Source: a virus. From it: a stretch of DNA of 64,000 nucleotides. Every line of letters starts with the position of its first letter. Position 1 is the stretch's first letter. The notes beneath the pieces are model-generated. The model had not been told where the DNA came from, did no database searches, and worked only from the letters and a program-made list of their open reading frames with translations. Location of the stretch: the IMG/VR virus record IMGVR_UViG_3300042507_005574. The stretch is one strand, 5' to 3'. Made by a program: the position numbers and the translations under genes. Positions 1-64,000 of the stretch are shown here, one piece after another.

Positions 1-298
1 TGTTAACGATGTAGTTGATTCCAATTTGCTTGCCATGAATCACAAGGTTGATGGTGAAATTGAAACTTTCAACATTTGCACGGGAGTCGGTACTAAAATT
101 ATTGACATAGCGAAGATGATAGCAGGAGAAGACCATCCCATCACCTATGGTCCTATCTCTGATGTTGAGTTACCTTGGTGTGTTGGATCCTACGAGTTAG
201 CGAAAAATAGATTGGGTTGGGAACCTGTATATAAAATTGAAGAGGTAAAAGACCTCTATAACAACTGGCTTCGTAGCAAGGACATTAAGGCAATATGA
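1..298 (+). CDS. NAD-dependent nucleotide-sugar epimerase/dehydratase, C-terminal part (5' end outside window)
   Basis: The frame is open from base 2 (VNDVVDSNLLAM...FNICTGVGT...LGWEP). This matches the V-x-D-V...FNIGTG...LGW-x-P C-terminus of extended SDR epimerases. It lies directly upstream of glf. Confidence 0.8.
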   Translation, partial: VNDVVDSNLLAMNHKVDGEIETFNICTGVGTKIIDIAKMIAGEDHPITYGPISDVELPWCVGSYELAKNRLGWEPVYKIEEVKDLYNNWLRSKDIKAI

Positions 299-1410
299 AA
301 TATGACTATCTAATAGTTGGGTCCGGACTTTTCGGATCAATTTTTGCCCGTCAAATGCACGATAGCGGAGCAAAATGTCTTGTTATTGATAAAAGAAATC
401 ATATAGGTGGAAACTGTTATACGAGTAATCACAACGGTATCCATGTTCACGAATATGGCCCTCATATATTTCACACCAATAGTGATAAAGTTTGGGAGTA
501 CATGAATAGATGGACAAAGTTTAATCACTTTGTTAATAGACCGAAAGTTCGTCATGGAGATAAGGTTTACTCTTTCCCAATAAATCTTCTCACTCTGTAT
601 CAACTTTGGGGGGTTTCTACACCCCAAGAGGCTAAAGCAAAATTAGAGCAGGTTAGAATCCCTATTTCATCCCCCTCCAATCTAGAAGATTGGATCCTAT
701 CACAGGTTGGTGAAGAAATCTATAAGAAGTTTGTTTATGGTTACACGAAGAAGCAATGGAATCGAAACCCCAAAGATTTGCCTGCATCCATAATAAAGAG
801 ATTACCAATCCGTCTTACTTATGATGACAACTACTTTGAGGATCGATATCAAGGAATACCAATTGGAGGGTATACATCTATTTTCTCAAAGTTACTCAAA
901 GGTATTGCAACTGAAACTGAAGTTGATTTCCTAAAAGATAGAGACTATCTTGAATCCAAAGCAAAGAAAGTAGTCTATACTGGCGCAATTGATGAGTTAT
1001 TTGATTGTGATATGGGAAGACTTGAGTGGAGGAGCCTAAGATTCGAACATGAAACTTTGATGGGAGACTTTCAAGGAAATGCCATATTTAATTACACAGA
1101 AGAAAGTGTTCCCTTCACTCGCATATGTGAGCACAAGCACTTTGAATTTGGTAAGCAAGATCATACTATAATAACAAAAGAATATCCTCAAGATTGGAAT
1201 CAGAATCGTGAGAAGTTCTATCCTATAAATGATGAAGAAAATAATCTCTTGTATAGAAAATACCGTGATCGCCTTAAGGATGAACGATACATACTAGGCG
1301 GTAGATTGGCAGACTACAAATATTATGATATGCATCAAGTTGTTGGCTCTGCTTTGGTGAGATCAGAAAAGGAAATACATAATGAACATAGTGATTGCGA
1401 ATCAATTTAA
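295..1410 (+). CDS. glf: UDP-galactopyranose mutase
   Basis: FAD-binding IVGSGLFG, HIGGNCY, HEYGPHIFHT, YTKKQW, YFEDRYQGIP and GRLADYKYYDMHQ motifs; 371 aa. Confidence 0.95.
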   Translation: MKYDYLIVGSGLFGSIFARQMHDSGAKCLVIDKRNHIGGNCYTSNHNGIHVHEYGPHIFHTNSDKVWEYMNRWTKFNHFVNRPKVRHGDKVYSFPINLLTLYQLWGVSTPQEAKAKLEQVRIPISSPSNLEDWILSQVGEEIYKKFVYGYTKKQWNRNPKDLPASIIKRLPIRLTYDDNYFEDRYQGIPIGGYTSIFSKLLKGIATETEVDFLKDRDYLESKAKKVVYTGAIDELFDCDMGRLEWRSLRFEHETLMGDFQGNAIFNYTEESVPFTRICEHKHFEFGKQDHTIITKEYPQDWNQNREKFYPINDEENNLLYRKYRDRLKDERYILGGRLADYKYYDMHQVVGSALVRSEKEIHNEHSDCESI

Positions 1411-2200
1411 GAATGAATCAAGACGAATTCCCGAGTGGTTGGAATATTATAGAGATCGTGGAATCACCGAATTTGTTTTGGTTGATGACAACTCTACAGA
1501 TAATTCGCTTGAAGCAATAAACTCAGTCAAAGGAGTAAATGTATCTGTTCTGAAATCTGACAGTACAAATTTACCATTTCAAAATTCACTTGACACTGAA
1601 AGATACAAGGGAGATGTTTCTCTCGCAGACAGCATTTCAAGGAATTTTAGAAAAATCCATAAGTATGTTTTAGGTAAGTATGGAACTAATACTATTCTTG
1701 GCTTCTTTGATGTTGATGAGTATATCGTTGGTGAGACCTCAGACCTTAATAAAATAATTAGAGAAACTGTATCTCAATACCTGATGGTTTCGCTTTGCTC
1801 ATTTGAAATTGACTCAGATACTATCAATATTGATTCAAACACTCCTCTGATAAAGCAGAGCACACGATCAACATCAACATTCGGAAGAACAAAATGCACT
1901 AGATGGGGTACAGTCAAATCGTTCGCTAATTTGAGTAGAGAGGATTCCAATATCATTTTTTCCACTCCCATCGAAGACTATGGGGAATCTGTTCACGCAT
2001 GTGGTATTCCTTTAAAAATGCGTGGTGGTAAACTAACTCAATTTATAAATCAACCAAAGAGTGATACTGATGAAGAAGTAACCGATGGTAGACTTCTACT
2101 TGCTCAACCAAAGCATCTAAAGTTTTTGCACTACAGAATTCCTTCTTACGATTTACAAATTAACAAACCACTTTTCGACACCAACCATAGAGTTCCTTAA
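1382..2200 (+). CDS. Glycosyltransferase (GT2/GT92-like, GT-A fold)
   Basis: FKNE..RIPEWLEYY, LVDDNSTD and FFDVDEY (DxD) motifs; sits in the sugar island. Confidence 0.75.
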   Translation: MNIVIANQFKNESRRIPEWLEYYRDRGITEFVLVDDNSTDNSLEAINSVKGVNVSVLKSDSTNLPFQNSLDTERYKGDVSLADSISRNFRKIHKYVLGKYGTNTILGFFDVDEYIVGETSDLNKIIRETVSQYLMVSLCSFEIDSDTINIDSNTPLIKQSTRSTSTFGRTKCTRWGTVKSFANLSREDSNIIFSTPIEDYGESVHACGIPLKMRGGKLTQFINQPKSDTDEEVTDGRLLLAQPKHLKFLHYRIPSYDLQINKPLFDTNHRVP

Positions 2201-2204
2201 TGCC

Positions 2205-2858
2205 ATGAATGTAATATCATTTAGCCTATGGGGCGATAAAGATAAGTACACTAAAGGTGCAATTAGAAATGCAACTTTAGCATCTACCCTCTACCGTGGA
2301 TGGGAATGTAGATTTTACTCCGACGAGGATACTGTACCCAAGTCTATCCTAGAACAACTTGAATCAATGCAGAATGTAAAAGTCATTAGAATGTCGGCTT
2401 CGAAAGAACCTCATTGGTCGATGTTTTGGAGATTTTATGCAGCGGGAGATTCAAGTGTCGATTGTGCTATTTTTAGGGATGCAGATTCTAGAGTCACTCA
2501 AAGAGAAATGATGGCGGTTCAAGATTGGATTGCAAGCGGAAAATCATTTCATGTGATGAGAGATCACCCACACCACGGAGCCAGAATGTGTGGTGGAATG
2601 TGGGGAGTTAGAAACGGTAAATTGCTCAAGATTCGTGAGATGATAGATGAGTACTACTCGACGGAACTCGTTAAAACTGTTGTTTTCGGACTTGATCAAG
2701 ATTTCCTACTACACAGAGTCTGGAATATGGCAGAGGATGACATGATAGAACATGATGAATTTTTTGCCAAGAAGCCCTATCCGATGCAAAGAGATCCGAG
2801 ACATTTCGTCGGTCAAGTATACGATGAGAATGACAATCCATTGAGTTTAGATTTTTAG
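2205..2858 (+). CDS. Putative glycosyltransferase (GT-A-like, conserved in phage sugar islands)
   Basis: ISFSLWG, MFWRF, FRDADSR (DxD), MRDHPHH, GGMWG and DQDFL motifs. Confidence 0.6.
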   Translation: MNVISFSLWGDKDKYTKGAIRNATLASTLYRGWECRFYSDEDTVPKSILEQLESMQNVKVIRMSASKEPHWSMFWRFYAAGDSSVDCAIFRDADSRVTQREMMAVQDWIASGKSFHVMRDHPHHGARMCGGMWGVRNGKLLKIREMIDEYYSTELVKTVVFGLDQDFLLHRVWNMAEDDMIEHDEFFAKKPYPMQRDPRHFVGQVYDENDNPLSLDF

Positions 2859-2870
2859 GAGACAAATCAA

Positions 2871-3629
2871 ATGAGTCATATAGGAAATAATACTATTAAA
2901 CTTGAAGCAAAAGTAATTTCAATGGTCGGAGATAATCTTACGGAGGAGCAAAAGCGCAGATACCTTCCCAGAAATGAATATCTTATGGGGGAATTTGTTC
3001 CGAAGATGACGAACTGTGGATTTACCACATCTTTATTCCCTGCTATCACACCACAAGATGAAGACTTTTTGATTGAAGATAGTGTTGTCACCTACAGAAA
3101 TCATCGATACACAAGAGGTAAAAATCGACAAGGCGAACTCGCATCAACATTCCAAATAGCATTGACATTAGGCCATCTTATGCTTTGGGAAGAGTCGATT
3201 GCCGAAAACAAGGCTATACTTATCCTTGAGGATGATGTCTATCTCCCAAAAGAAAACGAAGAAATTGTAAAAAATGCAATCGAAGACTTTTTATCTTGCA
3301 AAGACCCAAGAATCGAAAGAGGTATATTATACCTCCAATCTACATGTCCTTGGCGATCTGGAAAACCAAAAAAGGAATATGCGCCATGGGCATTGATGAA
3401 AAATGATTTCGGGTTATTCAGAATGGCCCCCACATGGAATGATACATCGGGTACAGCAGCATATCTAATCACACCGTCTTCCGCATCTTTTTTAGCAGAA
3501 TATGTTAGAAATAGTCCACTTTGGACTCCGGATGGAATGTTTGATGATGCCAAAAGATGCGGAGCAGTTGATTTATATCTACCGAAAGAATATACAAAAA
3601 ACTTTGAACTTCATCCAATTTTCGCATAA
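2871..3629 (+). CDS. Glycosyltransferase family 25-like
   Basis: LGHLMLWE, ILILEDD and GTAAYLITPSSA motifs typical of GT25. Confidence 0.75.
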   Translation: MSHIGNNTIKLEAKVISMVGDNLTEEQKRRYLPRNEYLMGEFVPKMTNCGFTTSLFPAITPQDEDFLIEDSVVTYRNHRYTRGKNRQGELASTFQIALTLGHLMLWEESIAENKAILILEDDVYLPKENEEIVKNAIEDFLSCKDPRIERGILYLQSTCPWRSGKPKKEYAPWALMKNDFGLFRMAPTWNDTSGTAAYLITPSSASFLAEYVRNSPLWTPDGMFDDAKRCGAVDLYLPKEYTKNFELHPIFA

Positions 3630-3716
3630 TTGAGAGATAAAATGAAACAATCTAGGTGTGATAATACAGAGTTCGGATTACATTTATGACTGTATTGCAA
3701 AGTTTGGAGGTAAAAT

Positions 3717-4370
3717 ATGAATGACATGATCAAACTAACCATAGGCATACCAACAATACCCAATAGAAATAGAAGATATCTAGAACCATTGGTTTCTAAA
3801 TTAATGGGTCAAGTTGGTGATGCAAGAGATATCGAAATCATTGCGCTGATGGATAATAAAATGATGTCGATTGGAAGGAAGAAGACTCTTCTTTTCAATA
3901 TGGCAAGAGGTAAGTATGCTTGCATCATCGATGATGACGATGATGTTGCAGATGATTATGTTGCGACACTCAGAAATGTAATTAACGACCAATTGAATGT
4001 CGATGTGATTTGCTATAATCAGGAAGCAGACATCAATGGTAAAAAGTGGCTAGTTAAAACTAGTCTTAATCACAACAGAAAGCACCCATTTGATCAGTTA
4101 GAAGTAGATAAGAATGGGAATACCATTCCTTGTAAAAGACCACCTTGGCAGTGGTGTGCATGGAGGACTGATTTCATTAAGACTATCCCATTTGGTGATA
4201 CTAACTGGTCCGAAGATGCTGCATTTACACTTTCTGCTATAGAGGCGGCTAAAAGCGAATTAGTTATTGATAAAGTGATGTGTAAGTATCGGTACTCTCC
4301 ATCAGTATCGGAGACTTACCCGCCTAAACAATCAATTGACCCTAATCAGATGACCCGTGTAACAATTTAA
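3717..4370 (+). CDS. Glycosyltransferase family 2
   Basis: LTIGIPT N-terminus, ARGKYACIIDDDD (DxD) and a late ED motif; RBS GGAG upstream. Confidence 0.8.
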   Translation: MNDMIKLTIGIPTIPNRNRRYLEPLVSKLMGQVGDARDIEIIALMDNKMMSIGRKKTLLFNMARGKYACIIDDDDDVADDYVATLRNVINDQLNVDVICYNQEADINGKKWLVKTSLNHNRKHPFDQLEVDKNGNTIPCKRPPWQWCAWRTDFIKTIPFGDTNWSEDAAFTLSAIEAAKSELVIDKVMCKYRYSPSVSETYPPKQSIDPNQMTRVTI

Positions 4371-4372
4371 AC

Positions 4373-5077
4373 ATGAAAATTCATATTAGTTATGCTCATG
4401 GACGGTATTTGAGATCTCAAGATCATTGCACAAAAACTGCATTAGATCATGGATTTGACATATCGATTCCATACAGAATAGGAGATATAGATTCGCAGTT
4501 CGTAAACACGAACGCATATACCTTTTCTCAACCAAGAGGAGCAGGGTATTGGATATGGAAACCATATTTAATTCTCAAAACCATGGAGAAAATGAACTCT
4601 GATGATTGGTTGATGTATACTGATTCCGGAATGTATTTTGTTCGTAATCCTTGGGAATGGATTTTGCCCATGGAGAATCAAATTGGAGAAAAGGGAATAG
4701 TCACATTTGGTTGCTGTGGAAGAGCCAGACAGTTTACAAAAAGAGATGCATTTGTTTTGATGGGGCAAGACGAACCAAAATACACAGATTCAATTGATGA
4801 AGATCAGAGAATGGCTAGTGTATTTGTTTGCAAGAAAACTCCATTCTCAGTGGAATTCGTCAAGGAGTGGTTAAAGTATTGTTGCGACTCTAGAATCTTG
4901 ACCGACTTACCAAATACACAAAAATTACCCAATTATCCTGAATTCAGGGATCACAGGCACGATCAAGCCATCATGAGTCTACTTTGCATCAAGTATGATA
5001 CTTTCTTGGTCAAAGAAGACATTACGCAGTTCAGTAACTCTAACCCATATTTAATTCATCATAGAAACCCAAATTGA
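4373..5077 (+). CDS. Putative glycosyltransferase-like protein
   Basis: RGAGYWIWKPY, YTDSG and HRHDQAIMSLL motifs of a GT-A-like family common in sugar islands. Confidence 0.6.
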   Translation: MKIHISYAHGRYLRSQDHCTKTALDHGFDISIPYRIGDIDSQFVNTNAYTFSQPRGAGYWIWKPYLILKTMEKMNSDDWLMYTDSGMYFVRNPWEWILPMENQIGEKGIVTFGCCGRARQFTKRDAFVLMGQDEPKYTDSIDEDQRMASVFVCKKTPFSVEFVKEWLKYCCDSRILTDLPNTQKLPNYPEFRDHRHDQAIMSLLCIKYDTFLVKEDITQFSNSNPYLIHHRNPN

Positions 5078-5090
5078 AAGGAAATTCACA

Positions 5091-5663
5091 ATGGAACACA
5101 TCTACAACATGCCAAATTTTGGTCAAAACTGGTTCACTTATCCAAAATTATATTCTTGGTTCGTGCATCAAATGGAAAATGGTTCAAGAATAGTTGAAGT
5201 TGGTGCATGGAAAGGAAAGAGCATTGCTTACCTAGCAGTGGAAGTTATTAACTCAGGTAAAGATATCAAAATCGATGCAGTCGATACATGGGAGGGATCG
5301 CTTGAAGAGATTGACCATCTTCAGGATGTTTATGTTAAAACGGGGAGACTGTATCAATTATTTTTGTCCAATATCGCTCCTGTTTCTAGTGTTGTGAATC
5401 CTGTAAAGATGAAGTCTGTGGATGCTGCTAAGATGTACGAAGATAATTCTATCGATGTTGTATTCATCGATGCTTGCCACACATACGAGTGTGTCAAGGA
5501 GGACATTCTTGCATGGTATCCAAAAGTTAAAGTTGGTGGTTACATATCAGGACACGATTACTCTTGGAGCGATGATGTTCGTAGGGCAGTTGACGAAACA
5601 CTTAAGGAACTTGGTAAGATCGATGAAACCGAGGGGTGTTTTGTGATGAAGAAATTATCATAA
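5091..5663 (+). CDS. Class I SAM-dependent methyltransferase (Methyltransf_24-like), copy 1
   Basis: VEVGAWKGKS, AVDTW, VFIDACHTYE and GGYISGHDY motifs. Confidence 0.85.
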   Translation: MEHIYNMPNFGQNWFTYPKLYSWFVHQMENGSRIVEVGAWKGKSIAYLAVEVINSGKDIKIDAVDTWEGSLEEIDHLQDVYVKTGRLYQLFLSNIAPVSSVVNPVKMKSVDAAKMYEDNSIDVVFIDACHTYECVKEDILAWYPKVKVGGYISGHDYSWSDDVRRAVDETLKELGKIDETEGCFVMKKLS

Positions 5664-5670
5664 TATCTGA

Positions 5671-5698
5671 TTGACTTTATAACATAAGTGACTACAAT
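5671..5698 (+). promoter_or_regulatory. Sigma70-like promoter upstream of the gp41 stub
   Basis: TTGACT-16nt-TACAAT. Confidence 0.6.
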
Positions 5699-5705
5699 AA
5701 CTAAA

Positions 5706-5777
5706 ATGCCAAACGACAAGATCGAATTCGTTGTACTTCGTAACTTGTTGTACAATGAAGATTATACAAGATCATAA
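5706..5777 (+). pseudogene. 23-codon stub duplicating the gp41 N-terminus (MPNDKIEFVVLRNLLYNEDYTRS*)
   Basis: Bases 5721-5771 are identical to 6407-6457 inside gp41. Confidence 0.9.
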
Positions 5778-5785
5778 GGATTAAC

Positions 5786-6346
5786 ATGGAACACATTTAC
5801 GAACAACCACAATTTGGCGAAAACTGGTTTTCATTTCCCAAACTCTACTCTCGCTTTGTTCATGAACTTTCAAGTGGGTCAAAGATTGTTGAAGTTGGCT
5901 GTTGGAAGGGAAAGAGTTTGGCTTATCTAGGCGTAGAAATTGTCAACTCGGGAAAATCGATTTCCGTAGATGCGGTGGATACATGGGATGCATTGGATAC
6001 TGAGTATTATCACAAGACAGATACCTATGTGTTGTCGAAATGCTTGTACCCACTATTTCTGAGCAACATCGCTCGTCTGAGCCACATCATTAAGCCCGTT
6101 CGAATGAAGTCTTTGGACGCTGCAAACCTATACGAAAATGAATCATTGGATGTAGTCTTCATTGACGCATGTCACGAATACGAGTGTGTCAAGGAGGACA
6201 TCAATGCATGGCTACCGAAGGTGAAGAAAAATGGCTATCTATCGGGACATGATTACAGTAGCCATCCATCTGTTGCTCAGGCAGTACACGAACTGCTTGG
6301 CTCAGTTGAGAGTGGTGAAAATTGTTGGGTCTATCGAAAGCCTTGA
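5786..6346 (+). CDS. Class I SAM-dependent methyltransferase (Methyltransf_24-like), copy 2
   Basis: Paralogue of 5091-5663 (MEHIY, VEVGCWKGKS, VFIDACHEYE, LSGHDY). Confidence 0.85.
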   Translation: MEHIYEQPQFGENWFSFPKLYSRFVHELSSGSKIVEVGCWKGKSLAYLGVEIVNSGKSISVDAVDTWDALDTEYYHKTDTYVLSKCLYPLFLSNIARLSHIIKPVRMKSLDAANLYENESLDVVFIDACHEYECVKEDINAWLPKVKKNGYLSGHDYSSHPSVAQAVHELLGSVESGENCWVYRKP

Positions 6347-6355
6347 TAAATCCCC

Positions 6356-6384
6356 TTGCTTTTTGTGTGTTAATGTGGTATAAT
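6356..6384 (+). promoter_or_regulatory. Sigma70-like promoter of gp41
   Basis: TTGCTT-17nt-TATAAT with extended -10 TG. It overlaps the ORF-track start 6383, so the real start is probably ATG 6395. Confidence 0.6.
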
Positions 6385-6394
6385 GATGGAATCC

Positions 6395-7807
6395 ATGACA
6401 GACAAAATCGAATTCGTTGTACTTCGTAACTTGTTGTACAATGAAGATTATACAAGAAGAGTTCTGCCCTTCCTAAAGAAGGAGTACTTCCATGACCCAT
6501 GTGAGAGAAGACTATTTGAATGTGTTGAAGAATTCATTCAGAAGTATTCCTCTTCTCCAACTACAGAAGCGTTGAATATCATTCTCTCCGAGCAAGATGG
6601 CGTTTCTCAGGGTGAATATGACAATTGCACAAAGATTCTTGATTCACTTAATCAATGCAAAGATACACAGAATGAAATCGACTGGCTGATCGACCAAACT
6701 GAAAAGTTTTGTAAAGATAAAGCAGTTTACAATGCATTAATGGATTCTATCCAACTACTTGATGAAAAGAAGTCGAAGGGAAAGTCAAGGAATGCAATTC
6801 CAGAAATTCTCACTAAAGCATTGAGCGTTTCATTTGATGCTAGTATTGGTCATGACTTCGTTGAGGATGCAGACAAAAGATTTGAATTCTATCATCGGGT
6901 AGAGCAAAAGACTCCTTTTGATTTGGACTATTTGAACAAAATTACAAATGGTGGAGTTCCAAACAAAACTCTAAATGTGATCCTTGCGGGTACAGGTGTA
7001 GGTAAGAGTCTGTTCATGTGTCATCATGCAGCGTACTGTTTGACCATGAGTAAGAATGTCCTGTACATTACATGCGAAATGGCGGAAGAAAGAATCGCAG
7101 AAAGAATTGATGCAAATCTAATGGATATTGCGGTCGATGATCTCAAGTCTCTTCCGAAAGACATTTACGACAAGAAATTATCAAAAATTTCATCGGGAAT
7201 GACCGGCAAATTAATTATCAAGGAATATCCAACAGCAACGGCGAGTGTTGACCATTTCCGTCATTTACTAGATGAACTTAGACTCAAGAAGAACTTCAAA
7301 CCCGATGTCGTTTTCATAGACTATCTTAATATTTGTGCCTCTAGTAGATTTAAAGCGGGTGCGAATGTTAACTCCTACACCTATATCAAGGCAATCGCTG
7401 AAGAACTAAGAGGACTTGCAGTTCAATTGGACTTCCCTATCTTCACCGCAACACAAACGAATAGATCGGGATTTTCAAATACTGATGTGGAACTAACTGA
7501 TACATCGGAGTCATTCGGTCTACCAGCAACAGCGGATTTGATGTTTGCTATTATTGCAACCGAGCAACTTGATGAGTCGGGACAAATCATGGTGAAGCAA
7601 CTAAAGAACAGATATAATGATCCAACTCTTCACCGAAGATTCATTTTAGGTATTGACAGATCTAAGATGAAACTGTATGATGTGCAAGAAGATGACCAAG
7701 TACTGTTTGAGCAAATGGGAAAGGGATCAGAATCTGTCGATGATGAGGAAGACATGAGTAAGTTCAAAATCAAGAAGCCCAGATCTTTGTCAGGTTGGGG
7801 AGAATAA
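6395..7807 (+). CDS. 41: T4-like replicative DNA helicase gp41 (DnaB family)
   Basis: Walker A LAGTGVGKS, YITCEMAEE, FIDYLNI, TATQTNRSG, SESFGLPATAD and QLKNRY motifs. Start moved from 6383 to 6395. Confidence 0.95.
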   Translation: MTDKIEFVVLRNLLYNEDYTRRVLPFLKKEYFHDPCERRLFECVEEFIQKYSSSPTTEALNIILSEQDGVSQGEYDNCTKILDSLNQCKDTQNEIDWLIDQTEKFCKDKAVYNALMDSIQLLDEKKSKGKSRNAIPEILTKALSVSFDASIGHDFVEDADKRFEFYHRVEQKTPFDLDYLNKITNGGVPNKTLNVILAGTGVGKSLFMCHHAAYCLTMSKNVLYITCEMAEERIAERIDANLMDIAVDDLKSLPKDIYDKKLSKISSGMTGKLIIKEYPTATASVDHFRHLLDELRLKKNFKPDVVFIDYLNICASSRFKAGANVNSYTYIKAIAEELRGLAVQLDFPIFTATQTNRSGFSNTDVELTDTSESFGLPATADLMFAIIATEQLDESGQIMVKQLKNRYNDPTLHRRFILGIDRSKMKLYDVQEDDQVLFEQMGKGSESVDDEEDMSKFKIKKPRSLSGWGE

Positions 7808-7808
7808 A

Positions 7809-8060
7809 ATGCCTTACAGAATTCACATTGACATTCCGATTGAATCTGTTAGCGTTGACGATGCTCAGATTGAAGCAAAGGACATTCTCGCAAAGTTAGG
7901 AATTCTGATTGCAGATAATCCTCAATTGATAGGATCTGACTTGGAAATCAACTACAGACTTGGACATGATGATGATCGACAGCGTTCGAACTATCTTGAC
8001 ATGGATAAAATGGGCCATTGCACCCACAGGAAAAACCGTGTCAAATTCGCAAATGGGTAA
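7809..8060 (+). CDS. Hypothetical protein
   Basis: 83-aa ORF tightly coupled to the gp41 stop, with RBS GGAG. Confidence 0.65.
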   Translation: MPYRIHIDIPIESVSVDDAQIEAKDILAKLGILIADNPQLIGSDLEINYRLGHDDDRQRSNYLDMDKMGHCTHRKNRVKFANG

Positions 8061-8307
8061 TGGAGAGTGTCCATCTTGCCCTAAATGTGGCTGTGCAACA
8101 ATTCGTTCACGGCAAGATCTTTCTTTCGAAATTGGTGGTGGAGAAATTAGAACAGAACCTTTAGTTAGTGCCACAATTGTCATGAATGTTCCGATCTTTC
8201 AATGTATAAATCCTAGTTGTAGGAACGGAATGTATGGAGAAGAAGCAGAAAAAATCATGGAGCCTATAAAGAAAGTATTGACAAAACACGCAGTAGTTAA
8301 AAGTTAA
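8053..8307 (+). CDS. YgiT/MqsA-type zinc-finger protein
   Basis: CPKCG...NVPIFQCINPSC. ATG 8053 overlaps the previous stop and is preferred over the ORF-track start 7960. Confidence 0.6.
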   Translation: MGNGECPSCPKCGCATIRSRQDLSFEIGGGEIRTEPLVSATIVMNVPIFQCINPSCRNGMYGEEAEKIMEPIKKVLTKHAVVKS

Positions 8308-8312
8308 AATTT

Positions 8313-8383
8313 GTGCCGTGGGAGGTCAGCATCTCAGGTCGGCTTATACCCGAGCAACACAAGGGCAGCACTTGTACGGCATA
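8313..8383 (+). tRNA. Atypical tRNA-Ile(UAU) or tRNA-like RNA
   Basis: Cloverleaf: acceptor GTGCCGT/ACGGCAT, D-stem GAGG/TCTC, anticodon stem TCGG/CCGA with loop CTTATAC (anticodon TAT, 8345-8347), T-stem ACAAG/CTTGT. The T-loop is non-canonical (GGCAGCA) and no CCA is encoded. Confidence 0.7.
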
Positions 8384-8427
8384 TTAAGATAGTTTATATC
8401 TCGCTTCAGGCGAACAGAAACAACAGA

Positions 8428-8434
8428 ATAAATA
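8428..8434 (+). promoter_or_regulatory. T4-type late promoter
   Basis: ATAAATA 26 nt upstream of ATG 8460. Confidence 0.55.
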
Positions 8435-8459
8435 ATTGACTAACCCAAAGGAATAGGGA

Positions 8460-9674
8460 ATGCTGTCATTTACACAATACAATCATGAGATAATCCAAGA
8501 GGAAACTGCTAGAAATAAACACTTGGATCATATCGAAGATTTGATGATCCTTTACGGACAAAAGGGATTAGATGACTCAATAGCATTCCTCAAGGATATA
8601 ATCGAAAGCCTAAAAACCGGAAATACTAGTTTGGGAGTTTCCACCAAATGGGATGGGAAGCCTGCAATCATTTGTGGCGAAAACCCTGATAATGGTAAAT
8701 TCTTCGTATCGACAAAGTCTGTTTTCGGTGCTAAAGAGCAAAAAGCATATCATACGGAGGCTGAACTTAAAAAATCTGGATTGCCTTCTGATTTGATTGA
8801 TAAGATGGCAGTGTGTTTGAAAATGCTTACTAAGGTTGGTATTGGCAAGAGAATTTTGCAAGGCGATTTGATGTTTACTGCCGATATGAAAAAGGCAGTA
8901 AATATCGATGGTAAGCCACATATAGGATTTCAGCCAAACACAATCATGTACGCTGTTCCAAAGAATAGTGATATTGGGTCGGCAATCTCTTCAGCAAAAT
9001 TAGGAATCGCATTTCATACTGAATATAAGGGAGACAGTCTGAAGTCTATTCAGGCAGTATCTTATAATTTCAATTCCAAGGTTTTAAAACAAACAAGTGA
9101 GGTTTGGGTAACAGATCCAAACATCTACGATCTCTCTCCTGCCCTTATGAAGGGCGGCGAATCAGAGATGGCAATCAGGATGCTCAAGGAATGCGAAGCC
9201 CTAGCATCTAAAGTGAGGCCGTTTATCAAGACTCTAATCGCACAGAAAGAGATAGCAGAAACTTATTTACTGCCTTATGTCAATAGTACAATCAATGGCG
9301 GAATGAGCAATTTCAATGCATCCAGTCTCAAACTAAACATCAAAGGTAAGTTTGAAAAGGACATAAATAAACTAAAAACCGACAAAGCCAAGCAAGCAAA
9401 AACTGAATTAATGCAGAAGCAATTAGATTTCGTTGATGCGTATTCAAAGCAGATCGATCAAATGTTTGAACTTCACAATAAAATTGCCAACATCAAAGAA
9501 ATTCTTTTGCGTAAACTGTATGCCATTTCAACCCTAGGTCATTTCTTCATGGATGAGAATGGAATTCGCCCAACAAATCCTGAAGGTATTGTAATCTATC
9601 GATCAGGATCGGTGATTAAACTAGTTAATCGTTTAGAATTTAGTAAACAAAACCGAATGGTGAATCAGAGGTAA
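8460..9674 (+). CDS. Conserved T4-like phage protein (DUF6267-like) with ligase/nucleotidyltransferase motifs; probable head-internal protein
   Basis: STKWDGKPA (KxDG, motif I), LQGDLMF (III), PEGIVI (IV), IKLVNRLEF (V). The N-terminus MLSFTQY...IQEE resembles a capsid-targeting sequence. Confidence 0.6.
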   Translation: MLSFTQYNHEIIQEETARNKHLDHIEDLMILYGQKGLDDSIAFLKDIIESLKTGNTSLGVSTKWDGKPAIICGENPDNGKFFVSTKSVFGAKEQKAYHTEAELKKSGLPSDLIDKMAVCLKMLTKVGIGKRILQGDLMFTADMKKAVNIDGKPHIGFQPNTIMYAVPKNSDIGSAISSAKLGIAFHTEYKGDSLKSIQAVSYNFNSKVLKQTSEVWVTDPNIYDLSPALMKGGESEMAIRMLKECEALASKVRPFIKTLIAQKEIAETYLLPYVNSTINGGMSNFNASSLKLNIKGKFEKDINKLKTDKAKQAKTELMQKQLDFVDAYSKQIDQMFELHNKIANIKEILLRKLYAISTLGHFFMDENGIRPTNPEGIVIYRSGSVIKLVNRLEFSKQNRMVNQR

Positions 9675-9675
9675 A

Positions 9676-12600
9676 ATGCTTAACTTCTCAGACCGCAATA
9701 ATCAGATTGATGAAGCGAAAAAAGATAGTGTAGTTTTTGCATTCGGTAGAATGAACCCACCAACTATCGGCCATAAGGTAGTTGTGGATAAAGTTCTAAG
9801 TGAAGCCGCAGCAAAGGGAGCAGATCATTTTATCTTTGTGTCTAAAACTCAGGACACCAAAAAAAATCCACTCAGTCAAAAGTCAAAGATCGATTATCTG
9901 AAGAAGTTGTTTCCGAAGGTTAAGTTTCCTTTTGGTAAATCGACAAATCCATTCGATACTGTTTTGTATCTCTGTGAACTAGGATATAAAAACATCTATG
10001 TGGTCACAGGAAGTGATCATGTTGCAGAATACAACCGTATTAAGGAATACAAAGGTAAAGTAGCGACAAACGATCCAAAAAAGCGGTCGTACTCATTTGA
10101 TAATCTTGAGGTCATAGTTGCAGGCAAGGCAAGAGTTAAAGTTACTCTTGATATGATAGATGATATGCTCAAGAAGGGTCAACAAGTTGATCCTATGTAC
10201 ATGTCTGCATCTCTTATGCGTGAAGCGGCATTTAAGGACCGATTTGATATATTCTCAATCGGCATTCCTGGAAATAAAACTCTTGCACAGAGTTTATGGA
10301 AAGATGTTCGTAAAGGTATGAGTTTGAAAGAGGACTTTGATCTTTTAAATGAGGCAACCAAAAAAGAGGATGTGACAATCATCGCTCTCACATCATCAGA
10401 AAAAGATTTGAGTGATACCATAGAAAAAACTGAAGCGATCTGCAAAAGGCGTAAGATAAAATTCTATCCTGTAAAAACAAGCAAAGCACAGGTAGAAATA
10501 TCAAATGTCGCTTCGAAGAAGATTACTATAAAGAACTACGATGGAGAGGGAAAAGATGTAACCATCGTTCCAGAGAACACAGTTGCAATCGTTCGTGGTG
10601 GTGTGATGAACACCGAAATTGGTGTAGCCATTATGACGATCTTACAGAATAATGGTGTGTTCATGGTAAACGAAAGAGCGGGTATGGAACTGTGTGCCAA
10701 TAAGTTGGAAACGGCTATCGCACTCAAGAAACACGGTTTGCCTCACCCACGCACGGCTTTCGTCGCAAATGAAGAGAATATCGAATCGGCTGTCAAGGAA
10801 GTCGGAGGTAAGTTTCCGATCATCTGTAAGACCCTTACAGGCGCAGAAGGAATCGGTGTGTCCAAAATTGAGAGCATGGAAAGTCTCAAGTCTGTGCTAC
10901 AGACATTATGGAAGTATGGTGCAGAGATCATCATCCAAGAGTTTCTTCCTGAATTCAAGAATGATGTTCGTAGCATAGTACTCAACGGGAAGATATTTGC
11001 ATGTGCCAAAAGAGACAAAGCACCTAAAGACTTCCGAACCAATATTGCCCGTGGCTCTAAGGGCGGATCACATCAATTGTCTGACGAAGAGATTAAACTA
11101 GTTGAGCAAGCCGCACGGGTCAGTAAATGTTTCTATGTTGGTATAGACCATGTTATCAACGATGGTAAGCCATACATCATTGAAATGAACGCAAGTCCAG
11201 GTAGTGGAAATATCTATTATCGTTACTATGAGGATGGCGAAGGTAAAGATAATGTTAAAGGTGAAGAACTTGTAGAAGACTTTGTGGAATACATTCTCAA
11301 CAAGGCACATTGGAAACTATTTTCGAATCTTGCTGTTCGTGAGAATGTTAAGGTCGATGGCAATGAATATACCGCAAAGATCGATACTGGAAATAGCGGT
11401 TACAATATGATTCATGCCGACAACATAAAAGATAATGGTGACCACACCGTTTCATTTAAGTTAGCAGACGGTAAGAAGATTACGAAGAAGATTGTCAGCA
11501 GAATCAAAGTTAAGAGTGGCATCGGGGAGAAAGAAAGAATTGTGGTTTTCATGGACATTGAGTTCCATGGTAAGAGATATCCGAACATCAAATTCAGCCT
11601 TGGTGACAGAAACCATATGTCAACCAAGGTTCTTCTTGGACTGAGATTCCTTGAGAAGACTGGCTATGTTGTTGATCCAGCAAACGCAATATATCCACAA
11701 CCAGATGTCAAGAAAAAAACATCAGGGGAAGAGGAAGAAGAAGAGGAACTATCTGAAAGTATCATTCCTAAAGGCAAAGCAAATATTGCGGGTGCCTTAT
11801 TTAAAGTGATGACCACTAAAGAAATGGTTGGGAAAATATTTGAACTATCCAAACTGTGGAAATCCAACTCAGTTGAGTTCAAGAAAAAACTACAGGATCT
11901 TGAGACAGAAATAGTGATTGACTACAATAAGTCTTTAGAAACGGGAGCAAAAACTGCTTTTTTTGTAGATAGATTCAAGTTACAGAGCATCATTGATAGG
12001 ATTTTGTATAAAATGCTTGATGTCGCTGGTGTAGATTTACAGACATATGTGGCTAAATTGTCTTCAGTATTTGGATCTCAATTAACCATGGGATATTCAA
12101 TCGACGGAGAATCAATACAAGAAGCCGATATTACTAAGGGGAAAAAATTCTACACGAAGAGTGGAAAGATTAAGGCATCCCCAAAAGATAAAAAGACTGG
12201 ATTGCCAAAGAAGTATGTCTCTGGATTATCGAAGCGAGAGGCTGAACTTCGAAAGAAGAGACTTGCAAAGCGTAAGGATATGTCAGATGACGATCCGAAG
12301 ACTTGGGAGTTTGTTAATCCTAGAGAAAAGAATATCAAGACTAAACCTTCGAAATATACGACTGCTTTCAAGAAACTTGCCAAAAAAGGTAAATTGAAGG
12401 TAGAAAACAAAAATGAAATAAGAGAGTCTCTTTCTGCTATTAAGGCATTTGAGAATCTTGATTATATGACGAGAATGAACAGAGCCATAATGCTTGAGCA
12501 AAAGGCGATTCAAAACGGTAAAACAGATTCCGCAAAAATTTACCGATCATTTATAGAATATGAAAAGGACTTAAGATATAGAAATTACAAAGTTGATTTA

Positions 12601-13389
12601 GATATATCTGAAGAAATAGAATCTCTTCTTTATGAGGTGAGTCCTCCATCTGGTCCTGCTCGTCGCTTTTCAAAGAAGGAAAAAATTAAAAAGCAGTTTC
12701 AGAAGAGATACGGTAAAGACTGGAAAAGAGTTTTCTACGCTACAGCATGGAAGATGCACGGAGAGGAAGTAGAGTCCACCCGATGGCTTAATGAATCGAA
12801 GAAGATCAATGCAACCATGCAATGGACTGCTATCGGTAAGAGGGGACCTCTTCTGATCGGCTCTGACGAAATCGTCAAGACCTACAAGAAAGACACCCCT
12901 GGTGAGCGGGAGCGATTGGGTGAAGATAAGCCTTGTTGGGTAGGGTTTAAACAATTGGGAATGAAGACAAAGAATGGAAAAAAAGTTCCTAATTGTGTGC
13001 CTGTGAAGGAAGATACTTCTGAAGAAGAGAAGTCTGCGCTTTACAAAGAGTGGCAGAAATTAGTGAATATGTCCGGCAAAGAAATACAAAGTTTTCTTGA
13101 CTCAGAAGAGGGTAAAGAGGCAGGACTATCACGAAAAGAAGCAGGCAAGGCAGGAGCAGATGGGGGTAAAATTACAAGTGGAAGAGATTCTGCCCGGGCC
13201 ATTATTCGTATGCTTGATACTCCCAAAGAGGACTGGACGGCAAATGATTGGAAATGGGCGAGTAAGCAAGTCAGTTTCATCAGTAGAATGCAAGGTGTGA
13301 AGGGCGGTATGAGGGATGAGAAAGGTCATCCAACCCGAAAACTTCTTGCTCTGAAAGTTTGGGGTCATAATCCGGAGAGGAAATCATGA
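9676..13389 (+). CDS. Multi-module protein: HxGH cytidyltransferase-like NTase + RimK-family ATP-grasp ligase + RimB-like (aspartic-type) protease + several small phage modules + C-terminal DUF3140-like domain
   Basis: NTase: FGRMNPPTIGH and MSASLMR (~9724-10320). RimK: CANKL, PRT, KTLTGAEGIGV, IIQEF, DFRTNIARG, GID, IEMNASPG (~10370-11310). Protease: AKIDTG...FSLGDR..M...VLLG (~11330-11690). Then a 7xE tract, PCWVG...VPNCVP, and VNMS...WGHNP at the C-terminus. Confidence 0.8.
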   Translation: MLNFSDRNNQIDEAKKDSVVFAFGRMNPPTIGHKVVVDKVLSEAAAKGADHFIFVSKTQDTKKNPLSQKSKIDYLKKLFPKVKFPFGKSTNPFDTVLYLCELGYKNIYVVTGSDHVAEYNRIKEYKGKVATNDPKKRSYSFDNLEVIVAGKARVKVTLDMIDDMLKKGQQVDPMYMSASLMREAAFKDRFDIFSIGIPGNKTLAQSLWKDVRKGMSLKEDFDLLNEATKKEDVTIIALTSSEKDLSDTIEKTEAICKRRKIKFYPVKTSKAQVEISNVASKKITIKNYDGEGKDVTIVPENTVAIVRGGVMNTEIGVAIMTILQNNGVFMVNERAGMELCANKLETAIALKKHGLPHPRTAFVANEENIESAVKEVGGKFPIICKTLTGAEGIGVSKIESMESLKSVLQTLWKYGAEIIIQEFLPEFKNDVRSIVLNGKIFACAKRDKAPKDFRTNIARGSKGGSHQLSDEEIKLVEQAARVSKCFYVGIDHVINDGKPYIIEMNASPGSGNIYYRYYEDGEGKDNVKGEELVEDFVEYILNKAHWKLFSNLAVRENVKVDGNEYTAKIDTGNSGYNMIHADNIKDNGDHTVSFKLADGKKITKKIVSRIKVKSGIGEKERIVVFMDIEFHGKRYPNIKFSLGDRNHMSTKVLLGLRFLEKTGYVVDPANAIYPQPDVKKKTSGEEEEEEELSESIIPKGKANIAGALFKVMTTKEMVGKIFELSKLWKSNSVEFKKKLQDLETEIVIDYNKSLETGAKTAFFVDRFKLQSIIDRILYKMLDVAGVDLQTYVAKLSSVFGSQLTMGYSIDGESIQEADITKGKKFYTKSGKIKASPKDKKTGLPKKYVSGLSKREAELRKKRLAKRKDMSDDDPKTWEFVNPREKNIKTKPSKYTTAFKKLAKKGKLKVENKNEIRESLSAIKAFENLDYMTRMNRAIMLEQKAIQNGKTDSAKIYRSFIEYEKDLRYRNYKVDLDISEEIESLLYEVSPPSGPARRFSKKEKIKKQFQKRYGKDWKRVFYATAWKMHGEEVESTRWLNESKKINATMQWTAIGKRGPLLIGSDEIVKTYKKDTPGERERLGEDKPCWVGFKQLGMKTKNGKKVPNCVPVKEDTSEEEKSALYKEWQKLVNMSGKEIQSFLDSEEGKEAGLSRKEAGKAGADGGKITSGRDSARAIIRMLDTPKEDWTANDWKWASKQVSFISRMQGVKGGMRDEKGHPTRKLLALKVWGHNPERKS

Positions 13390-13646
13390 AATATTACGAC
13401 AACCTAATTAAAAACATTAATGAGGCAAGAATTGCTGGATTGGAAAAGAAATCAAAACAAAGTGGAATTTCTTATGGAATTTTGAAACAAGTATTCGATA
13501 GAGGCATGGCTGCATGGAAAAGTGGACATAGACCTGGAACAACGCCTCAACAATGGGCTTTTGCCAGAGTTAATTCATTTATTGTTGGCGGCAAAACTCG
13601 TAGAACCGCAGATAAAGATTTGTGGAAAAAAGCAAAGGGCGGCTAA
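13386..13646 (+). CDS. Small basic protein, DUF5824-like C-terminal half
   Basis: GISYGILKQVFDRGMAAWKSGHRPG..QQWAFARVNSF...ADKDLW; CTS-like N-terminus MKYYDNLIKNINE. Confidence 0.6.
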   Translation: MKYYDNLIKNINEARIAGLEKKSKQSGISYGILKQVFDRGMAAWKSGHRPGTTPQQWAFARVNSFIVGGKTRRTADKDLWKKAKGG

Positions 13647-13648
13647 GA

Positions 13649-13655
13649 CTAAATA
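13649..13655 (+). promoter_or_regulatory. Late promoter CTAAATA
   Basis: Intergenic, 30 nt before ATG 13685. The motif recurs before many structural genes. Confidence 0.65.
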
Positions 13656-13684
13656 TTGATACCTAACTTCCCGGGGGAGAAAAA

Positions 13685-15337
13685 ATGGCAGTATTCTATT
13701 GGGTCGGCGGATATACAGGTTATACAGGTCCAGAAAGTGGATATAACACAACAGGTTCATATTGGACTAACTATGTTACGGGACTAACCACCTCGTATGG
13801 AGATGTATTTTATTCACCGTATGCATGGGATATTCGTCAAAACTGGAGGTTGGAGCACACTGGCCAACAACAACCTACTGATCCTGAAATTAGAGTGATT
13901 AGAGATTCAGTACCAACGAGATTACCTAAGGGTGGTGATGATGTCATCATAGGTGGAGTTGCTGCATATATTGGAACCGGACCTTATGGTGGGGGCAGCA
14001 CATCCTCAGGTGGAGCGTCTGGCGGTGGATCGGGACAGTTCTTAAGTTCACCATTAATATTTACGCCGAATATTGCACCGAATAATTTTTCACTTTTATT
14101 CGGAGGAATGTCTGGTGATGGAATCACCTCTGCCGGATTAACCGCTTGGAAAGAAGGCGGATCAACTAAACTGGCTTCATTTACAGTTAAACCATATTTC
14201 ACAAGACTTGATAAAACCATTAATTTTGGAGCATCTGGCAGCAGTATATCAATAAGAACGGGAGAGATTGGAAGTTGGGGACTCTCTTATTTGTGGGGAA
14301 ATTCAGTCCCTTCAGATTTTACTGGTGCCGCTCTTGGTAGAGCATTGACTCTTGTTAGTAATCCGATAAACTTAATTTTGGCTGATACTAACAACAACTG
14401 TTTTGTAAACAGATTACAATCTTCAAGAAGTGCAACGGGTGGAGCAGTTATTCATATCAAATCTATGAATTATGATGCTGGTTTTACTTCTGTAAGTTTT
14501 AATATGCACGGTAGATTTGGAGCAGGTTATACTGCTTCAGTTTGGGGGACAAATGAAACTTCTGCAATCAACCACTACTTAGTGCCAAGAGGAGAATGGG
14601 ACAGAGTATTGAATGATTGTGCAAATACAGAAATGAGTAATGTGGTCTGTAATTTTGTGAGGCACGGTGGATTCAGTTGGGATCGAGCGACGGGGTATTT
14701 CTCATCAGACAGAACTGCAAATATCAATGAATTTTTCATTTCATCAACTACAATAAATGGATCGAATAATAAAACTGGTGTTAATATAGAATGTTATGAA
14801 CAGGCGGCAGTTGGAAAGATTCTTGCTATAGGTTGGAGAAATCAAAGCCCAACTAACTGTATGACAATAGGAAATCTCGGTGGAATACCGTCAACAGTGA
14901 ATCAACTGTTAACTGTCTATACTGGAATCGGTATTTCAGGAAATCCTTATTTCGATTATCAATTTCCGCTAAACGCATGGAAAGAATCATATCCTTGGAG
15001 CATCAGTAATTGGTGGACTGGACCAATAGTAATGATAAGAAACTGTTTTGTGGAAGATCTAATTCATGGTGGTGGAGTGATCTTAGCAGATCCAAATTCG
15101 TCTGCGAATGATTATGTCATTCTGAAAGATGGCTTTATGGATTATCCGGCTCAAATAATATGCAAGAATTTTGAAAATCCTCAATGGAAAAATTTCTTAC
15201 TTGGATATTCCCCCAACTCAGACCTGGGAATTGGTGTAAGAACAAGAAATATTTCAAGTTCTTATTTAAACACTTACGCTAAACGGTATTTCATGATTCC
15301 GTATGATGGTCAAGGAACAACTATAACTAGAGACTGA
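13685..15337 (+). CDS. Putative virion structural protein (G/S/T-rich, beta-rich), paralogue of 15384-17045
   Basis: Shares YWVGG.TGYTG..SGY, PY.W....NWR, LP.GGDD and L.GGMSGDG.T blocks with the next gene; late promoter. Confidence 0.55.
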   Translation: MAVFYWVGGYTGYTGPESGYNTTGSYWTNYVTGLTTSYGDVFYSPYAWDIRQNWRLEHTGQQQPTDPEIRVIRDSVPTRLPKGGDDVIIGGVAAYIGTGPYGGGSTSSGGASGGGSGQFLSSPLIFTPNIAPNNFSLLFGGMSGDGITSAGLTAWKEGGSTKLASFTVKPYFTRLDKTINFGASGSSISIRTGEIGSWGLSYLWGNSVPSDFTGAALGRALTLVSNPINLILADTNNNCFVNRLQSSRSATGGAVIHIKSMNYDAGFTSVSFNMHGRFGAGYTASVWGTNETSAINHYLVPRGEWDRVLNDCANTEMSNVVCNFVRHGGFSWDRATGYFSSDRTANINEFFISSTTINGSNNKTGVNIECYEQAAVGKILAIGWRNQSPTNCMTIGNLGGIPSTVNQLLTVYTGIGISGNPYFDYQFPLNAWKESYPWSISNWWTGPIVMIRNCFVEDLIHGGGVILADPNSSANDYVILKDGFMDYPAQIICKNFENPQWKNFLLGYSPNSDLGIGVRTRNISSSYLNTYAKRYFMIPYDGQGTTITRD

Positions 15338-15383
15338 CAGAAATTAATATGAATCGAATAAATCAAATCAATCGGAGACAAAA

Positions 15384-17045
15384 ATGAACTACTACTGGGT
15401 TGGTGGACACACAGGATACACAGGTGCAAATAGTGGTTATAGTGGAGGGCTTTGGTTTAAACCCGGTTCAGTAACTGGCGGAATCACAGCCGGAGATCTA
15501 TACTTCGGACCTTATTCATGGGGTGTTGTAGAAAACTGGAGAGTCATTGAAATAAGTGATGCCATATCAGGTCTTGCTATTTATGGGATTCCAACGCAAC
15601 TGCCGCAGGGAGGTGATGATTCGGCATTCTTTGGAAAAGTTGTAAATGCTTACACTATTTCTGGAGATTCTACTGGAAGTTCTATACTAAATCCCCACAT
15701 GTATTCTTGCTTATATGGAGGTATGTCTGGAGATGGATTTACTGCATCTTCGGCAACTGGATGGGCAGGAAACAACGGAGCAGCAAGATTTCAGCCAATT
15801 GATATAAGAGTAGACAAATCATTTATTCCAGGAAGCACAACGGGTCTTCTTTTAACTGATTTAGGGAGAATAGGTGCGATTGGAATCACATCAGATAATC
15901 CTCTTCGGGTTTATCCTGGAAATACTGTTATATTTGAAAAGGCATCTGAAACTGTTGGTGCCAACATTTCTCTGAGAAGTATGTTCACTTCTAAGAGTGT
16001 TATTCAGAGTTATTCTAATGATTCTAGACTAAATCCATCTGTGGCACTTGCTTCGGATGGATCTCCTGATAATCCCGTAGTCAGTTTGGGAAGAAAATTA
16101 AAAGTAGACTTAAAGGGCGGATGGTCAAGAGTTCGCCAAGATGCAGGAACTCTAGTATTAGGACAGATGTTTACAACAAATCTTCCCGGTTATCCAGATG
16201 CGTTCGGAATAACATGGGCAAATCAACCAGCCAGTGTATTGGTTGATGGAAAAATTAGAAAATTCCTTGCTAAAGAAGATAGCAGCGTTCACTACTATAT
16301 GATTAAACCGGGATCTGTGCTTGAAGGTGTTGAGATTATTGGCAGATCTTCATTCCCTCTATCTGCAACTCATGGTCCTAATCCATCGATCATTAGAGTT
16401 TCAGGGTGGGCCGGTATGTCCGAACCTCTTTCTTCTACTGGTGGCTCAGGTAATGTAGGAACTCGTCCGCAAAATGGTATAATTTTAGGTAAAATTCCCA
16501 CAACCAACGGTCTGACTGCTGGATTACCTTTCTACATTGAAGATCTTCATATAGATAATTTCCTTAATAGTTCAGTTTTCGGAGGAACGCATCCGCCGAA
16601 TGTTTGGCTTGCAAATACTGAAATTAAAGAGTTTAAGGGAGTGGCGGGAAGAGCAATCCCCCTGACAAATGACCCCTATAACACTCCGAATAGAGTTCGC
16701 ATTAAGAATGGATTCTTGATGAATGGGTTTACTCTTGAAACTTCTGATGCATATATTGGTGCCCAAGATGGTCTTGTGAGTTTGGTAGTGGGTATCACAA
16801 ATACTTCAGGATTTAGCGGTGCCTACGCAACTGGAGTGGCTTCGAACATTGGACTCACGACAATAAGTGGTTCAATTTATGGTCTAAGATACGATAATGT
16901 ATCTCCTTTTGGAACTCAAGGTTTTCCTCCTGTTTGCACGATAACATATCCATCCTTCTTTGATGAAGGAATCATTGGGGCAACTGCATATGTCAGAACT
17001 TGGAATACAACATCACTTCAAAGACCCGCAAGTGATCCTGATTAA
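15384..17045 (+). CDS. Putative virion structural protein, paralogue of 13685-15337
   Basis: Same N-terminal blocks as the previous gene; RBS GGAG. Confidence 0.55.
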   Translation: MNYYWVGGHTGYTGANSGYSGGLWFKPGSVTGGITAGDLYFGPYSWGVVENWRVIEISDAISGLAIYGIPTQLPQGGDDSAFFGKVVNAYTISGDSTGSSILNPHMYSCLYGGMSGDGFTASSATGWAGNNGAARFQPIDIRVDKSFIPGSTTGLLLTDLGRIGAIGITSDNPLRVYPGNTVIFEKASETVGANISLRSMFTSKSVIQSYSNDSRLNPSVALASDGSPDNPVVSLGRKLKVDLKGGWSRVRQDAGTLVLGQMFTTNLPGYPDAFGITWANQPASVLVDGKIRKFLAKEDSSVHYYMIKPGSVLEGVEIIGRSSFPLSATHGPNPSIIRVSGWAGMSEPLSSTGGSGNVGTRPQNGIILGKIPTTNGLTAGLPFYIEDLHIDNFLNSSVFGGTHPPNVWLANTEIKEFKGVAGRAIPLTNDPYNTPNRVRIKNGFLMNGFTLETSDAYIGAQDGLVSLVVGITNTSGFSGAYATGVASNIGLTTISGSIYGLRYDNVSPFGTQGFPPVCTITYPSFFDEGIIGATAYVRTWNTTSLQRPASDPD

Positions 17046-17051
17046 TCTTGA

Positions 17052-17058
17052 CTAAATA
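17052..17058 (+). promoter_or_regulatory. Late promoter CTAAATA
   Basis: Intergenic, 17 nt before ATG 17075. Confidence 0.65.
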
Positions 17059-17074
17059 CAATTAAAGGACAAAA

Positions 17075-17929
17075 ATGTTTACAAACCCTCACAATCAAAA
17101 TCTTCTCAATGATGTTATGCGTGTTCTCAGTGGAGAAACGACAGAAACTCCAATTAAGCCAGTTCCTCAGTGGATATCAGAAGCAGCGAAGAAGGCTGCT
17201 GCTGAAATTAAAGATGTCTTAAGTGAGGGTGTGGTTGTGACTAGCGAGAGCAGAAGAGATATTCTTCGGAAGAACCTATCCGAAGCACTTGATACTTGCA
17301 ATTGCTCTGTAAACACCGAAACTTCATTGCAATTTGAAGAAGAAGTTAGAAAACTTGAAAATCAAATTACAGAAGCCAAGCAAGCATCTGCTGGACAGAT
17401 TCTTGATATGTTAGAAAAGTCCTACAAGCAAAATGGACTTGATTCTATTCTTCTTGGATGGAAAGAACTAGGGCTTTCAGAGCCAATAAGAGTTGGAGAA
17501 GTACTAGAAGATTTCAAGTCTATATTTGAACCAAAGGATCAAAAGTCCGCTGCTGCCGATATTAAGAGTTGGCTAAAGCCAAATGATTACAACAAATATA
17601 AGAAGATGATGGAAGGTGTTGAAATCACTTTGAATGACGATGAAGTTGAATTGGATGAAATGGTGCCGGGATCGAAGACCGATAAGAGAGGAAATAAATC
17701 CGCAGCGTCAAAACTTCGTAAAGACAGATTGGCTAAGATCCGCAAAGAGAAGGAAGATATCAAGAGAGCCGAATTGGTGAGAATATTAAAAGCCCAAGGT
17801 GTATTGCCTACTAAAAAGGAAGAGGCTGAAGGAATCAATGAAATGGTTGACGGCCTTCTTGAATTTGTATCGAAATTGTCTGATGAAGAAGTGTCGGTGC
17901 TTCGCACAATCATTGACGAAACTAACTAA
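17075..17929 (+). CDS. Hypothetical acidic/helical protein, possibly head-internal
   Basis: E/K-rich with many I/L-x-E sites (ISE, LSE, ITE, LDE, INE); late promoter. Confidence 0.55.
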   Translation: MFTNPHNQNLLNDVMRVLSGETTETPIKPVPQWISEAAKKAAAEIKDVLSEGVVVTSESRRDILRKNLSEALDTCNCSVNTETSLQFEEEVRKLENQITEAKQASAGQILDMLEKSYKQNGLDSILLGWKELGLSEPIRVGEVLEDFKSIFEPKDQKSAAADIKSWLKPNDYNKYKKMMEGVEITLNDDEVELDEMVPGSKTDKRGNKSAASKLRKDRLAKIRKEKEDIKRAELVRILKAQGVLPTKKEEAEGINEMVDGLLEFVSKLSDEEVSVLRTIIDETN

Positions 17930-17932
17930 ATA
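17926..17932 (+). promoter_or_regulatory. Late promoter CTAAATA overlapping the upstream stop codon
   Basis: Precedes ATG 17953. Confidence 0.6.
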
Positions 17933-17952
17933 CCACAAAGTGGAGAAAATAA

Positions 17953-19077
17953 ATGTCGCACTGGAATAACAACGATAGAGAAGAATCAAAACCATCATGG
18001 CTCACACCAGCCCAAAAAATCAACTGCGTGAGAACATCAAAGGGATGGGAAGTTCCTCTTAATGGAACGAATGTTGGTGGAAGTCCCGATGGATTGAAGA
18101 ATCTCACCGGTCCTAGTCTTACGAGCCAAACATTCAACACCGAACTTTTAGTTTGCATGCCTAACGATGTGGTTTATGACCCGAACATTGTTGTTGCATT
18201 GACAGGTCCGATGACCATGTTCCACTTCGGTTCATCAGCAACAGGATTCTCCCTGACAGGTAATACAATTTACTATTACAATCCAGAAGCGAACTATGCA
18301 GGTGGAAGTACATCGGGTGTCGCTGCAATCGGGGTTATTGTGGCTGCAACTGCCGCTGCCGGTGCATACAATGTCCAACTCAAAGGATTCCAAAATCCCC
18401 CTAGACCGGTTCTTAGTGGTCCCCGTGATATAAACTCAACAGGAATTATGCATCCTGCTGGAGTTACTAGTGCAACTGCATCAGTTTCCTCTGTAGTGCA
18501 AATTATTGACAATGTGTTCTCAACTAGTTCACTCTATACTGGTAGAATTGCGGTGACTGGCGGATTGGATACAACCGTTGATCTTCCTAACTATGCCCCA
18601 TATATCACATGCCCATTTACCGGAGACTCAGCAACTGTTGGGGGCATCGACGGCAGAGGGGTTTCTTTCGGCACTAGTTTAACGGGAAGCGGCGGCGCAC
18701 AAGGATACTATGGAGTAGGTGCTTTTGGAAACTCCACTTTGAATTTCCCGGGGGCAACCGCTTATATCAAGATTGTTGCCAACGACAGTAACTTCACCAA
18801 TAACATTTCATTCTCAATAGTTTCAAGCACTCCTGCATTTGGAAATACAACATTGCTTGTTACAGGCTCAAGCCTTTTGACATCGACAAATGTTCCTACA
18901 GGAGTTTATGAAACATTCTTCGGACCTACCGCATCGATAAACAACAACATTGCTGTTCTCAGAATTAACAAGCCTGGTGCAACTGCAAACACGACTCGTA
19001 CAGTTGTTGTTCGTGCAAATGACGGTACGGTCGATGCTGATTCGACATTTACAATTTCATTTGGCGCAACTGCCTGA
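17953..19077 (+). CDS. Putative virion structural protein
   Basis: MSHW...KPSWL...GW N-terminus of the kind seen in T4-like structural proteins; T/G/S-rich; Ig-like C-terminus. Confidence 0.55.
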   Translation: MSHWNNNDREESKPSWLTPAQKINCVRTSKGWEVPLNGTNVGGSPDGLKNLTGPSLTSQTFNTELLVCMPNDVVYDPNIVVALTGPMTMFHFGSSATGFSLTGNTIYYYNPEANYAGGSTSGVAAIGVIVAATAAAGAYNVQLKGFQNPPRPVLSGPRDINSTGIMHPAGVTSATASVSSVVQIIDNVFSTSSLYTGRIAVTGGLDTTVDLPNYAPYITCPFTGDSATVGGIDGRGVSFGTSLTGSGGAQGYYGVGAFGNSTLNFPGATAYIKIVANDSNFTNNISFSIVSSTPAFGNTTLLVTGSSLLTSTNVPTGVYETFFGPTASINNNIAVLRINKPGATANTTRTVVVRANDGTVDADSTFTISFGATA

Positions 19078-19088
19078 TAGGATTTATT

Positions 19089-19565
19089 ATGCGTAAATTC
19101 AAGGAACTCAGAAAAACGATTTCAGAAACATCAACTGGTCTTGATATTTCTGGAATTAATCGTCCTAGAGTTGGTCCTATGGATAGTGATAATGGAATAG
19201 ATTTCAACCAAAATCTTTCACAACTAAACCCATCGGAAGTTGATAGAATTAACATGTTTTTAGGTGCTTTGTCGGCAAAACCTTATCTTGATCCGAATCA
19301 GGCAATCAAGGAAGCACAAAGTAAATTGTCAACTGTTGGACTTCAATTCAACCTTAGCAATAATGATGATTTGAGAAAGAGTGGAGAAAGAATTTACCCA
19401 CTAAGTTTGTTTGGCGGATCATTCGGATCTGATGGTAAAACCTATGGCACATCAACTGACGATAACATTGAGCGTAAAATTGGATATAAGTTAGGATTAA
19501 TGGTAACATCTGTTCCGACATCAACAGGCATGACGAGTCTCAAAGCAGAAATAATGCCCATGTGA
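19089..19565 (+). CDS. Hypothetical protein with CTS-like N-terminus
   Basis: MRKFKELRKTISE; RBS AGGA. Confidence 0.6.
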   Translation: MRKFKELRKTISETSTGLDISGINRPRVGPMDSDNGIDFNQNLSQLNPSEVDRINMFLGALSAKPYLDPNQAIKEAQSKLSTVGLQFNLSNNDDLRKSGERIYPLSLFGGSFGSDGKTYGTSTDDNIERKIGYKLGLMVTSVPTSTGMTSLKAEIMPM

Positions 19566-19580
19566 TATAAGTAATTCGTA

Positions 19581-19967
19581 ATGATCAATGAGCCTTTAAC
19601 TGAAAAAAACTACATTCAATATGCCATGAAGAACTACGACAATCCTTCGGGTGGGATTGATGAGTTTGAAGAGGACATGGCTAGAATGGTATACCTTAAA
19701 AGACTTTTCCGTAAGTACCACAACTCAGGAATACTTCGTGAAAGGTTGGTTTTAAATCACATCATCACATTCTATAATGTATTTGGAGTCGAGGTAGCAA
19801 CTCGACTTCTTTTCTTTAAAATAGAAAACGAACTTCACTACATACTTAAGACCTTTTTGATTTTCCTCAATTATCTTCCAGAGGGAAATCCTAAATTCAG
19901 CGTTGGTGTGGATGTTGTTTCTATACCTCTTGACAATATAATCATAAAAATTTTGAGGAAAATTTAA
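19581..19967 (+). CDS. Conserved T4-like (cyanomyovirus core-type) hypothetical protein
   Basis: YAMKNYDNP, EFEED, YLKRLF, ERLVLNHII..YNVFG. Confidence 0.75.
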   Translation: MINEPLTEKNYIQYAMKNYDNPSGGIDEFEEDMARMVYLKRLFRKYHNSGILRERLVLNHIITFYNVFGVEVATRLLFFKIENELHYILKTFLIFLNYLPEGNPKFSVGVDVVSIPLDNIIIKILRKI

Positions 19968-20659
19968 TGTCTATAAACATGCTTGATACATTTATAGCCT
20001 ATAAGTTTATAAAGATCATATCAACCCCATGGAAAGATATGGACGCTTTCAAACTAGGAATAGTTGATGGTAACGGTAAAATTCTCAAGAAAAGGGGAAC
20101 TCTAACATCTCAAGCAGAGAGAGCAGCATACCCAAGTATCTTCTATACATTATGCTGGAACATTAAGAAACTATTAGATAAAGTTCCTGTTATCAATCTT
20201 AAGAGTAAACCTGGCGCATTCATAGCATCAGTTATGCTTCTTCGTGAAGTGTGTTCAAAAGATACAAAAGATCCCACCATGATTGAAGATCTGATAAAAC
20301 AGGAATTGCTAAAGCGAGGCATGCATATCGATGTTATCTCTGAATCTGCTTTCAGTCCAAAGACAATTCCAATCGGAACATATTCGATTCGTGGGCGGAC
20401 AATTAAAGTTAAATCTGATATTCTTCCGATAGATGAATGTTTTGGACATCCTGTCTATAAAGTAGATGGTATTTTTTTCATATTATCTGAGGCAAAGAAA
20501 GTCAAAGAAGAAGCACCCGTGAACAATGTGGGCGGTGGAGCAATTGCTGGGGCTTCTCCGGGACAAGAACCTCCTGGCCCAAGATTTGCAAAAGGCATCA
20601 GAAGACTGAGGAAAAAGAAGCCTCCGCAGATTCCTCCTATGGATGGGACATCCCGATAA
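19967..20659 (+). CDS. Conserved T4-like hypothetical protein
   Basis: YKFIKIISTPW..MDAFKLGIVD.NG N-terminal domain; C-terminal EEAPVNNVGGGAIAG motif. Confidence 0.65.
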   Translation: MSINMLDTFIAYKFIKIISTPWKDMDAFKLGIVDGNGKILKKRGTLTSQAERAAYPSIFYTLCWNIKKLLDKVPVINLKSKPGAFIASVMLLREVCSKDTKDPTMIEDLIKQELLKRGMHIDVISESAFSPKTIPIGTYSIRGRTIKVKSDILPIDECFGHPVYKVDGIFFILSEAKKVKEEAPVNNVGGGAIAGASPGQEPPGPRFAKGIRRLRKKKPPQIPPMDGTSR

Positions 20660-20771
20660 TTTGGCTATCTAGTCATTGTGTCAAGAAAAAGTTATAGAAT
20701 ATAGTAATTTTCTTAAGAAATTATATGGAAATTTCAGAAGAACACTATATTATTAGACTTTCATAAATTTT

Positions 20772-20800
20772 GTTGACACTAATAATTTTGGCTGTAAGAT
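20772..20800 (+). promoter_or_regulatory. Sigma70-like promoter of primase
   Basis: TTGACA-16nt-TAAGAT, with GCTG immediately before the -10. Confidence 0.6.
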
Positions 20801-20807
20801 TCTGCCA

Positions 20808-21833
20808 ATGGCGCAGTTCATAGACACCAAGTTTATAAACTTACTGTCCCCGAGACTTGAGCGGTTTCACTGGAAGAAGCCAAATTTGGCGACATGCCGC
20901 TGCCCCATCTGCGGGGATTCGGCAAAAAACAAACGAAAAGTTCGATTTTATTTCTATGAGAAGAATGGCAATTTCTTCGTTAGATGCCACAACTGCGATT
21001 ACGGAACAACTCTAGGCGGACTACTTCGTTACTTAGATGGTAATCTTTACAGACAGTACTCATTTGAAAATCTAAAAGACAAAGAGAGCGGCAAATCCTT
21101 CACCAAAAGGATCATTGCTGTGAAGCAAGATATCGTTTTGCCTGAGAATGAAGTTCTCAACAAGATGCCAAAATTGTCAAACCTGTCTAACTCGCATCCT
21201 GCTGTTGTTTGGGCCAAAGACCGAAAAATTCCTAAGTCAAAACTTAATTTACTTCATTACGCAGAGAACTTTGCTGAATGTGTATCTGATATTGATCCTG
21301 ATGCAAAAGTGGGGGATGACCAAAGAATCGTAATACCCATTTTTTCAAGAGGGGGGTCTCTTGTCGGAGTGCAGGGTAGAGTTCTTGATAAAAGCCAAGG
21401 CAGGAACATTAGATATTTGACGATCAAGGCAAATAAAGAAGGAGAACGGCTTTGGTATGGACTTGAGAGAATAGATCCGGATAAACCTCTGATAGTTGTT
21501 GAGGGTCCGATTGATAGTTTGTTTCTATCGAATAGTGTGGCAATGCTGGGTCTGTCAGATCCACTAAACATTCCTGTTGGAGTTCCAACAGATAAATTGG
21601 TATATGCTCTTGATAATGAACCTAGAAACAAACAAGTCGTGGATGCTGTGGCAAATCTCATAGATGCAGGTAGATCTGTTTGCATTTGGGATTCTAGAGT
21701 TGGTGGAATCAAAGATATCAATGACATGATTCTTAGCGGAATTCACGCTGCTCAAATTGAATCGATAGTGAGAGAACGAACACTATCAGGACTTTCTGCT
21801 AAACTTGCCTTGGAGTCATGGAAGCGTGTCTAA
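20808..21833 (+). CDS. 61: T4-like DNA primase gp61
   Basis: Zn ribbon CRCPICGDS...CHNC, GVQGR, TOPRIM VEGPIDSLF, LDNEPRN and KDINDM. Confidence 0.95.
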   Translation: MAQFIDTKFINLLSPRLERFHWKKPNLATCRCPICGDSAKNKRKVRFYFYEKNGNFFVRCHNCDYGTTLGGLLRYLDGNLYRQYSFENLKDKESGKSFTKRIIAVKQDIVLPENEVLNKMPKLSNLSNSHPAVVWAKDRKIPKSKLNLLHYAENFAECVSDIDPDAKVGDDQRIVIPIFSRGGSLVGVQGRVLDKSQGRNIRYLTIKANKEGERLWYGLERIDPDKPLIVVEGPIDSLFLSNSVAMLGLSDPLNIPVGVPTDKLVYALDNEPRNKQVVDAVANLIDAGRSVCIWDSRVGGIKDINDMILSGIHAAQIESIVRERTLSGLSAKLALESWKRV

Positions 21834-21854
21834 ATAGAAATGTGGGAGTAATTT

Positions 21855-22127
21855 ATGGCGAATAATGAAGAACTAAAAGAAGAAATGACCAACGGCGATG
21901 AAGATGAAGAGATTAGTTTTGATGACATTGATCCTATTCCGACAGAAGATTCGGATATTGAAGAGGGTGAATATTCGACTACAGATATTCCTCCAGCGGA
22001 CCTCGTTGACTTGATTGCAAACCAAAAAGCAAGTGAAGCGAAATCGGAGATTTTCCGTTCTCTTTACAATAAAGTCGGTGAAAGAATCGAAGGACTTAAG
22101 TCTGAGATTCGTAAAAGTTCTGAGTGA
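21855..22127 (+). CDS. Acidic protein, possibly gp67-like prohead core protein
   Basis: Very acidic N-half, then DLVDLIA...AKSEIF..LY.KVGERIE..KSEI. Late promoter CTAAATA at 21830-21836. Confidence 0.45.
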   Translation: MANNEELKEEMTNGDEDEEISFDDIDPIPTEDSDIEEGEYSTTDIPPADLVDLIANQKASEAKSEIFRSLYNKVGERIEGLKSEIRKSSE

Positions 22128-22142
22128 AGATAGGATTTTATT

Positions 22143-22847
22143 ATGATTCCAAATATGATTCCTGTTCTAGGGGCAGGATTTGTTCAATATGTTGATCACA
22201 TGGGAAGCGACTTGACGGTCGTAAATGCTGCCCGAGTCTCTTTCAACAAAGAAAGTGAATGGGAACATCCAGATAGCCATGTCCCTGCCAATATTCTTTC
22301 GGAAAAAGATAAGAAGTTAATCTATTATCTTGCAAAGCATAATCACTGGACTCCATTCGCACATCCACAGATTACTTTGCGAATCAAGGCTCCAATTTCA
22401 ATTCGCACACAACTATTTAAACACAAGCAGGGATTCGTAGAAAACGAAGTATCTCGCCGCTATGTTTCGGATTCACCGGAATTTTATTTGCCCAAATGGA
22501 GATCTAAGCCATCTAATGGTGCAAAACAAGGTAGTGAGGATTTCATCGATGATCAGCAGCGTATTGAACACTTTAACGATCTTTATAGCCAAGTTATTTC
22601 GAAGGCTCATGGATACTATGAATTCTTGATTGAACAAGGTGTGGCCCCTGAACAAGCGAGGTTTATTCTTCCTCAGGGAGCATATACGGAATGGTGGTGG
22701 ACTGGAAGTCTTGCAGCATATGCTAGAGTATATTCTTTAAGATCGGATCCCCATGCTCAATGGGAAGTTAGATCTTATGCCCAAGCCATTTCCAATATTA
22801 TTAGTTCGATATATCCTGAGTCTTGGAACGCTCTAACTTGTCAATAA
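22143..22847 (+). CDS. thyX: Flavin-dependent thymidylate synthase
   Basis: VNAARVSF, HWTPF, QLFKH...NEVSRRY, EQARFILP and HAQWEVR motifs. Confidence 0.95.
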   Translation: MIPNMIPVLGAGFVQYVDHMGSDLTVVNAARVSFNKESEWEHPDSHVPANILSEKDKKLIYYLAKHNHWTPFAHPQITLRIKAPISIRTQLFKHKQGFVENEVSRRYVSDSPEFYLPKWRSKPSNGAKQGSEDFIDDQQRIEHFNDLYSQVISKAHGYYEFLIEQGVAPEQARFILPQGAYTEWWWTGSLAAYARVYSLRSDPHAQWEVRSYAQAISNIISSIYPESWNALTCQ

Positions 22848-22865
22848 ATACAGGTGGTGCGGTGA

Positions 22866-24866
<2,001 letters not shown>

Positions 24867-24892
24867 AAGAGTGTTAATATTGGGTAATTACT

Positions 24893-25861
24893 ATGATTAC
24901 AGGAAACAGCATTATTCGAATAAGGCGTGGTGCTACAGGTGGAGTGATACCTGTAGGGCTAACCTATGGCGAACTTGCTGTAAATATTACGGATCGAAAA
25001 CTCTATGTTGGTAATGAAACTGGTGCATCCGTAGAAATTTTAGGTTCAGGTGGAATAGGAACGGGTGGCGCAGAGACAACATGGGACAATCCCAACCCAA
25101 CAACTGCTACGGATATAGATGGTGTTCCAGCCGGAACGACATTTGAATTCGGAACTACTGCCATAGAAATATTAGAGCAGATTTTGTATGCAACTCCTGC
25201 ACCCCCTCCTCCACCTCCATACACATCAGTATCATTCTCTAATTTTTCATCCGGCCTCGCTTCTACCTATGAGTTAGGTGAAACAGCAGGAAATGGATCA
25301 CTATCCGTTTCATGGACAGCATCTCAGCCGCACGATAATTGGGTTCCTGCGAGTGCATACATCAGTTACAGCGGATTGTCAAACGGACAAGCATTAACAG
25401 GTGCAAGCCCGACCGCAGGAAGTGCAGTTGCTGTATATCCAGCATTCAGGTCTACAAATCTATCATCAAATACAGTTACAATTACTCTGACTGGTCAGCA
25501 AGATCAAGGATCGAATCCATCGATATCGACAACAAGTAGATGGTGGACTAAAGCATATTGGGGTAAGTCAACAAATCCCTCTTTGACGGATCCTTTGTCT
25601 CTGTCAAATGGAAGTGATGTAATTGTAACATCAGGTACAACGAGAACAATCAGTACAACTGATGCAGGTGGTTACTTTTATTTCTTCATCAATGACTATT
25701 ACTCAGTTAGCAGTATGACACTTGCAGGATTCTCTGTTGCTTTGAATGGTGTATCAACAGCATCGGTACTAAATTCTCAAGGATTCTCATCGACATATAA
25801 AATATACAGGAGTTTCTATGAACTTCCTGGCCCTCTAGATATTGTTATTACTTATTCATAA
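24893..25861 (+). CDS. Fibre/adhesin protein with Mtd-N-like N-terminal domain
   Basis: IRIRRG...LTYGELAVNITDRKLYVG, followed by a Pro hinge and beta-rich domains. Confidence 0.65.
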   Translation: MITGNSIIRIRRGATGGVIPVGLTYGELAVNITDRKLYVGNETGASVEILGSGGIGTGGAETTWDNPNPTTATDIDGVPAGTTFEFGTTAIEILEQILYATPAPPPPPPYTSVSFSNFSSGLASTYELGETAGNGSLSVSWTASQPHDNWVPASAYISYSGLSNGQALTGASPTAGSAVAVYPAFRSTNLSSNTVTITLTGQQDQGSNPSISTTSRWWTKAYWGKSTNPSLTDPLSLSNGSDVIVTSGTTRTISTTDAGGYFYFFINDYYSVSSMTLAGFSVALNGVSTASVLNSQGFSSTYKIYRSFYELPGPLDIVITYS

Positions 25862-25864
25862 ATT

Positions 25865-27397
25865 ATGCCAATCACAGGAACAGTTCCATTAACAGGTGTA
25901 CTTGCCCCAACTTCAGAGTTGGCAACATATCCTGTTACAGATCCACGATGGGGTAAAGGTGGTCTTCGAACGGTAGGAACTACAGCAGATCGTGATTCTA
26001 TCCCTCAACTTCGTCGTGAAGAGGGAATGATTGTGTATGTAAGTGGTCTTAGTGGAGGACTATATTACACTCTAAAAGGCGGAACTGGAAATGAGCATTG
26101 GGAAATTTTCCAATCCGGAACTGGCGACACAGTATTCAATATCACAAATATTAGTGCCACAGGATTCTATGGTCTAACTGGTCCAACTAGTGGAAATTTC
26201 CCACAAGGAATTTCAGGAACAGGAGAAACTGGTGATCGCTTACTTATTGCTACAGGACCACCGGCAGATCCATTTAGAAATTACATAAGATTTGGAAATG
26301 CGTGGTTCCAAACAGGTGTTGTAGGAACTCAATCGCAATCGAACAATGTTCGTATTGCATCCCATACATTAACAGGTGTTGCTTCATTTGATCCTAGATT
26401 CTTTGGTGTTGGTGCTTCAGGACATGTTCTACTTGCTTCAGCATACCAAGTCACAGGCGATACAGTAGTTGCAGGAACTAATATTACAATAACAAGAGAT
26501 GGTAATACGGTTACTGTAAATTCAGATTCAAATGACTTCTACGGTCTAACTGGTCCAACTAGTGTAAATCTCCCACAAGGAATTTCAGGAACAGGAGAAA
26601 CTGGTGATCGTTTGCTCATCGCCACAGGACCACCGGCAGATCCATTTAGAAATTACATAAGATTTGGAAATGCGTGGTTCCAAACAGGTGTTGTGGGGAC
26701 TAGAGCAAATACATCTTTAGCAATTGTTGATTCGTTGACTGCGTCTTTCGGACCTGTAATACTTAAGGGAAATACTGCACAGAGTTTAAATGGGGAAACT
26801 ATTTCAGTTTCTTACCTAGGAGGGATTGCTCCTGCTACTGCATCTGTTCATTTAGTTGATCCTACGCAAGGAACAGGCTTTCCTGCGTATTTTCCAACTT
26901 CATCAATGGATACACTTACATTTACAAATCAAACAATAACAGCAGGGGTTGGAGAATCCGTAACACTTCGTCTTGTGGTCACAGGGCAACCAGGTCCAGC
27001 ATACACAGATATATTTGATTTATCCGTAAAGTTTGGAAATGCAATTTTATGGGGAAGTAGCAGTTTAACGAGCCTGAATGGCGTTGAAATACAATCTTTG
27101 GATAAAAGCATACTGGCTGCGAATAGTTCTGAACTATTTCCACACACAATTACCGCATCTGCCGGAAACGGTGAATTCATATTCTATGCCTTTCCAACTA
27201 GAATGGGTTTCAATATAAAGCACAGTATAAATAGTGGTGGATATGGAGGAATGCATTTCCAAGGCGAATATGGCATTCCTGGCGATGCGTCTGTAACCTC
27301 ATCGAATTCTTTGGGGTTTACGGAATCTTTCTATGTGGTAAGAAGCCGAAATGAAAATCTAGGTGATTCTCTAGAAGTTCGAACGGTAAAAACCTAA
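25865..27397 (+). CDS. Modular fibre protein
   Basis: Two copies of the FYGLTGPT...GDRLLIATGPPADPFRNYIRFGNAWFQTG module plus a LTGVASFDP module. Confidence 0.7.
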   Translation: MPITGTVPLTGVLAPTSELATYPVTDPRWGKGGLRTVGTTADRDSIPQLRREEGMIVYVSGLSGGLYYTLKGGTGNEHWEIFQSGTGDTVFNITNISATGFYGLTGPTSGNFPQGISGTGETGDRLLIATGPPADPFRNYIRFGNAWFQTGVVGTQSQSNNVRIASHTLTGVASFDPRFFGVGASGHVLLASAYQVTGDTVVAGTNITITRDGNTVTVNSDSNDFYGLTGPTSVNLPQGISGTGETGDRLLIATGPPADPFRNYIRFGNAWFQTGVVGTRANTSLAIVDSLTASFGPVILKGNTAQSLNGETISVSYLGGIAPATASVHLVDPTQGTGFPAYFPTSSMDTLTFTNQTITAGVGESVTLRLVVTGQPGPAYTDIFDLSVKFGNAILWGSSSLTSLNGVEIQSLDKSILAANSSELFPHTITASAGNGEFIFYAFPTRMGFNIKHSINSGGYGGMHFQGEYGIPGDASVTSSNSLGFTESFYVVRSRNENLGDSLEVRTVKT

Positions 27398-27409
27398 AGG
27401 GAAGCGTCG

Positions 27410-29266
27410 ATGCCAATTAGAATATCAGACTTAATAGAACAAATGAACCGTGAGCAAAATCTCACAGGTCCAGGATTTTTCCATCTAATTCATTCGGGAA
27501 ATGTTGATTTTACCGTCAATGGTATAGTCGGAACGGATGAGACAAAATTTGGATCGTATTTACCGGTTTCATACGGTCAAAAATATATTATAGAAAACGA
27601 AGCAAACTGGAATGCATTTAGTTCTAGCGCAGCCCTGCCATCAGGTTTTGGGTTGGGCGACATCTTACAAAGAGGATCGTCCACATGGGAAATCTATCTT
27701 GATGCGAGTAATTCTAAATCCGAAGGTGCTATTGTTTATAATAAGCACGACAACAAGTTCTATTTCTACGATGGGACTAATTGGGTTGCTGTCGGAACTG
27801 GTGCTGCTGGTGGAGGTGGAGACAGCGGCGTAACAGGAATTGGTTTTGGTGATGATGTTGGACTGACGGGTAAAGTTAATATTACTGGTGATGCTGGTGG
27901 TGTTGGTCTCGGTGGCGTTTACATAACAAGGGATGGAAACACCATTTCAGTAGGATTGTCCGCTGCTGGTGCTTCAACATATGTTCAATATAGAGATGCT
28001 AATGGCCGATTGGCGGGAAATTCAGGATTAAACTGGACTAATGTCACTAGAACTCTTGTTGTTGGTGACATTGGTTCTTCTTCCCCTTCTACATCGGGCA
28101 AAATTAGAATTGTCGGTTCCAAGGGTTATCTTCAATTCCCCGATGGAACAACACAAACTACTGCAAGAAATTTCTTTGGTTTAACTGGACCAACGCACCC
28201 GGATTTTGTTAAAGGAATATCCAGCAGCGGTCATACTGGTGACCGTTTACTGATTGCCACGGGACCATCTGCAAATCCATTTAGAACATATGTTCGGTAC
28301 GGAAATGCTTGGTTCCAAACTAATGTTGCTGGAGTTGGTAGAGCGGGAGCACAAGGAACTACAGGTCCAACTGGTGGATTTGATATCTCTGGTGTCACTT
28401 TCCAACAAAATACAGGAATTACTCATCAGTCAAATGACACTCTTGGAACCGACACAGGCAGAGCAAGAAAGATAATGTTCCTTCAAGATGATGGAACTTT
28501 GACATTTGATTATATTCGTAATTACGATGTATTTAAGCCAACAGACTTCACATTCTCAGTAAAAACATTTACAAGCAACATTTCATCACCTGTACTCATT
28601 GGAATAAACAACTACCTGTTGAGTGATGGGCCGGTAACGGTAAATGCAACTTATCAGTTCGGGCCTCCTATTACAGGAAATGTTTATGTGATAAATCCTA
28701 CGCAAGGAACAGGCTTTCCTGTTTACTTCCCAACAAGTGCTATGGATAGCATCACATTTAGTTCACAGACATTGACTGCTGCGGCAGGGGGAAGTTTGGT
28801 TCTCAGACTTGAAGCCACAGGTTATACGGGAGTAATAGGTGGACCAGGAAGACAAGTATCGACTAAAGATATAACAATTTCCTTTGCCAATTCTTTCCTT
28901 TATGGTGTTTCGGGGGGATCAAGTTTGGATGGAAGTTCTTTGGGAAGTGGATTTACTGGTAATTGGGTCACTAGAACCACCACAAATAGTATAGATCAAA
29001 CTTTCACTGTAAATGTTCCCGTTGGACAATACATTTACTTTGCATTCCCTGAAAGAATCGGTGAAGCGACATATCAAATAAATGACCTGGGTATCGGTGG
29101 ATTTAGTCCACAGGGTTTGAATGGAGTTCCTGGTGTCAGCGCACAAACTTGGGGTAATGCTAACGGTTATCGTGAAAAGTATTTCTTCTATCGATCAATA
29201 AACTCAGGTCTTGGTGATAACACTAAAGTTGATGTTGCTCCAATAACTAATCCTGAATTACTATAA
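27410..29266 (+). CDS. Modular fibre protein
   Basis: FYFYDGTNW, GVTGIGFGDD.GLTGK and GDRLLIATGP modules; the C-terminal domain is homologous to that of 25865-27397. Confidence 0.7.
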   Translation: MPIRISDLIEQMNREQNLTGPGFFHLIHSGNVDFTVNGIVGTDETKFGSYLPVSYGQKYIIENEANWNAFSSSAALPSGFGLGDILQRGSSTWEIYLDASNSKSEGAIVYNKHDNKFYFYDGTNWVAVGTGAAGGGGDSGVTGIGFGDDVGLTGKVNITGDAGGVGLGGVYITRDGNTISVGLSAAGASTYVQYRDANGRLAGNSGLNWTNVTRTLVVGDIGSSSPSTSGKIRIVGSKGYLQFPDGTTQTTARNFFGLTGPTHPDFVKGISSSGHTGDRLLIATGPSANPFRTYVRYGNAWFQTNVAGVGRAGAQGTTGPTGGFDISGVTFQQNTGITHQSNDTLGTDTGRARKIMFLQDDGTLTFDYIRNYDVFKPTDFTFSVKTFTSNISSPVLIGINNYLLSDGPVTVNATYQFGPPITGNVYVINPTQGTGFPVYFPTSAMDSITFSSQTLTAAAGGSLVLRLEATGYTGVIGGPGRQVSTKDITISFANSFLYGVSGGSSLDGSSLGSGFTGNWVTRTTTNSIDQTFTVNVPVGQYIYFAFPERIGEATYQINDLGIGGFSPQGLNGVPGVSAQTWGNANGYREKYFFYRSINSGLGDNTKVDVAPITNPELL

Positions 29267-29276
29267 AGGATGACAA

Positions 29277-29672
29277 ATGGCTATTAGAGTTGGCGATGTA
29301 CTTGAGCAGTCGAATCGAAAGAACACAGTTTCCACATCTGATTTTTTCTACTTAATGGGAGTATCAGATATTGACTTTTCTGTTGATAAAATCCTTGAAT
29401 CTGGAGACACCAATATAGTCACAACTCTAGGAACAAAGTATGTAATACTTGATGCGGGAACTAACGACATCACTCCTGACGGATTAGGAAATAATGATAT
29501 TGTTAAGTATGACGGAAATGAGTGGATTATCTACAAAGATGTCAGTAACCCCGAAACTAATTTCGGAATAATTTATGACAAAGAAACTAAATTATTCTAT
29601 CAGTATGATCCAAGTGAAGGTTGGTTGGTTATGTTGAAAAGTGGGCAAATTGATGGTGGAACTTTCCCCTAA
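29277..29672 (+). CDS. Small structural/adaptor protein (paralogue of the N-terminus of 27410)
   Basis: MAIRVGDVLEQSNR versus MPIRISDLIEQMNR; YDGNEW; ends IDGGTFP. Confidence 0.65.
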   Translation: MAIRVGDVLEQSNRKNTVSTSDFFYLMGVSDIDFSVDKILESGDTNIVTTLGTKYVILDAGTNDITPDGLGNNDIVKYDGNEWIIYKDVSNPETNFGIIYDKETKLFYQYDPSEGWLVMLKSGQIDGGTFP

Positions 29673-29697
29673 ATACATTTACTAAAGGAACAAAAAG

Positions 29698-30852
29698 ATG
29701 CCAGGACCAGGAGAATTTAATCCCCCCGCAACACCCGCTGATGGCGAAGGATACACATTTGGTGGTGTTGAATGGAAGTTTGACGCACAATTTGGCGTTT
29801 GGAACATTGCTGAAGGTACAATCATCGGTGGTATAGGACCGCCGGGTCCGGTTGGTCCTGCTGGTCCTCCGGGTGCGGGTGGGCCTCCTGGTCCTGCTGC
29901 TGTTGGTGGTGTCACGGGAATTGGTTTTGGTGATGATATTGGTTTGACTGGAAAGATCAACCTGACTGCTGCTTCCAATTCAGGAATTTCAATTAGTCAA
30001 AGTTCTAGAACAATAACTTTCAGTAATACGGGTATCACGGGGGTTAGGGCTAAAAATGCTAGTGCAGCCGGGGATTTTATTCACACTGGACTTTTAACTA
30101 TAACCGGTGGAAATGCTGTAAGTGTATTGAGTACAAGCACTGGCATAATCAATATTGATCTTAAGTCAGGAGTCACTGGTGATACAGTAGTTGCAGGATA
30201 CGGTATTGATGTTGTTGCTGACGGCAAAACAAAGACAATCAACAATACGGGTGTCACCAGTTTCAATGGATTGACAGGTTCAATCGTTGCAGGACAAACT
30301 GGATGTGTTGTTTTCAGACACACAAGCGGCCAATTAACTGGCAGCACAGAGTTCCAATATGATGGACTTGGACTAACTTACACAAGTAGTAGAATTCGTA
30401 TAGCAAATACAAATTTGAATTTAACCGTTACTGGTCCAAATATAACATTAGGACAACAAACGCAAATCACTGGTGGTATATTTACAAATCCTGCTGAAAA
30501 ATGTGCGTCTTTTGTTGTTACTGCCGATGACCTTGTAATTAATGGTGCGTCAGGATCAATTCAAAGATTTACAGTTACTCCATCAAATAGAGTTACTATT
30601 AAAGCAGGAACTGGATGGAACACAACAACTGATGGTGCCACCGAAACAATTGCAGTAATTGTTAAATGGGGCGGTGGATATTTAACTGGTTCATTTGATA
30701 ATACGATCATATCAGGAAATCCCGTTTTGTTTGGGGTTACAGGTGGAATTGAAATGTTTACCCTCATGCGTGTAAACATGGCAGGCGCAGGGTTAACCAT
30801 GGGACTCCCGATTGCGAATGGACTGACTGGAAGAAACTATAACTGGACTTGA
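29698..30852 (+). CDS. Fibre protein with short collagen segment and shared modules
   Basis: GPPGPVGPAGPPG; GVTGIGFGDDIGLTGKINLT and VTGDTVVAGYGI modules. Late promoter CTAAATA at 29669. Confidence 0.7.
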   Translation: MPGPGEFNPPATPADGEGYTFGGVEWKFDAQFGVWNIAEGTIIGGIGPPGPVGPAGPPGAGGPPGPAAVGGVTGIGFGDDIGLTGKINLTAASNSGISISQSSRTITFSNTGITGVRAKNASAAGDFIHTGLLTITGGNAVSVLSTSTGIINIDLKSGVTGDTVVAGYGIDVVADGKTKTINNTGVTSFNGLTGSIVAGQTGCVVFRHTSGQLTGSTEFQYDGLGLTYTSSRIRIANTNLNLTVTGPNITLGQQTQITGGIFTNPAEKCASFVVTADDLVINGASGSIQRFTVTPSNRVTIKAGTGWNTTTDGATETIAVIVKWGGGYLTGSFDNTIISGNPVLFGVTGGIEMFTLMRVNMAGAGLTMGLPIANGLTGRNYNWT

Positions 30853-30867
30853 TACGGAGATAAATTA

Positions 30868-33234
30868 ATGGGATTTGCTTGGCACAAACTTTATAAAATT
30901 GTAGTAGATTCCGTAACAGGGGAAATTTGGTGCATTCCTAATGGTTATACCTGTGTTGGACCAGTAACCTCTGGAGAATTTTGTTATACCACAGGCTATG
31001 GAGTTGGTGGAATAACTGACTCCGGTGGAATTGGTGTGGGCGTAATCACAGGAGATCTTGAAACTATATGCGTGACAGTCACAGGTCAATCATGTACATT
31101 GGGATTTGGAGATGGCATCAGCGGTTTTATTAGTAGAACTGTTCTTCCTTGGATGTGGCAGACATCGTCTGGAAGATGGCATGATGGTGGCGCAGGCGAT
31201 GCAGCGAGTATTGAAGTACATGCAAGAATGAATGAAAAACCTTGGTGTCCAATTGATGTTCGATTTGAAACGCCAAGGTCATGTTGGAGAGCAAATGCTG
31301 TTGGGCAAAGTGGTGGAGTTTTTTGTCACACAGATTTACAGACCGCAGACGGCGGTATTCCATTTTACTTAAGAAGTCCATCCTCTCCTAGTTCTATTCC
31401 AGGACTAATAAATCTTCAGCGAGTTTCGCTACATTGGTATGAAACTCTTTTATGGCCGAAAGGAACAACTTTTGGCGGTGGTGAGCCATACTCTTTGAAT
31501 CATCAGTTTATAGAACGAAAAAATACAAGTTGTCAACAAAGAATACTTGTAGTTTCTGGCTACAACAGAGAGCATTTCGTGGGTCCATATGTTCCTGGTG
31601 TCGGATGTAGTCTATATGGAATAACTGCCTTTAATAAAGGAATTATAGATGGAAATCAATTAGAGAGAGCAGGCGGCGGTCTAGGTGGAGGAAACGGAAA
31701 AATTGCTAGAAATACTTTAGTTTACGGTTCAACTACAGGATCGTCAATATTAGAATTTTTTGACCCTTTAGTTAATACCGATTATGTTCGTGGCGTGACT
31801 GGCATTAAGGCTTTGGAAGAATCTCTCGGCAGATCCTTCCCGCTCTCTCACGATGTACTAGCATTCCCATTGTTTGGTGGATGGAATTATGTTAATTATT
31901 CACCAACAGGATCAACACAAGCCTGTTATGAGGGGGCAGATTGTGGTCCAGTTGAGTGTGAAGAAAACATGGGGTGCAGACGAGCAACATGTGCACGGTG
32001 CAATTATCCACCTGATCCTTGGACGGGAGTAGGTCACTATACTCCATATATTGCATTCTCAAATCAGTCTGGAACAGATCCGTCTTTTGGTCCATATGGA
32101 CTTTATTGTGGGTGTACAGGTGCAGCGTTAACACAGGGTCACCCAATATGCCCAGGACACACATCGACTCATAGAGGCGATGGCAGAGGAATAGGTCCGT
32201 TCTCATTTGCATGTTTCAATGCACACGGATATTTCAACTCAACAGGCGTTGGAGATTCTTATTATCACGAATCACCAGATGTTGGAAATCAAGGAATTCC
32301 AGTATGTTCGGTTTGGTCACTCTTGCATGCAATATACTATAGAATTCATGCAGATATAGCATATTTACATGGATCTGCAAACGCAAGTAAACATCTTCAT
32401 TATAATATCACACCAGATTCTTGGAAAAATCTAGATCCATCAGGTCTAACAGGATTTACTGGAGATTTCCAAATGGTTCGCCATGTGATGGAAAGGGTAT
32501 CTGATGCTGTGATGAATCAGGGGCTATCAAGAGATTATACAGATCCTTTAGGCGGTGGTGCAACAGCAACAACGGGAGGTCTTGGATCGAACATCGGTGG
32601 TAAACGATCTCAGGGAACCAATTACGGTCCAAACTGGAGTTTCGTTTATCCAAATGTTTTCCTTTGGGATAAGGATGCATATCTGGCAGCAGGAACCAAC
32701 GAAGATAAATGGAAACACCTGTATGTCATAGGAAATTCAAACATCATCTATGATAGCCAAGTGAGTCGCCCATTGTATAGAGATGATGGATCTTCATACA
32801 CAGGAAGTTCATATACAGCCCTAATAGAACTAGATGAATGTTCACACGAAGCAGTACCAGGAAGTACACATAATGCTAGATTCATTGGGTTTGGTTCCGC
32901 TGATAATAGTGGACATACATCAGGTCCAGCGCAAATATCTTTCAAATTACTATCCTATCCTGTTGCATGTGGAACTGGAACGGATGAAAATAATTACTAT
33001 GAAACTTATTGTAATGATCTAGATGATTTATGTGACGAGTTCTGTAATAATCCCAATACATGGCTTTCTTACTCTGATGCGGAGGTGTGCCGTCAATGTC
33101 GAGATCAGGCTGAAAACTGTCCCAATTGGGTCTTGAATCAAGGAAATTTTCAAAGGTATAGATGGGATCCTGATGGTAGTGGTGCGGTAGTTCAGACTGC
33201 CGTCTATGGAAGTTGTGGCCTCACAAGTTTATAA
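30868..33234 (+). CDS. Cys/Gly-rich hypothetical (putative virion) protein
   Basis: 788 aa with many Cys, within the fibre operon. Confidence 0.6.
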   Translation: MGFAWHKLYKIVVDSVTGEIWCIPNGYTCVGPVTSGEFCYTTGYGVGGITDSGGIGVGVITGDLETICVTVTGQSCTLGFGDGISGFISRTVLPWMWQTSSGRWHDGGAGDAASIEVHARMNEKPWCPIDVRFETPRSCWRANAVGQSGGVFCHTDLQTADGGIPFYLRSPSSPSSIPGLINLQRVSLHWYETLLWPKGTTFGGGEPYSLNHQFIERKNTSCQQRILVVSGYNREHFVGPYVPGVGCSLYGITAFNKGIIDGNQLERAGGGLGGGNGKIARNTLVYGSTTGSSILEFFDPLVNTDYVRGVTGIKALEESLGRSFPLSHDVLAFPLFGGWNYVNYSPTGSTQACYEGADCGPVECEENMGCRRATCARCNYPPDPWTGVGHYTPYIAFSNQSGTDPSFGPYGLYCGCTGAALTQGHPICPGHTSTHRGDGRGIGPFSFACFNAHGYFNSTGVGDSYYHESPDVGNQGIPVCSVWSLLHAIYYRIHADIAYLHGSANASKHLHYNITPDSWKNLDPSGLTGFTGDFQMVRHVMERVSDAVMNQGLSRDYTDPLGGGATATTGGLGSNIGGKRSQGTNYGPNWSFVYPNVFLWDKDAYLAAGTNEDKWKHLYVIGNSNIIYDSQVSRPLYRDDGSSYTGSSYTALIELDECSHEAVPGSTHNARFIGFGSADNSGHTSGPAQISFKLLSYPVACGTGTDENNYYETYCNDLDDLCDEFCNNPNTWLSYSDAEVCRQCRDQAENCPNWVLNQGNFQRYRWDPDGSGAVVQTAVYGSCGLTSL

Positions 33235-33284
33235 ATTTGATCAATTGATCTAGCATAATTAATTAATGGAGAATAGTCTGAATA

Positions 33285-36200
33285 ATGGCCCGTGACGAAT
33301 ACATTCGCATATACAGATCAAGCACACCAGGCGCAGAACCCTCATTAACTTCAGGGGAAATTGCAGCAAATCTGGTTGACAACAAACTATTTGTTGGTGG
33401 AACCAACGGATCTCTTATTACATTTTATGCAGACGGAATGACGGGGGTTATAACTGGTGGAGTGGCAACAGATGTTGTGCGAACGGGAAATGAAATAAGA
33501 ATAGACAATACTGGTGTAGTGGAGTTCAATGGTATAGTCGGAGGGGCGACTCTTACTGGTGACTCAGGTGCTGTTCAAGGTAAAGGTAACAATAGAATCA
33601 CAGTTCGTATTGCATCCGATGCATTAACAGGTGTTGCTTCGTTTGATCCTAGTCACTTTACAGTTGGTACTTCAGGGCATGTAAGAAGTAAAGGTGTCAT
33701 AACAATTAATAATCAGGCACCCGATGCAAATGGTAATTTTGAAGTTGCATCTTCAACAACTACAGTGAATGGTGTCACAGGAATTGGTTTTGGTAATGAC
33801 ATTGGTTTGACTGGAAAGATCAACCTGACTGCTGGTTCAGGAATTTCAATCAGTCAAAGTTCTAGAACAATAACTTTCAGTAATACGGGTATTACGGGGG
33901 TTAGGGCTAAAAGTAATAGTGCTCCTGATGATTTTATTCACACTGGACTTTTAGTTATAACTGGTGGAAATGCTGTAAGTGTATTGAGTACAAACACAAA
34001 TCAGATAAGTATTGATCTTAAGTCAGGATACCAAGTCACAGGTGATACAGTAGTTGCAGGATACGGTATTGATGTTGTTTCTAGCAACAACCAAAAGACA
34101 ATCAACAACAGAGGTGTCACCAGTTTCAATGGATTGACAGGGAATGTTACTTTAACTGGTGATGGTCAAGCGATTCAAGGTAAAGGTAACAATACGATTA
34201 CTGCTCGTATTGCAACTACTGCGTTAACTGGTGTTGCTTCATTTGATCCTAGTCACTTTACAGTTGGTAGTACAGGACATGTAAGAAGCAAAGGTGTCAT
34301 AACTATTAATGGATCCTCACCTGATGTAGATGGTAATTTTACAGTTGCATCTGCTACTGTTGTTACAGGTGATGGTGGTGCAATTCAAGGTAAATCAGAT
34401 GCTTATATTACTGCTCGTATTGCAACTACTGCGTTAACTGGTGTTGCTTCATTTGATCCTATATTCTTTGGTATTGGTGCTTCAGGACATGTTCTACTTG
34501 CTTCAGGATACCAAGTCACTGGTGATACAGTTGTTGCAGGATACGGTATCAATATTGTTTCTAGCAACAACCAAAAGACAATCAACAACAGAGGTGTCAC
34601 CAGTTTCAATGGTTTGACTGGTAATGTCACTTTAACTGGTGACGGTCAAGCGATTCAAGGTAAAGGTAACAATACGATCACAGTTCGTGAAGCAACCAAT
34701 TCTCTAACTGGTGTTGCTTCATTCAACTCAAATCACTTCAGCGTAGTAAGTGGTGCAGTAAGTCTTGCTTCAGGAGTCACTGGTGATACAGTTGTTGCAG
34801 GATACGGTATTGATGTTGTTGCTGACGGCAAAACAAAGACAATCAACAACAGAGGTGTTACTAGTTTCAATGGATTGACAGGGAATGTTACTTTAACTGG
34901 TGACTCAGGTGCTGTTCAAGGTAAAGGTAACAATAGAATCACAGTTCGTATTGCATCCGATGCATTAACTGGTGTTGCTTCATTTGATCCTAGATTCTTT
35001 GGTATTGGTGCTTCAGGACATGTTCTACTTGCTTCAGCATACCAAGTCACTGGTGATACAGTAGTTGCAGGAGACAATATTACAATAACAAGAGATGGTA
35101 ACTCAGTTACTGTAAATTCAAATTCTGCATCTTCAACAACTATAGTAAATGGTGTCACAGGAATTGGTTTTGGTAATGACATTGGTTTGACTGGAAAGAT
35201 CAACCTGACTGCTGGTTCAGGAATTTCAATTAGTCAAAGTTCTAACACAATAACTTTCAGGGGTATTACTTCGTTCTACGGTCTAACTGGTCCCACCAGT
35301 GGAAATTTCCCAAAAGGAATTTCGGGAGCAGGACAAACTGGTGATCGTTTGCTCATCGCCACAGGACCACCAGCAGATCCATTTAGAAATTACATAAGAT
35401 TTGGAAATGCGTGGTTCCAAACAGGTGTTGTAGGAACTCAATCGAACAATGTTCGTATTGCATCCGATGCATTAACAGGTGTTGCTTCATTTGATCCTAG
35501 ATTCTTCGGTATTGGTGCTTCAGGACATGTTCTACTTGCTTCAGAGTATCAAGTCACAGGTGATACAGTTGTTGCAGGATACGGTATCAATATTGTTTCT
35601 AGCAACAACCAAAAGACAATCAACAACAGAGGTGTTACTAGTTTCAATGGATTGACAGGGAATGTTACTTTAACTGGTGACGGTCAAGCGATTCAAGGTA
35701 AAGGTAACAATACGATAACAGTTCGTGAAGCGTCAACATCAGTTACAGGTGTTGCTTCATTCAACTCAAGTCACTTCAGCGTATCAAATGGTGCAGTAAG
35801 TCTTAAGTCAGAGTATCAAGTCACTGGTGATACAGTAGTTGCAGGATACGGTATCAATATTGTTGCTAGTAACAACCAAAAGACAATCAACAACAGAGGT
35901 GTCACCAGTTTCAATGGATTGACAGGGAATGTCACTTTAACTGGTGATGGTCAAGCAGTTCAAGGTAAACTTAATAATACGATAACAGTTCGTGAAGCGT
36001 CAACATCGGTCACAGGTGTTGCTTCATTCAACTCAAATCACTTCAGCGTATCAAATGGTGCAGTAAGTCTTAAGTCAGAGTATCAAGTCACTGGTGATAC
36101 AGTTGTTGCGGGATACGGTATTGATGTTGTTGCTAGCAACAACCAAAAGACAATCAACAACAGAGGTGTTACTAGTTTCAATGGTCTTACTGGTAATGTC

Positions 36201-39200
36201 ACTTTAACTGGCGACTCAGGTGCTGTTCAAGGTAAAGGCAACAATAGAATCACAGTTCGTATTGCATCCGATGCATTAACAGGTGTTGCTTCGTTTGATC
36301 CTAGTCACTTTGCAGTTGGTAGTACAGGACATGTAAGAAGTAAGGGTGTCATAACAATTAATAATCAGGCACCCGATGCAAATGGTGATTTTACAGTTGC
36401 ATCTGCTACTGTTGTTACAGGTGATGGTGGTGCAATTCAAGGAAAATCGGACGCTTATATTACTGCTCGTATTGCATCCGGTACATTAACTGGTGTTGCT
36501 TCATTTGATCCTATATTCTTTGGTATTGGTGCTTCAGGACATGTTCTACTTGCTTCAGGATACCAAGTCACAGGTGATACAGTAGTTGCAGGATACGGTA
36601 TCAATATTGTTGCTAGTAACAACCAAAAGACAATCAACAATACGGGTGTCACTAGTTTCAATGGATTGACGGGGAATGTTACTTTAACTGGTGACTCAGG
36701 TGCAGTTCAAGGTAAAGGTAACAGTAGAATCACAGTTCGTCAAGCAACTAATTCTCTAACAGGTGTCGCTTCATTCAACTCAAGTTACTTCAGCGTATCA
36801 AATGGTGCAGTAAGTCTTTCAGGACCATTTCAAACTCCTGTATTTGCAAATAGTACATCGGGATCGATTGAATCTTTATCTGTCCATTCAGGAAAAGCAT
36901 TCATATCAACTCCAATCAGAACAAACTTGATCAAGCACAGTCAAGATTATGTTAGTGGGGTTTGGAATGTGTATTCGTCTGCTGTTGCTTCAAGTTTAGG
37001 TAATACAACTAATGGTTGGCCTAATGGTTCAACAGGTGGAATTCAAATTGCTTTTTCTGCTGTACCCAACGCCAACAACGGAATCTATCAAGTAATTCCA
37101 GATGTTGAAAATAATCAAGACTATACAGTTTCATGTTGGGCTAGATCAGATACAGGAGAAGGCAAAGCAAGATTTAGTTATTATGATGGCTCTACAAGTT
37201 ATTTCTCTTCTGATTTCTTACTAAGCACCACTCCACAAAGAGTTTCATTTACATTTAGAACTAAATCAAGCGATGTTGGTTCAAATGTTGCTTTTGGTAA
37301 TGGATCGGGTAATAGTGTAGGTACTGTTTACGCTTGGGGATTCCAACTTGAAAAGGGATCTGTTGCCACAAGTCCAATTCATAATGATACAGGATTATCA
37401 AAGAGTTCTGTTGCTGAAATAATTGCTATAGGTGATACTGCTCGTATTGCATCCGGTACATTAACTGGTGTTGCTTCATTTGATCCTATATTCTTTGGTA
37501 TTGGTGCTTCAGGACATGTTCTACTTGCTTCAGGATACCAAGTCACAGGTGATACAGTAGTTGCAGGATACGGTATCAATATTGTTGCTAGTAACAACCA
37601 AAAGACAATCAACAACAGAGGTGTTACTAGTTTCAATGGTCTTACTGGTAATGTCACTTTAACTGGTGACTCAGGTGCTGTTCAAGGTAAAGGCAACAAT
37701 ACGATTACTGCTCGTATTGCATCCGGTACATTAACTGGTGTTGCTTCATTTGATCCTATATTCTTTGGTATTGGTGCTTCAGGACATGTTTTACTTGCAT
37801 CGGGATACCAAGTCACAGGTGATACAGTAGTTGCAGGATACGGTATCAATATTGTTGCTAGTAACAACCAAAAGACAATCAACAATACGGGTGTCACTAG
37901 TTTCAATGGTCTTACTGTAGTGTCACTCTAACTGGTGATGGTGGTGTTATCATAGGTAAAGGTAACAATACGATTACTGCTCGTATTGCATCCGGTACAT
38001 TAACAGGTGTTGCTTCGTTTGATCCTAGTCACTTTACAGTTGGTACTTCGGGACATGTAAGAAGTAAGGGTGTCATAACAATTAATAATCAGGCACCCGA
38101 TGCAAATGGTAATTTTACAGTTGCATCTGCTACTGTTGTTACAGGTGATGGTGGTGCAATTCAAGGAAAATCGGACGCTTATATTACAGCAAGAGTTGCA
38201 ACAGAAAGTGTTACTGGAGTTGCATCTTTCAACAACAATTATTTTACAGTTTCTGCTGGTGGTAGTGTTTCGATCATTGACCCTAAAATAAGTTTTGTGG
38301 ATTCCGCTGGCCTAAGCACAGATATATACACTCTCGGTATTGGTGGTAATTACAGATCCATTAAGTTAAACGGTATCGATGGTGTTTCTGTTAAACTGGT
38401 GGAGGGCACACCAAATCCAATCAACGAATACACATTCAGAAATACGGGTGTCACCAGTTTCAATGGTTTGACTGGTAATGTCACTTTAACTGGTGACGGT
38501 CAAGCGATTCAAGGTAAACTTAATAATACGATCACAGTTCGTGAAGCGTCAACATCGGTCACAGGTGTTGCTTCATTTAACTCAAGTCACTTCAGCGTAT
38601 TAAATGGTGCAGTAAGTCTTAAGTCAGGAGTCACAGGCGATACCGTAGTTGCAGGATACGGTATTGATGTTGTTGCTAGCAACAACCAAAAGACAATCAA
38701 CAACAGAGGTGTTACTAGTTTCAATGGATTGACTGGTAATGTTACTTTAACTGGTGACGGTCAAGCGATTCAAGGTAAACTTAATAATACGATCACTGCT
38801 CGTATTGCATCCCATACATTAACAGGTGTTGCTTCGTTTGATCCTAGTCACTTTGCAGTTGGTACTTCAGGGCATGTAAGAAGTAAAGGTGTCATAACAA
38901 TTAATAATCAGGCACCCGATGCAAATGGTGATTTTACAGTTGCATCTTCAACAACTACAGTGAATGGTGTTACGGGAATTGGTTTTGGTAATGATATTGG
39001 TTTGACTGGAAAGATCAACCTGACTGCTGGTTCCAATTCAGGAATCTCAATCACTGGTGGCATAAATGACATTGGTGGTACTAATGTTCGTCAAGTAACT
39101 ATTACAAACACAGGTATCACGGGGATTAGGTTTCTAACTGTATTTGATGGAAACGATTCATATAAAACTGGTGCCATCACAATAACAGGATCTCAATACA

Positions 39201-40432
39201 TATCGGTATCTTCCAATGATGGTACAACTATCGCAATAGTTAATCAAGGTGTGTCCACACTTAACGGTCTCGTGGGTGCAAGAACTCTTACTGGCGACTC
39301 AGGTGCAGTTCAAGGTAGAGGCAACACTAGAATCACAGTTCGTGAAGCAACCGATTCTCTAACAGGTGTTGCTTCATTCAACTCAAATCACTTCAGCGTA
39401 TTAAATGGTGCAGTAAGTCTTAAGTCAGGAGTCACTGGTGATACAGTTGTTGCAGGATACGGTATTGATGTTGTTGCTAGCAACAACCAAAAGACAATCA
39501 ATAATAAAGGTGTTACTAGTTTCAATGGTCTTACAGGGAATGTTACTTTAACTGGTGATGGTCAGGCTATTCAAGGTAAACTTAATAATACGATAACCGC
39601 AAGAGTTCCAAATGATTGCGGAATTACCGGTGTCGTTGGTATTAAATGCAGTAGTGGACTTGGTATCAATTCAGATGGTCTTATCTATCTTGACAGCGGG
39701 AGTCCTTGTATATCCTGCTTTGGTCTAGATGAATCTTTGTGTTTAGGACCAGATTGTGAATGGTGTGGAACTGAAAATCAATGCATTTGCCTAGGCCAAT
39801 CTTGTGATGATATTATTGTTGGTCCTGGCCTGTTTCGAGCAACAAATTCCGGTATGGGAGCATCTGCCAATTCAGATGGATCTTTGGCATATTTGTATTT
39901 GGATGTCAATAACCTTGCGACAATGGGTTCTACGATTGAATCAACAGATTCAGTTTTATTCTTCGATGCTAGTGAACCGGGTTTAATCAAAACCAAAAAG
40001 GCAAATGTTAGCAAGTTGATTTTGGATAATGACAACTTGTTTGAAAGTAAAACTCCAAGTCAACTCACAAGAAACACAAAATCATCAACAATAGAATTCT
40101 CTGTGGTTCTTGGTTCAATTGCACCCAATCAACAAGGATTGGTCAAGGGGGCTAGCGCACACGAATATATTGCACAAAACACGGTCAGATCCTTAAATGG
40201 AATGACAGGTGATCTTGAGTTCATGATTAATGGATGCACAGGTAGTGGAAGCGGAAAAATAACAATAACAGGAACTCAAAATGAAGTTAATGTTTCGACA
40301 TCCTGTCCAACAATAGTCATAGGTCTTCCCGATAATGTAATGATTCCTTATATTAGTGTTTCAGGAGCAACATTCACCGAAACCGTAAGTGCAAGTCTGT
40401 TTATTGGAAGTATCGTTGGAGGAACCTTCTAA
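33285..40432 (+). CDS. Giant repetitive tail-fibre protein (~2382 aa if repaired), interrupted by a 1-nt deletion at ~37917
   Basis: Mtd-N-like N-terminus (GEIAANLVDNKLFVG); many LTGVASF/VTGDTVVAG/GVTSFNGLTG repeats; carbohydrate-binding-like insert at ~36920-37370. The repeat reading continues without a stop in the -1 frame from 37919 into ORF 38297-40432. Ends GGTF. Confidence 0.85.
33550..39600 (+). repeat. Array of shuffled near-identical ~60-200 bp coding modules
   Basis: For example GGTGTTGCTTC(A/G)TT and GATACAGT(A/T)GTTGCAGGA recur many times; copies also occur in the genes at 25865 and 29698. Confidence 0.95.
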
Positions 40433-40445
40433 ATAGGTATAGACT

Positions 40446-41834
40446 ATGTCAAAACAAAGCACAATTCAACATTATTTCTCACTCACTCCCGCAGGCGTAC
40501 CCGCAGGCGCAGGAATGACTTATGGAGAAATTGCCATCAATGTGGCAGATGAAAAACTATTCATTGAAAATCTAAATGGTGATGTGATTTCCTTATCACA
40601 GACCAAAGATCTCTCGGGTGCATTTGCTCACTCAGATCAAGTCGTGACTTCTGTGAATGGTGTTACTGGTGCCATTACAAATGTTGCCGTTACCAACACA
40701 GAACAAACTTTCACGGGATTGCAAACATTTGCAAATGGAATTTCAGGAGCAGGAGCAACATTTGCAAGTGATATAACGATCCACGGAATTCGTGTTGGAA
40801 AGGGAGCAGCAGGAGATCTCAATAGTATAGTGGTTGGAATGTCTGCATGTCCGGCAGGAACATTCAATGTTGCCATAGGTAGAGAGGCAATGCGTGATTC
40901 TGTTAGTGCAATCAATAATGTTGCAATAGGATATCATGCAGCGAGAGATATTCAAGGAGGAATCAATAATGTTGCTATAGGAGCAAACGCACTAGATGAA
41001 AATGAAAATGGCTCTGTTAATGTTGCCATAGGTTCTCTTGCGCTTTCTGAATCTACAAACAGCAATCAGAATACTGCAATAGGATCATCTTCTCTACAAA
41101 ACACTACCACTGGATTTAGAAATGTAGCAATTGGTTATCTGGCTTTAGAAAAGAATACTTCCGGTGTAGCGAATGTTGCAATCGGCCACGCAGCAGGAGC
41201 ATATCGTGGCGATTTAGATTTTCTTTTTCCAAACGATTTAGACAACGAAGACAACAATGTAGGCCCGTTCAACAGAACAACAGGTACTGGCGGAATTTAT
41301 ATTGGCCAGTGGTCAAGAGCATCTGCCAATGGTAATGTAAATGAAATTGTGATAGGCACAAATGCTCTGGGTCTTGGATCAAATACAGCAGTCATCGGTG
41401 CAACCGCACAAGTTTCCGCAACTATTTACGGAACATTAAATTTACCCGGTGGTTTAAGTTCATCATCCAATTCTACACTTTCAGGCGTTAGAATTGTAAA
41501 TGAGGGGATTTATTGGAATGGATCGCAGAGAACTGTTGGGGTCAGTTTCCTCAACGGCCAAGTTCAAACGCTAACTGGAATTGGTTCGGGCGCAACAGGA
41601 ATGACTGCAATTTATTTTGTAGATGCGCCTTCGACTGGTGCGGCATCTGTAACGGTGATCATCACAAACGGTGGGCAAATGACAGGCAATCAAGACTTTT
41701 GGAGTTCGAAGATTGAATGGCCTGGTGGCGTGAAGCCATCACTATCTTTAGGGGGAGTTGATGTTGTGTCATTCCTAACTGTCGATGGTGGAACAAACAT
41801 ATATGGATTCCTTGGTGGATTGAACTTCTTATGA
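40446..41834 (+). CDS. Fibre/adhesin with Mtd-N-like N-terminus and NVAIG beta-roll repeats
   Basis: GEIAINVADEKLF; ~14-aa N(V/T)AIG repeats (YadA-head-like); C-terminal WPGGVKPSLS...DVVSFLTVDGG..YGF domain. Late promoter at 40429. Confidence 0.75.
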   Translation: MSKQSTIQHYFSLTPAGVPAGAGMTYGEIAINVADEKLFIENLNGDVISLSQTKDLSGAFAHSDQVVTSVNGVTGAITNVAVTNTEQTFTGLQTFANGISGAGATFASDITIHGIRVGKGAAGDLNSIVVGMSACPAGTFNVAIGREAMRDSVSAINNVAIGYHAARDIQGGINNVAIGANALDENENGSVNVAIGSLALSESTNSNQNTAIGSSSLQNTTTGFRNVAIGYLALEKNTSGVANVAIGHAAGAYRGDLDFLFPNDLDNEDNNVGPFNRTTGTGGIYIGQWSRASANGNVNEIVIGTNALGLGSNTAVIGATAQVSATIYGTLNLPGGLSSSSNSTLSGVRIVNEGIYWNGSQRTVGVSFLNGQVQTLTGIGSGATGMTAIYFVDAPSTGAASVTVIITNGGQMTGNQDFWSSKIEWPGGVKPSLSLGGVDVVSFLTVDGGTNIYGFLGGLNFL

Positions 41835-42712
41835 TTGGCGTTGTAAGAGCAGCATCAACTTCAAAAACAATATACAACTACCAACTCATATCCGAAACAC
41901 AATTCGGGGCGAGTGCGGGGGCGCAATCATATTCTATTCCCGCAGGAACTATTTACATTGACATAGAAATGTTTGGTGGCGGTGGCGGCGGTGGAGCGGC
42001 AAACTCTTTCACCTTTAATAGAAATACATGGTACAGTGGGGCAGGCGGTGGTGCTGGAGGTGGTTATGTGAGAGCAAAATATTTTGGTGATGCGGACGGG
42101 AAAGATGAGGTGGTTGGTGCTATAACAGGAAATATGCAGGCTGGAGATACAATACACTTTACTGTTGGTGCGGCTGGTGCAGGAGCCGCTGCAAACGGTG
42201 GTTGGGGTGCAAGTGGTGGAGCAACTTACTTACAGTCTCACCAAAGAAGTGGGACAACAATACTAACATTTGCTGGATTAACTGCATCTGGTGGAGGTGG
42301 CGGTCAAGGTGGAAGAGTTGATGGTGGTAGAGCCATTGGAGGTGCAACTGCTCAATCTGTATCATCTCTTAGCATATATTTTATAGATGGAAGTGCATCA
42401 AGATCTGGTGTCGTTGGTGGATTGACATCAACATCAGGAAGTTTTGGTGGCACTGGATCATCAGGAGCAGTCTCTGGAATAACATCAAGTATTTCTTCAT
42501 ATCAGAATGGCGGTTCGGGCGGCAATTTTGTGACGAACCAACAACCTAGAAATGGCACATCAACAATTGATCAGAGACAGTTTCCATACCTATACACCGG
42601 TGTTGCTGGTGGTGGCGGTGGGGGTGGTTATAACGAAGCAGGAACTGGTCTTACTGCTAGACAAGGTGCAACAGGTGGAATTGGTGCAGTTGTAATCAGG
42701 GCATATGGATGA
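41831..42712 (+). CDS. Glycine-rich tail-fibre-associated protein
   Basis: GGGGGGGA, GGGAGGGY, VGAAGAG and GATGGIGAVVIR motifs. Confidence 0.7.
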   Translation: MIGVVRAASTSKTIYNYQLISETQFGASAGAQSYSIPAGTIYIDIEMFGGGGGGGAANSFTFNRNTWYSGAGGGAGGGYVRAKYFGDADGKDEVVGAITGNMQAGDTIHFTVGAAGAGAAANGGWGASGGATYLQSHQRSGTTILTFAGLTASGGGGGQGGRVDGGRAIGGATAQSVSSLSIYFIDGSASRSGVVGGLTSTSGSFGGTGSSGAVSGITSSISSYQNGGSGGNFVTNQQPRNGTSTIDQRQFPYLYTGVAGGGGGGGYNEAGTGLTARQGATGGIGAVVIRAYG

Positions 42713-43281
42713 CAAGAATTAAAGTAAATATTCCTGAGGGTAAGATTGGAGAGTGGTCTATCAAAAAATTTACGGGAGACCACACTACAATCTACAATCA
42801 AGCACATAATCAAGAAACAACTAGATTATATCATAATGATAATGAAGTATATGATGAATATACATTTCTCATTCATGATGTCTATGGACCAATTATGCAA
42901 GACACTATGTCCGAGTACCGTGAACATGAGCCTCTTTGGGGTGGTGCGACAGGAGATGTTCTTATAGCGGGTCTAGGAATTGGATTTGTCAATCAAAAAT
43001 TAATAGACAATCCAAATGTAACATCAATAACTATAGTAGAAAAAAACAAAGATGTGATTGATTTAGTTTGGCCGTATTGTCCTAAAAATCAATCATTTAC
43101 TTTAGTTCATGCTGATATAGAAACATGGACTCCACCGCAAAGATCACATTGGAACTATGCTTGGTTTGATTCTTGGGGAGGCGATAATCAAATGAATTTA
43201 ACAGATTATCAACAGTTTATCACCAACAAATATCAACCCTATTGTGATACCATTGGTGTTTGGAATCCAATACTTTTTTGA
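42709..43281 (+). CDS. Class I SAM-dependent methyltransferase (spermidine-synthase-like motif I)
   Basis: GDVLIAGLGIG, ITIVEKNKDVIDLV, HAD and WFDSW. Confidence 0.7.
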   Translation: MTRIKVNIPEGKIGEWSIKKFTGDHTTIYNQAHNQETTRLYHNDNEVYDEYTFLIHDVYGPIMQDTMSEYREHEPLWGGATGDVLIAGLGIGFVNQKLIDNPNVTSITIVEKNKDVIDLVWPYCPKNQSFTLVHADIETWTPPQRSHWNYAWFDSWGGDNQMNLTDYQQFITNKYQPYCDTIGVWNPILF

Positions 43282-43296
43282 TCTTTTGAATAGTCC

Positions 43297-43335
43297 TTGC
43301 TATTAGCACAATGGTGCTGTATCATGGTCTAAATA
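43297..43335 (+). promoter_or_regulatory. Tandem sigma70-like and late promoters upstream of nrdJ
   Basis: TTGCTA-17nt-TATCAT (with GCTG before the -10), then CTAAATA at 43329-43335. Confidence 0.5.
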
Positions 43336-43359
43336 CACCGCACAACCAAGGAGTGAAGT

Positions 43360-45321
43360 ATGTCTGACGAGATTCGACTGCCGACCGAGTACCAGCAATT
43401 TATTCATTTATCACGCTATTCAAGATGGCTTGAAAATAAGGGACGAAGAGAAACTTGGGAAGAGACAGTCAATCGCTATTTCAACTTCTTCGATAAGCAC
43501 CTTGCAATTTTTACTAAAGGAAAGTTGTCGAAGGCAGAGCGTGAAGAACTTCGTCAGGCAGTTCTTAACCTTGAGGTGCTTCCTTCAATGCGATGTCTCA
43601 TGACAGCAGGTGAAGCCCTTGAACGAGACAACATTGCTGGATACAACTGTGCCTATGTTCACATCAATCGGGTTCGTGCATTCGATGAGATTCTCTATGT
43701 TCTCATGTGTGGTACGGGGGTTGGATTCTCTGTCGAGCGTCAGTTTGTTGAGAAGTTACCCACCATTGCCGAAGAGTTCAGCGATAGCGATACCCTCATC
43801 AATGTTGCCGATTCAAAGCAGGGTTGGGCAAAGGCTTTCCGTGAACTGATCAGTCTTCTCATCGTAGGTCAGATCCCCAAGTGGGATGTGTCAAAGGTTC
43901 GTCCTGCGGGTGCTCGACTGAAGACATTCGGTGGCAGAGCATCTGGTCCTCGTCCACTTGAAGATCTATTCAAGTTCACCGTGGAGACTTTCCGAAAGTC
44001 TGCGGGTCGCAAGTTGACTTCAATCGAATGTCATGACATTGTTTGCAAGATCGCAGAGATCGTAGTTGTCGGGGGCGTTCGTCGCTCGGCACTCATTTCA
44101 CTTTCAGAACTTGGCGATGAGCGAATGCGTAATGCCAAGAGCGGTGCTTGGTGGGAGGCAAATCCGCAACGGGCACTCGCAAACAATAGCGTTGCATACA
44201 AGGAAAAGCCTGAAATCGGAACTTTCATGCAGGAGTGGCTGTCTCTCTACAACAGCAAGAGTGGTGAGCGTGGTATCTTCAATAGAGCCGCAGCACAAAA
44301 GACTGTTTCAAAGTTAGGTGATCGTCGTGATCCTAACCATGAATTTGGAACGAATCCCTGCTCTGAAATCATTCTTCGTGATCGTGAGTTCTGTAATCTT
44401 ACGGAGATCATCATTCGTCCAACAGACACCGTAGAAGATCTTCTGAGAAAGGCTCGTATTGCTGCCATTCTAGGTACGATGCAAGCATCACTCACTAATT
44501 TCCAATATATTTCTTCTGAGTGGTCGAAGAATTGTAAGGAAGAAGCACTTCTTGGCGTTTCCATGACTGGTCAGTTGGACAACAAGATGATGCTTTCGAT
44601 GTCTGATAATAGTGATCTTCTTTTGCCGTCTTCACTACCAAATATTCTTGAGACCGTGAAGAACAAAACCATTGAAGTGAATGCAGAATGGGCAAAGAGA
44701 CTTGGTATCAATCCCGCTGCTGCAATTACATGTGTCAAGCCTTCGGGAACTGTTTCTCAGTTGACTGATGCTGCTTCAGGAATGCACCCAAGACACAGTC
44801 AATACTACATTCGCACGGTTCGTGCAGACATCAAAGATCCCCTCTGTCAGATGATGCAGGAGGCAGGATTCCCTTCTGAGCCTTGCGTAATGCGTCCCGA
44901 CCACACTAGAGTATTTTCATTCCCCATGAAGTCTCCTGATGGGTGTTTGACACGCAATGATCTAACTGCAATTGAACATCTGAATCTTTGGTTGACCTAT
45001 CAGAGACATTGGTGTGAACATAAGCCGTCTATTACCATTACCGTTCGTGAACACGAATGGATGGATGTTGGTGCTTGGGTGTATGAACACTTTGATGAGG
45101 TGTCTGGAATTTCCTTCCTGCCCCACAGCGACCACTCATACAAGCAGGCTCCGTATCAAGATTGCACAAAGGAAGAATATGAAACCCTTTTGGCTCAAAT
45201 GCCAAAGAATGTAAACTGGTCTGATCTCTCCAAGTATGAGAAGGAAGATAGAACGGCTGGATCTCAAACCTATGCTTGTTCAGGAGATAAATGTGAATTG
45301 GTGGATTTGACATCCTCATAA
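43360..45321 (+). CDS. nrdJ: Class II (adenosylcobalamin-dependent) ribonucleotide reductase, monomeric RTPR type
   Basis: RRETWEETV, PSMR, YNCA, GTGVGFS, GGVRRSALI, GTNPCSEI, TCVKPSGTVS, WCEHKPSIT, and C-terminal CSGDKC. Confidence 0.93.
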   Translation: MSDEIRLPTEYQQFIHLSRYSRWLENKGRRETWEETVNRYFNFFDKHLAIFTKGKLSKAEREELRQAVLNLEVLPSMRCLMTAGEALERDNIAGYNCAYVHINRVRAFDEILYVLMCGTGVGFSVERQFVEKLPTIAEEFSDSDTLINVADSKQGWAKAFRELISLLIVGQIPKWDVSKVRPAGARLKTFGGRASGPRPLEDLFKFTVETFRKSAGRKLTSIECHDIVCKIAEIVVVGGVRRSALISLSELGDERMRNAKSGAWWEANPQRALANNSVAYKEKPEIGTFMQEWLSLYNSKSGERGIFNRAAAQKTVSKLGDRRDPNHEFGTNPCSEIILRDREFCNLTEIIIRPTDTVEDLLRKARIAAILGTMQASLTNFQYISSEWSKNCKEEALLGVSMTGQLDNKMMLSMSDNSDLLLPSSLPNILETVKNKTIEVNAEWAKRLGINPAAAITCVKPSGTVSQLTDAASGMHPRHSQYYIRTVRADIKDPLCQMMQEAGFPSEPCVMRPDHTRVFSFPMKSPDGCLTRNDLTAIEHLNLWLTYQRHWCEHKPSITITVREHEWMDVGAWVYEHFDEVSGISFLPHSDHSYKQAPYQDCTKEEYETLLAQMPKNVNWSDLSKYEKEDRTAGSQTYACSGDKCELVDLTSS

Positions 45322-45348
45322 TTCAGTATAAATAATATCGGGTATATT

Positions 45349-45711
45349 ATGCAAACTCTTGCGATACAAGCACTTTGGTTAGGATTTATCCTTTACCTTC
45401 TCTACGAGACATCGGCAGTATATTCCTATATTTCATCTTGGCCGATGAGACTTTTTAAGAGGTGGAGTAAAATTCACCAATATGAAAAGACAGCAGCAGA
45501 TTCAATCAGTTACTGTGATTGGATGCTGTCTCATCACAACAAATCTTTCTTAGTTAAATTGTTGTCATGTAGATATTGCTTTGGGGTTTGGTTATCATTA
45601 GGTATCTGTATGATAACAAATTCACCTGAAAATATACCGATTGTGTATTTTGGTGGACAATTAATTTGCTCTTTGTTTGCATTCGCTGAAAGGAAAATGA
45701 GAGATGAATGA
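45349..45711 (+). CDS. Membrane protein with CxxC (DUF1360-like)
   Basis: Hydrophobic segments and LLSCRYCFGVW; TATAAATA at 45327-45334. Confidence 0.55.
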   Translation: MQTLAIQALWLGFILYLLYETSAVYSYISSWPMRLFKRWSKIHQYEKTAADSISYCDWMLSHHNKSFLVKLLSCRYCFGVWLSLGICMITNSPENIPIVYFGGQLICSLFAFAERKMRDE

Positions 45712-46003
45712 GATTATATTCGAAGGTCCGGATGATTTGTACAATAAAATTGGCGACAAAGCGTTAGATGGTGAGGCACATAAACCTCTCATCAGTATCC
45801 ATGCAACAATCAGAATGTTTAGAGATCCTAACACTTGCAGTTGCAAAAAGGGGAAAAAGGTTCAAGATAAAATCGTAGGCATGTACATGTCACTTCCGCC
45901 GTCGATTAGAATTGATCCTTTCCGTGAAAATATAAAAGCACTTTTTGACAACTCAGTTTTAATTTTTAAGATCAACGGCTTGGAGTTTGCACGGATAGAA
46001 TAA
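45704..46003 (+). CDS. Hypothetical protein
   Basis: 99-aa ORF overlapping both neighbours. Confidence 0.55.
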   Translation: MNEIIFEGPDDLYNKIGDKALDGEAHKPLISIHATIRMFRDPNTCSCKKGKKVQDKIVGMYMSLPPSIRIDPFRENIKALFDNSVLIFKINGLEFARIE

Positions 46004-46602
46004 TGGCATCTACGAACAATATATTTGTTAAGTTCGTTAGAGAGACACTTCGTGAGAATGGTCTTGAACTAAATCTAAAAAACACAAAATTCGTCAAAAC
46101 CGATGGATCTATGTGTTGGGGGTTTTTTGACGAAAAGCAAATATGTGTAGCAAAAAATAATCCCCGATGGATTGAAGTTTTGGCTCATGAGTATTCCCAT
46201 TTCATTCAATGGAAAAGGGGAACCGAATTATACAAAAAATGCTTTGGTCCGACTAACAACTATGCCGATGTTGTTGAGGATTGGCTTATTGGTAAAGATT
46301 TTGATAGTAGAAGAGTTAAAAAAGCATTTGAAACATATCGGTCTATGGAACGAGAATGTGAAAAGATTACTGTGAAGGTGATGCAGCGACACGGTATAAA
46401 ATTTGATTTGGAGAGATATACTCAAGAATCGAACTGTCACATTTACATGTACCATTACATGGAAAGAAGAAGAAAAAGTTCATTCAATAATGAGCCGACG
46501 AAAAACTGGAGAATCGTAAGGCAAATGCCTTCATCTTTCAGAGTTCAGTCGCATAAAACCCTACCAAAAGAAATAGATGCAGTAATGGATAGTCTATTGT
46601 GA
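46003..46602 (+). CDS. Putative HExxH zinc metallopeptidase
   Basis: VLAHEYSHFIQW with a downstream MERECE third-ligand motif. Confidence 0.65.
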   Translation: MASTNNIFVKFVRETLRENGLELNLKNTKFVKTDGSMCWGFFDEKQICVAKNNPRWIEVLAHEYSHFIQWKRGTELYKKCFGPTNNYADVVEDWLIGKDFDSRRVKKAFETYRSMERECEKITVKVMQRHGIKFDLERYTQESNCHIYMYHYMERRRKSSFNNEPTKNWRIVRQMPSSFRVQSHKTLPKEIDAVMDSLL

Positions 46603-46620
46603 GATACTAAATAGTAGGCT

Positions 46621-49377
46621 ATGGCTCACTATAGACTATTCAATGCATATCCTTCTTTTGGATCCACTTTTACCGAAAATGATGTAGTACTGAATAACCC
46701 CATTCCGAATTACGGAATGATGGCTACACATTTGACCGACTACTTCGAAAATCAAATGTCTGAAACTACGGTTTCTGGTACCGATTATCTGTCGGCATTT
46801 ATTGCATCAAATAAGAGTCTGACGAGTATCGTTGAATCTGACATGACCGCAATGGCAAATGATGTCTCAATAGATTTTGGAATAACTTCATCTACTATTG
46901 GGTATGCTGCATTGGATTTCCGTGGAGAGTCATGGAAATATCTAATTGGCGATGGAATCATTGGACCGAGCAATATCAACAACACACCAGCATTTACTGA
47001 AACATTGAATGCTGCAACAAATATACTCAACTTCTTTAGAGGAAAATACCCTTCAATTAAATGGGCATTTGTTGGATTACCTCACCTTCCAAAGTACACA
47101 TGCTTTGCTCCTACTGCTGGTTCGTCTTTTTCATGGGGTGAAGGTCTCACAAATAATCCGGGTACAACAAACAATCACTGGGACGCATCACATCCAACGG
47201 GGCCATCAGGCATGTCAGGGTCTTACGGTGATAGAATATTTGAATGGAACCATACTCCTAGTAATTTGGCTGCATTCTATAAATCAAGAGTCATCGAAAG
47301 AACAAGACCAATACTAGAGGCTTCTGGTTGGTTGTGCCCCGACATTAATCCAGTTGGAACGGACAGTACGCAATTCGGATACTATGTCCATTCAATCTTT
47401 GCTCATAACTCATATACAACTGAGTTAATTAGAACTGCAAAAGAGTTTTCTCAATCTAGACTTGTGGATTGTAAAATTATTCCAGTGTTTAACAGTATGA
47501 TGAGGTCTAGGGAAAGTCATGTGTTTGACGATCCATTTGGTCAATTCAAAATAAGACGAGAAACTGAACCTGGTGGACCAAATATAGACATTCAATATCT
47601 CGCAGGATTCTCAGGTGGGTCGGGCAGTTTATATGCATCCGACATTGACTTGAGTCTCTCATTTTTAAGATCTGCCATGCTTGAGCCTGCCGCACTGAAT
47701 GGAGCAGTAGGATTTATTTACGAGGATAACATTCCTCTTATGGTAAATTTTGCATGTACTGGATCAACATCACACACTGCTCAAGAAGAAGAGGCAATAC
47801 TTAGAGCAAAAAATTTCATATCTAACACCGTCTATGATAGAACCGATATATCTTTAATTCCTTGGACATCGGTTAAAAATGAAGTTCTAAGTGTATTATC
47901 TTACAAAATAACAGCAGCACAACTTAGAGTCATATCCGAATCAATTCCTATAGGAAACTCTTGGTCATTTGTGGACAACAGAATTCAAGTTCCAGATGGA
48001 GAAAGTGTTGATGTTTCAGAATATAGAAGTGTCTTCTGGAAAAGATGTAATGCAGGGGTATGCACCGATGCAGGAGAATCATCATTCCGAGAATATAGAG
48101 AATCAAATCCATTAATTGCTGAGTGTGATGGTTGTGGTCCCCCACCACCCGACTGCAATCGTGGTGCTTGTTGTTATGAAGAGGGTGGTGTAGGTTTTTG
48201 TGGGGATGACATATGTGAAGGTGATTGTGCTGGTAATTTTATTCCACTGAGTTCAAATGTATGCGGAGCAGGAGTTCCAATCACATGTGCAAATCTCGGT
48301 GGTGCTGGTGTGGGAGAAGCAGCACCATGTTCAGAAGTAGGATTTGAAAACCGTTGTTGGACAGATATCATAGGACCACCACCTCCACCTGATCCGTGTT
48401 GTGTTGCACAAGGTCTAGATCCAGAAAAACCTTGCGTTGAAGTTAAGATTTGTTCTTATGACTGCACATTCTGCGACAATATTGATCGAGACTGTGATGG
48501 AATTCCAGATGCACCAAACGGTTGCGCCTCGCCTCCTCTTCCACCAGGTACTATAGAAGAGACAACAAAAGAAAGAACATGTAGAAAGTACCGAATTGCG
48601 GCAGGAGCATGTTGCTGTGTAGATTGTACAGGATTTCCTGGCGATACTCCTGGACTTGATAGAGATCCTCCGCAGTGTAGTGAAGGTCCAGCAGGAGGTC
48701 CACCAAACGGTCAATTTGGAACATTTGGTGGAATAGCAGGAGCAATTCGTTGTGGTCAAAACGATACCTCAACTTTACCGCTTGCTCCTGGTGGTTTTCA
48801 GTTTTGCCACGATCCTGCTCAACCTTGGCTCGACAAAGATGGTTGTCTGAAACCATGTGAAAACTTTGCATCGGTTTCAAATGATCTATGTGAATGTTGT
48901 GCAGAAAGATCTCCGAGTGGATATGAAAATCCCGATGGCACACGATGTTGTAATACTGACTCAGGACTCAGTTTTTTATGCCCTAGAGATAACTGTTTTC
49001 AACCATGTGTAAATGGTGGAGGAACAGAGTTAGACTGGCAAACAATTACTGAATCTTTATTTCAAAGTTTGTCTTTAGAACAGCAAAAATTAGTTGCAGA
49101 AGACATCTATAATTTCAATCTATATGGACATTTAGATGCAGAGACAAAACTAATTGTTGAAAACATAGCAAAGAGAACTAGGAGATTTGGATTATCAACT
49201 ATGAGAGATAGAGGCCAAGTGATGAACACTATTTCTCTTTATGAAGATATTACCAATCCAAGGAAAAACACAGTTCTTAATCTAAAGAATAATTACTTAC
49301 CTTCAGTCGAAACAGTCAATAGAATCAAATCGGAGTTTGCATTTGACAGATTCTTATTGCCAATCTCATATAAGTAA
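46621..49377 (+). CDS. Large late protein: glycoside-hydrolase-like N-terminal domain + very Cys-rich domain
   Basis: Late promoter CTAAATA at 46607; GACC-type Cys repeats and poly-Pro from ~48040 to 49010. Confidence 0.6.
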   Translation: MAHYRLFNAYPSFGSTFTENDVVLNNPIPNYGMMATHLTDYFENQMSETTVSGTDYLSAFIASNKSLTSIVESDMTAMANDVSIDFGITSSTIGYAALDFRGESWKYLIGDGIIGPSNINNTPAFTETLNAATNILNFFRGKYPSIKWAFVGLPHLPKYTCFAPTAGSSFSWGEGLTNNPGTTNNHWDASHPTGPSGMSGSYGDRIFEWNHTPSNLAAFYKSRVIERTRPILEASGWLCPDINPVGTDSTQFGYYVHSIFAHNSYTTELIRTAKEFSQSRLVDCKIIPVFNSMMRSRESHVFDDPFGQFKIRRETEPGGPNIDIQYLAGFSGGSGSLYASDIDLSLSFLRSAMLEPAALNGAVGFIYEDNIPLMVNFACTGSTSHTAQEEEAILRAKNFISNTVYDRTDISLIPWTSVKNEVLSVLSYKITAAQLRVISESIPIGNSWSFVDNRIQVPDGESVDVSEYRSVFWKRCNAGVCTDAGESSFREYRESNPLIAECDGCGPPPPDCNRGACCYEEGGVGFCGDDICEGDCAGNFIPLSSNVCGAGVPITCANLGGAGVGEAAPCSEVGFENRCWTDIIGPPPPPDPCCVAQGLDPEKPCVEVKICSYDCTFCDNIDRDCDGIPDAPNGCASPPLPPGTIEETTKERTCRKYRIAAGACCCVDCTGFPGDTPGLDRDPPQCSEGPAGGPPNGQFGTFGGIAGAIRCGQNDTSTLPLAPGGFQFCHDPAQPWLDKDGCLKPCENFASVSNDLCECCAERSPSGYENPDGTRCCNTDSGLSFLCPRDNCFQPCVNGGGTELDWQTITESLFQSLSLEQQKLVAEDIYNFNLYGHLDAETKLIVENIAKRTRRFGLSTMRDRGQVMNTISLYEDITNPRKNTVLNLKNNYLPSVETVNRIKSEFAFDRFLLPISYK

Positions 49378-49395
49378 TACAGAAAGGAGAAAGCC

Positions 49396-49509
49396 ATGTC
49401 AGAATTTCTAGGTACAACTTGGTGGAGTGTCCTCATGTTTATTGCTGGTGCTTTGATCGGTGCGCCACTTTGGAAGTGGGTATCGTCAAAAATGCCTTGG
49501 AACAATTGA
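49396..49509 (+). CDS. 37-aa single-pass membrane peptide (not in ORF track)
   Basis: MSEFLGTTWWSVLMFIAGALIGAPLWKWVSSKMPWNN*; strong RBS AAGGAGA; followed by a terminator. Confidence 0.75.
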   Translation: MSEFLGTTWWSVLMFIAGALIGAPLWKWVSSKMPWNN

Positions 49510-49532
49510 GTTCCTTAAAATAATAAACGGAC

Positions 49533-49560
49533 CAACGGGGGGAGAAATCCCCCCGTTTTC
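49533..49560 (+). terminator. Rho-independent terminator
   Basis: AACGGGGGGA-GAAA-TCCCCCCGTT stem-loop followed by Ts. Confidence 0.8.
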
Positions 49561-49591
49561 AATAGTATCTTCGTGAACTAAATAGATTGAA

Positions 49592-49795
49592 ATGCCAAAA
49601 CTTTATACAGATCTTCTCAAATCCCTTGAAGAGTGGGTTGCACACACCGCAAGGGTATCATCACGACTTAGCACCCGCACAGACCTCTCCATTAAGGCTA
49701 AGAAGCCGAGCGTGATACAACCGACACAAGTTCCCTTCTCCAAGAAAGAGAAGGCTCGTAGGGGCATACACGGCTTCCAGATAGGAGAAAAATAA
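49592..49795 (+). CDS. Small basic hypothetical protein
   Basis: 67 aa; late promoter CTAAATA at 49578; stop overlaps the next start. Confidence 0.55.
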   Translation: MPKLYTDLLKSLEEWVAHTARVSSRLSTRTDLSIKAKKPSVIQPTQVPFSKKEKARRGIHGFQIGEK

Positions 49796-52700
49796 TGGCT
49801 TTTCATGGATCTCAAGGGTTTTTTAGATTTAAAGGTGCTACATCCATACCGCAAAAAGAGGTTGGAATATCGGGGGATTCAAGATACACAAGAGAATTTT
49901 TAGATCGTGAACCCATCACCATACATGCGCCATTTAATTTAACGAGTACATTCAAAAGAGGAGATACCCCTTTTGGATTTTCTTTGCCATTCTCATATAT
50001 TCAAGATGAGTGGGATACAGTACCTGGAATTCCTAATGATTTCTACAACCTAAAGTTTTCTCCAGATTTGGTGTGGAACACATATGCATCCTTACAGGAA
50101 AATGGTGATCATGTTTTTATGGAGGAAAAAGATGGTTACATTTATATTTTGAGAAATGTAGTTCTTGCTGGTCTTACTCAAGAAAATGCTGGAATACCTG
50201 TCGTATATGATGATGAAATTGGATCTTTTTTGTCGGTTCCATATCTTTGGGGATCCGTCATAGAGGGAATTCACAGTGGAGCAAGAAGATTTATTGTTGG
50301 CCCCACGAAGAAATTTGTATCTAATCCCTTTTATGGAGAATATGACTCAACATCATTAGATATTTTGGGAGATTATGGTGATATTGCTTGTGCTGGCACT
50401 GGAGATTTTGCAGCAGGGCAAATGCTTTTGGTTATGCCTGAATATGGAACGACTGGAGTATATGATGAATCTAGACACAACATATTCAATTACTCAGCAG
50501 ATGTTCGGGTTGTATCAGGAAATTCCACTCCACTGAATTCCAATTTCCTACCACAAACTCCTTTCTCAACCGAGAATATTGATTACTCTGGATTTAGACT
50601 TAGAGACAGAAAAAAACTTCCAGTTCCATATTTTGCAGCAGATGAAGAATCGCTAATCTCAATGGTGAATGGTACTACTGTTGAACCAGATAGAACAGTT
50701 TACGGAACAAGTGGTAATCCCCAAACCCCACCATTCATTTCATTTGTCAGTTGGAAATACACAGGTTTTAATGCAAATCCCACAAGAAGACATGCATTTG
50801 CAATCACAAAAAGACACTTGCTGTCTTTATCTACGCCATTTCATAACTATGCATACTCACCCGATAATCCATATGCAAAAGATCCATTTGGATTTGCTAA
50901 TGCAGTTACAGGTTTTGTACCATTTACTGACCACCAACCTGGCGACAAAGTATATTTCTATGACAAAAACGAAAATCGTGTCATAGAAAGAACTGTGGTC
51001 GCAACACTCCCTTTCGATGTTAAAACTGTACACGAAACCTTAAATAAGATAGTAAGCGGTGCATACCCGAGACTTGAATCAACTTGGACAAATGTATATA
51101 TTGAAAACTGTGTAATTTATACGGATCCAGCAGGAGTAACTTATAATACCCCCTGCTACGAATACACACAACTGGAAGAGGGATACAATACGGAAATTGC
51201 TTTTGGGAATTATGATTATGTAGTAAACTATGAAGGGTCTCCTATCGGAGGGACAGGAGATATATCTGAGTTCGACTCAGGAAGCGAATTCGAAGATAAA
51301 TGGCTAAAAACATATCCAGAAATAACAGGCACAGAAAGCAGTCTTGAATATGCGGAGATGTTTAGTAGGATTAGAGATAAGTTTGTGCAAAATGCTTTGT
51401 ACAAAGATAATTTTAGCGGATTCGATGAAAAGTCATTTGGACCTACATCTTTCTTCGAAGTTGTACCTTTCAACTATAACTTAGGAATTGAAACTGGTGG
51501 TGTAACATCCACCACTGGAGTAGGGTGGTTTGATTCTCTAATGCCTCAAAACTATCCGATTAGAAATATGGTTGGAGGTTTACCGATAAACCTCTACACT
51601 CTCAATAATCCATCTGAAACTAACCCACTTGCACTGCAAAAAAGTTTAGGTAATAAGTTTCAAGAATCTGTTGCATTCGAAGACTCAATCACTGATGTGA
51701 ATCCGACAAGAGAAAATATAAGATCCTCGCAAGCAAATCAAAATATTGGTGTTGTTGGATATTCGGCTGAACAATCACTTGAAGAATCCGATCCTGAACC
51801 AGAAAATCCAACAGGATCCATACCTCGGATGGAAGTCGATTCCACTCTGCCAAATTCAACAATAGATGAACAATTTTACTATTTACCAACAGCAGCAAGA
51901 AATGCGATCAGAGAATATTTTCCGCATGGTTTAAACAATATATTCTACGGAAGTTTCAATGCTAATGATAAATTTAGGAGACTTTTGACATGGGAATATC
52001 TAACTAGTCATTTTAAGGGACTAATAGATGGAAAGTGCAGCATTCATTTATTGGATCAAGATCTTCCTGATGGTGTAAGACCAATATCTCTGTTAGATGT
52101 AAGAAGATCTGAATTACATAAACATGAGATGTTTGTTGATGACCAAATGAGGGGATTTATTGCAAAAAATTGCCCACCACAAACTACATTCTTTCCACTT
52201 CAATATTTTGGTAATGTTGCGATTGCCGGATGTCGAAGAGAATATGGAACTATAAATTTCGCAAGAACATATGCAAATCCTTATGGTGAATCCATGCTCA
52301 ATATGCTGTTATTTAGAGTGGGAAGATGCGGGGATAATATATCTAATGTTCTAGACGATTGTGGAGAAACCGGAAACTCATCGTCGGGACCAGAATGTAA
52401 ATGGGGAGTTTTCCAACTTAGTGTTGGATCTAATTTCCCAATACTTAGCAACGACGGAAATGATCGTGGGCTGATGTTCCCTGATGTAACTACTCAGACT
52501 AATTGTTATGATTGTTGGTATAACGGAAATGATACGATTGAGCGGTCTTTGCCGATAAATGCAAAAAACGAAGACAAATTAAATGATCTGACTATTACAA
52601 AATCCTCTTGGGGCGGTCAAGATTTACCAGGCCCACTTTTCACATATGGTAAAAGTGGATCTCCAATACTTTCTAGAATAGTAACACAAAGTTTATATGG

Positions 52701-53625
52701 GTCTTCAGATTTTGATTATCGGTATCTTTATGATTATGTTGTAACGGGACACAAAGGAGATGATATACAGGTTGGGGATGCTATATTCCAAAACTTTGCG
52801 GGAGGAACTGGAATATGCTCGTATCCCTTTGACAGTACATTTGGTTTTGTTTTTGCATACTCTAAAGATACAGGAAGACTTTTACTTTCCAGTAGAACAT
52901 CTCACCCCGTTCTTTCATCTGATATTTTAATCAGATGTGATGAAACTTTGAGACCAGTGGGTGCAACATACGGAACTACATCTGGATATGTTCAAGGCAC
53001 TTTGGGATTCCAATCTTGTGAAGAAATATCTCCATCAACTAGTGCTGGTGGATGGAAATTCAATCATTACTTAGGTAGACCAGGATATGGGTATACAAAG
53101 AAATCATCAGGGCTACCATATCCAAATGACACCGAAGTTGCGTCTTGGATGAGTATTGAAAGAGGCGGACCAAGAGTGCTTGGAAACTTTTGGTGGTATG
53201 GTCTTTGGTATGAAGGATTCCCACAATCAAGAATACAGAATAGTAAAAAAGATGATTGTACATTTGCAGAAATAGAAGACCCTGTAGCATCAAGCAACGA
53301 ATTGTATCTTGGAACTCATAATATGGGGATGTTCTTATCTGATCAACCAATCTACTATAGATCAGCAGATCCCGATGATCCGAATAAATACTATTACTTC
53401 GGTAAAGTGGAAGATATTTTTTACAGAATGTTGAATGATTTTAATGATGAAAACGGTGTGACGGGGGACTATAGATGCACAAAGGAAATCATCAAATTTG
53501 ATGGTGAATCCGATGCATACAATTATCCAAATTCCATAAGAGTTCCAGTATTGAAGTCTCAACACCCATCGCTAACAAGAATTTATGCTGGTGTTAACAT
53601 AAAAGAGACAGAGTTCTTAAAGTGA
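49795..53625 (+). CDS. 1276-aa putative virion protein with dispersed trypsin-like serine-protease motifs
   Basis: AFAITKRHLL, IHLLDQDLP and GKSGSP in the expected order; RBS GGAG. Confidence 0.5.
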   Translation: MAFHGSQGFFRFKGATSIPQKEVGISGDSRYTREFLDREPITIHAPFNLTSTFKRGDTPFGFSLPFSYIQDEWDTVPGIPNDFYNLKFSPDLVWNTYASLQENGDHVFMEEKDGYIYILRNVVLAGLTQENAGIPVVYDDEIGSFLSVPYLWGSVIEGIHSGARRFIVGPTKKFVSNPFYGEYDSTSLDILGDYGDIACAGTGDFAAGQMLLVMPEYGTTGVYDESRHNIFNYSADVRVVSGNSTPLNSNFLPQTPFSTENIDYSGFRLRDRKKLPVPYFAADEESLISMVNGTTVEPDRTVYGTSGNPQTPPFISFVSWKYTGFNANPTRRHAFAITKRHLLSLSTPFHNYAYSPDNPYAKDPFGFANAVTGFVPFTDHQPGDKVYFYDKNENRVIERTVVATLPFDVKTVHETLNKIVSGAYPRLESTWTNVYIENCVIYTDPAGVTYNTPCYEYTQLEEGYNTEIAFGNYDYVVNYEGSPIGGTGDISEFDSGSEFEDKWLKTYPEITGTESSLEYAEMFSRIRDKFVQNALYKDNFSGFDEKSFGPTSFFEVVPFNYNLGIETGGVTSTTGVGWFDSLMPQNYPIRNMVGGLPINLYTLNNPSETNPLALQKSLGNKFQESVAFEDSITDVNPTRENIRSSQANQNIGVVGYSAEQSLEESDPEPENPTGSIPRMEVDSTLPNSTIDEQFYYLPTAARNAIREYFPHGLNNIFYGSFNANDKFRRLLTWEYLTSHFKGLIDGKCSIHLLDQDLPDGVRPISLLDVRRSELHKHEMFVDDQMRGFIAKNCPPQTTFFPLQYFGNVAIAGCRREYGTINFARTYANPYGESMLNMLLFRVGRCGDNISNVLDDCGETGNSSSGPECKWGVFQLSVGSNFPILSNDGNDRGLMFPDVTTQTNCYDCWYNGNDTIERSLPINAKNEDKLNDLTITKSSWGGQDLPGPLFTYGKSGSPILSRIVTQSLYGSSDFDYRYLYDYVVTGHKGDDIQVGDAIFQNFAGGTGICSYPFDSTFGFVFAYSKDTGRLLLSSRTSHPVLSSDILIRCDETLRPVGATYGTTSGYVQGTLGFQSCEEISPSTSAGGWKFNHYLGRPGYGYTKKSSGLPYPNDTEVASWMSIERGGPRVLGNFWWYGLWYEGFPQSRIQNSKKDDCTFAEIEDPVASSNELYLGTHNMGMFLSDQPIYYRSADPDDPNKYYYFGKVEDIFYRMLNDFNDENGVTGDYRCTKEIIKFDGESDAYNYPNSIRVPVLKSQHPSLTRIYAGVNIKETEFLK

Positions 53626-53654
53626 TCCTAAATAAAGCCACAGGAGATTATGCT

Positions 53655-53963
53655 ATGGACAATGTTAAATTAATTAGAATGGTTTCGGGTGAAGAAGTGA
53701 TTGCTAAGGTGCTTGATGAAACTCAAGATGGTGGACTTGTTCTCAAGAACCCATGCATTCTGCTTCCTGCTGGTCAGGGTAGACTTGCCCTAGTTCCTTG
53801 GATGCCTTATGCGGAAACAGAAAACATGGAAGTTCCGTCTAAGGTGGTTGCTTTCCAAGTCACTCCCAAGATTGATTTGGTCAACGAATACAACACGATG
53901 AACAGCGGTCTCATCGTTCCTGACAAGAGTGTTGCATCACCGAAACTGACTTTGGTCGAGTAA
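53655..53963 (+). CDS. Conserved T4-like Sm-like-fold protein
   Basis: MDNVKLIRMVSGEEVIA...PWMPY...YN...SGLIVP. RBS AGGAG and late promoter CTAAATA (53628) support start 53655. Confidence 0.7.
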   Translation: MDNVKLIRMVSGEEVIAKVLDETQDGGLVLKNPCILLPAGQGRLALVPWMPYAETENMEVPSKVVAFQVTPKIDLVNEYNTMNSGLIVPDKSVASPKLTLVE

Positions 53964-53977
53964 TCTGGCCGTCTAAT

Positions 53978-54037
53978 AAGGACAGATTTCGCAGAATCTG
54001 TCCTTCTGAGAAGGACACCTTTTGGGTGTCCTTTTCT
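53978..54037. terminator. Tandem hairpins / bidirectional terminator between convergent operons
   Basis: AAGGACAGATT-6nt-AATCTGTCCTT (53978-54005) and AAGGACACC-5nt-GGTGTCCTT (54011-54033) followed by Ts. Confidence 0.75.
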
Positions 54038-54039
54038 AT

Positions 54040-55746
54040 TTACGACATCTTACTGTAATTGCCCTTCTTGGATAGTTGAACATGTCGCTCAAACTTATCT
54101 TGAAGAACTTCCTTGGATTTGTGGCTGATGACAAAAACATTTACATTGTGACCACGCATGCCATTCATGATCTCCAAGAACGCTTCTGTTGATGTATCGT
54201 CTAGCGATCCATCTAAAACCTCATCTAGAATCAGTAAGTTAGTGGAGAGTGAGTTCTTGATCTCTGCCATGGCTCTCCAAGCAAACAGAAGTGCCAGATC
54301 GATCTTCCGCTTCTCACCTTCGCTGAAAGAAGCATATGTGAATACATCACGGTGTCGAGACTTGATGGTTTCGTTGAATTCATCGTCAAGATTAAAGTTG
54401 ACGAAGAAATTCATCATACTCAAATACTTGTTGATCGTTCTATTGATGACTGGAATATAATGCTTGATAATTTTTTTCTTGATTCCACCATCTTTCAGCA
54501 GGATAGACGCAAGGCCCAAGTAATGATTGTCCTCTACAAGTTCTCTCTTTGAATCAAGTACTTCTGATTCTTCACTTTCAAGACGAGACAGTTCTTTTTC
54601 GTCTTGAATCAACTTTGTGGTGTTCCCCCCACGCCCACGAACTTTACCAATATAATCATTAAGAGAATCGATATCAGATGTTTTCTTATGGATTAATGAC
54701 TGAAGTGCAGAAATCTCCAACAGAACATCTGTAATTGTGTTCAGTCTATCATCGACCTCTTTATACTTGATCATCAATTCCGAAAGACCATCATTTAAAT
54801 CTTGAGACTTCTTACCCTTTGATTGTACAGTTGTCTTCTTAAACTCTTCATCGATTGACTGTGAGCATGTCGGACACTTGTTATTACTTTCATAGAATTG
54901 AATCTCTTTCTTGAGAGAAGAGATCTTCTTTTCAATCGTACCTTTCAAAACAATGCATTCCTCACGCTTCTTGGAGATTAAATCTTTATCCGCTACACTT
55001 TCGAACATAGTTTCGATGGTTTTAGTCATCGATTCGATTTCTTTTCGGTGTTTCTCAATCTCTACATTTGTACGATCAATTTCCTGTGTTTCCCACTCTT
55101 TATCTGATAGAGTTCTTTTTCTTTCGTCTTCGATGATCTTTCTTTGGTTCTTGACCCTCTCCTTAGCAATAGCCAACTGTGTGTCGATCTGCACCGACTC
55201 TTCCTTGATCTGGCTGGTTCTTTCCTTGAGAAGGGTATTCATCACGGAGAACACTCCGATGTCTAGAATCGACTCTACGACCGCTCTACGCTCTGCTGCG
55301 GGTAATCGCATGAATGGGATATAATTGGCAGAACCTAGTATAACTACCTGACAAAAAGACTTATAAGACATGTGGAGAATCTGTTCCTCTAGAATCTTTT
55401 GTCCATCCCGTGCTTTTGCTTCTTGATCTAGGAGTTTATCGTCTTTCCAAATCTCAAAGATCTTGGGTGACTGCCCACGAACGATTTTGTATTCGTTCTT
55501 TTCATCCGAGAACTCCAATTCAACAACACAATCTTTTTCATTGACTGAGTTAGTTAACTGTGGTAAGTTGATATTTCTGTATGGCTTATTGAAAAGAGCA
55601 AATGTCAAAGCGTCGAGCAAAGTACTCTTACCTGAACCATTCTCACCGCTGATTAGGGTTGTTGATGCATCTGTTAGAGATAGTTCTGTGAAATTATTTC
55701 CTGTGCTTAGAAAGTTCTTCCACCGAATTTTCTTGAAAGTAATCAT
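54040..55746 (-). CDS. 46: Recombination endonuclease ATPase subunit gp46 (SbcC/Rad50-like)
   Basis: WKNFLSTGN, GENGSGKST, Zn hook CPTC, FSEGEK and LILDEVLD. Confidence 0.95.
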   Translation of the reverse strand: MITFKKIRWKNFLSTGNNFTELSLTDASTTLISGENGSGKSTLLDALTFALFNKPYRNINLPQLTNSVNEKDCVVELEFSDEKNEYKIVRGQSPKIFEIWKDDKLLDQEAKARDGQKILEEQILHMSYKSFCQVVILGSANYIPFMRLPAAERRAVVESILDIGVFSVMNTLLKERTSQIKEESVQIDTQLAIAKERVKNQRKIIEDERKRTLSDKEWETQEIDRTNVEIEKHRKEIESMTKTIETMFESVADKDLISKKREECIVLKGTIEKKISSLKKEIQFYESNNKCPTCSQSIDEEFKKTTVQSKGKKSQDLNDGLSELMIKYKEVDDRLNTITDVLLEISALQSLIHKKTSDIDSLNDYIGKVRGRGGNTTKLIQDEKELSRLESEESEVLDSKRELVEDNHYLGLASILLKDGGIKKKIIKHYIPVINRTINKYLSMMNFFVNFNLDDEFNETIKSRHRDVFTYASFSEGEKRKIDLALLFAWRAMAEIKNSLSTNLLILDEVLDGSLDDTSTEAFLEIMNGMRGHNVNVFVISHKSKEVLQDKFERHVQLSKKGNYSKMS

Positions 55747-56813
55747 ACAGACTGCGCCTCCATGTACAGTTCACGAATGATGTTCTTTAGTCTAGTTGGA
55801 TCTTCGATCCCCTCTGTCCTATCAATCTCTTCGCAAATCAAACTCAATGTGTCTTTGGACAAATCAACTTTCTCTACCGTGTTAACAGTCTTGTTGGATT
55901 GAGTTTGATCCAATATCGAAATTGAATGTGAACCTTCTTCATTCAATTTATCAATCACACGATCCAACATGAATGGGTTTGTCTTCTTCTCAATAACTAG
56001 TCTGACAAATGTGTTTTTGAAATAGTTCCAATCAATTGAACCATCGAAGAAGTCTTTATGTTCTTCATCGTTGTAGGTAAACTGTGTGAAAAGTCGAATT
56101 GGATTCTGAATATATTCAACCTCACCAGTATCAGTATCAATTACATGAAATCCTTTAGGCTCATGCAAGTCACCAAAAGTGATCTGATATTGTGTACCAA
56201 GATAGTGGATGTTGCCTTTACTGTGTCTGCAATGGAAATGTCCGCTGTAAACAGCATCGTATCCCGAAAGAATACCAGGATCCATACCATCATGGTGTTC
56301 AACACCACGAAGCACTTCGTATCCCGACAACTCAAAGTGGCCCATGAGAATCTTTGCATCTTTCTTTGCAATGAAATCTAGGCACTCTTTCTCATTTGCT
56401 GTAGTTATCCAAGGAACCATTCCAATTCGAAGTCCCTTGATTTCGACAACTCTTGGTTCAAAATAGAAATTCCAATTGTGGCAAAGGCCCGAATGGTAAA
56501 ACAACTCTTGAATGGAGTTGACTTCGTTGGTGTTCTTATAGAAAACATCGTGGTTACCTGGAATGATGTCTAGAGTGATTCCCAATTCCAACAAAGGAGT
56601 AATGAACCTCTTGTGAACGACATTTAATGTGTGAAAATTAACATACTTGCGACGATCCATAAGATCACCCAAGTGAATGACATTTCGTATGTCATGCATA
56701 CGCATATATGGGAAGAACACTTTCTCAAAGAACTGCATGAAGTGTTCTAGAAAAATCGGGTTGTCGTTACGAGCACCGAAGTGCGTGTCGTTTATGATTG
56801 CTATCTTACCCAT
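55743..56813 (-). CDS. 47: Recombination endonuclease subunit gp47 (SbcD/Mre11-like)
   Basis: DTHFG, GDLMDRR, GNHD, GHFE and SGHFH motifs. Confidence 0.95.
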   Translation of the reverse strand: MGKIAIINDTHFGARNDNPIFLEHFMQFFEKVFFPYMRMHDIRNVIHLGDLMDRRKYVNFHTLNVVHKRFITPLLELGITLDIIPGNHDVFYKNTNEVNSIQELFYHSGLCHNWNFYFEPRVVEIKGLRIGMVPWITTANEKECLDFIAKKDAKILMGHFELSGYEVLRGVEHHDGMDPGILSGYDAVYSGHFHCRHSKGNIHYLGTQYQITFGDLHEPKGFHVIDTDTGEVEYIQNPIRLFTQFTYNDEEHKDFFDGSIDWNYFKNTFVRLVIEKKTNPFMLDRVIDKLNEEGSHSISILDQTQSNKTVNTVEKVDLSKDTLSLICEEIDRTEGIEDPTRLKNIIRELYMEAQSV

Positions 56814-56814
56814 C

Positions 56815-57402
56815 TCACTCCATTAAATCTTCTAGATTTTGCTTGGTAGATTTACGCTTACGCCTTTTCTTCTTGATCACCTTGTTTTCTGAAGTGCCTT
56901 CGAAATTTCTGACATCGTTATCACTGAGTGAAAAATAATCAGCATAAGGATTTTCACTTTTAGGTTCCGAATCAGATAACTTACTATCTTCCATCATTCT
57001 ATTTCTGAATTTTCCAGTTTTATCAGAATTTTCGAAACACTTCATTTTGACAAAGAGTTGCTTCTTCTCTTTCATTATTCTACGAAGAAATGCGTAGTAA
57101 ATTATTTGAGTAAAAAAGGCAAAAGGGTTCTTTGATTTCTTTTCGTCAAAATTTGTGGTGTACATTATACAATTTTCAATGCCATCGGATATCATCTCCT
57201 CTTTGAAAATGTAATTAGCAAAATTGGGTTTCTTCGCTAAGTTGAGTGCGATATCTAAAAAGCACTGTCCAATATAATTGGACACACCTGGAGGCTTTTC
57301 TCCATTTTTCTTTGCTTTGGTGTGTAATTTTTTATGTTCAATAAGTTCCTCTAGGAACTTTTGATTGTCGATATAGTGATTTTCTTTTTTTCTTTTAGCC
57401 AT
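56815..57402 (-). CDS. 55: Late transcription sigma factor gp55
   Basis: HYIDN, KPNFANY, EMISDGIENC and NPFAFFTQIIYYAFLRRI..EKKQ. Confidence 0.95.
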   Translation of the reverse strand: MAKRKKENHYIDNQKFLEELIEHKKLHTKAKKNGEKPPGVSNYIGQCFLDIALNLAKKPNFANYIFKEEMISDGIENCIMYTTNFDEKKSKNPFAFFTQIIYYAFLRRIMKEKKQLFVKMKCFENSDKTGKFRNRMMEDSKLSDSEPKSENPYADYFSLSDNDVRNFEGTSENKVIKKKRRKRKSTKQNLEDLME

Positions 57403-57532
57403 GTTATTGGGTGTAGTTTAACCTGAATATTCATTTTGTAAAGACTGTAGTTTCATTTTTGTAAAAATCTTTAGGATTATAATGTAAAGAACTGTTTTTG
57501 TGTGCTACATATCCTTGGGTTACAAGGAACCA

Positions 57533-57595
57533 AAGTACTTAAGTACTATATTACCCTATTAAGTAAGATATAAAGTATCAAGTACTTAAGTACTA
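57533..57595. repeat. Two copies of AAGTACTTAAGTACTA (each containing a 14-bp perfect palindrome), 47 bp apart
   Basis: 57533-57548 and 57580-57595, in the AT-rich gap upstream of gp55. Confidence 0.9.
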
Positions 57596-57958
57596 GGCGA
57601 GTTCTTCGCCTTCATCCTCGTCATCAAAAAAATCGTCTTTTGCGTCTTCAAGATCATCATTTGCATTGAATAGATCAAATCTGATTTTTGCTTCATTGTA
57701 GTCCTTTAGGACATCATTGTATGGATTGGATATGCAAACTACCATTTTTTCAGGAACAATGTACATCTCGTCTTTTGAAAATTCCATCCAAGGTTTTAGT
57801 AACATCATTGGTTCTGCTGGTTTGCCCTTTTTGTCCATTGTAGATACAAATGATATAGACATGGGTCTTTCTAGTTGATAAATCTCATTGGTTTTGGCTA
57901 TACCACAGATTAAAGTTTCGTTACTAACAAGTCGAACAATCCTGATTGGATACATCAT
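57593..57958 (-). CDS. Conserved T4-like Sm-like-fold protein
   Basis: IRIVRLVSNETLIC...KPWM, acidic tail; usual position between uvsW and gp55. Confidence 0.65.
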   Translation of the reverse strand: MMYPIRIVRLVSNETLICGIAKTNEIYQLERPMSISFVSTMDKKGKPAEPMMLLKPWMEFSKDEMYIVPEKMVVCISNPYNDVLKDYNEAKIRFDLFNANDDLEDAKDDFFDDEDEGEELA

Positions 57959-59478
57959 GGTTTGTCCTTTCCATAAACAGGCAACTTAACAATTTTGTAC
58001 GGGAATCCTTCTTCGTCGTATAATTTCATTCGTGATAAGAAGTGTTTGAAGGTATAGTTTACTTCATCTTCCCAATGTAAATCGTCTGCTATATCGTATA
58101 ACTTTGCGATATCTTTGTTTTCTGATTTGCGAAGTTGTCTACCGATGCTCTGAAGGATTCGAATCCTACTCTTGGATGGACTAGCGAAGATCAAATTTTT
58201 CAAAGACTTGATATTAATCCCTGTGGAAAATGTCCCATATGAAGCAACAATAATTGCATTGTCTTCTTTTTCTACAATGTGGCGAATTTGCTCACGGTCA
58301 TCCACATCAGTTTCTCCTGCTACGAAAAACACTTTACGGTTTTCTATTTCAATAGGAGCCATCTTACGAATCATCTCATACAGAGGCTTACCGTGTTTCT
58401 CGACATACTGAAACAGAACAAGAGTGTTGCCTCTTACGGATGTTGCGAGTTTAGAGATCATGAAATTGCGTTTTTCACAGTTGACAATCCAATCAATTTC
58501 ATGTTGATAATCTAGACCTCTTAAGGCTTCACGAATCTCTTGTGGATATTTGAACAGTACGCATTCGATTTTCAACGCCGTTAACAGTTCCCTCTCCATT
58601 AGTTCTTTTGTGGATACAACTTTGTTGACAGGTCCAAATAAACCTTCGATGCACAACTTGTGGATCTTCGTTCCGTCGAGTGTTCCCGTAAGAGCAATTC
58701 TGTAGGGACAATCAACCAACTTGTTCATGATAGTTGTTAGCGATTGCGACTTGAATAGATGCGCTTCATCGCCTATAACAACCTCAAAATTGTCAAACCA
58801 AGCACGGGGCATTTTGTAAATAGATTGCCATGTGGAGATGACTATCTGACGATCTGTTAGTTTAGCCACACCACCATGAATTTTGTGACAGTTTTTGTGA
58901 ACTTCCCATCCCGAGTTTTTTGAATAGTCATCGAAGTCTGCATACATCTGTGCAACTAGCGAGATTGTGGGAACAACTATGAGTATCTTTCTCGACGGAT
59001 TAATTACATTTTGATAGTAGCGGCATAGACTATAGATGATTAAACTCTTACCACTAGCAGTTGGAGACAGAAGCACACAACGAGACTTATTGATAGCGTG
59101 ACAAAACGCATCTACTTGGTGGTCATGTGGATCAAGAGGTTGGTCTCCTGCTTTGGGTTTGAGGCTCCTGATGAAATCTTTGGCCTTTTCGCAATTTATT
59201 TTGATTTCGGGACTTGCTAGTAGTGAGTCCACTTCCATTGTGTACCCACGCTGCTGCGAGAAAGAGGCAAGATATTCAATTAGTCCCGCAGGAAGAAGTC
59301 CCGAGTGTGCGTTGAATAGCCTGATTTTACCATCCCAGTACTTGTTCTTAAAGGCAGGAGTGAACTTAGCACCTGGAACATCATAAGTAAAATAGTCTTG
59401 CAACTCATATGCGATTCCATTGTCTGCAAGGACACGGATAAACGCAGAGTTTACATGACGAACACCTATCACATTCAT
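57955..59478 (-). CDS. uvsW: UvsW DNA helicase
   Basis: WDGKIRL, SPTASGKS, GDEAH, TGT, YGTFSTGINI and QSIGR motifs. Late promoter CTAAATA on the minus strand at 59486-59492. Confidence 0.95.
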   Translation of the reverse strand: MNVIGVRHVNSAFIRVLADNGIAYELQDYFTYDVPGAKFTPAFKNKYWDGKIRLFNAHSGLLPAGLIEYLASFSQQRGYTMEVDSLLASPEIKINCEKAKDFIRSLKPKAGDQPLDPHDHQVDAFCHAINKSRCVLLSPTASGKSLIIYSLCRYYQNVINPSRKILIVVPTISLVAQMYADFDDYSKNSGWEVHKNCHKIHGGVAKLTDRQIVISTWQSIYKMPRAWFDNFEVVIGDEAHLFKSQSLTTIMNKLVDCPYRIALTGTLDGTKIHKLCIEGLFGPVNKVVSTKELMERELLTALKIECVLFKYPQEIREALRGLDYQHEIDWIVNCEKRNFMISKLATSVRGNTLVLFQYVEKHGKPLYEMIRKMAPIEIENRKVFFVAGETDVDDREQIRHIVEKEDNAIIVASYGTFSTGINIKSLKNLIFASPSKSRIRILQSIGRQLRKSENKDIAKLYDIADDLHWEDEVNYTFKHFLSRMKLYDEEGFPYKIVKLPVYGKDKP

Positions 59479-59488
59479 TCATTCGTAT

Positions 59489-59926
59489 TTAGGTTACACC
59501 AGACATGAACTTACGCCACTCAATGGCGTTGCGAATGACCCATTGACGATTGTTGATTCCTTTGAGAATAGAATCTAGATAGTCAACTTTTTGTTTTTGC
59601 ATGTCAATTTTCGTTTGTATCTTGATCAAATCAGCATCTGAATCAAGATAGACATCCATGTCTTGCCGAAGAATTCTGTGGTCAAATTGCTCCCAACCCA
59701 AAGCGGTAAGTTCATCCTTTGACATCTTACCCGAATAGTACTCCCATTTCTGTCTTCGAAGGATTTTGTAATCAGCCTCATGCTTTCTTAGTATGAGAGA
59801 TTCGTCGTGGAAAATATTGAGATACTTTCCATGCAGTTGAGGAATTCGAACGGATTCATCTGCAAGTTCAGTTCCGTCCATTTTCAGGTCGGTTTCGGCC
59901 ATTTCACGGATTCTTTCAATATTCAT
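59489..59926 (-). CDS. uvsY: UvsY recombination mediator
   Basis: IPQLHGKY, WEYYSGK, YLDSD and IRNAIEWRKF. Confidence 0.9.
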   Translation of the reverse strand: MNIERIREMAETDLKMDGTELADESVRIPQLHGKYLNIFHDESLILRKHEADYKILRRQKWEYYSGKMSKDELTALGWEQFDHRILRQDMDVYLDSDADLIKIQTKIDMQKQKVDYLDSILKGINNRQWVIRNAIEWRKFMSGVT

Positions 59927-59933
59927 TGCGTAA

Positions 59934-59961
59934 ATTGTATCCTCAAATCCTGAAATGTCAA
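59934..59961 (-). promoter_or_regulatory. Sigma70-like promoter of uvsY
   Basis: Minus-strand TTGACA-16nt-TACAAT. Confidence 0.6.
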
Positions 59962-59972
59962 TACATAATAAT

Positions 59973-60542
59973 ATGAGAGTTTATGGAATAGATTATTCTA
60001 TGACTTCTCCAGCCATTTGTTTATTTGATGGTGAGGAGTGGTCTGTAAGATACTTGACTTCAACTTCACGACATGTGAAAGAATATCAATTTCAAACTTT
60101 AATGGGTAAGATTAGTATAGTTGGAGACCCACACAAGGAATTGTGGAAAACTCAAGAGCATAGATTTCATGATATTTCAGAATGGGCGATGGCTTGTATT
60201 GATGATGTTCATGCTAAAATCGTGATAGAAGATTATGCCATGGGGTCTAAAGGTAAAGTTTTCCACATAGCAGAAAACTGCGGCTTGTTGAAACACAAAC
60301 TGTGGAGTGAGGGTTTCAAGTTTGAGACAATCGCACCAACATCTTTAAAGAAATTCGCTACAGGTAAAGGCAATTCTAATAAAGACATCATGCATGCTCA
60401 CTTTATTAAAGACACAGGGGTCGATCTCATGAAAGAGATGACCCCTAATGCCAAGGACTGCATCAGTCCAGTTTCAGATGTGGTTGACTCGTTTTACTTA
60501 GCCAAATGGGCTAATCATACGGCCAAAGATCTCGTTGTGTAG
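59973..60542 (+). CDS. RuvC-like (RNase H fold) Holliday junction resolvase/nuclease
   Basis: GIDYSMTSPA, IEDYAM, KKFATGKGNSNK and DVVDS acidic motifs. Start 59973 is preferred because 59955 lies inside the uvsY promoter. Confidence 0.75.
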   Translation: MRVYGIDYSMTSPAICLFDGEEWSVRYLTSTSRHVKEYQFQTLMGKISIVGDPHKELWKTQEHRFHDISEWAMACIDDVHAKIVIEDYAMGSKGKVFHIAENCGLLKHKLWSEGFKFETIAPTSLKKFATGKGNSNKDIMHAHFIKDTGVDLMKEMTPNAKDCISPVSDVVDSFYLAKWANHTAKDLVV

Positions 60543-60952
60543 ATTTTAGGGAAAGCCTTTTCAACCATTTCCTTATCGATTCCGTATGAATACTTGAAAG
60601 ATCCCTCAAACATAGACTTGAGCATTTCCGTTTCCTTTTTGGAAATGGATTCAAGAATCTGAATCAGGATTTCATCCTTTCGTTTAGCGGAAAGGTTGTA
60701 TTCTTCTTTGAAAATGTAAAGTCTTCGAACTTCAGCCCAAAGCGAAGATGGTGCTAATCCATCAGGACTGCCGTCTTCGGTGAAATCCGGTAGGGTCTTT
60801 CTATACCAAGAAGTTCCATCGAATGCATATTTCAACAGTTCTCGCATGGCTATTGTGTTATTTGCTTGAAGACCACGAACAATATCTTGCGGTCCTTTGG
60901 CCTTGTTCTTAATATCAATTAGAATTTCTGCAATAGTTAAATTCGCTGACAT
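60515..60952 (-). CDS. Conserved T4-like hypothetical protein
   Basis: LKYAFD, SSLW.EVRRLYIF, EILIQILE and VEKAFP motifs; typically lies next to rnh. Confidence 0.7.
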   Translation of the reverse strand: MSANLTIAEILIDIKNKAKGPQDIVRGLQANNTIAMRELLKYAFDGTSWYRKTLPDFTEDGSPDGLAPSSLWAEVRRLYIFKEEYNLSAKRKDEILIQILESISKKETEMLKSMFEGSFKYSYGIDKEMVEKAFPKIYTTRSLAV

Positions 60953-60954
60953 GT

Positions 60955-61794
60955 TTAAAACTCCTGTAAGTGTTCAATAAGCAAACGCATATTGTTTTCT
61001 ATCATATATGGTAATATCTTTGATCGATTGCCTTCAGAAGGGACTTCGAATTCACGCATAATTGCGGTTTCAATTCTATCCGGAATTCGTGAAAAATCGA
61101 TCATGGTCTTGTTGCGTTCGTAGTTTCGAAGCATTTCATCTGTGCAGAATGTATTTAGCGGAACCTGAATCCATTCAACAAGTTTCTTCTCGTAAATGGG
61201 TTTTTGTCGTTTACTTTCGACAAAAACAGAATCGTCCGATAGGAAATTGGGAACTCCATCGCCACTATCTCCCTTCATGATATGGCGTATAAGTTCCTCT
61301 CTAGGATTTTCGCAGACGATAAATTCTTTCGTCCGAGGACACCATTGCTTCACATTCGGCAGGCTCTGTAGTTGGAAGAAGTCGTGGTCTGACGATACAA
61401 TCAGATGCTTCCCTTCAAGATTCTTTGAAAGGACTGCAATGATGTCATCACCTTCACACGAATCAACTTCCATCAGTTTATAGGGGAAGACATCCTTCAA
61501 CTCTTTTTTGATCTGACGCAGAATGTCCCATAACTGATCCCAGTTAATATCGGACTCTTCCCTAACCTTTTTTCGATTGGCCTTGTATTGTGGAAAGATA
61601 TCCTTGCGCCACGCCCGTACACGGGAGTCATAACACAAAACTGGTTCGCCGTATTCACTTGAGAACTTGAGTCTGATAAGTCTAACGCTATTCACTACCA
61701 TATGACGAATGAGACCAATATCCATATTGGGCTTGCCCTTAGACTCAGCCATCAAGTTGGCAATAGTGATTTGATTCATGTCCAAAAGGATCAT
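60955..61794 (-). CDS. rnh: T4-like RNase H / 5'-3' exonuclease
   Basis: MILLDMNQ, WRKDIFPQYKANR, EGDDII, SSDHDF.QL and GDSGDGVPN. Start moved to 61794 because 61830 is the promoter -35. Confidence 0.92.
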   Translation of the reverse strand: MILLDMNQITIANLMAESKGKPNMDIGLIRHMVVNSVRLIRLKFSSEYGEPVLCYDSRVRAWRKDIFPQYKANRKKVREESDINWDQLWDILRQIKKELKDVFPYKLMEVDSCEGDDIIAVLSKNLEGKHLIVSSDHDFFQLQSLPNVKQWCPRTKEFIVCENPREELIRHIMKGDSGDGVPNFLSDDSVFVESKRQKPIYEKKLVEWIQVPLNTFCTDEMLRNYERNKTMIDFSRIPDRIETAIMREFEVPSEGNRSKILPYMIENNMRLLIEHLQEF

Positions 61795-61801
61795 ACCGAA
61801 C

Positions 61802-61862
61802 AGTATACAGTCAAAAACTTTAGTTGTCAAGACTTGACAACGATTAAATATGGCTGTATATT
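61802..61862. promoter_or_regulatory. Back-to-back divergent sigma70-like promoters
   Basis: Plus: TTGACA(61834)-17nt-TATATT. Minus: TTGACA(61830)-17nt-TATACT. The -35 boxes form the inverted repeat GTTGTCAAG-A-CTTGACAAC. Confidence 0.75.
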
Positions 61863-61926
61863 ATGCGAAAGCCCAATTTGGATGTTGGGCTATCGTAAAT
61901 TTGCAAGATAGAAAATAGGATAGAAA

Positions 61927-62157
61927 ATGTCTAAGAATCATCAGGGCGTTAGTGTTCAGAAGGTTTATGTTCATTCACTGGATAAGGTTGCGACTGTTCG
62001 CAAGGTGGAAGAGGATCCTGTTTGGGGAACACAGTATTTCGTTAGTACTTACTCCCGAGAATGGGGACCGGAATTCTTTTGGGTGAAGAGTAGTGATGCA
62101 CAGCCTATGGCAACCCTTAAGGGAAGTTCGTCAAATTCTGATTCAGATGTTGACTAA
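61927..62157 (+). CDS. Hypothetical protein
   Basis: 76 aa, RBS AGGA, first gene after the divergent promoter. Confidence 0.6.
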   Translation: MSKNHQGVSVQKVYVHSLDKVATVRKVEEDPVWGTQYFVSTYSREWGPEFFWVKSSDAQPMATLKGSSSNSDSDVD

Positions 62158-62171
62158 ATACAAGTAGTACT

Positions 62172-62429
62172 ATGCCATTCTATGACTACATTTGTAGGGC
62201 TTGCAACCATGAATTCGAAGAGATGCTTCGTATTGATGATCGCAAGAAGCCAACCAAAAAGCCTTGTGAAAAATGTGGTCAAAAGAAGGTAGAACAGATA
62301 ATTAAAGAGGCTCCATCTGCTTGCGACCCTATTCGGGTTGGCAGCGTAGGCAAGGTGGATAATGGCTTCAGAGAAGTACTATCTAAAATAAAGAAAGCGC
62401 ATCCACGCCACAAAATGCGTGATTACTAG
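62172..62429 (+). CDS. FmdB-family zinc-ribbon protein
   Basis: MPFYDYICRACNHEFE...CEKCG; late promoter CTAAATA at 62154. Confidence 0.8.
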   Translation: MPFYDYICRACNHEFEEMLRIDDRKKPTKKPCEKCGQKKVEQIIKEAPSACDPIRVGSVGKVDNGFREVLSKIKKAHPRHKMRDY

Positions 62430-62431
62430 TA

Positions 62432-63115
62432 ATGAAGTTGAATTCAGTCGAATTAGAGGGTAAGGGTAGATACTATCAATCCCCAACAACACTTCGTTGG
62501 TATCCATCGGTTACCACAGTTGTCAACCATGAAATGGAAGATTTTTGGCGTGAGTGGAGGAAAAATCCACAAAATCTTGCCAATTCGAAAAAGGCATTAG
62601 CGAGAGGTAATCGTCTACATCAAGTGATGGAAGATTATCTTGGTGAAAATAAAACAATACCAACTGATCCATTCGATAGGATGAAGTTTGATCTGCTGAA
62701 GCCTTGTTTGGACAAAATAGGCAAGATTCGTGCAATTGAAACTTCAATGTGGTCAGATAAAATTTTACTTGCGGGAAGAGTAGACTGTATTGCTGAATAC
62801 GATGGCAAGTTGGCTGTAGTAGATTTTAAAACCGCAGGCAAAGACAAGAGTAAAGATCAGATTCTCAATTATTTTCATCAGACAACTGCATATGCATACA
62901 TGTGGAATCAAAACTACGATCAAGATGATTTGATTGAGAGAGTTGTCATTTTGATCGTTACGGACGATGGTACAATACAAGAATTCGTTGAGGATCCATC
63001 TGACTATAAAAAGTCAATGTTCGATGTTATAAAGACTTACTGGGATAAATATTCATTCAGAGAAGTACAGGAGATAGCAAATGAAATTCATCAAGCGACT
63101 ATTCAGTTCGGGTGA
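62432..63115 (+). CDS. PD-(D/E)XK exonuclease (T4-like phage type)
   Basis: YPSVTTV, RGNRLH, AGRVDCIA, VDFKT and Q..AY motifs. Confidence 0.85.
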   Translation: MKLNSVELEGKGRYYQSPTTLRWYPSVTTVVNHEMEDFWREWRKNPQNLANSKKALARGNRLHQVMEDYLGENKTIPTDPFDRMKFDLLKPCLDKIGKIRAIETSMWSDKILLAGRVDCIAEYDGKLAVVDFKTAGKDKSKDQILNYFHQTTAYAYMWNQNYDQDDLIERVVILIVTDDGTIQEFVEDPSDYKKSMFDVIKTYWDKYSFREVQEIANEIHQATIQFG

Positions 63116-63293
63116 AGTGTTGCCGCCAGCAAAAATTGAAAAGTATCATTGTGTTCGTTTCATGACCGAAAAGGGTGAACAACTTGGTCTTTTACTGACA
63201 CATGAAGAGTTCGAAAGAGCAGTTTTTAGATGGGTTCAGACTATAGAGTCTATGCCCATACAAGAAGATCCTGAACAGGAAGGGATGATTTAA
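63081..63293 (+). CDS. Hypothetical protein
   Basis: 70 aa, RBS AGGAG, coupled to gp33. Confidence 0.55.
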   Translation: MKFIKRLFSSGEVLPPAKIEKYHCVRFMTEKGEQLGLLLTHEEFERAVFRWVQTIESMPIQEDPEQEGMI

Positions 63294-63532
63294 TGGGATC
63301 AATTATGAATATAGATCACGACTTCTCAAAAGAAGTCGAAGAACTTACCCGAACAAGAAATAACGGTAAATACATGGAATCAATCATTGATTTGTGTGAA
63401 AAATATGGTATTGAGCCTGAGTCGGCTGCAAAGTTGCTCTCAAAACCTATCCGTGAAAAACTCAAGAGTGAATTTGAATCGTTGAATATGGTTCGTGGAA
63501 AAAGAAAAACCACGAAGTTACCTCTTGACTAA
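63293..63532 (+). CDS. 33: Late transcription coactivator gp33
   Basis: FSKEVE, YMESIIDLCEKYGIEPE..AKLLSKPIREKLK.E...LN, KLPL. Confidence 0.85.
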   Translation: MGSIMNIDHDFSKEVEELTRTRNNGKYMESIIDLCEKYGIEPESAAKLLSKPIREKLKSEFESLNMVRGKRKTTKLPLD

Positions 63533-63552
63533 TGTGATATCTTAGTTACAAT
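63525..63552 (+). promoter_or_regulatory. Sigma70-like promoter of gp32
   Basis: TTGACT-16nt-TACAAT. Confidence 0.6.
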
Positions 63553-63590
63553 TCAAACACATCGCTACACTTAAAATACAAGGAGATACA

Positions 63591-64000
63591 ATGTCATTCG
63601 CTAATTTGAAGAAAAATGCTCAAACCGGTATTGATAAACTACAGAAGGAAATGGAAAAGCAGGGCGGCAAGGAAGGTGGCTATCAAAAGGATGATCGCTT
63701 CTGGTCGCTTGAGCGAGACAAGAGTGGAAATGGTATGGCTGTGATTCGTTTTCTTCCGGCAGCCGATGGTGAAGAGATTCCCATGATTCGGGTTTTTAGT
63801 CACGGATTCCAAGGCAAGGGTGGATGGTTCATCGAAAACTGTCCAACGACACTTGGCCGCAAATGTCCTGTTTGCGAGGCAAACAATGAACTTTGGAACA
63901 GCGGCATCGAATCCAACAAGAAGATTGCCCGTGATCGTAAACGCAAGTTATCTTATATCAGCAACATTCTTGTGGTTTCCGATCCCGCAAATCGTGACAA
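63591..64000 (+). CDS. 32: Single-stranded DNA-binding protein gp32 (3' end outside window; not in ORF track)
   Basis: MSFANLKK...DDRFW..ERDKSGNG.AVIRFLP...HGFQG.GGWFIENCPTT...CPVCE...RKRKLSYISNILVV.DP; RBS AAGGAG. Confidence 0.95.
   Translation, partial: MSFANLKKNAQTGIDKLQKEMEKQGGKEGGYQKDDRFWSLERDKSGNGMAVIRFLPAADGEEIPMIRVFSHGFQGKGGWFIENCPTTLGRKCPVCEANNELWNSGIESNKKIARDRKRKLSYISNILVVSDPANRD

Follow-up and report, generated by a model that had tools for sequence, protein, structure and literature searches.

The internal head proteins of phage T4 (IPI-III and Alt) carry a capsid-targeting sequence, are processed by gp21 and are injected together with the DNA. According to the published T4 rules, residues 4 and 7 are the capsid-targeting residues, and gp21 cleaves after L/I-x-E (PMC9026906). 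In several cyanomyoviruses, a 'cytidylyltransferase' homologous to a domain encoded in the locus described here has been found by mass spectrometry in CsCl-purified virions (PMC3037559, PMC9146016, PMC9602691, PMC10665884). These reports concern T4-GC190 (PMC3037559), S-SZBM1, in which both ORF140 and ORF139 were detected (PMC9146016), S-SCSM1 and S-CBWM1 (PMC9602691), and S-CREM2 (PMC10665884). Virion carriage of the nucleotidyltransferase is thus already published for cyanomyoviruses and is not new.

The locus lies in a 64,000-nt stretch of viral DNA (IMG/VR record IMGVR_UViG_3300042507_005574; hereafter, the window) that comes from an uncultured T4-like aquatic phage. At positions 8313-13646, a 71-nt cloverleaf precedes an NTAAATA late-promoter motif and a run of three adjoining genes (P0001-P0003), whose products are, in order, a ligase-like protein, a fusion of 1237 residues and a small basic protein (Table 1), a layout that agrees, down to the ORF coordinates, with a preliminary description of this sequence. 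In T4-like aquatic myophages related to Kyanoviridae, the genes for a gp41-type helicase and a gp61-type primase flank a probably late-transcribed block, which this region opens. A survey of related contigs finds the same gene order repeated on many metagenomic contigs of 150-180 kb. The relatives of the block show both synteny and Rosetta-stone fusions: in all those compared, DUF6267 adjoins, or is fused to, the nucleotidyltransferase, and a single protein, P0214, unites DUF6267, nucleotidyltransferase, RimK and RimB. The isoelectric points are basic for every predicted piece of the block proteins.

Table 1. Features of the locus and related features elsewhere in the window (↓, candidate cleavage point)
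Feature	Coordinates	Strand	Basis or remark
Non-canonical tRNA-Ile(UAU)-derived element	8313..8383	+	acceptor, D, anticodon and T stems; loop CUUAUAC
T4/cyanophage-type late promoter motif, AATAAATA = NATAAATA	8427..8434	+	motif definition from PMC2984593
P0001, DUF6267, ligase-like (covalent nucleotidyltransferase fold)	8460..9674	+	404 aa ORF
K63-W-D65-G66, motif I candidate of P0001	8646..8657	+	invariant in 80 relatives
P0002, NTase-RimK-RimB fusion	9676..13389	+	1237 aa ORF
P0002 leader MLNFSDRNNQIDE↓A, capsid-targeting-like, IxE site	9676..9714	+	rules from PMC9026906
HIGH-superfamily nucleotidyltransferase ('cytidyltransferase' of cyanophages)	9715..10353	+	motifs GRMNPPTIGH, MSASLMR
Conserved junction SLKE/LLNE↓ATKKED	10330..10353	+	N-terminal leader pattern repeated
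RimK-family alpha-L-glutamate ligase, pre-ATP-grasp and ATP-grasp	10354..11295	+	Pfam RimK, E 3e-30
RimB-like retropepsin, DTG at residues 569-571	11344..11688	+	PF05618, 37.8 bits; NCBIfam RimB/RloA3-like
Poly-Glu tract (E7) then LSE, candidate cleavage junction	11728..11757	+	conservation in relatives
Variable insert	11758..12123	+	in about half of relatives
Basic C-terminal modules of P0002	12124..13389	+	weak DUF5824-like segment, ribbon-like insert, DUF3140/DUF6321
CW..C ribbon-like insert	12919-13041	+	within P0002 C-terminal modules
DUF3140/DUF6321	13048-13386	+	P0002 C-terminus
P0003, DUF5824	13386..13646	+	86 aa ORF; ATGA overlap with P0002
Next late-promoter motif CTAAATA, opening the following late gene	13649..13655	+	motif match
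158-aa protein of the same block, leader MRKFKELRKTISE↓T like the others	19089..19565	+	leader match
gp55-like late sigma factor	56815..57402	-	phrog_234, E 8e-53; context for late promoters

The promoter motif, which matches the published NATAAATA (PMC2984593), sits 25 nt 5' of the P0001 ATG. On the plus strand, 10 of the 20 [ACT]TAAATA sites precede a gene start by 14-36 nt, compared with about 0.4 expected by chance, and in five relatives TAAATA occurs no more than 44 nt before the DUF6267 start codon. Late expression of the block is indirectly supported because NTAAATA is enriched 5' of gene starts and kept in relatives, and because the window contains a gp55 gene. The capsid-targeting-like N-termini noticed earlier on all three proteins are borne out by comparison with orthologues. 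The leaders of the block are short; that of P0001 (MLSFTQYNHEIIQE) comprises 14-16 disordered residues, and that of P0003 reads MKYYDNLIKNINE↓A. All three fit the T4 rules, and the pattern M-x-x-[FY]...[IL]-x-E is kept in their orthologues at 53-94% identity as well as in cultured relatives, including S-SZBM1_140; in one fusion subclade, F-S-E takes the place of (I/L)-x-E. The (I/L)xE sits equivalently in the conserved, disordered leaders of four protein families of the block. These leaders resemble the head-targeting signals of T4, and therefore, by analogy, P0001-P0003 probably travel inside the virion and are injected. Packaging in the head is supported, if indirectly, because the late promoter, the leaders, the basic isoelectric points, the synteny and fusions, and the detection of homologues in virions by mass spectrometry all point to it.

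P0001 belongs to DUF6267 (Pfam, E 1e-88), in which relatives invariably keep the KxDG motif, the EG motif and a basic K..R that resembles motif V. A search with the predicted model (pLDDT 93.9, residues 1-16 disordered) against 48,161 PDB representatives retrieves RNA/DNA ligase adenylyltransferase domains as all of the top 12 matches, with middling Z scores (8.7-6.6) on which the ligase assignment depends. The closest neighbours are nick-sealing and tRNA ligases, namely Naegleria Rnl5 (5cot), Trl1 LIG, T. brucei REL1, T4 Rnl2 and Rnl1, with which P0001 shares the adenylyltransferase fold over 180-200 aligned residues (Z 8.7-7.0), along with the invariant KxDG, EG.V and K..R. Unlike these ATP-dependent RNA ligases, P0001 contains a helical insert of about 130 residues between the sheet and motifs IV/V, and similarity at the level of sequence profiles is not detectable; specifically, a profile comparison of DUF6267 with T4 Rnl2 found none. 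Thus, as judged by family and modelled fold, P0001 has the fold and the KxDG motif of ATP-dependent RNA/DNA ligases and is a putative enzyme, in agreement with the ligase-like nature first proposed for it; the predicted ligase-like fold of DUF6267 is a new element.

In P0002, residues 14-236 match the 'cytidyltransferase' family phrog_3041 (E 3e-42), and homologues of this domain pass the Pfam CTP_transf_like threshold; the match to NMNAT is not significant (E 0.24-1.3). The fusion described earlier stands in its domains, the small modules being basic and helical, except that the nucleotidyltransferase motif reads T-I-G-H, not HxGH. The RimK domain scores 148 bits with TIGR00768 (cut-off 143), so that it passes as a RimK family member but not as the S6-ligase equivalog; its best PDB matches are the RimK entries 7qyr and 5zct. 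At the junction after the nucleotidyltransferase, [LI]xE is kept in 94% and 70% of 50 relatives; over P0002 as a whole this motif is mildly enriched (20 observed, 13.3 ± 3.3 expected). A tract of 4-9 glutamates starting about 20 residues past the retropepsin and followed by (L/I)xE is present in 68 of 91 relatives; stand-alone forms lack it, as does a clade of 40-55% identity that has the same fusion. A CWxG[FY]K..VPxC module is common to the C-terminal part of P0002 and the virion protein S-SZBM1_139. P0003, the small basic protein, proves to be a member of DUF5824 (E 1e-18, pI 10.4). Whereas the virion carriage of the nucleotidyltransferase had already been proposed, no description of a virion-linked RimK/RimB fusion was found in the published literature, and the RimK-RimB insertion with its conserved poly-Glu and LxE junction is, as far as the sequences indicate, a new element.

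We favour, at a probability of roughly 0.6, the reading that this late block encodes head-internal cargo that is docked by its leaders, processed and injected, with a RimK-RimB cassette inserted in this clade. The leader (Met, then an aromatic fourth residue and (I/L)-x-Glu) would dock each protein on the prohead core, after which a prohead protease of the gp21 type would remove it; once mature, the basic proteins would remain associated with the DNA and accompany it into the host. The cargo would consist of the DUF6267 ligase-like protein, the HIGH-superfamily nucleotidyltransferase with its basic C-terminal modules, which corresponds to the known cyanophage virion 'cytidylyltransferase', and the DUF5824 protein. 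In this clade, a cassette comprising a RimK-family alpha-L-glutamate ligase and a RimB-like retropepsin appears to be inserted into the nucleotidyltransferase gene, resulting in a predicted 140-kDa polyprotein. This polyprotein may be cut at LLNE↓A after the nucleotidyltransferase and at the poly-Glu plus LSE after the retropepsin, by gp21 and/or by the retropepsin itself. Judging by their families, RimK and RimB might extend the C-terminus of a protein with alpha-linked Glu tails and shorten these again, or else produce free poly-Glu, and the ligase-like protein and the nucleotidyltransferase might adenylylate nucleic-acid or nucleotide substrates. Of the packaged, late and injected kit envisaged in the preliminary description, late expression and packaging gain indirect support from the leaders, the promoter and the homologues in virions; remodelling of host ribosomes by RimK acting on S6, and repair of RNA or cofactors by the ligase-like protein, are not supported by the present sequences.

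These proteins could instead be unpackaged cytoplasmic enzymes of the late or middle class (products of auxiliary metabolic genes), their homologues in virion preparations being abundant contaminants. In the infected cell, such enzymes could act, for example, on nucleotide or NAD-type cofactors or in translation. The cyanophage proteome papers themselves caution that soluble proteins present in abundance may be carried along when virions are purified (PMC10665884, PMC9602691), and the cytidylyltransferase was seen by only 2-3 peptides (PMC9146016, PMC10665884). Along the same lines, the annotation of YerA41 lists even a ribonucleotide reductase as 'present in phage particle', and Pelagibacter phage Mosig encodes a stand-alone RimK-RimB gene in its replication module, beside regA and the DNA polymerase gene. 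Nevertheless, this appears rather unlikely given that different laboratories detected the homologue independently, in five phages or more, and given the equivalent placement of (I/L)xE in the disordered leaders of four families, the upstream late promoter and the basic pI of each piece. It is also conceivable, although unlikely, that the RimK-RimB cassette acts on the phage's own proteins and not on the host ribosome. The retropepsin would then cut at the poly-Glu linker, and the exposed oligo-Glu C-terminus would prime the RimK domain to build a poly-Glu tail or free poly-alpha-glutamate; if so, the product could be an internal polyanion or a cargo regulator. RimK extends C-terminal Glu residues, which is compatible with such self-action, as is the position of the tract in the fusions. 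RimB, moreover, cuts internal Glu runs, including E8 linkers, and boosts the production of poly-Glu by RimK (PMC11957791). The clade with the fusion but without the tract argues against self-action, and the (L/I)xE after the tract could be used by gp21 alone.

It is quite improbable that the block is an RNA-repair or counter-defence kit, in which DUF6267 and the nucleotidyltransferase would reseal or re-cap RNAs (tRNAs or others that host anticodon nucleases have cleaved) or restore a cofactor that has run low (e.g., NAD+), the tRNA-like gene being part of the same strategy. The structural neighbours of DUF6267, its invariable association with the nucleotidyltransferase and the naming of the latter as NMNAT-like in the cyanophage literature (PMC9602691) are in line with this scheme, but the similarity to NMNAT falls short of significance, the block shows no kinase or phosphatase that could serve as an end-healing partner, and the tRNA-like gene is missing from its slot in L013, L025 and L026 and replaced by other genes in cultured relatives. 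Because of this last distribution, the tRNA-like gene probably does not belong to the protein module, contrary to the initial proposal. In L008, L009 and L010, the equivalent slot is occupied by a canonical tRNA-Ile(tat), with the same anticodon loop as the element and a similar anticodon arm; in the window, ATA accounts for 28% of the Ile codons. Unlike the canonical tRNA, the element has a D-loop without GG, a T-loop reading GGCAGCA, not TTCRANY, a G at position 8 and a single mismatched G-G pair in its anticodon stem. Its D-loop is 6 nt long, and CCA is not encoded. All 20 pairs of the cloverleaf (7/4/4(+1 mismatch)/5) are canonical. A decaying pseudogene or a chance fold might be suspected from the lack of ARAGORN and Rfam matches, the folding z-score of only -2.1 and a minimum free energy structure that differs from the cloverleaf (-24.7 vs -18.9 kcal/mol). 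This explanation is hardly credible and already disfavoured, given that the element is orthologous to a real tRNA-Ile(UAU) and is identical at 71/71 positions in 13 other contigs, even though in two of these, L011 and L023, the flanks are only 74-76% (coding) and 52-54% (spacer) identical; at 75% per site, 71 matches have a probability of about 1e-9. By sequence comparison, then, the element is a separate gene, an apparently selectively maintained derivative of tRNA-Ile(UAU).

Among known systems, the T4 internal proteins IPI-III and Alt resemble the cargo proposed here in the short leader, whose fourth residue is aromatic and which contains (I/L)-x-E, and in late expression, basic proteins and enzyme cargo (Alt), all of these predicted for the present block; the mature parts are unrelated in sequence, and the present cargo comprises several enzymes and, at 140 kDa, greatly exceeds them in size. 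Polyvalent proteins of phages and conjugative elements (Iyer et al. 2017, PMC5512222) likewise combine many unrelated enzymatic domains in one polypeptide, are virion-linked and are predicted to act early after entry, as proposed for this block. MuF, ART and zincin domains are not seen in the block; a term search of the full text of PMC5512222 finds no mention of DUF3140, 'HIGH nucleotidyltransferase' or RimK, and its ATP-grasp and ligase mentions concern only RNA ligases. The Pseudomonas RimABK system and the Desulfotalea RimBK hybrid (PMC11957791) also join a RimK-family ATP-grasp enzyme and a DTG retropepsin in one system, and the poly-Glu sequence of P0002 is a potential RimB substrate, as in that system. 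P0002, however, has RimK before RimB, the reverse of the Desulfotalea order, scores below the equivalog level for both, and, unlike RimABK, has no RimA, the pair being embedded in a phage polyprotein. The cyanomyovirus T4-GC190 'cytidylyltransferase', or NMNAT-like virion protein, has a homologous nucleotidyltransferase domain, a DUF6267 neighbour and the same leaders, and these homologues and their neighbours (Syn9 gp183-185, S-SZBM1 139-141) are also located between gp41 and gp61. Mass spectrometry has detected the cyanomyovirus proteins in virions. Unlike P0002, they are 360-650 residues long, without RimK, RimB or the poly-Glu junction; in the present clade, DUF5824 has been separated into a gene of its own.

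The best-supported reading of the proteins encoded between the gp41-type helicase and gp61-type primase genes of this phage is that they are packaged in the virion, with a probability that we estimate at about 0.6. The window encodes a T4-like aquatic myophage, with tail fibres, ribonucleotide reductase, gp46/gp47, UvsW and UvsY also present, and its closest cultured relatives, at both the DNA and the protein level, are the Pelagibacter phages HTVC008M and Mosig, the Methylophilales phage Melnitz, and cyanomyoviruses, all of the Kyanoviridae. The three contiguous genes that open the block (P0001, P0002 and P0003, see the table) lie exactly where the preliminary description had placed them.

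Features of the block and its flanks (window coordinates) and segments of the fusion protein P0002 (amino acid residues)
Feature	Position	Remark
gp41-type helicase	6383-7807	
tRNA-like element	8313-8383 (+)	71-nt cloverleaf
P0001, DUF6267 protein	8460-9674 (+)	404 aa
P0002, fusion protein	9676-13389 (+)	1237 aa
leader	P0002 1-13	
HIGH-superfamily nucleotidyltransferase	P0002 14-226	invariant GR.NPPT.GH and SAS..R motif
RimK-family ligase	P0002 227-540	over the TIGR00768 cut-off; far under the S6-ligase equivalog
RimB-like retropepsin	P0002 557-671	DTG motif
poly-Glu tract and LSE	P0002 685-694	candidate junction
variable insert	P0002 695-816	in about half of the relatives
basic helical modules	P0002 817-1237	terminating in the highly conserved DUF3140/DUF6321
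P0003, DUF5824 protein	13386-13646 (+)	86 aa
gp61-type primase	20808-21833	

The anatomy of P0002 is drawn from 50 non-redundant relatives. The nucleotidyltransferase domain belongs to phrog_3041 (E = 3e-42) and contains the (H/T)xGH and ISxTxxR-type motifs of the HIGH superfamily, with G24, R25, N27, P28, P29, T30, G32, H33 and R182 invariant in 37 sequences; P0002 itself scores under the Pfam cut-off (16 vs 21 bits), which its homologs exceed. A search of the PDB with the single sequence finds nothing, and a profile search yields weak, generic HIGH-family matches, namely NMNAT (E = 0.24-1.3), PPAT (0.08-0.11) and MJ0951 (1.8e-4). The RimK domain exceeds the cut-off for the RimK family of alpha-L-glutamate ligases (TIGR00768, 148.1 vs 143.4 bits), and its closest solved structures are the Pseudomonas and E. 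coli RimK, but it falls far short of the S6--L-glutamate ligase equivalog (NF007764, 77.6 bits vs the cut-off of 331). Similarly, the RimB-like domain matches PF05618 with 37.8 bits (gathering threshold 27), and its DTG motif (residues 569-571) lies within an alignment block with a mean conservation of 0.84 in the 50 relatives, but the score against the RimB equivalog is 25.5 (vs 200). For residues 821-1237, the structural model is mediocre (pLDDT 69.7, pTM 0.34), a Foldseek search of the PDB gives no meaningful match, and the protein atlas returns DUF3140 phage clusters only. The C-terminal third of P0002 has a small CW..C module in common with S-SZBM1_139, the product of the gene after the cytidylyltransferase gene in Synechococcus phage S-SZBM1, and the longer 'cytidyltransferase' of HTVC008M and phrog_3041 ends in a segment equivalent to P0003.

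P0001 matches Pfam DUF6267 (E = 1e-88) and phrog_455. The DUF6267 family comprises approximately 2,150 clusters at 50% identity and, among cultured phages, is nearly confined to Kyanoviridae, where the annotation is always hypothetical. The preliminary description of this protein as KxDG ligase-like stands: K63, D65 and G66 are invariant in 80 diverse members, together with D136, E375, G376, K387 and R391, and an exhaustive structural comparison started from the AlphaFold model (confident, with pLDDT 93.9, apart from residues 1-16) places ligase adenylyltransferase domains in all of the top 12 positions. These include Naegleria RNA ligase, fungal Trl1, REL1, T4 Rnl2 and Rnl1, archaeal RNA ligases, and DNA ligases. 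The alignments span 176-203 residues at an rmsd of about 4 A, and the Z scores of 8.7-6.6 rank as middling in the calibration of the tool itself. A Foldseek search of the PDB gives weak hits, none at E <= 0.001; the single sequence and the profile produce chance-level matches to the PDB only, and hhalign of the P0001 family against T4 Rnl2 shows no match (probability 0.1). P0001 combines the lysine of motif I (KxDG) with a predicted adenylyltransferase fold, as expected of covalent nucleotidyltransferases, and K63 is the putative catalytic residue. P0001 is predicted to be ligase-like, and the predicted ligase-like fold is a new element in the description of DUF6267.

The full P0002 fusion is absent from the cultured phages searched and is common in metagenomes (421 protein clusters; contigs of 150-180 kb, the longest 182 kb), with dozens of full-length relatives at 60-94% identity. 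The order helicase, (tRNA), DUF6267, fusion, DUF5824 is preserved at 53-94% identity, so the synteny on which the preliminary description depended is borne out. In some relatives, DUF6267 is fused to the nucleotidyltransferase, and one protein, P0214, unites all four of DUF6267, nucleotidyltransferase, RimK and RimB in the same polypeptide. The surroundings of these genes include two sets of paralogs. Upstream of the helicase gene, the products of tandem paralogs at 5091-5663 (190 aa) and 5786-6346 (186 aa) both match the same portion of the DNA methyltransferase family phrog_2675, and are preceded by a glycosyltransferase-/epimerase-like cluster that is variable among relatives. Between the DUF5824 gene and the remainder of the block, adjacent genes at 13685-15337 and 15384-17045, each with a late-type motif or spacer in front of it, encode paralogous 550-aa proteins with the N-termini MAVFYWVGGYTGYTG and MNYYWVGGHTGYTG and no PHROG match; in the same position, L006, L007 and L012 contain a single long ORF (956 aa, or ended by the contig end), and a comparable large ORF is missing from L008, L009, L010, L011 and L013.

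Several observations point to late transcription of the three genes. Upstream of the P0001 gene, AATAAATA at 8427-8434 fits NATAAATA, the late promoter reported for cyanomyoviruses (PMC2984593), and a gp55-like late sigma factor is encoded in the window, as is typical of T4-type late genes. The ATAAATA heptamer itself is rarer than chance in the window (8 sites vs 15.9 expected), and 10 of the 20 plus-strand [ACT]TAAATA sites precede a gene start by 14-36 nt, in upstream windows that cover about 2% of the sequence. The late motif also precedes the DUF6267 gene in L008, L009, L010, L011 and L013 and, in HTVC008M, Melnitz and Syn9, the gene that opens the homologous block; neither a sigma-70 promoter nor an intrinsic terminator is detected around 7700-8600 or 13300-13800. 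Elsewhere, AATAAATA precedes the gene for a collagen-repeat tail-fibre-like protein (22866-24866), downstream of thymidylate synthase (22143-22847), and overlaps the stop codon upstream. A late-type CTAAATA motif at 43329-43335 precedes by 31 nt the gene for ribonucleotide reductase (43360-45321), a gene expected in the early or middle class. Either the motif is incompletely specific or this gene is dual-promoted; dual promoters have been reported for cyanophages.

The N-termini are suggestive of head proteins. The preliminary description called those of the three proteins capsid-targeting-like; P0001, P0002 and P0003 start with M-x-x-[FY] followed by (I/L)-x-E within residues 8-15; so does the 158-aa product of the ORF 19089-19565, and the pattern is kept in the orthologs of all four. 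Among cultured relatives, it is present in Syn9 gp184 (MKKFSAFLSE/A), Melnitz 15 and 18, and S-SZBM1_140. In T4 IPIII, the first ten residues are enough for encapsidation, with residues 4 and 7 responsible for targeting and residues 8 and 10 for processing by gp21, which cleaves after L/I-x-E (PMC9026906); the leaders of the block proteins fit this scheme of a targeting leader of about 10-15 residues, with F or Y at position 4 and the (L/I)-x-E site. The annotated DUF6267 gene of S-SZBM1 (S-SZBM1_141; L015 11478-12671) lacks a leader, its first codons being those of the conserved core, KNTHLEHLED. Any N-terminal extension would have to be short, given an in-frame stop 23 codons upstream, and would use a non-ATG start; therefore, leaders are not universal in this family. 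In L010, the gene directly after DUF5824 encodes a phage lysozyme whose N-terminus, MKTFIQHVNE, is T4 CTS-like. A search for a gp21-type prohead protease found no match in the related records, which are 17-29% fragments; gp21 is one of the coliphage T4 structural-protein homologs seen in cyanophage virion proteomics (PMC3037559).

Comparable sites recur inside P0002. The nucleotidyltransferase/RimK junction LLNE/ATKKED copies the N-terminal IDE/AKKD, and its [LI]xE is kept in 70-94% of the relatives. About 20 residues past the retropepsin, a run of 4-9 Glu immediately followed by (L/I)xE is present in 68 of 91 relatives; neither a more distant clade nor the stand-alone RimK-RimB proteins of Mosig and YerA41 have it, and the C-termini of the latter contain no poly-Glu, contrary to what would be expected of an obligate primer. 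RimB, a DTG retropepsin, trims poly-Glu from S6 and cleaves E8 when this forms an internal linker; it also stimulates RimK in the synthesis of poly-Glu (Little et al., PMC11957791). The predicted pieces are all basic (pI 8.8-11.2).

Published proteomes also bear on packaging. The cyanophage 'cytidylyltransferase' T4-GC190 is a core gene product detected in virions (PMC3037559), and homologs were found in CsCl-purified virions of S-SZBM1 (ORF140, together with ORF139; PMC9146016), S-SCSM1 and S-CBWM1 (PMC9602691), and S-CREM2 (PMC10665884); we confirmed that ORF139 lies downstream of ORF140. These virion-detected homologs cover only the nucleotidyltransferase and the C-terminal part (PMC3037559, PMC9146016, PMC9602691, PMC10665884). 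The authors of the cyanophage proteomes suggest that the cytidylyltransferase enters the host with the DNA, and warn of contamination (PMC9602691, PMC10665884). The 'structural protein' label of YerA41 gp066 was not accepted as evidence of RimK packaging, since that record lists ribonucleotide reductase, too, as particle-borne. Under the packaging reading, the block proteins would be targeted to the prohead, cleaved and injected. The novelty asserted in the preliminary description is accordingly narrowed: virion carriage of the nucleotidyltransferase was already published, and what is new is the RimK-RimB insertion with, judging from sequence, its candidate poly-Glu/LxE junction.

The tRNA-like element that the preliminary description counted as part of the module probably does not belong to it. 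ARAGORN calls zero tRNAs in the window, and Rfam shows no tRNA match even at E <= 10, so that the element is recognized by comparison with relatives only: a canonical tRNA-Ile(tat) occupies the same helicase/DUF6267 slot in L008, L009 and L010, and the element aligns with it across D-stem and anticodon arm. The cloverleaf can be folded with 20 of 20 pairs canonical and the anticodon loop CUUAUAC, at -18.9 kcal/mol vs an MFE of -24.7 for an alternative fold; the D-loop, TCAGCA, is shortened and lacks GG, and the T-loop is GGCAGCA rather than of the TTC type. Such features might suggest a decaying pseudogene, but this reading is rejected given that 13 other contigs carry the odd form at 71/71 identity, among them L011 and L023, where neighboring coding DNA is only 74-76% and the spacer 52-54% identical. 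At 75% identity per site, the chance of 71 straight matches is about 1e-9, and therefore the element is strongly constrained or recently exchanged. It is a conserved, elbow-less derivative of tRNA-Ile(UAU), a new element that is of separate interest to tRNA biology because it lacks the elbow nucleotides of D-loop and T-loop; in the window, 28% of Ile codons are ATA. The tRNA is missing from the slot in L013, L025 and L026, and protein genes occupy it in cultured relatives; therefore, the element is treated as a neighbor rather than a component of the protein module. Just 3' of it, a short hairpin (8398-8416, TCGC..GCGA; no T-run behind it) has a counterpart in L006 (8724-8741) and L012 (CTCCA..TGGAG), with substitutions that preserve pairing, and may be a processing or termination signal. 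In L010, an HNH endonuclease gene (8250-8759) is inserted between tRNA-Ile(UAU) and the DUF6267 gene.

Translation takeover via S6, or repair of RNA or cofactors, is a possible function of the block. A far more elaborate scheme, which we consider improbable, is a virion-delivered, self-processing polyglutamylation device: the retropepsin would cut its own poly-Glu linker, and the injected RimK/RimB would rewrite the Glu tail of host S6 or another protein with a C-terminal Glu within seconds of infection, before phage expression. The co-injected ligase-like enzyme and nucleotidyltransferase would act on RNA or cofactors, and the tRNA-Ile(UAU) derivative would serve AUA-rich phage genes or be a decoy. 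If the proteins are indeed packaged, polyglutamylation and its removal would join the virion-delivered chemistries of host takeover, the cyanophage 'cytidylyltransferase' and the functionally uncharacterized DUF6267 would acquire a role that can be tested, and the poly-Glu junction would offer a simple biochemical test.

The multidomain build of P0002 resembles that of the polyvalent proteins (Iyer et al. 2017), but their typical MuF/ART/zincin companions are not seen here in Pfam or PHROG scans; term searches of the full text of that study give no match for RimK, DUF3140 or 'HIGH nucleotidyltransferase', and its references to ATP-grasp/ligase concern RNA ligases only. The known RimB/RimK hybrid has the order RimB-RimK, whereas P0002 has RimK-RimB. 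The internal proteins of T4 provide the textbook example of protein injection alongside phage DNA, and the known cargo consists of small inhibitors and one ADP-ribosyltransferase; here, T4-like delivery signals are found on a multi-enzyme protein of 140 kDa, widespread among uncultured T4-like phages from lakes and seas.

Follow-up and report, generated by a model that had tools for sequence, protein, structure and literature searches.

Within the 64,000-nt stretch of viral DNA analysed here (hereafter, the window), a 71-nt element at positions 8313-8383 of the plus strand, counted with its discriminator A73, pairs like a tRNA and displays the anticodon UAU, which would read the isoleucine codon AUA. 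Its D- and T-loops lack the sequences from which tRNAs build their elbow. The G18G19/T-psi-C elbow ranks with the best-conserved features of tRNAs, and RNase P, the CCA-adding enzyme, the ribosome and enzymes that modify the T-loop all make use of its canonical form. The locus raises the question of whether the element is a working tRNA, an RNA with another role, a decaying gene, a DNA-level element or a chance cloverleaf.

Anatomy of the tRNA-like element

The element occupies a 152-nt gap. Upstream lies a small zinc-ribbon ORF (ending at 8307), which comes after a DnaB/gp41-type helicase gene (6383-7807), and downstream lies a gene for a DUF6267 protein (8460-9674). Its parts, as read from the sequence and compared with the homologues described below, are as follows.

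8312-8386, plus strand: conserved block comprising the whole tRNA-like gene, 1 nt on its 5' side and 3 nt on its 3' side; 100% identical in the related contigs L008, L019 and L021
8313-8383, plus strand: putative non-canonical tRNA-Ile(UAU) gene, from direct reading and homologue comparison
8313-8319, plus strand: 5' strand of the acceptor stem, pairing with 8376-8382; 100% of alignment cells paired
8322-8335, plus strand: D-arm GAGG(U)/(A)UCUC with loop CAGC (8327-8330), without G18G19; the fifth pair covaries
8337-8355, plus strand: anticodon arm with a 6-bp stem and the 7-nt loop CUUAUAC; 4/6 pairs changed on both sides
8345-8347, plus strand: anticodon TAT (UAU), predicted to read AUA; invariant in 16/16 variants
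8359-8375, plus strand: T-arm with a 5-bp stem and the 7-nt loop GGCAGCA (8364-8370); loop pattern in 16/16 variants, compensatory changes in the stem
8376-8382, plus strand: the acceptor stem's 3' strand; pairing kept across variants

The acceptor stem (8313-8319/8376-8382) has 7 bp, including G1.U72, and is separated from the D-stem by two nucleotides, G8 and G9 (8320-8321). The D-stem GAGG/TCTC closes the 6-nt loop TCAGCA, in which U14 and A19 pair to give a 5-bp stem with the loop CAGC. After A26 (8336) come an anticodon stem of 6 bp with one G.G mismatch and the loop CTTATAC, which has both U33 and A37. The variable loop is AAC, the T-stem is ACAAG/CTTGT, and the T-loop GGCAGCA stands in place of TTCGAAT. 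The discriminator A at 8383 is followed by TTA, so that no CCA is encoded. A preliminary description made from the letters alone had listed the paired stems, the G.G mismatch, the anticodon loop, G8, the two altered loops and the missing CCA, and every one of these statements was correct on direct reading.

The element has the full cloverleaf, that is, a 7-bp acceptor stem on which a 5-bp T-stem stacks, a D-arm and an anticodon arm, together with an anticodon loop of 7 nt that has U33 and a purine at 37 and reads Y-U-UAU-A-(C/A) across variants. The elbow, formed elsewhere by G18G19 with T54-psi55-C56-R57-A58, is lacking: only one D-loop G, C56 and R57 are left. The U8-A14 tertiary pair is likewise absent, its places being taken by G8 and U14, the same two bases that are found in canonical relatives detected by ARAGORN. 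Under the rules of E. coli, the identity of tRNA-Ile lies in the anticodon, A37, A38, A73, C4-G69, U12-A23 and C29-G41. The element has A35, U36, A37, A73, C4-G69 and C29-G41; its 12-23 pair is G-C, and its position 38 is C, which is A in several variants. The IleRS of the host may follow other rules. A reading on the reverse strand was rejected, as it would break the G-U pairs and run opposite to the neighbouring genes and tRNAs.

Detection, folding and the rate of chance matches

ARAGORN in bacterial mode reported no tRNA anywhere in the 64-kb window, nor did it at thresholds of 90, 80 or 70%; its metazoan-mitochondrial mode alone calls the element, as (Ile|Met)(tat). Rfam gave no match at the gathering score and no tRNA match at E<=10 in 8100-8600, and the element as it occurs in records G001-G005 had no RF00005 match at E<=0.01. 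Because its elbow loops have been replaced by new sequences, standard tRNA finders miss the element, as the preliminary description had suspected they could. BLASTN searches with the region and with the intergenic stretch against 50,697 GenBank phage records returned no match.

The minimum-free-energy (MFE) fold of the single sequence is a rod, not the cloverleaf (-24.7 vs -21.5 kcal/mol, z = -1.8), and folding z-scores are weak on both strands. Taken by itself, a sequence whose MFE fold is a different one offers weak evidence, and homologues are decisive. A purpose-written cloverleaf scan found a single match in the window, namely this element, and one match in total in ten shuffled windows; a chance rate of ~0.1 per window is not negligible across a large scan.

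Descent from a canonical tRNA-Ile(UAU)

Related IMG/VR phage contigs were gathered through the neighbouring DUF6267 protein. In three of these (L008, L019 and L021) the block 8312-8386 is base-for-base identical to that of the window, the intergenic flanks are unalignable and the neighbouring protein is ~80% identical (about 87% over the part covered in L021). The boundaries of the identical block match those of the cloverleaf. A search of relatives with a covariance model, which the preliminary description had proposed as a check, was carried out with a model built from the cloverleaf: it found a single copy in the window and slightly differing homologues in L053 and L033, whose neighbouring protein is ~60% identical. 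It also weakly matched L052, which has a canonical tRNA with a UUCGAAU T-loop.

When ARAGORN was applied to the relatives, a canonical tRNA-Ile(tat) was called in 31/39 loci, in nearly all of them no more than about 150 nt upstream of the DUF6267 gene, L040 being an exception. The relatives with the canonical tRNA are T4-like freshwater phages. Because a canonical tRNA-Ile(tat) lies at the same place in these relatives, the element is the positional counterpart of a genuine tRNA-Ile(UAU) gene; in the relatives L049-L051 the gene has been lost altogether.

Pattern scans of viral and metagenome collections revealed a large family of canonical phage tRNA-Ile(UAU) genes that have in common with the element the acceptor strand GCGCCGT, G8-G9, the D-stem GAGG/TCTC, A26 and the extra anticodon-stem pair. 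Canonical members have the D-loops UCUUGGUUA and the T-loops UUCGAAU or UUCGAUU, and the subtype with which the element has its acceptor, G8-G9, D-stem and A26 in common is GCGCCGT/GCGCCAC. Sequence comparison indicates that this subtype gave rise to the non-canonical form. Left unchanged are the 7/5 geometry of acceptor and T-stem, the acceptor stem itself, G8-G9, the D-stem, A26, A73 and the anticodon loop. The D-loop has gone from 9-10 nt containing G18G19 to the 4-nt loop CAGC on a 5-bp stem, keeping U14, C15, one G and A21, losing three or four residues and changing G18 to A; in the T-loop the only survivors are C56 and a purine at 57. G8 is not specific to the rewrite, as it also occurs in the canonical relatives. 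The likeness to tRNA-Ile(UAU) claimed in the preliminary description is thus borne out by both synteny and sequence homology with canonical tRNA-Ile(TAT) genes.

Further phage tRNA(UAU) genes with the same D-stem (L104, L180, L219, L120 and L159) display differing odd elbows: T-loops AUCAAUA or AUCAACA with 6-nt D-loops, the T-loop UGCAAUU, or a 4-bp T-stem. The UAU isoacceptor seems prone to elbow variation, and these genes hint at an unusual pressure on phage tRNA-Ile(UAU). Separately, in L063 (3826-3916), L064 and L068 the same position holds a tRNA of 91 nt whose anticodon is UAU and whose variable arm is long, and metagenomic sequences (L176, L177, L191, L202, L216 and others) combine a UAU anticodon and a canonical T-loop with an apparent long variable arm. 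A class-II-like body with an isoleucine anticodon is unusual.

Selection on the non-canonical form

The non-canonical class comprises 16 distinct sequences, which were aligned with MAFFT. Standard pairs occupy 98% of cells across the 16 variants, all four stems being kept by compensatory changes, and both sides have changed in 7-8 of the 22-23 pairs. As a control, the structure was slid by 1-3 columns, after which 31-46% of cells were paired and at most one pair had changed on both sides. RNAalifold recovers the cloverleaf without being given the structure and adds the fifth D-stem pair, U-A in 14 sequences and A-U in 2; as this pair covaries, the D-arm is a 5-bp stem with a 4-nt loop (CAGC, CAGU or AAGC). 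Acceptor pair 2:71 alternates between C-G and U-A, two T-stem pairs have compensatory changes, and the position of the G.G mismatch in the window is G-C or A-U in other variants. The T-loop reads GGC(A/G)G(C/U)A in 16/16 sequences, and alignment columns T32-A36 are invariant. Covariation of the D-loop with the T-loop was sought, and only single-sided changes were seen (L152, L175 and L113), so no tertiary pair can be claimed.

These data indicate that the new form is under purifying selection. The preliminary description had argued that intact stems speak against simple decay and had made its reading depend on the existence of covarying homologues; the 16 variants provide both the covarying stems and compensatory changes in all four of them. 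The phages that carry the variants have DUF6267 proteins as low as 34-62% identical to that of the window. In a tree of this protein the non-canonical type appears in at least three separate places, with the canonical carrier L052 nested among them. Whether old or passed from phage to phage, the non-canonical type is maintained; the tree fits a single origin with transfer or repeated replacement alike.

tRNA arrays and the missing isoleucine slot

Among the more distant phages the element is a member of tRNA arrays and shares the strand of the tRNAs beside it. The gap to tRNA-Tyr in L083 measures 4 nt and that to tRNA-Glu in L182 5 nt, and in L070, L073, L190 and L071/L074 the element stands between tRNA-Gly and tRNA-Gln. 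By descent and behaviour it groups with tRNAs, sharing both position and sequence with canonical tRNA-Ile(tat) and belonging to arrays. ARAGORN detected many canonical tRNAs and zero tRNA-Ile(tat) in 78 carrier loci (572 kb, redundant).

In record G001, whose neighbouring protein is ~97% identical to that of the window, 14 canonical tRNAs and a predicted tmRNA lie ~30 kb upstream. U34 is the first anticodon base in 11 of these tRNAs, which read codons ending in A, and isoleucine has no tRNA among the 14; the element would supply the sole A-ending-codon reader absent from this cluster. U8, GG in the D-loop and the T-loop GTTCRA are found in every one of the 14. None encodes CCA (0/14), so a tRNA gene without CCA is the rule in this phage, and the unusual elbow belongs to the Ile(UAU) gene alone.

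ATA codons in the window

ATA makes up 18 per 1000 codons of the window and 26% of its isoleucine codons. The preliminary description had remarked, by eye, that ATA is scarcer in nrdJ than in the AT-rich late genes, a remark that the counts bear out. Four genes of replication and nucleotide metabolism stand out by the number of ATA codons among their isoleucine codons:

43360-45321: nrdJ, 0/36
6383-7807: helicase (gp41-type), 1/32
54040-55746, minus strand: SMC/Rad50-like ATPase, 1/48
22143-22847: ThyX, 1/17

Together these genes have 3 ATA among 133 isoleucine codons, compared with about 28% in the rest of the window and 25-50% in many other window genes. Avoidance of ATA fits expression before a phage tRNA accumulates, which is only suggestive; in these four genes it may reflect either early expression or a different gene origin. 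Among relatives, ATA use tracks GC content and does not separate carriers of the canonical tRNA, carriers of the non-canonical form and phages without the tRNA. L072/L053 keep the element though nearby genes show 1.2 ATA per 1000 codons.

A probable AUA-decoding tRNA and its alternatives

We consider the element probably to be a working, AUA-reading phage tRNA-Ile(UAU) that descends from a canonical ancestor and has had its elbow restructured. On sequence grounds it would be classed as a structural variant of tRNA that falls outside the canonical family as RF00005 defines it. Support for decoding of AUA comes from context only, namely the tRNA arrays, the absence of another Ile(UAU) tRNA and companions that read A-ending codons. 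In such a scheme, the element would share a transcript with the early/middle helicase unit or, in other phages, with a tRNA array, and host RNase P and a 3' nuclease would trim it. A host enzyme would add CCA, likewise for the other CCA-less tRNAs of the phage, and host IleRS would charge the product, which would then decode the ATA codons that form 26% of the phage's isoleucine codons. Between the D-loop G and the T-loop C56 that have been kept, an elbow contact like G19-C56 could still arise. An RNA with a non-canonical elbow may be handled poorly by a bacterial system. Moreover, a tRNA with a UAU anticodon is charged inefficiently by E. coli IleRS and misreads AUG on E. coli ribosomes (PMC3575796), so that decoding by any phage tRNA-Ile(UAU) depends on the host.

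A structured RNA with a different role would account for the conservation and covariation equally well. A tRNA-derived RNA might act outside translation, as a sponge or decoy that occupies a tRNA-binding enzyme or a tRNA-targeting defence nuclease of the host, or as an RNase P/Z processing signal that ends the helicase transcript, and we regard this as unlikely. The anticodon loop is invariant even though the elbow motifs on which the normal handling of a tRNA depends have disappeared; phage tRNAs are known to counter tRNA-cleaving defences (PMC10264068, PMC11555353, PMC11464382), and the element persists where nearby genes hardly use ATA (L072/L053). Against this, the element stands in for the canonical tRNA-Ile(UAU) and does not occur beside it (0 co-occurrences in 572 kb), so a phage that took on a pure decoy would forfeit its AUA decoder. 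An acceptor stem and a discriminator are needless in bait for an anticodon nuclease, yet both are conserved, with compensatory change, and the element sits in tRNA arrays as an ordinary member.

That the gene is instead a decaying pseudogene of the ancestral tRNA-Ile(UAU) is very improbable. The failure of every bacterial tRNA detector and the lack of the gene in some relatives (L049-L051) would suit decay, but lineages with unalignable flanks differ by zero substitutions in 75 nt, and 16 variants, from phages with DUF6267 proteins only 34-62% identical, combine near-invariant new loops with compensatory changes in all four stems; these changes also speak against a very recent transfer of one dead copy. 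We give almost no credence to a chance cloverleaf or to an element acting at the DNA level, be it an origin, a small mobile element bounded by terminal inverted repeats or the core of an attachment site that matches a host RNA gene. The 7-bp acceptor stem does resemble a terminal inverted repeat and the boundaries of the block are sharp. Against this stand one copy per genome without integrase context, G-U pairs that form on the plus strand only, a strand that is always that of neighbouring tRNAs, and homology to canonical tRNA genes; for a chance cloverleaf, the expectation is about 0.1 per window.

If the element is a working tRNA, its elbow may have been rewritten by adaptation, not by drift. 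We hold this only tentatively, and think it somewhat doubtful: of 15 lineage tRNAs (the element and the 14 of the near-identical record G001), Ile(UAU) alone would have exchanged its elbow for the conserved CAGC and GGCAGCA and still work with bacterial translation. The rewrite might provide escape from recognition of the canonical elbow by a host factor (a modification enzyme or a tRNA-cleaving defence nuclease, for instance), or it might adjust decoding where U34 is unmodified or modified in another way and so avoid misreading of AUG. That pressure from charging and AUG misreading, or from defence, caused the remodelling of this isoacceptor alone is speculation.

Comparison with known tRNAs

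T4 also encodes a tRNA-Ile that reads AUA. The canonical phage tRNA-Ile(UAU) genes, such as those of the GCGCCGT type in L109, L139 and L052, lie at the same place as the element, likewise encode no CCA, and match it in acceptor stem, G8-G9, D-stem, A26, anticodon loop (C/U-U-UAU-A) and discriminator A. They differ in the D-loop (9-10 nt with UGG, against 4-6 nt without GG in the element) and in the T-loop (UUCGAAU/UUCGAUU, against GGCAGCA), and the element, unlike them, is recognised neither by ARAGORN nor by Rfam RF00005.

Exceptions to the G18G19/T-psi-C elbow are known in mitochondrial tRNAs, tRNAPyl and a few others (PMC7609411). The first two are active in translation with a 6-bp anticodon stem, a short D-loop and a short variable loop, without G18G19/T-psi-C (PMC7609411), and the element shares with tRNAPyl (Methanosarcina, Desulfitobacterium) and mammalian mitochondrial tRNAs the 6-bp anticodon stem, the short D-loop, a variable loop of 3-4 nt and the loss of G18G19 and T-psi-C (PMC7609411). 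D. hafniense tRNAPyl has G8, as does the element, and the mitochondrial likeness extends to the call by ARAGORN's mitochondrial mode. The element nevertheless carries UAU where tRNAPyl has CUA, and its acceptor and D stems are two nucleotides (G8 and G9) apart instead of one; it comes from phages, evolved independently out of a canonical tRNA-Ile and retains C56. It is analogous to tRNAPyl in structure and not a member of that group.

The extended D-stem and 4-nt D-loop recall tRNASec, which retains the G-C56 contact (PMC7609411), but the element has 7/5 rather than 8/5 or 9/4 geometry, no long variable arm, a non-canonical T-loop and another anticodon. Mycoplasma mobile tRNA-Ile2(UAU) has the same UAU anticodon, used there for AUA without lysidine; the adaptations reported in that case affect the ribosome and IleRS rather than the elbow of the tRNA, which is cellular, not phage-borne (PMC3575796). 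Phage tRNAs are known both as targets of and as antidotes to tRNA-cleaving defences (PMC10264068, PMC11555353, PMC11464382).

In full-text literature searches with incomplete journal coverage, no such phage tRNA was found described. Should the element function with bacterial RNase P, CCA-adding enzyme, IleRS, EF-Tu and ribosome, it would show how much of the elbow bacteria can spare, and, were the adaptive reading true, it would be a natural elongator tRNA of a bacterial system with a non-canonical elbow. Pairs of canonical and non-canonical genes at one locus offer a ready comparison for defence evasion, modification avoidance or discrimination against AUG. Since neither ARAGORN nor Rfam detects such genes, they may go unnoticed when tRNAs are counted or codon compensation is analysed in uncultured phages.

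Neighbouring genes and other features

The DUF6267 gene adjoins the tRNA-Ile gene, canonical or not, in many relatives. We considered a link between the protein and the non-canonical tRNA, which is unsupported because phages with the canonical tRNA carry the same neighbour. The protein (phrog_455) has no assigned PHROG function and no sequence relative in the PDB; it contains a KWDG motif reminiscent of ligase motif I. A scan of 7700-8600 for sigma-70 promoters and intrinsic terminators found nothing, and TAAATA, a T4-late-like motif noted by eye, lies between the element and the DUF6267 gene. In the spacer at 8398-8412, the window has a hairpin with a CGC/GCG core where L001 and other ~97% relatives have CUCCA/UGGAG; downstream of the element, L008, L019 and L021 have a GC-rich CGCAC-type repeat tract instead of the hairpin.

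ARAGORN also predicted tmRNA genes within phage tRNA clusters, at L243:3366-3758 (record G001), where the tag peptide ends in ...RRLALAA, and at L246:2035-2355. A 92-nt tRNA-Ser with the anticodon ACT, likewise called by ARAGORN in a phage tRNA cluster, occupies L243:4610-4701; A34 is unusual for serine.

Follow-up and report, generated by a model that had tools for sequence, protein, structure and literature searches.

A candidate head-internal cargo precursor with conserved aliphatic-x-Glu linkers in a marine T4-like myophage

Introduction

The T4 capsid-targeting system with its gp21 protease is the textbook route by which proteins are injected into the host together with phage DNA. To our knowledge, most of what is known about this route comes from a handful of small coliphage proteins. 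Here, we analyzed a stretch of 64,000 nucleotides from a marine T4-like myophage (IMG/VR record IMGVR_UViG_3300042507_005574; referred to below as the window). It contains an open reading frame, P0001, in which an NTase, a RimK-type ATP-grasp domain, a protease domain and a string of small modules are encoded without interruption. An initial annotation had read this ORF as a polyprotein punctuated by cleavage sites of the prohead protease. The locus thus raises the question of whether a single gene might supply the phage head with several separate proteins, and whether the aliphatic-x-Glu motifs at its domain junctions are the sites at which these proteins would be set free.

Results

The ORF and all of the motifs named in the initial annotation were present (Table 1), and its NTase, RimK and protease calls were upheld by Pfam, PHROG and fold matches. 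We found 421 homologues of P0001 (counted as clusters), many of them full length, with 60 to 94% identity and located on separate contigs. A sequencing or fusion artefact was ruled out, since numerous independent contigs carry the ORF in one piece. A megablast search with the P0001 gene against cultured phages gave no match. Marine and freshwater metagenomes are rich in members of this family.

Table 1. Features of P0001 and its surroundings (arrows mark predicted cuts)
Feature	Residues	Position (nt)	Strand	Basis or remark
ATAAATA, T4-type late-promoter-like		8428..8434	+	32 nt before the three-gene block; weak
DUF6267 gene, leader MLSFTQYNHEIIQE		8460..9674	+	Pfam E 1e-88; upstream, same predicted operon
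Precursor ORF P0001	1237 aa	9676..13389	+	open translation without stop
Leader, MLNFSDRNNQIDE then Ala; predicted cut after Glu13	1-13	9676..9714	+	capsid-targeting-sequence-like
IDE	11-13	9706	+	before NTase
Cytidylyltransferase-like NTase module, 23 kDa, pI 9.7	14-219	9715..10332	+	phrog_3041
Double site LKE217/LNE224, LKE↓DFDLLNE↓A		10324..10353	+	between NTase and RimK unit
RimK ATP-grasp and PF05618 RimB-like aspartic protease fusion, 52 kDa		10354..11757	+	Pfam, Foldseek
LSE	692	11749-11757	+	directly after seven Glu
Helical module A, variable, ends IQE↓A	695-816	11758..12123	+	homologue comparison
IQE	814	12115	+	end of module A
Basic modules B and C, 19 kDa, pI 10	817-987	12124..12636	+	weak DUF5824-like (Pfam)
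IRE	915	12418	+	inside modules B/C
Double site ISE977/LYE985, ISE↓EIESLLYE↓V		12604-12636	+	end of modules B/C
Small basic modules D (LNE↓S) and E (LGE↓D)	988-1040 and 1041-1083	12637..12924	+	linkers pLDDT<50
LNE	1038	12787	+	end of module D
LGE	1081	12916	+	end of module E
Cys-x-Cys beta-hairpin and DUF3140/DUF6321 helical module	1084-1112 and 1113-1237	12925..13386	+	Pfam/PHROG
VKE	1110	13003	+	end of Cys-x-Cys hairpin insert
86-aa gene, DUF5824 C-terminal half, leader MKYYDNLIKNINE↓A		13386..13646	+	overlaps P0001 stop codon

The NTase domain was called over residues 14 to 236 (phrog_3041, E 3e-42), and the module was modeled by AlphaFold with a pLDDT of 85 to 93. PF01467 scored below the Pfam cut-off in P0001 (16 versus 21) and above it in the homologues from Melnitz and Syn9. 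In the homologue alignment, T30-x-G32-H33, S179 and R182 were invariant. On these grounds, the module is a predicted member of the HxGH class, whose hallmarks are a Rossmann-like fold, an (H/T)xGH motif and a second, SxxxxR-type motif. Purified S-SM1 virions were found to contain T4-GC190, the cyanophage orthologue group of this NTase (PMC3037559).

The ATP-grasp domain (residues 342 to 512) matched PF08443 with 105.6 bits (cut-off, 21), its fold matched 7qys/5zk6 in Foldseek (E 4e-19, TM 0.82), and the Mg/ATP residues E503 and N505 were invariant among homologues. On score, modeled fold and conserved residues, it is a predicted member of the RimK family. The protease domain (residues 557 to 670) matched PF05618 with 37.8 bits (cut-off, 27) and was found in every member of the P0001 family. 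Its catalytic D570-T571-G572 was invariant in 52 sequences, consistent with a retropepsin-like protease of the RimB type. The unit ends in seven Glu residues followed by LSE (residues 685 to 694), and this succession of poly-E and [LI]-x-E was kept within the closer subfamily. RimK and protease had been proposed to stay fused. In agreement with this, the pair behaves as a unit, and Mosig and YerA41 have the fusion as a gene of its own, the YerA41 homologue being annotated as particle-associated. The accompanying remark that no aliphatic-x-Glu site is obvious between the two domains was literally incorrect: LVE532 and VRE554 occur there, both in structured positions of the AlphaFold model (a predicted helix and the first protease strand, respectively).

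The leader of P0001 was modeled with pLDDT<50, and its [ILVMF]-x-E motif was kept in 24 of 30 representatives. Most homologues carry a 10-residue leader with F4, I/L8, E10 and A11, so that the general pattern is an aromatic residue at position 4, then I/L-x-E, with Ala next. In T4 IPIII, residues 4 and 7 are determinants of targeting and residues 8 and 10 of processing; Glu is required for processing and not for targeting, and both sets of determinants overlap within the same ten residues (PMC9026906). By these IPIII rules, the P0001 leader is a putative T4-type capsid-targeting sequence. Of 40 N termini in the window, 5 bear a leader of this type, where 0.42 would be expected (P=6e-5, for a pattern picked post hoc), and these include both genes flanking P0001. 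Stand-alone homologues also carry them, namely, Syn9 gp184 (MKKFSAFLSE↓A), Melnitz gene 18 (MKKFSEIIE↓A) and the Mosig RimK-protease (..NYLEE↓A). No RimK-protease was detected in Syn9 or HTVC008M, where tblastn returned a single place each, the NTase. The leader is therefore independent of the embedded protease.

The three genes with leaders lie next to one another, and both synteny and leaders were maintained in contigs L004, L005 and L009; the comparison was made without L012 (38% identity), which reads as broken ORFs. The ATAAATA element upstream of the block recurred at the same spacing before a collagen-like tail-fibre gene (22844) and at 45328, and the strict T4 late-promoter octamer TATAAATA was not enriched in the window (2 versus 3.7 expected). 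The domain encoded by the 86-aa gene forms the C terminus of the NTase protein in HTVC008M and Melnitz. In homologue P0123, DUF6267 is fused to NTase-RimK-protease, and the remnant of a leader where the two meet has lost its Glu, so not every junction is necessarily cut. The P0001 gene itself adjoins replication genes (DnaB helicase and primase), outside the head cluster. On a 119.6-kb contig with an 80%-identical homologue, we found adjacent genes for the gp20 portal, the gp21 protease (Peptidase_S77 PF03420, E 4e-38), the gp22 scaffold and the gp23 major capsid protein. In this relative, the propeptide of the major capsid protein ends in ..YLKE↓AAPT, an aliphatic-x-Glu motif is also present at the N terminus of gp21, and a poly-Glu-L-x-E element is also present in gp22. 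PF03420 was not found in the contigs of three other relatives, which are 28 to 67% complete and hence uninformative.

P0001 contains 26 [ILV]-x-E tripeptides, of which the initial annotation had chosen 11; the remaining 15 lie mostly within domains. In this single sequence, the excess of [IL]-x-E was modest (20 versus 13.4 in shuffles, P=0.03; range of P for the single-sequence excess, 0.03-0.07). The Glu residue had pLDDT<50 in 8 of these 20, while such residues make up 13% of P0001 (binomial P=0.003). Linkers below this value include residues 219 to 230, 795 to 827, 1029 to 1041 and 1075 to 1087 (AlphaFold). We scored a motif as conserved when no fewer than 60% of 30 representatives, all of <85% identity, retained it. 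All eight linker [ILVM]-x-E motifs (pLDDT<50) were conserved, compared with 4 of 28 control tripeptides taken from low-pLDDT segments and having a third position other than Glu (Fisher P=1.6e-5). With Pfam-based boundaries, the counts were 10/14 for motifs and 7/63 for controls (P=1.2e-5). A chance origin of the internal motifs was ruled out by these tests.

Across homologues, the linker sites have an aliphatic P3, a free P2 (6 to 11 different residues) and a nearly invariant Glu at P1, which is almost never Asp. At the double site after the NTase, LKE217 was kept in 30/30 and LNE224 in 29/30 representatives, with an invariant P1 Glu and a free P2. Further along, conservation was 12/13 for IQE814, 23/30 for ISE977, 20/30 for LYE985, 12/18 for LNE1038 and 24/27 for LGE1081. 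The suggested enrichment at domain boundaries over domain interiors was thus recovered as a conservation specific to flexible junctions. It did not extend to two of the junction sites listed initially, IRE915 (9/26), which sits in a confident AlphaFold helix, and VKE1110 (1/7).

We then compared the modules of the C-terminal half. Module A was present in approximately 36% of representatives. Its start was unambiguous in 10 of its 11 carriers, and in those 10 it directly follows poly-E-[LI]-x-E. Module C was modeled with pLDDT >90, and the occupancy of modules D and E differed between homologues. The Cys-x-Cys hairpin, which corresponds to E416-434 of the structure model, was present in few homologues; as an insert with LGE↓DK and VKE↓DT as its borders it was common only to P0039, and its motif also occurs in Melnitz gene 18. 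Inserts in homologues, i.e., the ParB-like domain with DGHHRW of the distant homologues P0115 to P0118, small extra modules and the Cys hairpin, were located either exactly at motif sites or only a few residues away from them. Module content thus varies among homologues with breakpoints that coincide with the motifs, in agreement with the idea of a cassette that gains and loses modules: those of the C-terminal part come and go at motif sites. Foldseek found no PDB structure that matches the C-terminal half with E<1, and a wide VIA-align search returned only generic helical-bundle rows (Z <=8), so that the function of modules A to G is not assignable from structure.

Discussion

We consider it fairly probable that P0001 is the precursor of head-internal cargo that is packaged by means of its leader, cut at its linkers by a gp21-type protease and ejected with the DNA. 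The leader would act like a T4 capsid-targeting sequence and bind the ~140-kDa precursor to the prohead scaffolding core. A gp21-type prohead protease (Peptidase_S77) would cut after the Glu of aliphatic-x-Glu motifs in flexible linkers, with predicted cuts after residues 13, 219/226, 694, 816, 979/987, 1040 and 1083. The products would be a 23-kDa NTase, a 52-kDa unit of RimK ligase and RimB-like protease with a Glu-rich tail, five small proteins (5 to 19 kDa, mostly basic) and three short acidic peptides. This prediction of approximately seven sizeable products and three short peptides replaces the 8 to 9 mature peptides proposed initially. The pieces would remain with the DNA and reach the next host by ejection. 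As each linker would be a self-contained cut site, modules could be added, lost or split off into leader-bearing genes with the rest left undisturbed.

Packaging through the leader might also be followed by removal of the leader alone, as at the N terminus of T4 Alt, and by injection of the whole protein, the internal motifs being core-binding or targeting repeats or linker features kept for some other reason. In favor of this, the evidence for the leader outweighs that for any single internal site, the targeting and processing determinants of T4 share ten residues (PMC9026906), and the junctions resemble retained leaders of formerly separate genes. However, it is precisely the residue that T4 requires for processing, and not for targeting, which is nearly invariant at the linker sites, with Asp, which blocks processing in T4, almost never taking its place. 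Since the sites moreover lie in disordered linkers, form redundant pairs as in phiKZ propeptides (PMC9026906) and coincide with the module breakpoints, we regard injection of the uncut protein as unlikely.

A different source of cleavage would be the embedded PF05618 protease, which might process P0001 after Glu in a Gag-Pol-like manner, in the capsid or after injection, and leave the prohead protease no role at the internal sites. Bacterial RimB trims poly-Glu tails, which makes a Glu-directed specificity plausible; the D-T-G triad is invariant, the domain is kept throughout the family, and polyvalent proteins have been proposed to self-process via embedded peptidases (PMC5512222). We nevertheless find self-processing distinctly improbable, since the leader and an NTase-end site (..GVRE↓) are found in the protease-less Syn9 gp184 and in the NTase proteins of HTVC008M and Melnitz, and since the motif follows the T4 gp21 rule and marks the capsid propeptide end and the gp21 N terminus in the relative. 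It is very unlikely, finally, that P0001 is an ordinary cytoplasmic multi-enzyme fusion that is never packaged and whose motifs are a by-product of Glu/Lys-rich linkers: control tripeptides from these linkers lack conservation, the leader family departs strongly from randomness, and the orthologous NTase is present in cyanophage virions. The marginal motif excess in the single sequence and the C-terminal modules without recognizable fold or function would fit such an enzyme. So would the adjoining helicase and primase genes, but the genes of T4 internal proteins likewise lie outside the head cluster.

Beyond the cargo-precursor reading, we put forward a doubtful but possible extension. One capsid-targeting tag might bring a fixed-ratio kit of approximately seven effectors at DNA entry, in which the RimK/RimB pair would rewrite the glutamylation of ribosomal protein S6 or of another Glu-tailed target. 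The gp21 cut after poly-Glu-LSE could leave the ligase-protease unit with a tail that ends in Glu and serves to prime or auto-regulate it, and poly-Glu-L-x-E might in addition mimic the scaffold for core entry, as suggested by its presence in gp22 of the relative. If the cargo-precursor reading is correct, the capsid-targeting route carries a modular multi-enzyme polyprotein in which protease-site linkers serve as evolutionary joints for cargo swapping. RimK-type glutamylation and the NTase would then be candidates for immediate-early takeover by phages of SAR11-like or cyanobacterial hosts. The model predicts seven neo-N-termini, which can be checked by mass spectrometry.

Several known systems share parts of this design. 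Inner-body and ejection proteins of phiKZ, 201phi2-1 and SPN3US undergo multi-site cuts by gp21-like proteases (gp175, gp245) (PMC9026906). P0001 resembles these large ejected head proteins in its predicted multi-site cleavage after Glu and in redundant paired sites, whereas they belong to another phage group, follow an S/A/G-x-E preference at P3 and are cut mainly to remove propeptides, not to separate enzymes. Polyvalent proteins (Iyer et al. 2017, PMC5512222) are alike in their many unrelated domains, embedded peptidase and module shuffling, and in the virion delivery predicted for P0001. For P0001, the predicted processing enzyme is the prohead protease, acting on short linear motifs. None of the polyvalent hallmark domains MuF, zincin MPTase, ART and ParB-like was found in P0001 by Pfam, and Iyer et al. 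2017 (PMC5512222) make no mention of RimK.

The bacterial rimABK system of S6 glutamylation provides a parallel for the enzyme pair, with the RimK fold (TM 0.82), PF05618 with an invariant D-T-G and an adjoining Glu-rich tract. In contrast to bacterial RimK and RimB, the predicted P0001 pair is encoded by a phage as a single chain, which bears a leader tag and runs into an encoded poly-Glu. The T4-GC190 "cytitidyltransferase" (for example, Syn9 gp184) is a homologous NTase (~35% identity) that carries a leader of this type and was found in the S-SM1 virion; it is a stand-alone protein of ~380 aa without RimK, protease or C-terminal module string. T4 IPI, IPII, IPIII and Alt share with P0001 the short leader (aromatic residue at 4, I/L-x-E, Ala) and the basic mature products predicted for it, and the T4 internal proteins also share the gene location outside the head cluster, a Peptidase_S77 protease being encoded by the P0001 relative. 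Alt is an enzyme cargo, as P0001 would be, and is cut at both ends. The cargo differs, with an ADP-ribosyltransferase or a restriction inhibitor in T4 and an NTase and a putative RimK/RimB pair proposed for P0001. Finally, T4 uses one gene per cargo, whereas P0001 places approximately seven modules behind one leader, with conserved internal sites between them.

Genomic setting and domain content

The window derives from a T4-like marine myophage, with genes for DnaB helicase, primase, thymidylate synthase, ribonucleotide reductase, an SbcCD-like nuclease and tail fibres. The closest cultured relatives of the polyprotein modules were the Kyanoviridae phages Mosig, HTVC008M and Melnitz and cyanomyoviruses. 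The polyprotein ORF at 9676-13389 (+), 1237 codons without a stop, is the second gene of a contiguous three-gene block. ATAAATA lies 32 nt upstream of the first block gene, with equal spacing ahead of the collagen-like tail-fibre gene at 22866, a placement that weakly supports late transcription of the block. A tRNA-like element (8313-8383) separates the DnaB-side genes from this leader block. We also observed two adjacent ~550-aa proteins (13685-15337 and 15384-17045) with a common N-terminus, ..YWVGG.TGYTG.., and no PHROG or Pfam match; a 502-aa ORF by a relative's head genes (L019:14355-15863) starts similarly, with MANFYWQGQS... The neighbours 27410-29266 and 29277-29672, whose N-termini (MPIRISDLIEQ and MAIRVGDVLEQ) have L/V-x-E at residues 8-10, probably encode paralogous virion proteins.

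The AlphaFold model of aa 1-700 resembled the solved RimK structures 7qys and 5zk6 (E ~4e-19, TM 0.82 on target). T30-x-G32-H33 of the nucleotidyltransferase (NTase), E503/N505 of the ligase and D570-T571-G572 of the protease were invariant among 52 aligned homologues; thus, all three enzymes look active.

Features of the polyprotein, its homologues and the three-gene block
Feature	Position	Details
DUF6267 gene	nt 8460-9674	first in block
C-terminal half of DUF5824 gene	nt 13386-13646	last in block
Cytidylyltransferase-like nucleotidyltransferase	aa 14-236	phrog_3041, E 3e-42 (profile search)
RimK-type ATP-grasp ligase	aa 342-512	PF08443, 105.6 bits (profile search)
PF05618 "Zn_protease" domain, retropepsin-like RimB type	aa 557-670	profile search
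Weak DUF5824-like stretch and small Cys hairpin	between protease and C-terminal unit	
DUF3140/DUF6321	aa 1125-1229	profile search
Segments with pLDDT<50	aa 1-12, 219-230, 549-552, 667-702, 757-764, 795-827, 987-990, 1029-1041, 1043-1064, 1075-1087, 1162-1167	
Conserved linker motifs	aa 11, 217, 224, 692, 814, 985, 1038, 1081	
Predicted product, NTase	aa 14-219	23.2 kDa, pI 9.7
Predicted product, RimK-protease with Glu-rich tail	aa 227-694	52.1 kDa, pI 7.7
Predicted product, A	aa 695-816	13.7 kDa, pI 8.8
Predicted product, B+C	aa 817-979	19.1 kDa, pI 10.0
Predicted product, D	aa 988-1040	6.4 kDa, pI 10.2
Predicted product, E	aa 1041-1083	4.8 kDa, pI 9.6
Predicted product, hairpin + DUF3140	aa 1084-1237	17.2 kDa, pI 9.6
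Small extra module	after ..ITE/LSE	some homologues
Another small insert	before ..EAD	some homologues
ParB/sulfiredoxin-like DGHHRW insert, ~200 residues	between modules D and G	homologues P0115-P0118 (~40% identity)

Conservation of aliphatic-x-Glu motifs in linkers

Each motif listed in the initial annotation was found at its coordinate, and that list comprises 11 of the 26 [ILV]-x-E sites of the polyprotein. In the window's protein taken singly, [IL]-x-E was in modest excess (20 observed vs 13.4 in composition shuffles, P=0.03). Domain boundaries were obtained independently from two AlphaFold runs; segments with pLDDT<50 together make up 13% of the chain and hold the Glu of 8/20 [IL]-x-E sites (binomial P=0.003).

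Homology searching retrieved 421 clusters. The 110 that include the N-terminal region were aligned, and 31 representatives with core identities under 85% were retained; the most divergent were ~40% identical. All eight [ILVM]-x-E motifs in low-confidence linkers were shared by 60% or more of these representatives, compared to 4 of 28 control tripeptides from the same linkers with an aliphatic first residue and a third other than Glu (Fisher P=1.6e-5). Pfam-based boundaries agreed (10/14 motifs vs 7/63 controls kept, P=1.2e-5). The proposed enrichment at junctions was thus confirmed as conservation within linkers. At conserved sites, the first position (P3) was I, L, V or M and the third (P1) Glu, almost never Asp, while P2 took 6-11 different residues. 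Such a pattern marks a short linear motif recognised as aliphatic-x-Glu, equal to the T4 gp21 rule.

ISE977, the partner of LYE985, was kept in 23/30 at the start of a middling-confidence helix. IRE915 (9/26, within a confident helix) and VKE1110 (1/7), both put forward as junction sites, were not conserved, and neither was IFE721 (0/10). The initial annotation saw no site between RimK and the protease, but LVE532 (18/30) and VRE554 (25/30) are present there, both within secondary structure predicted by AlphaFold; the short loop 549-552 between the two domains was without any motif. That this unit stays fused was nevertheless supported, and is reinforced by stand-alone fused RimK-PF05618 genes in Mosig and YerA41.

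Motif sites and module joints

Tabulating presence and absence, we found the leader, NTase, RimK-protease unit, module C (918-987) and DUF3140 module to be constant, and modules A, B (817-917), D, E and the Cys hairpin (1084-1112) to be variable. As anticipated from module comparison, content varies at the motifs: in all but one of the 11 representatives with module A, it started directly after poly-Glu-[LI]-x-E, and further inserts lay at, or a few residues from, the same sites. The P0115-P0118 insert shows that very different predicted enzymes can slot into the same joints.

In the window, DUF5824-C has a leader-bearing gene to itself, but HTVC008M and Melnitz have it as the C-terminal part of their NTase protein. 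DUF6267, separate in the window, is joined to NTase, RimK and protease in the single chain of homologue P0123 (1325 aa), whose DUF6267-NTase junction holds a leader relic, ..LKQFSDIAN.., with Glu changed to Asn. Fission and fusion take place at the motif joints, which thus resemble leaders left over from genes that were formerly separate, most still with Glu. A 38%-identical homologue (L012, IMGVR_UViG_3300045125_000034) gave several short ORFs in an ATG-only scan, which could reflect an assembly with frameshifts or of low quality, or else a gene that is genuinely split.

Leader, virion data and head protease

The polyprotein starts with MLNFSDRNNQIDE, then A, with three residues inserted relative to homologues (for example MKNFAQHITE, MIERFLHRIDE and MKKLTQIITE, each then A), which have an aromatic residue at 4, I/L at 8 and Glu at 10, then Ala. 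In T4 IPIII, ten N-terminal residues are enough to direct the protein to the head; positions 4 and 7 matter for this targeting and 8 and 10 for processing, which Asp at 10 blocks (PMC9026906). The family's putative leader agrees with these determinants position by position. Similar leaders were observed on both flanking genes and on the genes at 19089 and 22866; the type occurs on 5/40 window N-termini, where the rate at internal positions predicts 0.42 (P=6e-5, with the pattern set post hoc). The gene at 19089-19565 starts with MRKFKELRKTISE... That at 22866-24866 encodes a collagen-like protein with matches to tail-fibre families, which one would hardly expect to be targeted to the head. In cultured phages, this leader type recurs on homologues encoded as separate genes (Syn9 gp184, Melnitz genes 15-18 and 20, the Mosig RimK-protease).

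A "putative citidylyltransferase (T4-GC190)" and gp21 were found in purified S-SM1 virions (Sullivan et al. 2010, PMC3037559); T4-GC190 is a cyanophage core gene marked structural in the supplementary table (PMC3037559). The YerA41 RimK-protease homologue is annotated as structural from particle LC-MS/MS, which is weaker evidence since many enzymes are in the same data set.

The window is without a head module. A 119.6-kb contig with an 80%-identical homologue (L007) carries sheath, tube, portal and major capsid protein genes, a Peptidase_S77 gp21 (E 4e-38) and a gp22 scaffold backed by 2273 phage matches. Its capsid propeptide ends ..YLKE, then AAPT, and its gp21 starts MKLITE..IITE, then A; thus, the lineage's canonical substrates use the same motif. 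The relative's gp22 (L019:7910-9022) contains TEEEEEEEELASE, nearly identical to the poly-Glu + L-x-E of the polyprotein (aa 685-694), which sits C-terminal to the protease domain; this common element may serve core entry or gp21 recognition.

Three acidic peptides of 7-13 residues are predicted besides the tabulated products. About seven sizeable products are thus predicted, in place of the 8-9 first proposed.

Alternative readings and known systems

The leader alone might be cut, with internal motifs serving core binding; this is unlikely. Cleavage is favoured by the near-absolute requirement for Glu, by the location of the sites in disordered segments and by their redundancy in pairs. Self-processing by the embedded aspartic protease, Gag-Pol fashion, is chemically plausible, but we regard it as quite improbable: the same leader and NTase-end site occur in phages with no such protease detected. 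Indeed, tblastn gave one place each in Syn9 and HTVC008M, the NTase alone, so that the leader is independent of the embedded protease. Both the leader statistics and the orthologue's virion data argue against a cytoplasmic enzyme fusion that is never packaged, which we consider very improbable.

Cleavage at the internal gp21-type sites thus remains the favoured reading. We did not find a description of this arrangement, in which a single T4-type leader heads several enzymes plus small basic modules, and the conserved gp21-type sites between them double as recombination joints. RimK is absent from the polyvalent-protein paper (PMC5512222). Capsid-targeting leaders, gp21 processing, phiKZ-like multi-site cleavage and "polyvalent proteins" are already described. 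Most predicted polyprotein products are basic, similarly to the internal proteins of T4.

What the first reader, a model, noticed from the sequence alone, without database searches (positions are those of the whole stretch)
13685..53625. G-x-T-(G/A) / x-T-G motif pervades predicted virion proteins: candidate O-glycosylation sequon for a phage-encoded glycan coat
Seen: unrelated, non-repetitive late proteins are full of GLTG, GVTG, GITG/A, GATG/A, GPTG and GYTG. Examples are 11 TG dipeptides in the 374-aa protein at 17953, GYTGYTG in 13685, GLTGFTG in 30868, and GGVTSTTG and GATYGTT in 49795; every fibre module also contains the motif. Replication enzymes show no such bias by eye. The same genome carries an epimerase, Glf, about five GTs and methyltransferases. 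Established: some phages glycosylate virion proteins with their own GTs, and bacterial O-glycosylation uses short Ser/Thr sequons. Inference: the phage may decorate Thr in this motif with a galactofuranose-containing, methylated glycan, with selection inserting sequons into all surface proteins.
Basis: inference. Interest (0 to 1): 0.85.

Follow-up and report, generated by a model that had tools for sequence, protein, structure and literature searches.

The report
Thr-Gly motif excess in phage fibres
The tail-fibre proteins of this uncultured aquatic T4-like phage carry a real, lineage-specific excess of Thr-Gly and G-x-T-G/A motifs. Most of it sits at conserved positions of duplicated fibre modules and collagen-like stretches, so it is probably a structural signature. 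A sugar-attachment role stays possible, through a different, fibre-linked enzyme rather than the galactofuranose gene island.

Summary
In 17 glycine-rich late ORFs (13685-53625), TG is the most over-represented of all 400 dipeptides: 240 seen against about 131 expected (z about 10). The reverse GT is depleted, and G-x-T-G and G-x-T-[GA] are 3.5-4 times expected. Codon usage and frame show a protein-level signal. T4 and cyanophage S-RSM4 fibres, equally G/T-rich, show no excess, so composition does not explain it.

However, 63% of the TGs lie in paralogous repeat modules or collagen-like runs shared by five fibre genes, so the proteins are not "unrelated, non-repetitive". A smaller excess survives dereplication (88 against 56-62).

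A syntenic, 93%-complete relative has the same motif excess but a different sugar island, with no Glf, GT25 or methyltransferases. Its capsid, tube and baseplate proteins show no excess. In two protein families the TG-over-GT asymmetry sits only in conserved columns, and Thr is replaced by Ala more often than by Ser. I therefore favour a structural signature of the fibre folds (0.5).

The glycosylation idea survives in altered form (about 0.27). Relatives encode a conserved late GT2 glycosyltransferase between fibre genes whose only solved relatives are protein or peptide glycosyltransferases (GmaR, SunS). Homologues also sit beside G-P-T collagen-like fibres in other phages, including an unrelated jumbo phage. 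Readers of adjacent windows of this genome noted the same motif and enzyme.

The parts
295..1410 (+). UDP-galactopyranose mutase (Glf), first gene of the sugar island seen in this window
   Evidence: PF03275 E 9.7e-74. No homologue in five large relatives, including the 93%-complete G001.
1382..3629 (+). GT2_4-type glycosyltransferase (1382-2200), unassigned ORF (2205-2858) and GT25-type glycosyltransferase (2871-3629)
   Evidence: PF13704 E 9e-13 and PF01755 E 3e-13. None has a BLASTP match in G001.
3717..5077 (+). Weak GT2-like protein (3717-4370) and unassigned ORF (4373-5077). These are the only island genes conserved in relative G001.
   Evidence: PF00535 E 0.001, below the curated cut-off. 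59% and 63% identity to G001 ORFs at 123009-123653 and 117538-118245.
5091..6346 (+). Two Methyltransf_24 (TylF-like) methyltransferases
   Evidence: PF13578 E 2e-19 and 6e-19. Absent from G001.
13685..17045 (+). Two paralogous 550-aa glycine-rich proteins with a YWVGG-x-TGYTG N-terminus and no family assignment
   Evidence: TG 13 vs 5.9 (z 3.2) and 8 vs 6.0. 30% of 15384 is masked as a paralogue of 13685. No Pfam or PHROG hit for 13685 and no PHROG hit for 15384. CTAAATA lies 36 nt upstream of 13685.
17953..19077 (+). 374-aa beta-rich protein of a family found only in uncultured aquatic myovirus contigs
   Evidence: TG 11 vs 5.2. 71 homologues found. Only some TGs are conserved. The family as a whole has G.T[GA] 438 vs 81. 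The AF2 model is poor, pLDDT 49.7.
22866..24866 (+). Collagen-like tail fibre. Gly-X-Y runs at about 23247-23870 (mostly charged X/Y) and about 24123-24260 (G-N-T / G-P-T triplets).
   Evidence: PHROG tail-fibre and collagen-like minor tail families, E down to 2e-54. Sequence read. TG 11 vs 7.7, G.TG 5 vs 1.4.
24893..29266 (+). Three fibre proteins (24893, 25865, 27410). 24893 has an Mtd_N-like N-terminus. 25865 and 27410 share the module F-Y-G-L-T-G-P-T ... T-G-D-R-L-L-I-A-T-G-P ... W-F-Q-T-G (two copies and one copy).
   Evidence: Sequences. Masking 43% and 74%. TG 19 vs 8.6 and 17 vs 10.0. Orthologues in G001 at 38-58% identity.
29698..30852 (+). 384-aa fibre protein: collagen-like N-terminus, shared modules and a conserved C-terminal domain with near-invariant V-T-G-G motifs
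   Evidence: TG 18 vs 9.3, GT 2. Alignment A2 has 17 conserved TG columns against 1 GT column. AF2 pLDDT 48.9.
30868..33234 (+). 788-aa Cys-rich, non-repetitive protein with a moderate TG excess
   Evidence: TG 15 vs 7.6 (z 3.0), 0% masked. No family hit.
33285..40432 (+). Two long modular fibre proteins (1548 and 711 aa) built from tandem copies of a few modules: L-T-G-V-A-S-F-D; Y-Q-V-T-G-D-T-V; G-V-T-S-F-N-G-L-T-G-N-V-T-L-T-G-D; G-V-T-G-I-G-F-G ... G-L-T-G-K-I-N
   Evidence: TG 65 vs 26.3 (z 8.7) and 24 vs 11.9. 89% and 66% masked as repeats. Module counts. PF24253 DUF7454 matches module A. 46% identity over 1255 aa to G001 94635-99107.
40446..42712 (+). Tail-spike-like beta-helix protein (40446) and a Gly_rich_2 protein with 25% Gly (41831). 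Neither has a TG excess.
   Evidence: PHROG tail spike E 3e-21. PF21722 E 5e-12. TG 9 vs 6.0 and 5 vs 6.5.
46621..53625 (+). Two large unassigned late ORFs. 46621 has no excess and 49795 a modest one.
   Evidence: TG 3 vs 5.4, and 14 vs 8.0 with G.TG 5 vs 0.7. No PHROG hits.

Best explanation
The TG / G-x-T-[GA] excess is a conserved sequence signature of the fibre folds of this phage lineage. It has three sources. The first is a small kit of 10-40-residue beta-type modules, each with one or two hydrophobic-Thr-Gly positions, duplicated many times within and between five fibre genes. The second is collagen-like Gly-X-Thr triplets. The third is conserved Thr-Gly positions in a few other beta-rich late proteins.

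Mechanism (inferred): Thr, a beta-branched residue, ends a strand, and Gly takes the turn or tight-packing position that follows. Purifying selection keeps these pairs and gene-internal duplication multiplies them. The sugar island at 295-6346 is a separate, variable cargo whose target is unknown.

Shown: the excess, its orientation, its concentration in repeats and in conserved columns, its presence in relatives with other sugar genes, and its absence from other T4-like phages. Inferred: the structural role of Thr-Gly.
For: - 63% of TGs lie in paralogous repeats or collagen runs.
- In the full set the other enriched dipeptides (LT, AS, VA, SF, GD) are simply the neighbours of TG within module L-T-G-V-A-S-F-D.
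- In alignments A1 and A2 the TG-over-GT asymmetry is only in conserved columns (9 vs 2; 17 vs 1). At variable columns it is absent (25 vs 34; 41 vs 42).
- At conserved TG columns Thr is replaced by Ala (17) more often than by Ser (8). G.S[GA] has no directional excess in these families.
- The syntenic relative G001 (GC 50.7% against about 40% here) keeps the same modules and the same excess (TG 71 vs 33; 42 vs 18) with a different sugar island.
- Capsid, tube and baseplate proteins of G001 show no TG excess.
- A glycine-rich non-fibre protein (41831, 25% Gly) shows none.
Against: - The excess is absent from equally G/T-rich fibres of T4 and S-RSM4, so it is not a general property of fibre proteins.
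- A residual excess survives dereplication in non-repetitive proteins.
- The four-residue motif exceeds its reverse even at variable columns: 56 vs 31 summed over three families.
- The non-conserved middle of the tail sheath carries 2-7 motifs in ten members of the clade, at varying positions, against 0 in T4.
- No structural model could be obtained to show that Thr-Gly sits at turns; both AF2 models have pLDDT about 49.
- A protein-glycosyltransferase-like late gene sits among fibre genes in relatives.
Confidence: 0.5

Rival explanations
1. The motif, or at least its G-X-T collagen-like and loop instances, is the acceptor site of a phage-encoded cytoplasmic protein O-glycosyltransferase. The enzyme would be the conserved late GT2 with a helical, TPR-like C-terminus encoded between fibre genes, not the Glf island as such. 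It would start a glycan on Thr of fibre and sheath-surface proteins during assembly. The variable island between uvsX and the helicase could supply or extend lineage-specific sugars.
For: - The excess is specific to the lineage that has the enzyme. G.T[GA] observed/expected is 3.6 (window) and 3.2 (G001) against 1.05-1.15 in T4 and S-RSM4, which lack the enzyme.
- The G001 412-aa GT2 lies between two fibre-like genes. It is 75-83% identical in G002 and G003, and is present in at least 520 IMG/VR stretches.
- CTAAATA lies 25-30 nt upstream of the gene in 51 of 72 loci. The same motif precedes fibre genes in the window.
- Its only PDB relatives at E < 0.01 are GmaR (flagellin GlcNAc transferase, 3e-9), SunS (peptide S-glycosyltransferase, 9e-7) and 7msk.
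- Some family members carry TPR Pfam domains.
- In L134 the homologue is flanked on both sides by G-P-T collagen-like fibres. In the unrelated jumbo phage Tunturi_5 a 36%-identical homologue lies 4 kb from a fibre with G-A-T / G-P-T runs (G.T[GA] 66 vs 8.7).
- This mirrors C. difficile SgtA (GT-A plus TPR), encoded next to bclA3, which adds GlcNAc to Thr of G-P-T triplets (PMC7157674).
- Sheath motifs lie only in the part that does not align to T4.
Against: - There is no direct evidence of any glycan.
- The enzyme was seen only in relatives. Its presence in this genome rests on unchecked notes from other windows.
- The TG asymmetry is confined to conserved columns.
- Thr-to-Ala is more common than Thr-to-Ser and there is no Ser version of the excess, whereas SgtA accepts Ser.
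- Capsid and tube lack the motif.
- Huge phages with a 31%-identical homologue have no motif-rich neighbours within 20 kb.
- Thr in the Y position of bacterial collagen-like triplets is common without any known enzyme (own knowledge).
- TPR in the G001 protein itself is only E 0.019.
- The clade comparison rests on few, phylogenetically non-independent genomes.
Confidence: 0.27
2. The motif serves another protein-level function peculiar to this lineage. Examples are a repeated ligand-binding (host glycan-binding) loop, or replacement of deamidation-prone Asn-Gly turns by Thr-Gly in long-lived virions.
For: - The excess is lineage-specific and oriented.
- NG is below expectation in the dereplicated set, 32 vs 44.9 (z -2.1), while TG is above.
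- The residual excess sits in non-repetitive proteins of unknown function (13685, 30868, 49795).
Against: - NG is kept inside the commonest module (F-N-G-L-T-G).
- No binding function is known for any of these proteins.
- The NG deficit is weak.
Confidence: 0.1
3. The pattern is an artefact of glycine and threonine richness, of local composition, or of a DNA-level word.
For: The proteins have 11-25% Gly and 6-13% Thr.
Against: - Shuffles within 12-residue windows still give z 9.7, or 3.7 after dereplication.
- The reverse dipeptide is depleted or neutral.
- Equally G/T-rich fibres of T4 and S-RSM4 show no excess.
- Codon choice at TG equals background, and ACNGG is almost only in frame.
Confidence: 0.02

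Closest known systems
BclA-type collagen-like spore glycoproteins and their GT-A/TPR transferase (C. difficile BclA3 and SgtA; PMC7157674)
   Same: G-X-T triplets give the word G-x-T-G. The transferase is a GT-A fold with a C-terminal TPR and is encoded beside its substrate gene. The phage late GT2 has the same order of parts and sits beside G-P-T / G-A-T collagen-like fibre genes in L134 and Tunturi_5, and between fibre-like genes in G001.
   Different: In this window only short stretches of 22866 and 27410 are G-X-T collagen; most TGs are in non-collagen modules. SgtA accepts Ser, but no Ser version of the excess is seen. No sequence comparison with SgtA itself was possible. No glycan has been shown.
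Mycobacteriophage virion glycosylation (Freeman et al. 2023, cited in PMC12619734)
   Same: Phage-encoded glycosyltransferases that act on virion proteins.
   Different: In that system the glycans sit at the C-termini of capsid and tail-tube subunits. Here capsid and tube (in relative G001) lack the motif, and the candidate sites are internal positions of fibres.
GmaR (Listeria flagellin O-GlcNAc transferase) and SunS/ThuS peptide glycosyltransferases
   Same: They are the only solved relatives of the late GT2 found in relatives of this phage, E 3e-9 to 1e-4 over the GT-A core. GmaR has a GT domain followed by TPR (PMC9638930).
   Different: Similarity covers about 100 residues of the catalytic core only. 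The NCBIfam SunS model scores 33 bits against a cut-off of 350. The enzyme is outside this window.
Modular, repeat-built phage fibre shafts (T4 gp34/gp37 repeats; adenovirus-type shaft repeats)
   Same: Short beta-type units with a conserved small-residue turn, multiplied by duplication and shuffled between paralogous fibre genes.
   Different: T4 fibres have no TG or G.TG excess. The resemblance of module L-T-G-V-A-S-F-D to adenovirus shaft repeats rests on my memory and on one weak language-model hit (score 0.79, rank 26), which is only a lead.

Membership tests
Collagen-like (Gly-X-Y) triple-helix segments with Thr in Y | Uninterrupted runs of Gly at every third residue | tested here: met
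   22866 residues about 128-335 and 420-465, with PHROG collagen-like tail fibre families. These runs hold only about 5 of the 240 TGs.
Collagen-like (Gly-X-Y) triple-helix segments with Thr in Y | The motif G-x-T-G arises mainly from such runs | tested here: not met
   Most G.TG lie in modules without period-3 Gly, such as N-G-L-T-G-N-V-T-L-T-G-D. G..G overall is only 1.33x.
BclA/SgtA-type O-glycosylation of G-X-T repeats | A GT-A plus TPR glycosyltransferase encoded next to the repeat protein | tested here: inconclusive
   Met in relatives (G001, L134, Tunturi_5). No such gene lies in this window and the rest of the genome is not held. TPR in the G001 protein is only E 0.019; it is present in some family members.
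BclA/SgtA-type O-glycosylation of G-X-T repeats | O-linked sugar on the Thr of the repeat | not testable with these tools
   Needs mass spectrometry or glycan staining.
Short-sequon general O-glycosylation ('sequons inserted into all surface proteins') | The motif is enriched across unrelated exposed proteins, including variable surface positions | tested here: not met
   No TG excess in capsid, tube or baseplate wedge of G001. TG equals GT at variable columns. Partial exception: G.T[GA] vs its reverse is 56 vs 31 at variable columns, and the sheath middle region carries motifs.
Short-sequon general O-glycosylation ('sequons inserted into all surface proteins') | Ser and Thr are interchangeable at the acceptor position | tested here: not met
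   T to A 17 against T to S 8 at conserved TG columns. G.S[GA] has no directional excess in the families. G.SG is, however, 2.6x by shuffle in the window.
Mycobacteriophage-type virion glycosylation | Glycosylated C-terminal Ser/Thr extensions on capsid and tail-tube subunits | tested here: not met
   G001 capsid: TG 3, GT 4, expected 3.0. Tube: TG 0. These genes are not in the window.
Motif tied to the Glf / methyltransferase island | Relatives with a different island have a different motif, or none | tested here: not met
   G001 lacks Glf, GT25 and Methyltransf_24 and has DegT, an epimerase and a GT47-like gene instead. Its G.T[GA] is still 3.2x and it has the same modules.

The most novel reading that the evidence does not exclude
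A very large clade of aquatic T4-like phages, and some unrelated jumbo phages, O-glycosylate their tail fibres and the outer face of the sheath. They would do so on the Thr of G-x-T-G/A, using a conserved late GT2-TPR enzyme related to GmaR, SunS and SgtA. The hypervariable sugar island next to uvsX would set the lineage-specific glycan (here containing galactofuranose and methyl groups). This would be a phage counterpart of spore BclA glycosylation and a widespread case of virion glycosylation outside mycobacteriophages.
Probability: 0.2. Interest if true: 0.8.

Novelty: new member of a known kind. Interest (0 to 1): 0.45.

Why it matters
If the motif is structural, it gives a compact signature for a widespread but unannotated family of modular fibre repeats in uncultured aquatic myoviruses, and a warning that motif counts in paralogous fibres are not independent. 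If the altered glycosylation reading holds, phage virion glycosylation would not be an oddity of mycobacteriophages. It would be common in aquatic phages, with consequences for host recognition, particle stability and grazing or immune recognition. The enzyme-substrate pair is small, soluble and directly testable in E. coli.

Tried and rejected
- Composition and local-composition artefact: rejected by global, 30-residue and 12-residue shuffles.
- DNA-level word: rejected by codon usage and frame.
- General property of G/T-rich fibres: rejected with T4 gp34-37 and the S-RSM4 fibre and virion structural proteins and with whole-genome sums.
- Mapping the motif onto structure failed. AF2 with 18- and 20-sequence alignments gave pLDDT 49.7 and 48.9 with disordered shafts, so no fold search was run.
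- PDB sequence search of the fibre modules found nothing.
- Cultured-phage relatives of the fibre modules and of 17953 were not found by megablast or tblastn.
- The window's own contig is not in IMG/VR and no whole genome is held, so the late GT2 could not be checked in this genome.
- The Freeman et al. paper is not held.
- The language-model atlas gave only sub-threshold leads.
- Huge-phage homologues of the GT2 had no motif-rich neighbours.
Full report
WHAT THE WINDOW IS
The window is part of an uncultured T4-like myovirus. PHROG hits identify gp46/47-like SbcCD, the gp55 late sigma factor, UvsW, UvsY, gp32, primase, ThyX and ribonucleotide reductase. UvsW is about 50% identical to those of marine cyanomyoviruses and Methylophilales phages. 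There is no nucleotide match to cultured phages and no whole genome is held.

Bases 295-6346 are a sugar island: Glf, a GT2_4 and a GT25 glycosyltransferase, a weak GT2 and two Methyltransf_24 genes. The range of the finding holds fibre-like and unassigned glycine-rich ORFs, interleaved with primase, ThyX and RNR. The word CTAAATA, a T4-type late-promoter-like motif, lies 14-36 nt upstream of 13685, 17953, 29698, 40446, 46621 and four other genes. 'Late' is therefore plausible for several of these ORFs.

Yes. In 17 late ORFs, per-protein shuffles give:
- TG 240 vs 130.9 (z 11)
- GT 90 vs 131.6
- G.TG 75 vs 18.6
- G.T[GA] 98 vs 27.6
- the reverse GT.G 11 vs 18.9

TG ranks first of all 400 dipeptides, even when residues are shuffled only within 12-residue windows. 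The 36 other ORFs show nothing: TG 24 vs 25.6. Codon choice at TG sites equals background, and ACNGG is in codon phase 0 in 240 cases against 12 and 17 in the other phases. The signal is therefore in the protein.

Composition does not explain it. T4 gp34-37 and six G/T-rich fibre and structural proteins of cyanophage S-RSM4 show no TG, G.TG or G.T[GA] excess. Over whole genomes, G.T[GA] observed/expected in ORFs with at least 9% Gly is 3.57 (window), 3.23 (relative G001), 1.08 (S-RSM4) and 1.06 (T4).

The proteins are not unrelated or non-repetitive. 25865, 27410, 29698, 33285 and 38297 are built from a shared kit of short modules:
- L-T-G-V-A-S-F-D
- Y-Q-V-T-G-D-T-V
- G-V-T-S-F-N-G-L-T-G-N-V-T-L-T-G-D
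- G-V-T-G-I-G-F-G ... G-L-T-G-K-I-N
- F-Y-G-L-T-G-P-T ... T-G-D-R-L-L-I-A-T-G-P

BLAST self-comparison masks 43-89% of these five proteins. 152 of the 240 TGs lie in such repeats or in the collagen-like runs of 22866.

After masking, a smaller but real excess remains: TG 88 vs 56-62 (z 3.7-4.7), G.TG 19 vs 6.3, G.SG 19 vs 7.3, and GT at expectation. It is carried mainly by 13685, 17953, 30868 and 49795. Some glycine-rich or large ORFs have none: 41831 with 25% Gly, and 46621.

RELATIVES
The 374-aa protein at 17953 has 71 homologues in metagenomes and 45 loci in IMG/VR. In those loci, ORFs with at least 13% Gly have TG/expected 1.83, GT/expected 0.57 and G.T[GA] 5x.

One contig, G001, is 168 kb, 93% complete, has GC 50.7%, and is syntenic with the window gene for gene. 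Its fibre block carries the same modules and the same excess, for example TG 71 vs 33 and 42 vs 18. Its major capsid, tail tube and baseplate wedge proteins, identified, show no TG excess.

Its island between uvsX and the helicase is different: a DegT aminotransferase, an epimerase/dehydratase, a GT47-like protein and two GT2 proteins, with no Glf, GT25 or Methyltransf_24. The motif does not change with the island.

CONSERVED OR INSERTED?
In the alignments of the 17953 family (A1) and the 29698 family (A2), columns where TG occurs in few sequences are as many as those for GT: 25 vs 34 and 41 vs 42. Conserved TG columns far outnumber conserved GT columns: 9 vs 2 and 17 vs 1. The asymmetry is therefore inherited at fixed positions and not sprinkled into variable loops.

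At conserved TG columns Thr is replaced by Ala 17 times and by Ser 8 times. These results favour a structural role. Two points cut the other way:
- The four-residue word G.T[GA] exceeds its reverse at variable columns too, 56 vs 31 summed over A1, A2 and ten sheath proteins.
- The G001 tail sheath has seven motifs against 0.8 expected. All lie in residues 96-322, the part that does not align to T4 gp18. Nine other sheaths of the clade have 2-5 each at differing positions. T4 has none and S-RSM4 has three.

A DIFFERENT ENZYME CANDIDATE
G001 encodes a 412-aa GT2 between two fibre-like genes in the late structural block. What is known about it:
- It is 75-83% identical in G002 and G003 and absent from T4 and S-RSM4.
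- It is found in at least 520 IMG/VR stretches and in thousands of metagenomic proteins, a few of which carry TPR domains.
- CTAAATA lies 25-30 nt upstream in 51 of 72 loci.
- Against all PDB sequences its only matches below E 0.01 are GmaR, SunS and 7msk, all protein or peptide glycosyltransferases. GmaR is a GT domain followed by TPR and adds GlcNAc to flagellin (PMC9638930).
- TPR in the G001 protein itself is weak, E 0.019.

In locus L134 the homologue is flanked on both sides by fibres with long G-P-T / G-A-T collagen runs. In the unrelated jumbo phage Tunturi_5 a 36%-identical homologue lies 4 kb from a fibre with such runs (TG 77 vs 30; G.T[GA] 66 vs 8.7). This mirrors C. difficile, where SgtA (GT-A plus TPR), encoded next to bclA3, adds GlcNAc to Thr of G-P-T triplets (PMC7157674). 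Two huge phages with 31%-identical homologues have no motif-rich neighbours.

Unchecked notes from adjacent windows of this genome report such a late GT2-TPR between fibre genes about 30 kb beyond this window, and the same motif idea (e1-5632976, e1-5632969, e1-5632975). I could not verify this in the genome itself.

VERDICT
The excess is real, oriented, protein-level and specific to this phage lineage. Most of it reflects conserved Thr-Gly positions of duplicated fibre modules and collagen-like triplets, which I take as a structural signature (0.5).

The specific reading of the first stage is not supported in its particulars. That reading was a sequon for a galactofuranose-containing, methylated glycan, inserted into all surface proteins.

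A modified reading remains open at about 0.27: O-glycosylation of G-x-T-G in fibres and the sheath surface by the conserved late GT2, with the variable island perhaps supplying sugars. It is cheaply testable. Both AF2 attempts failed, so the 'surface loop' test could not be done.

Noticed in passing
L048:12082-13317 (-), i.e. G001 32082-33317; homologues in L059-L138: A conserved 400-420-aa GT2 with a helical C-terminus sits between two fibre-like genes in the late structural block of relatives. Its only PDB relatives are GmaR, SunS and 7msk. It occurs in at least 520 IMG/VR stretches.
   Followed up: partly
L158:11995-13098 (+) and L158:16807-21216 (-) (Tunturiibacter phage Tunturi_5 gp35 and gp29): An unrelated 309-kb jumbo phage has a 36%-identical homologue of that GT2, 4 kb from a 1469-aa tail fibre with long G-A-T / G-P-T collagen-like runs (G.T[GA] 66 vs 8.7 expected).
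   Followed up: partly
L134:5244-13620: The GT2 homologue (56% identity) is flanked on both sides by fibre genes with long G-P-T / G-L-T / G-A-T collagen-like arrays (TG 47 vs GT 1 in one of them).
   Followed up: partly
L059-L074, 80 nt upstream of the GT2 start: Besides CTAAATA, many loci have a sigma-70-like TTGACA ... N17-18 ... TATCAT pair just upstream, so the gene may be read both early and late.
   Followed up: no
window 13649, 17052, 17926, 21830, 29669, 40429, 43329, 46607, 62154 (+); 59492 (-): CTAAATA lies 14-36 nt upstream of ten gene starts, including the ribonucleotide reductase gene at 43360. 9 of the 13 plus-strand copies are so placed.
   Followed up: partly
window 13685-17045: Two paralogous 550-aa proteins begin with Y-W-V-G-G-x-T-G-Y-T-G ... 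N-W, which recalls the W-x-G ... N-W openings of autotransporter-type beta-strand repeats (from memory). No family hit.
   Followed up: no
window 33285-37931, residues about 752-770: Module L-T-G-V-A-S-F-D ... F-G-I-G-A-S-G-H-V matches Pfam DUF7454 (31 bits, above cut-off). A language-model search gave a sub-threshold hit to adenovirus shaft repeats (score 0.79).
   Followed up: no
window late ORFs after dereplication: Asn-Gly is below expectation (32 vs 44.9, z -2.1) while Thr-Gly is above. This might reflect avoidance of deamidation-prone turns.
   Followed up: no
G001 115042-125508 (L052/L053): The island between uvsX and the helicase in the relative holds a DegT aminotransferase, an epimerase/dehydratase, a GT47-like protein and two small GT2 proteins. 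Only the window's 3717 and 4373 genes are shared, so the slot is a variable sugar cassette.
   Followed up: partly
window 30868-33234: A 788-aa Cys-rich ORF with no family hit has a 31%-identical partial homologue in G001 (82468-83991).
   Followed up: no
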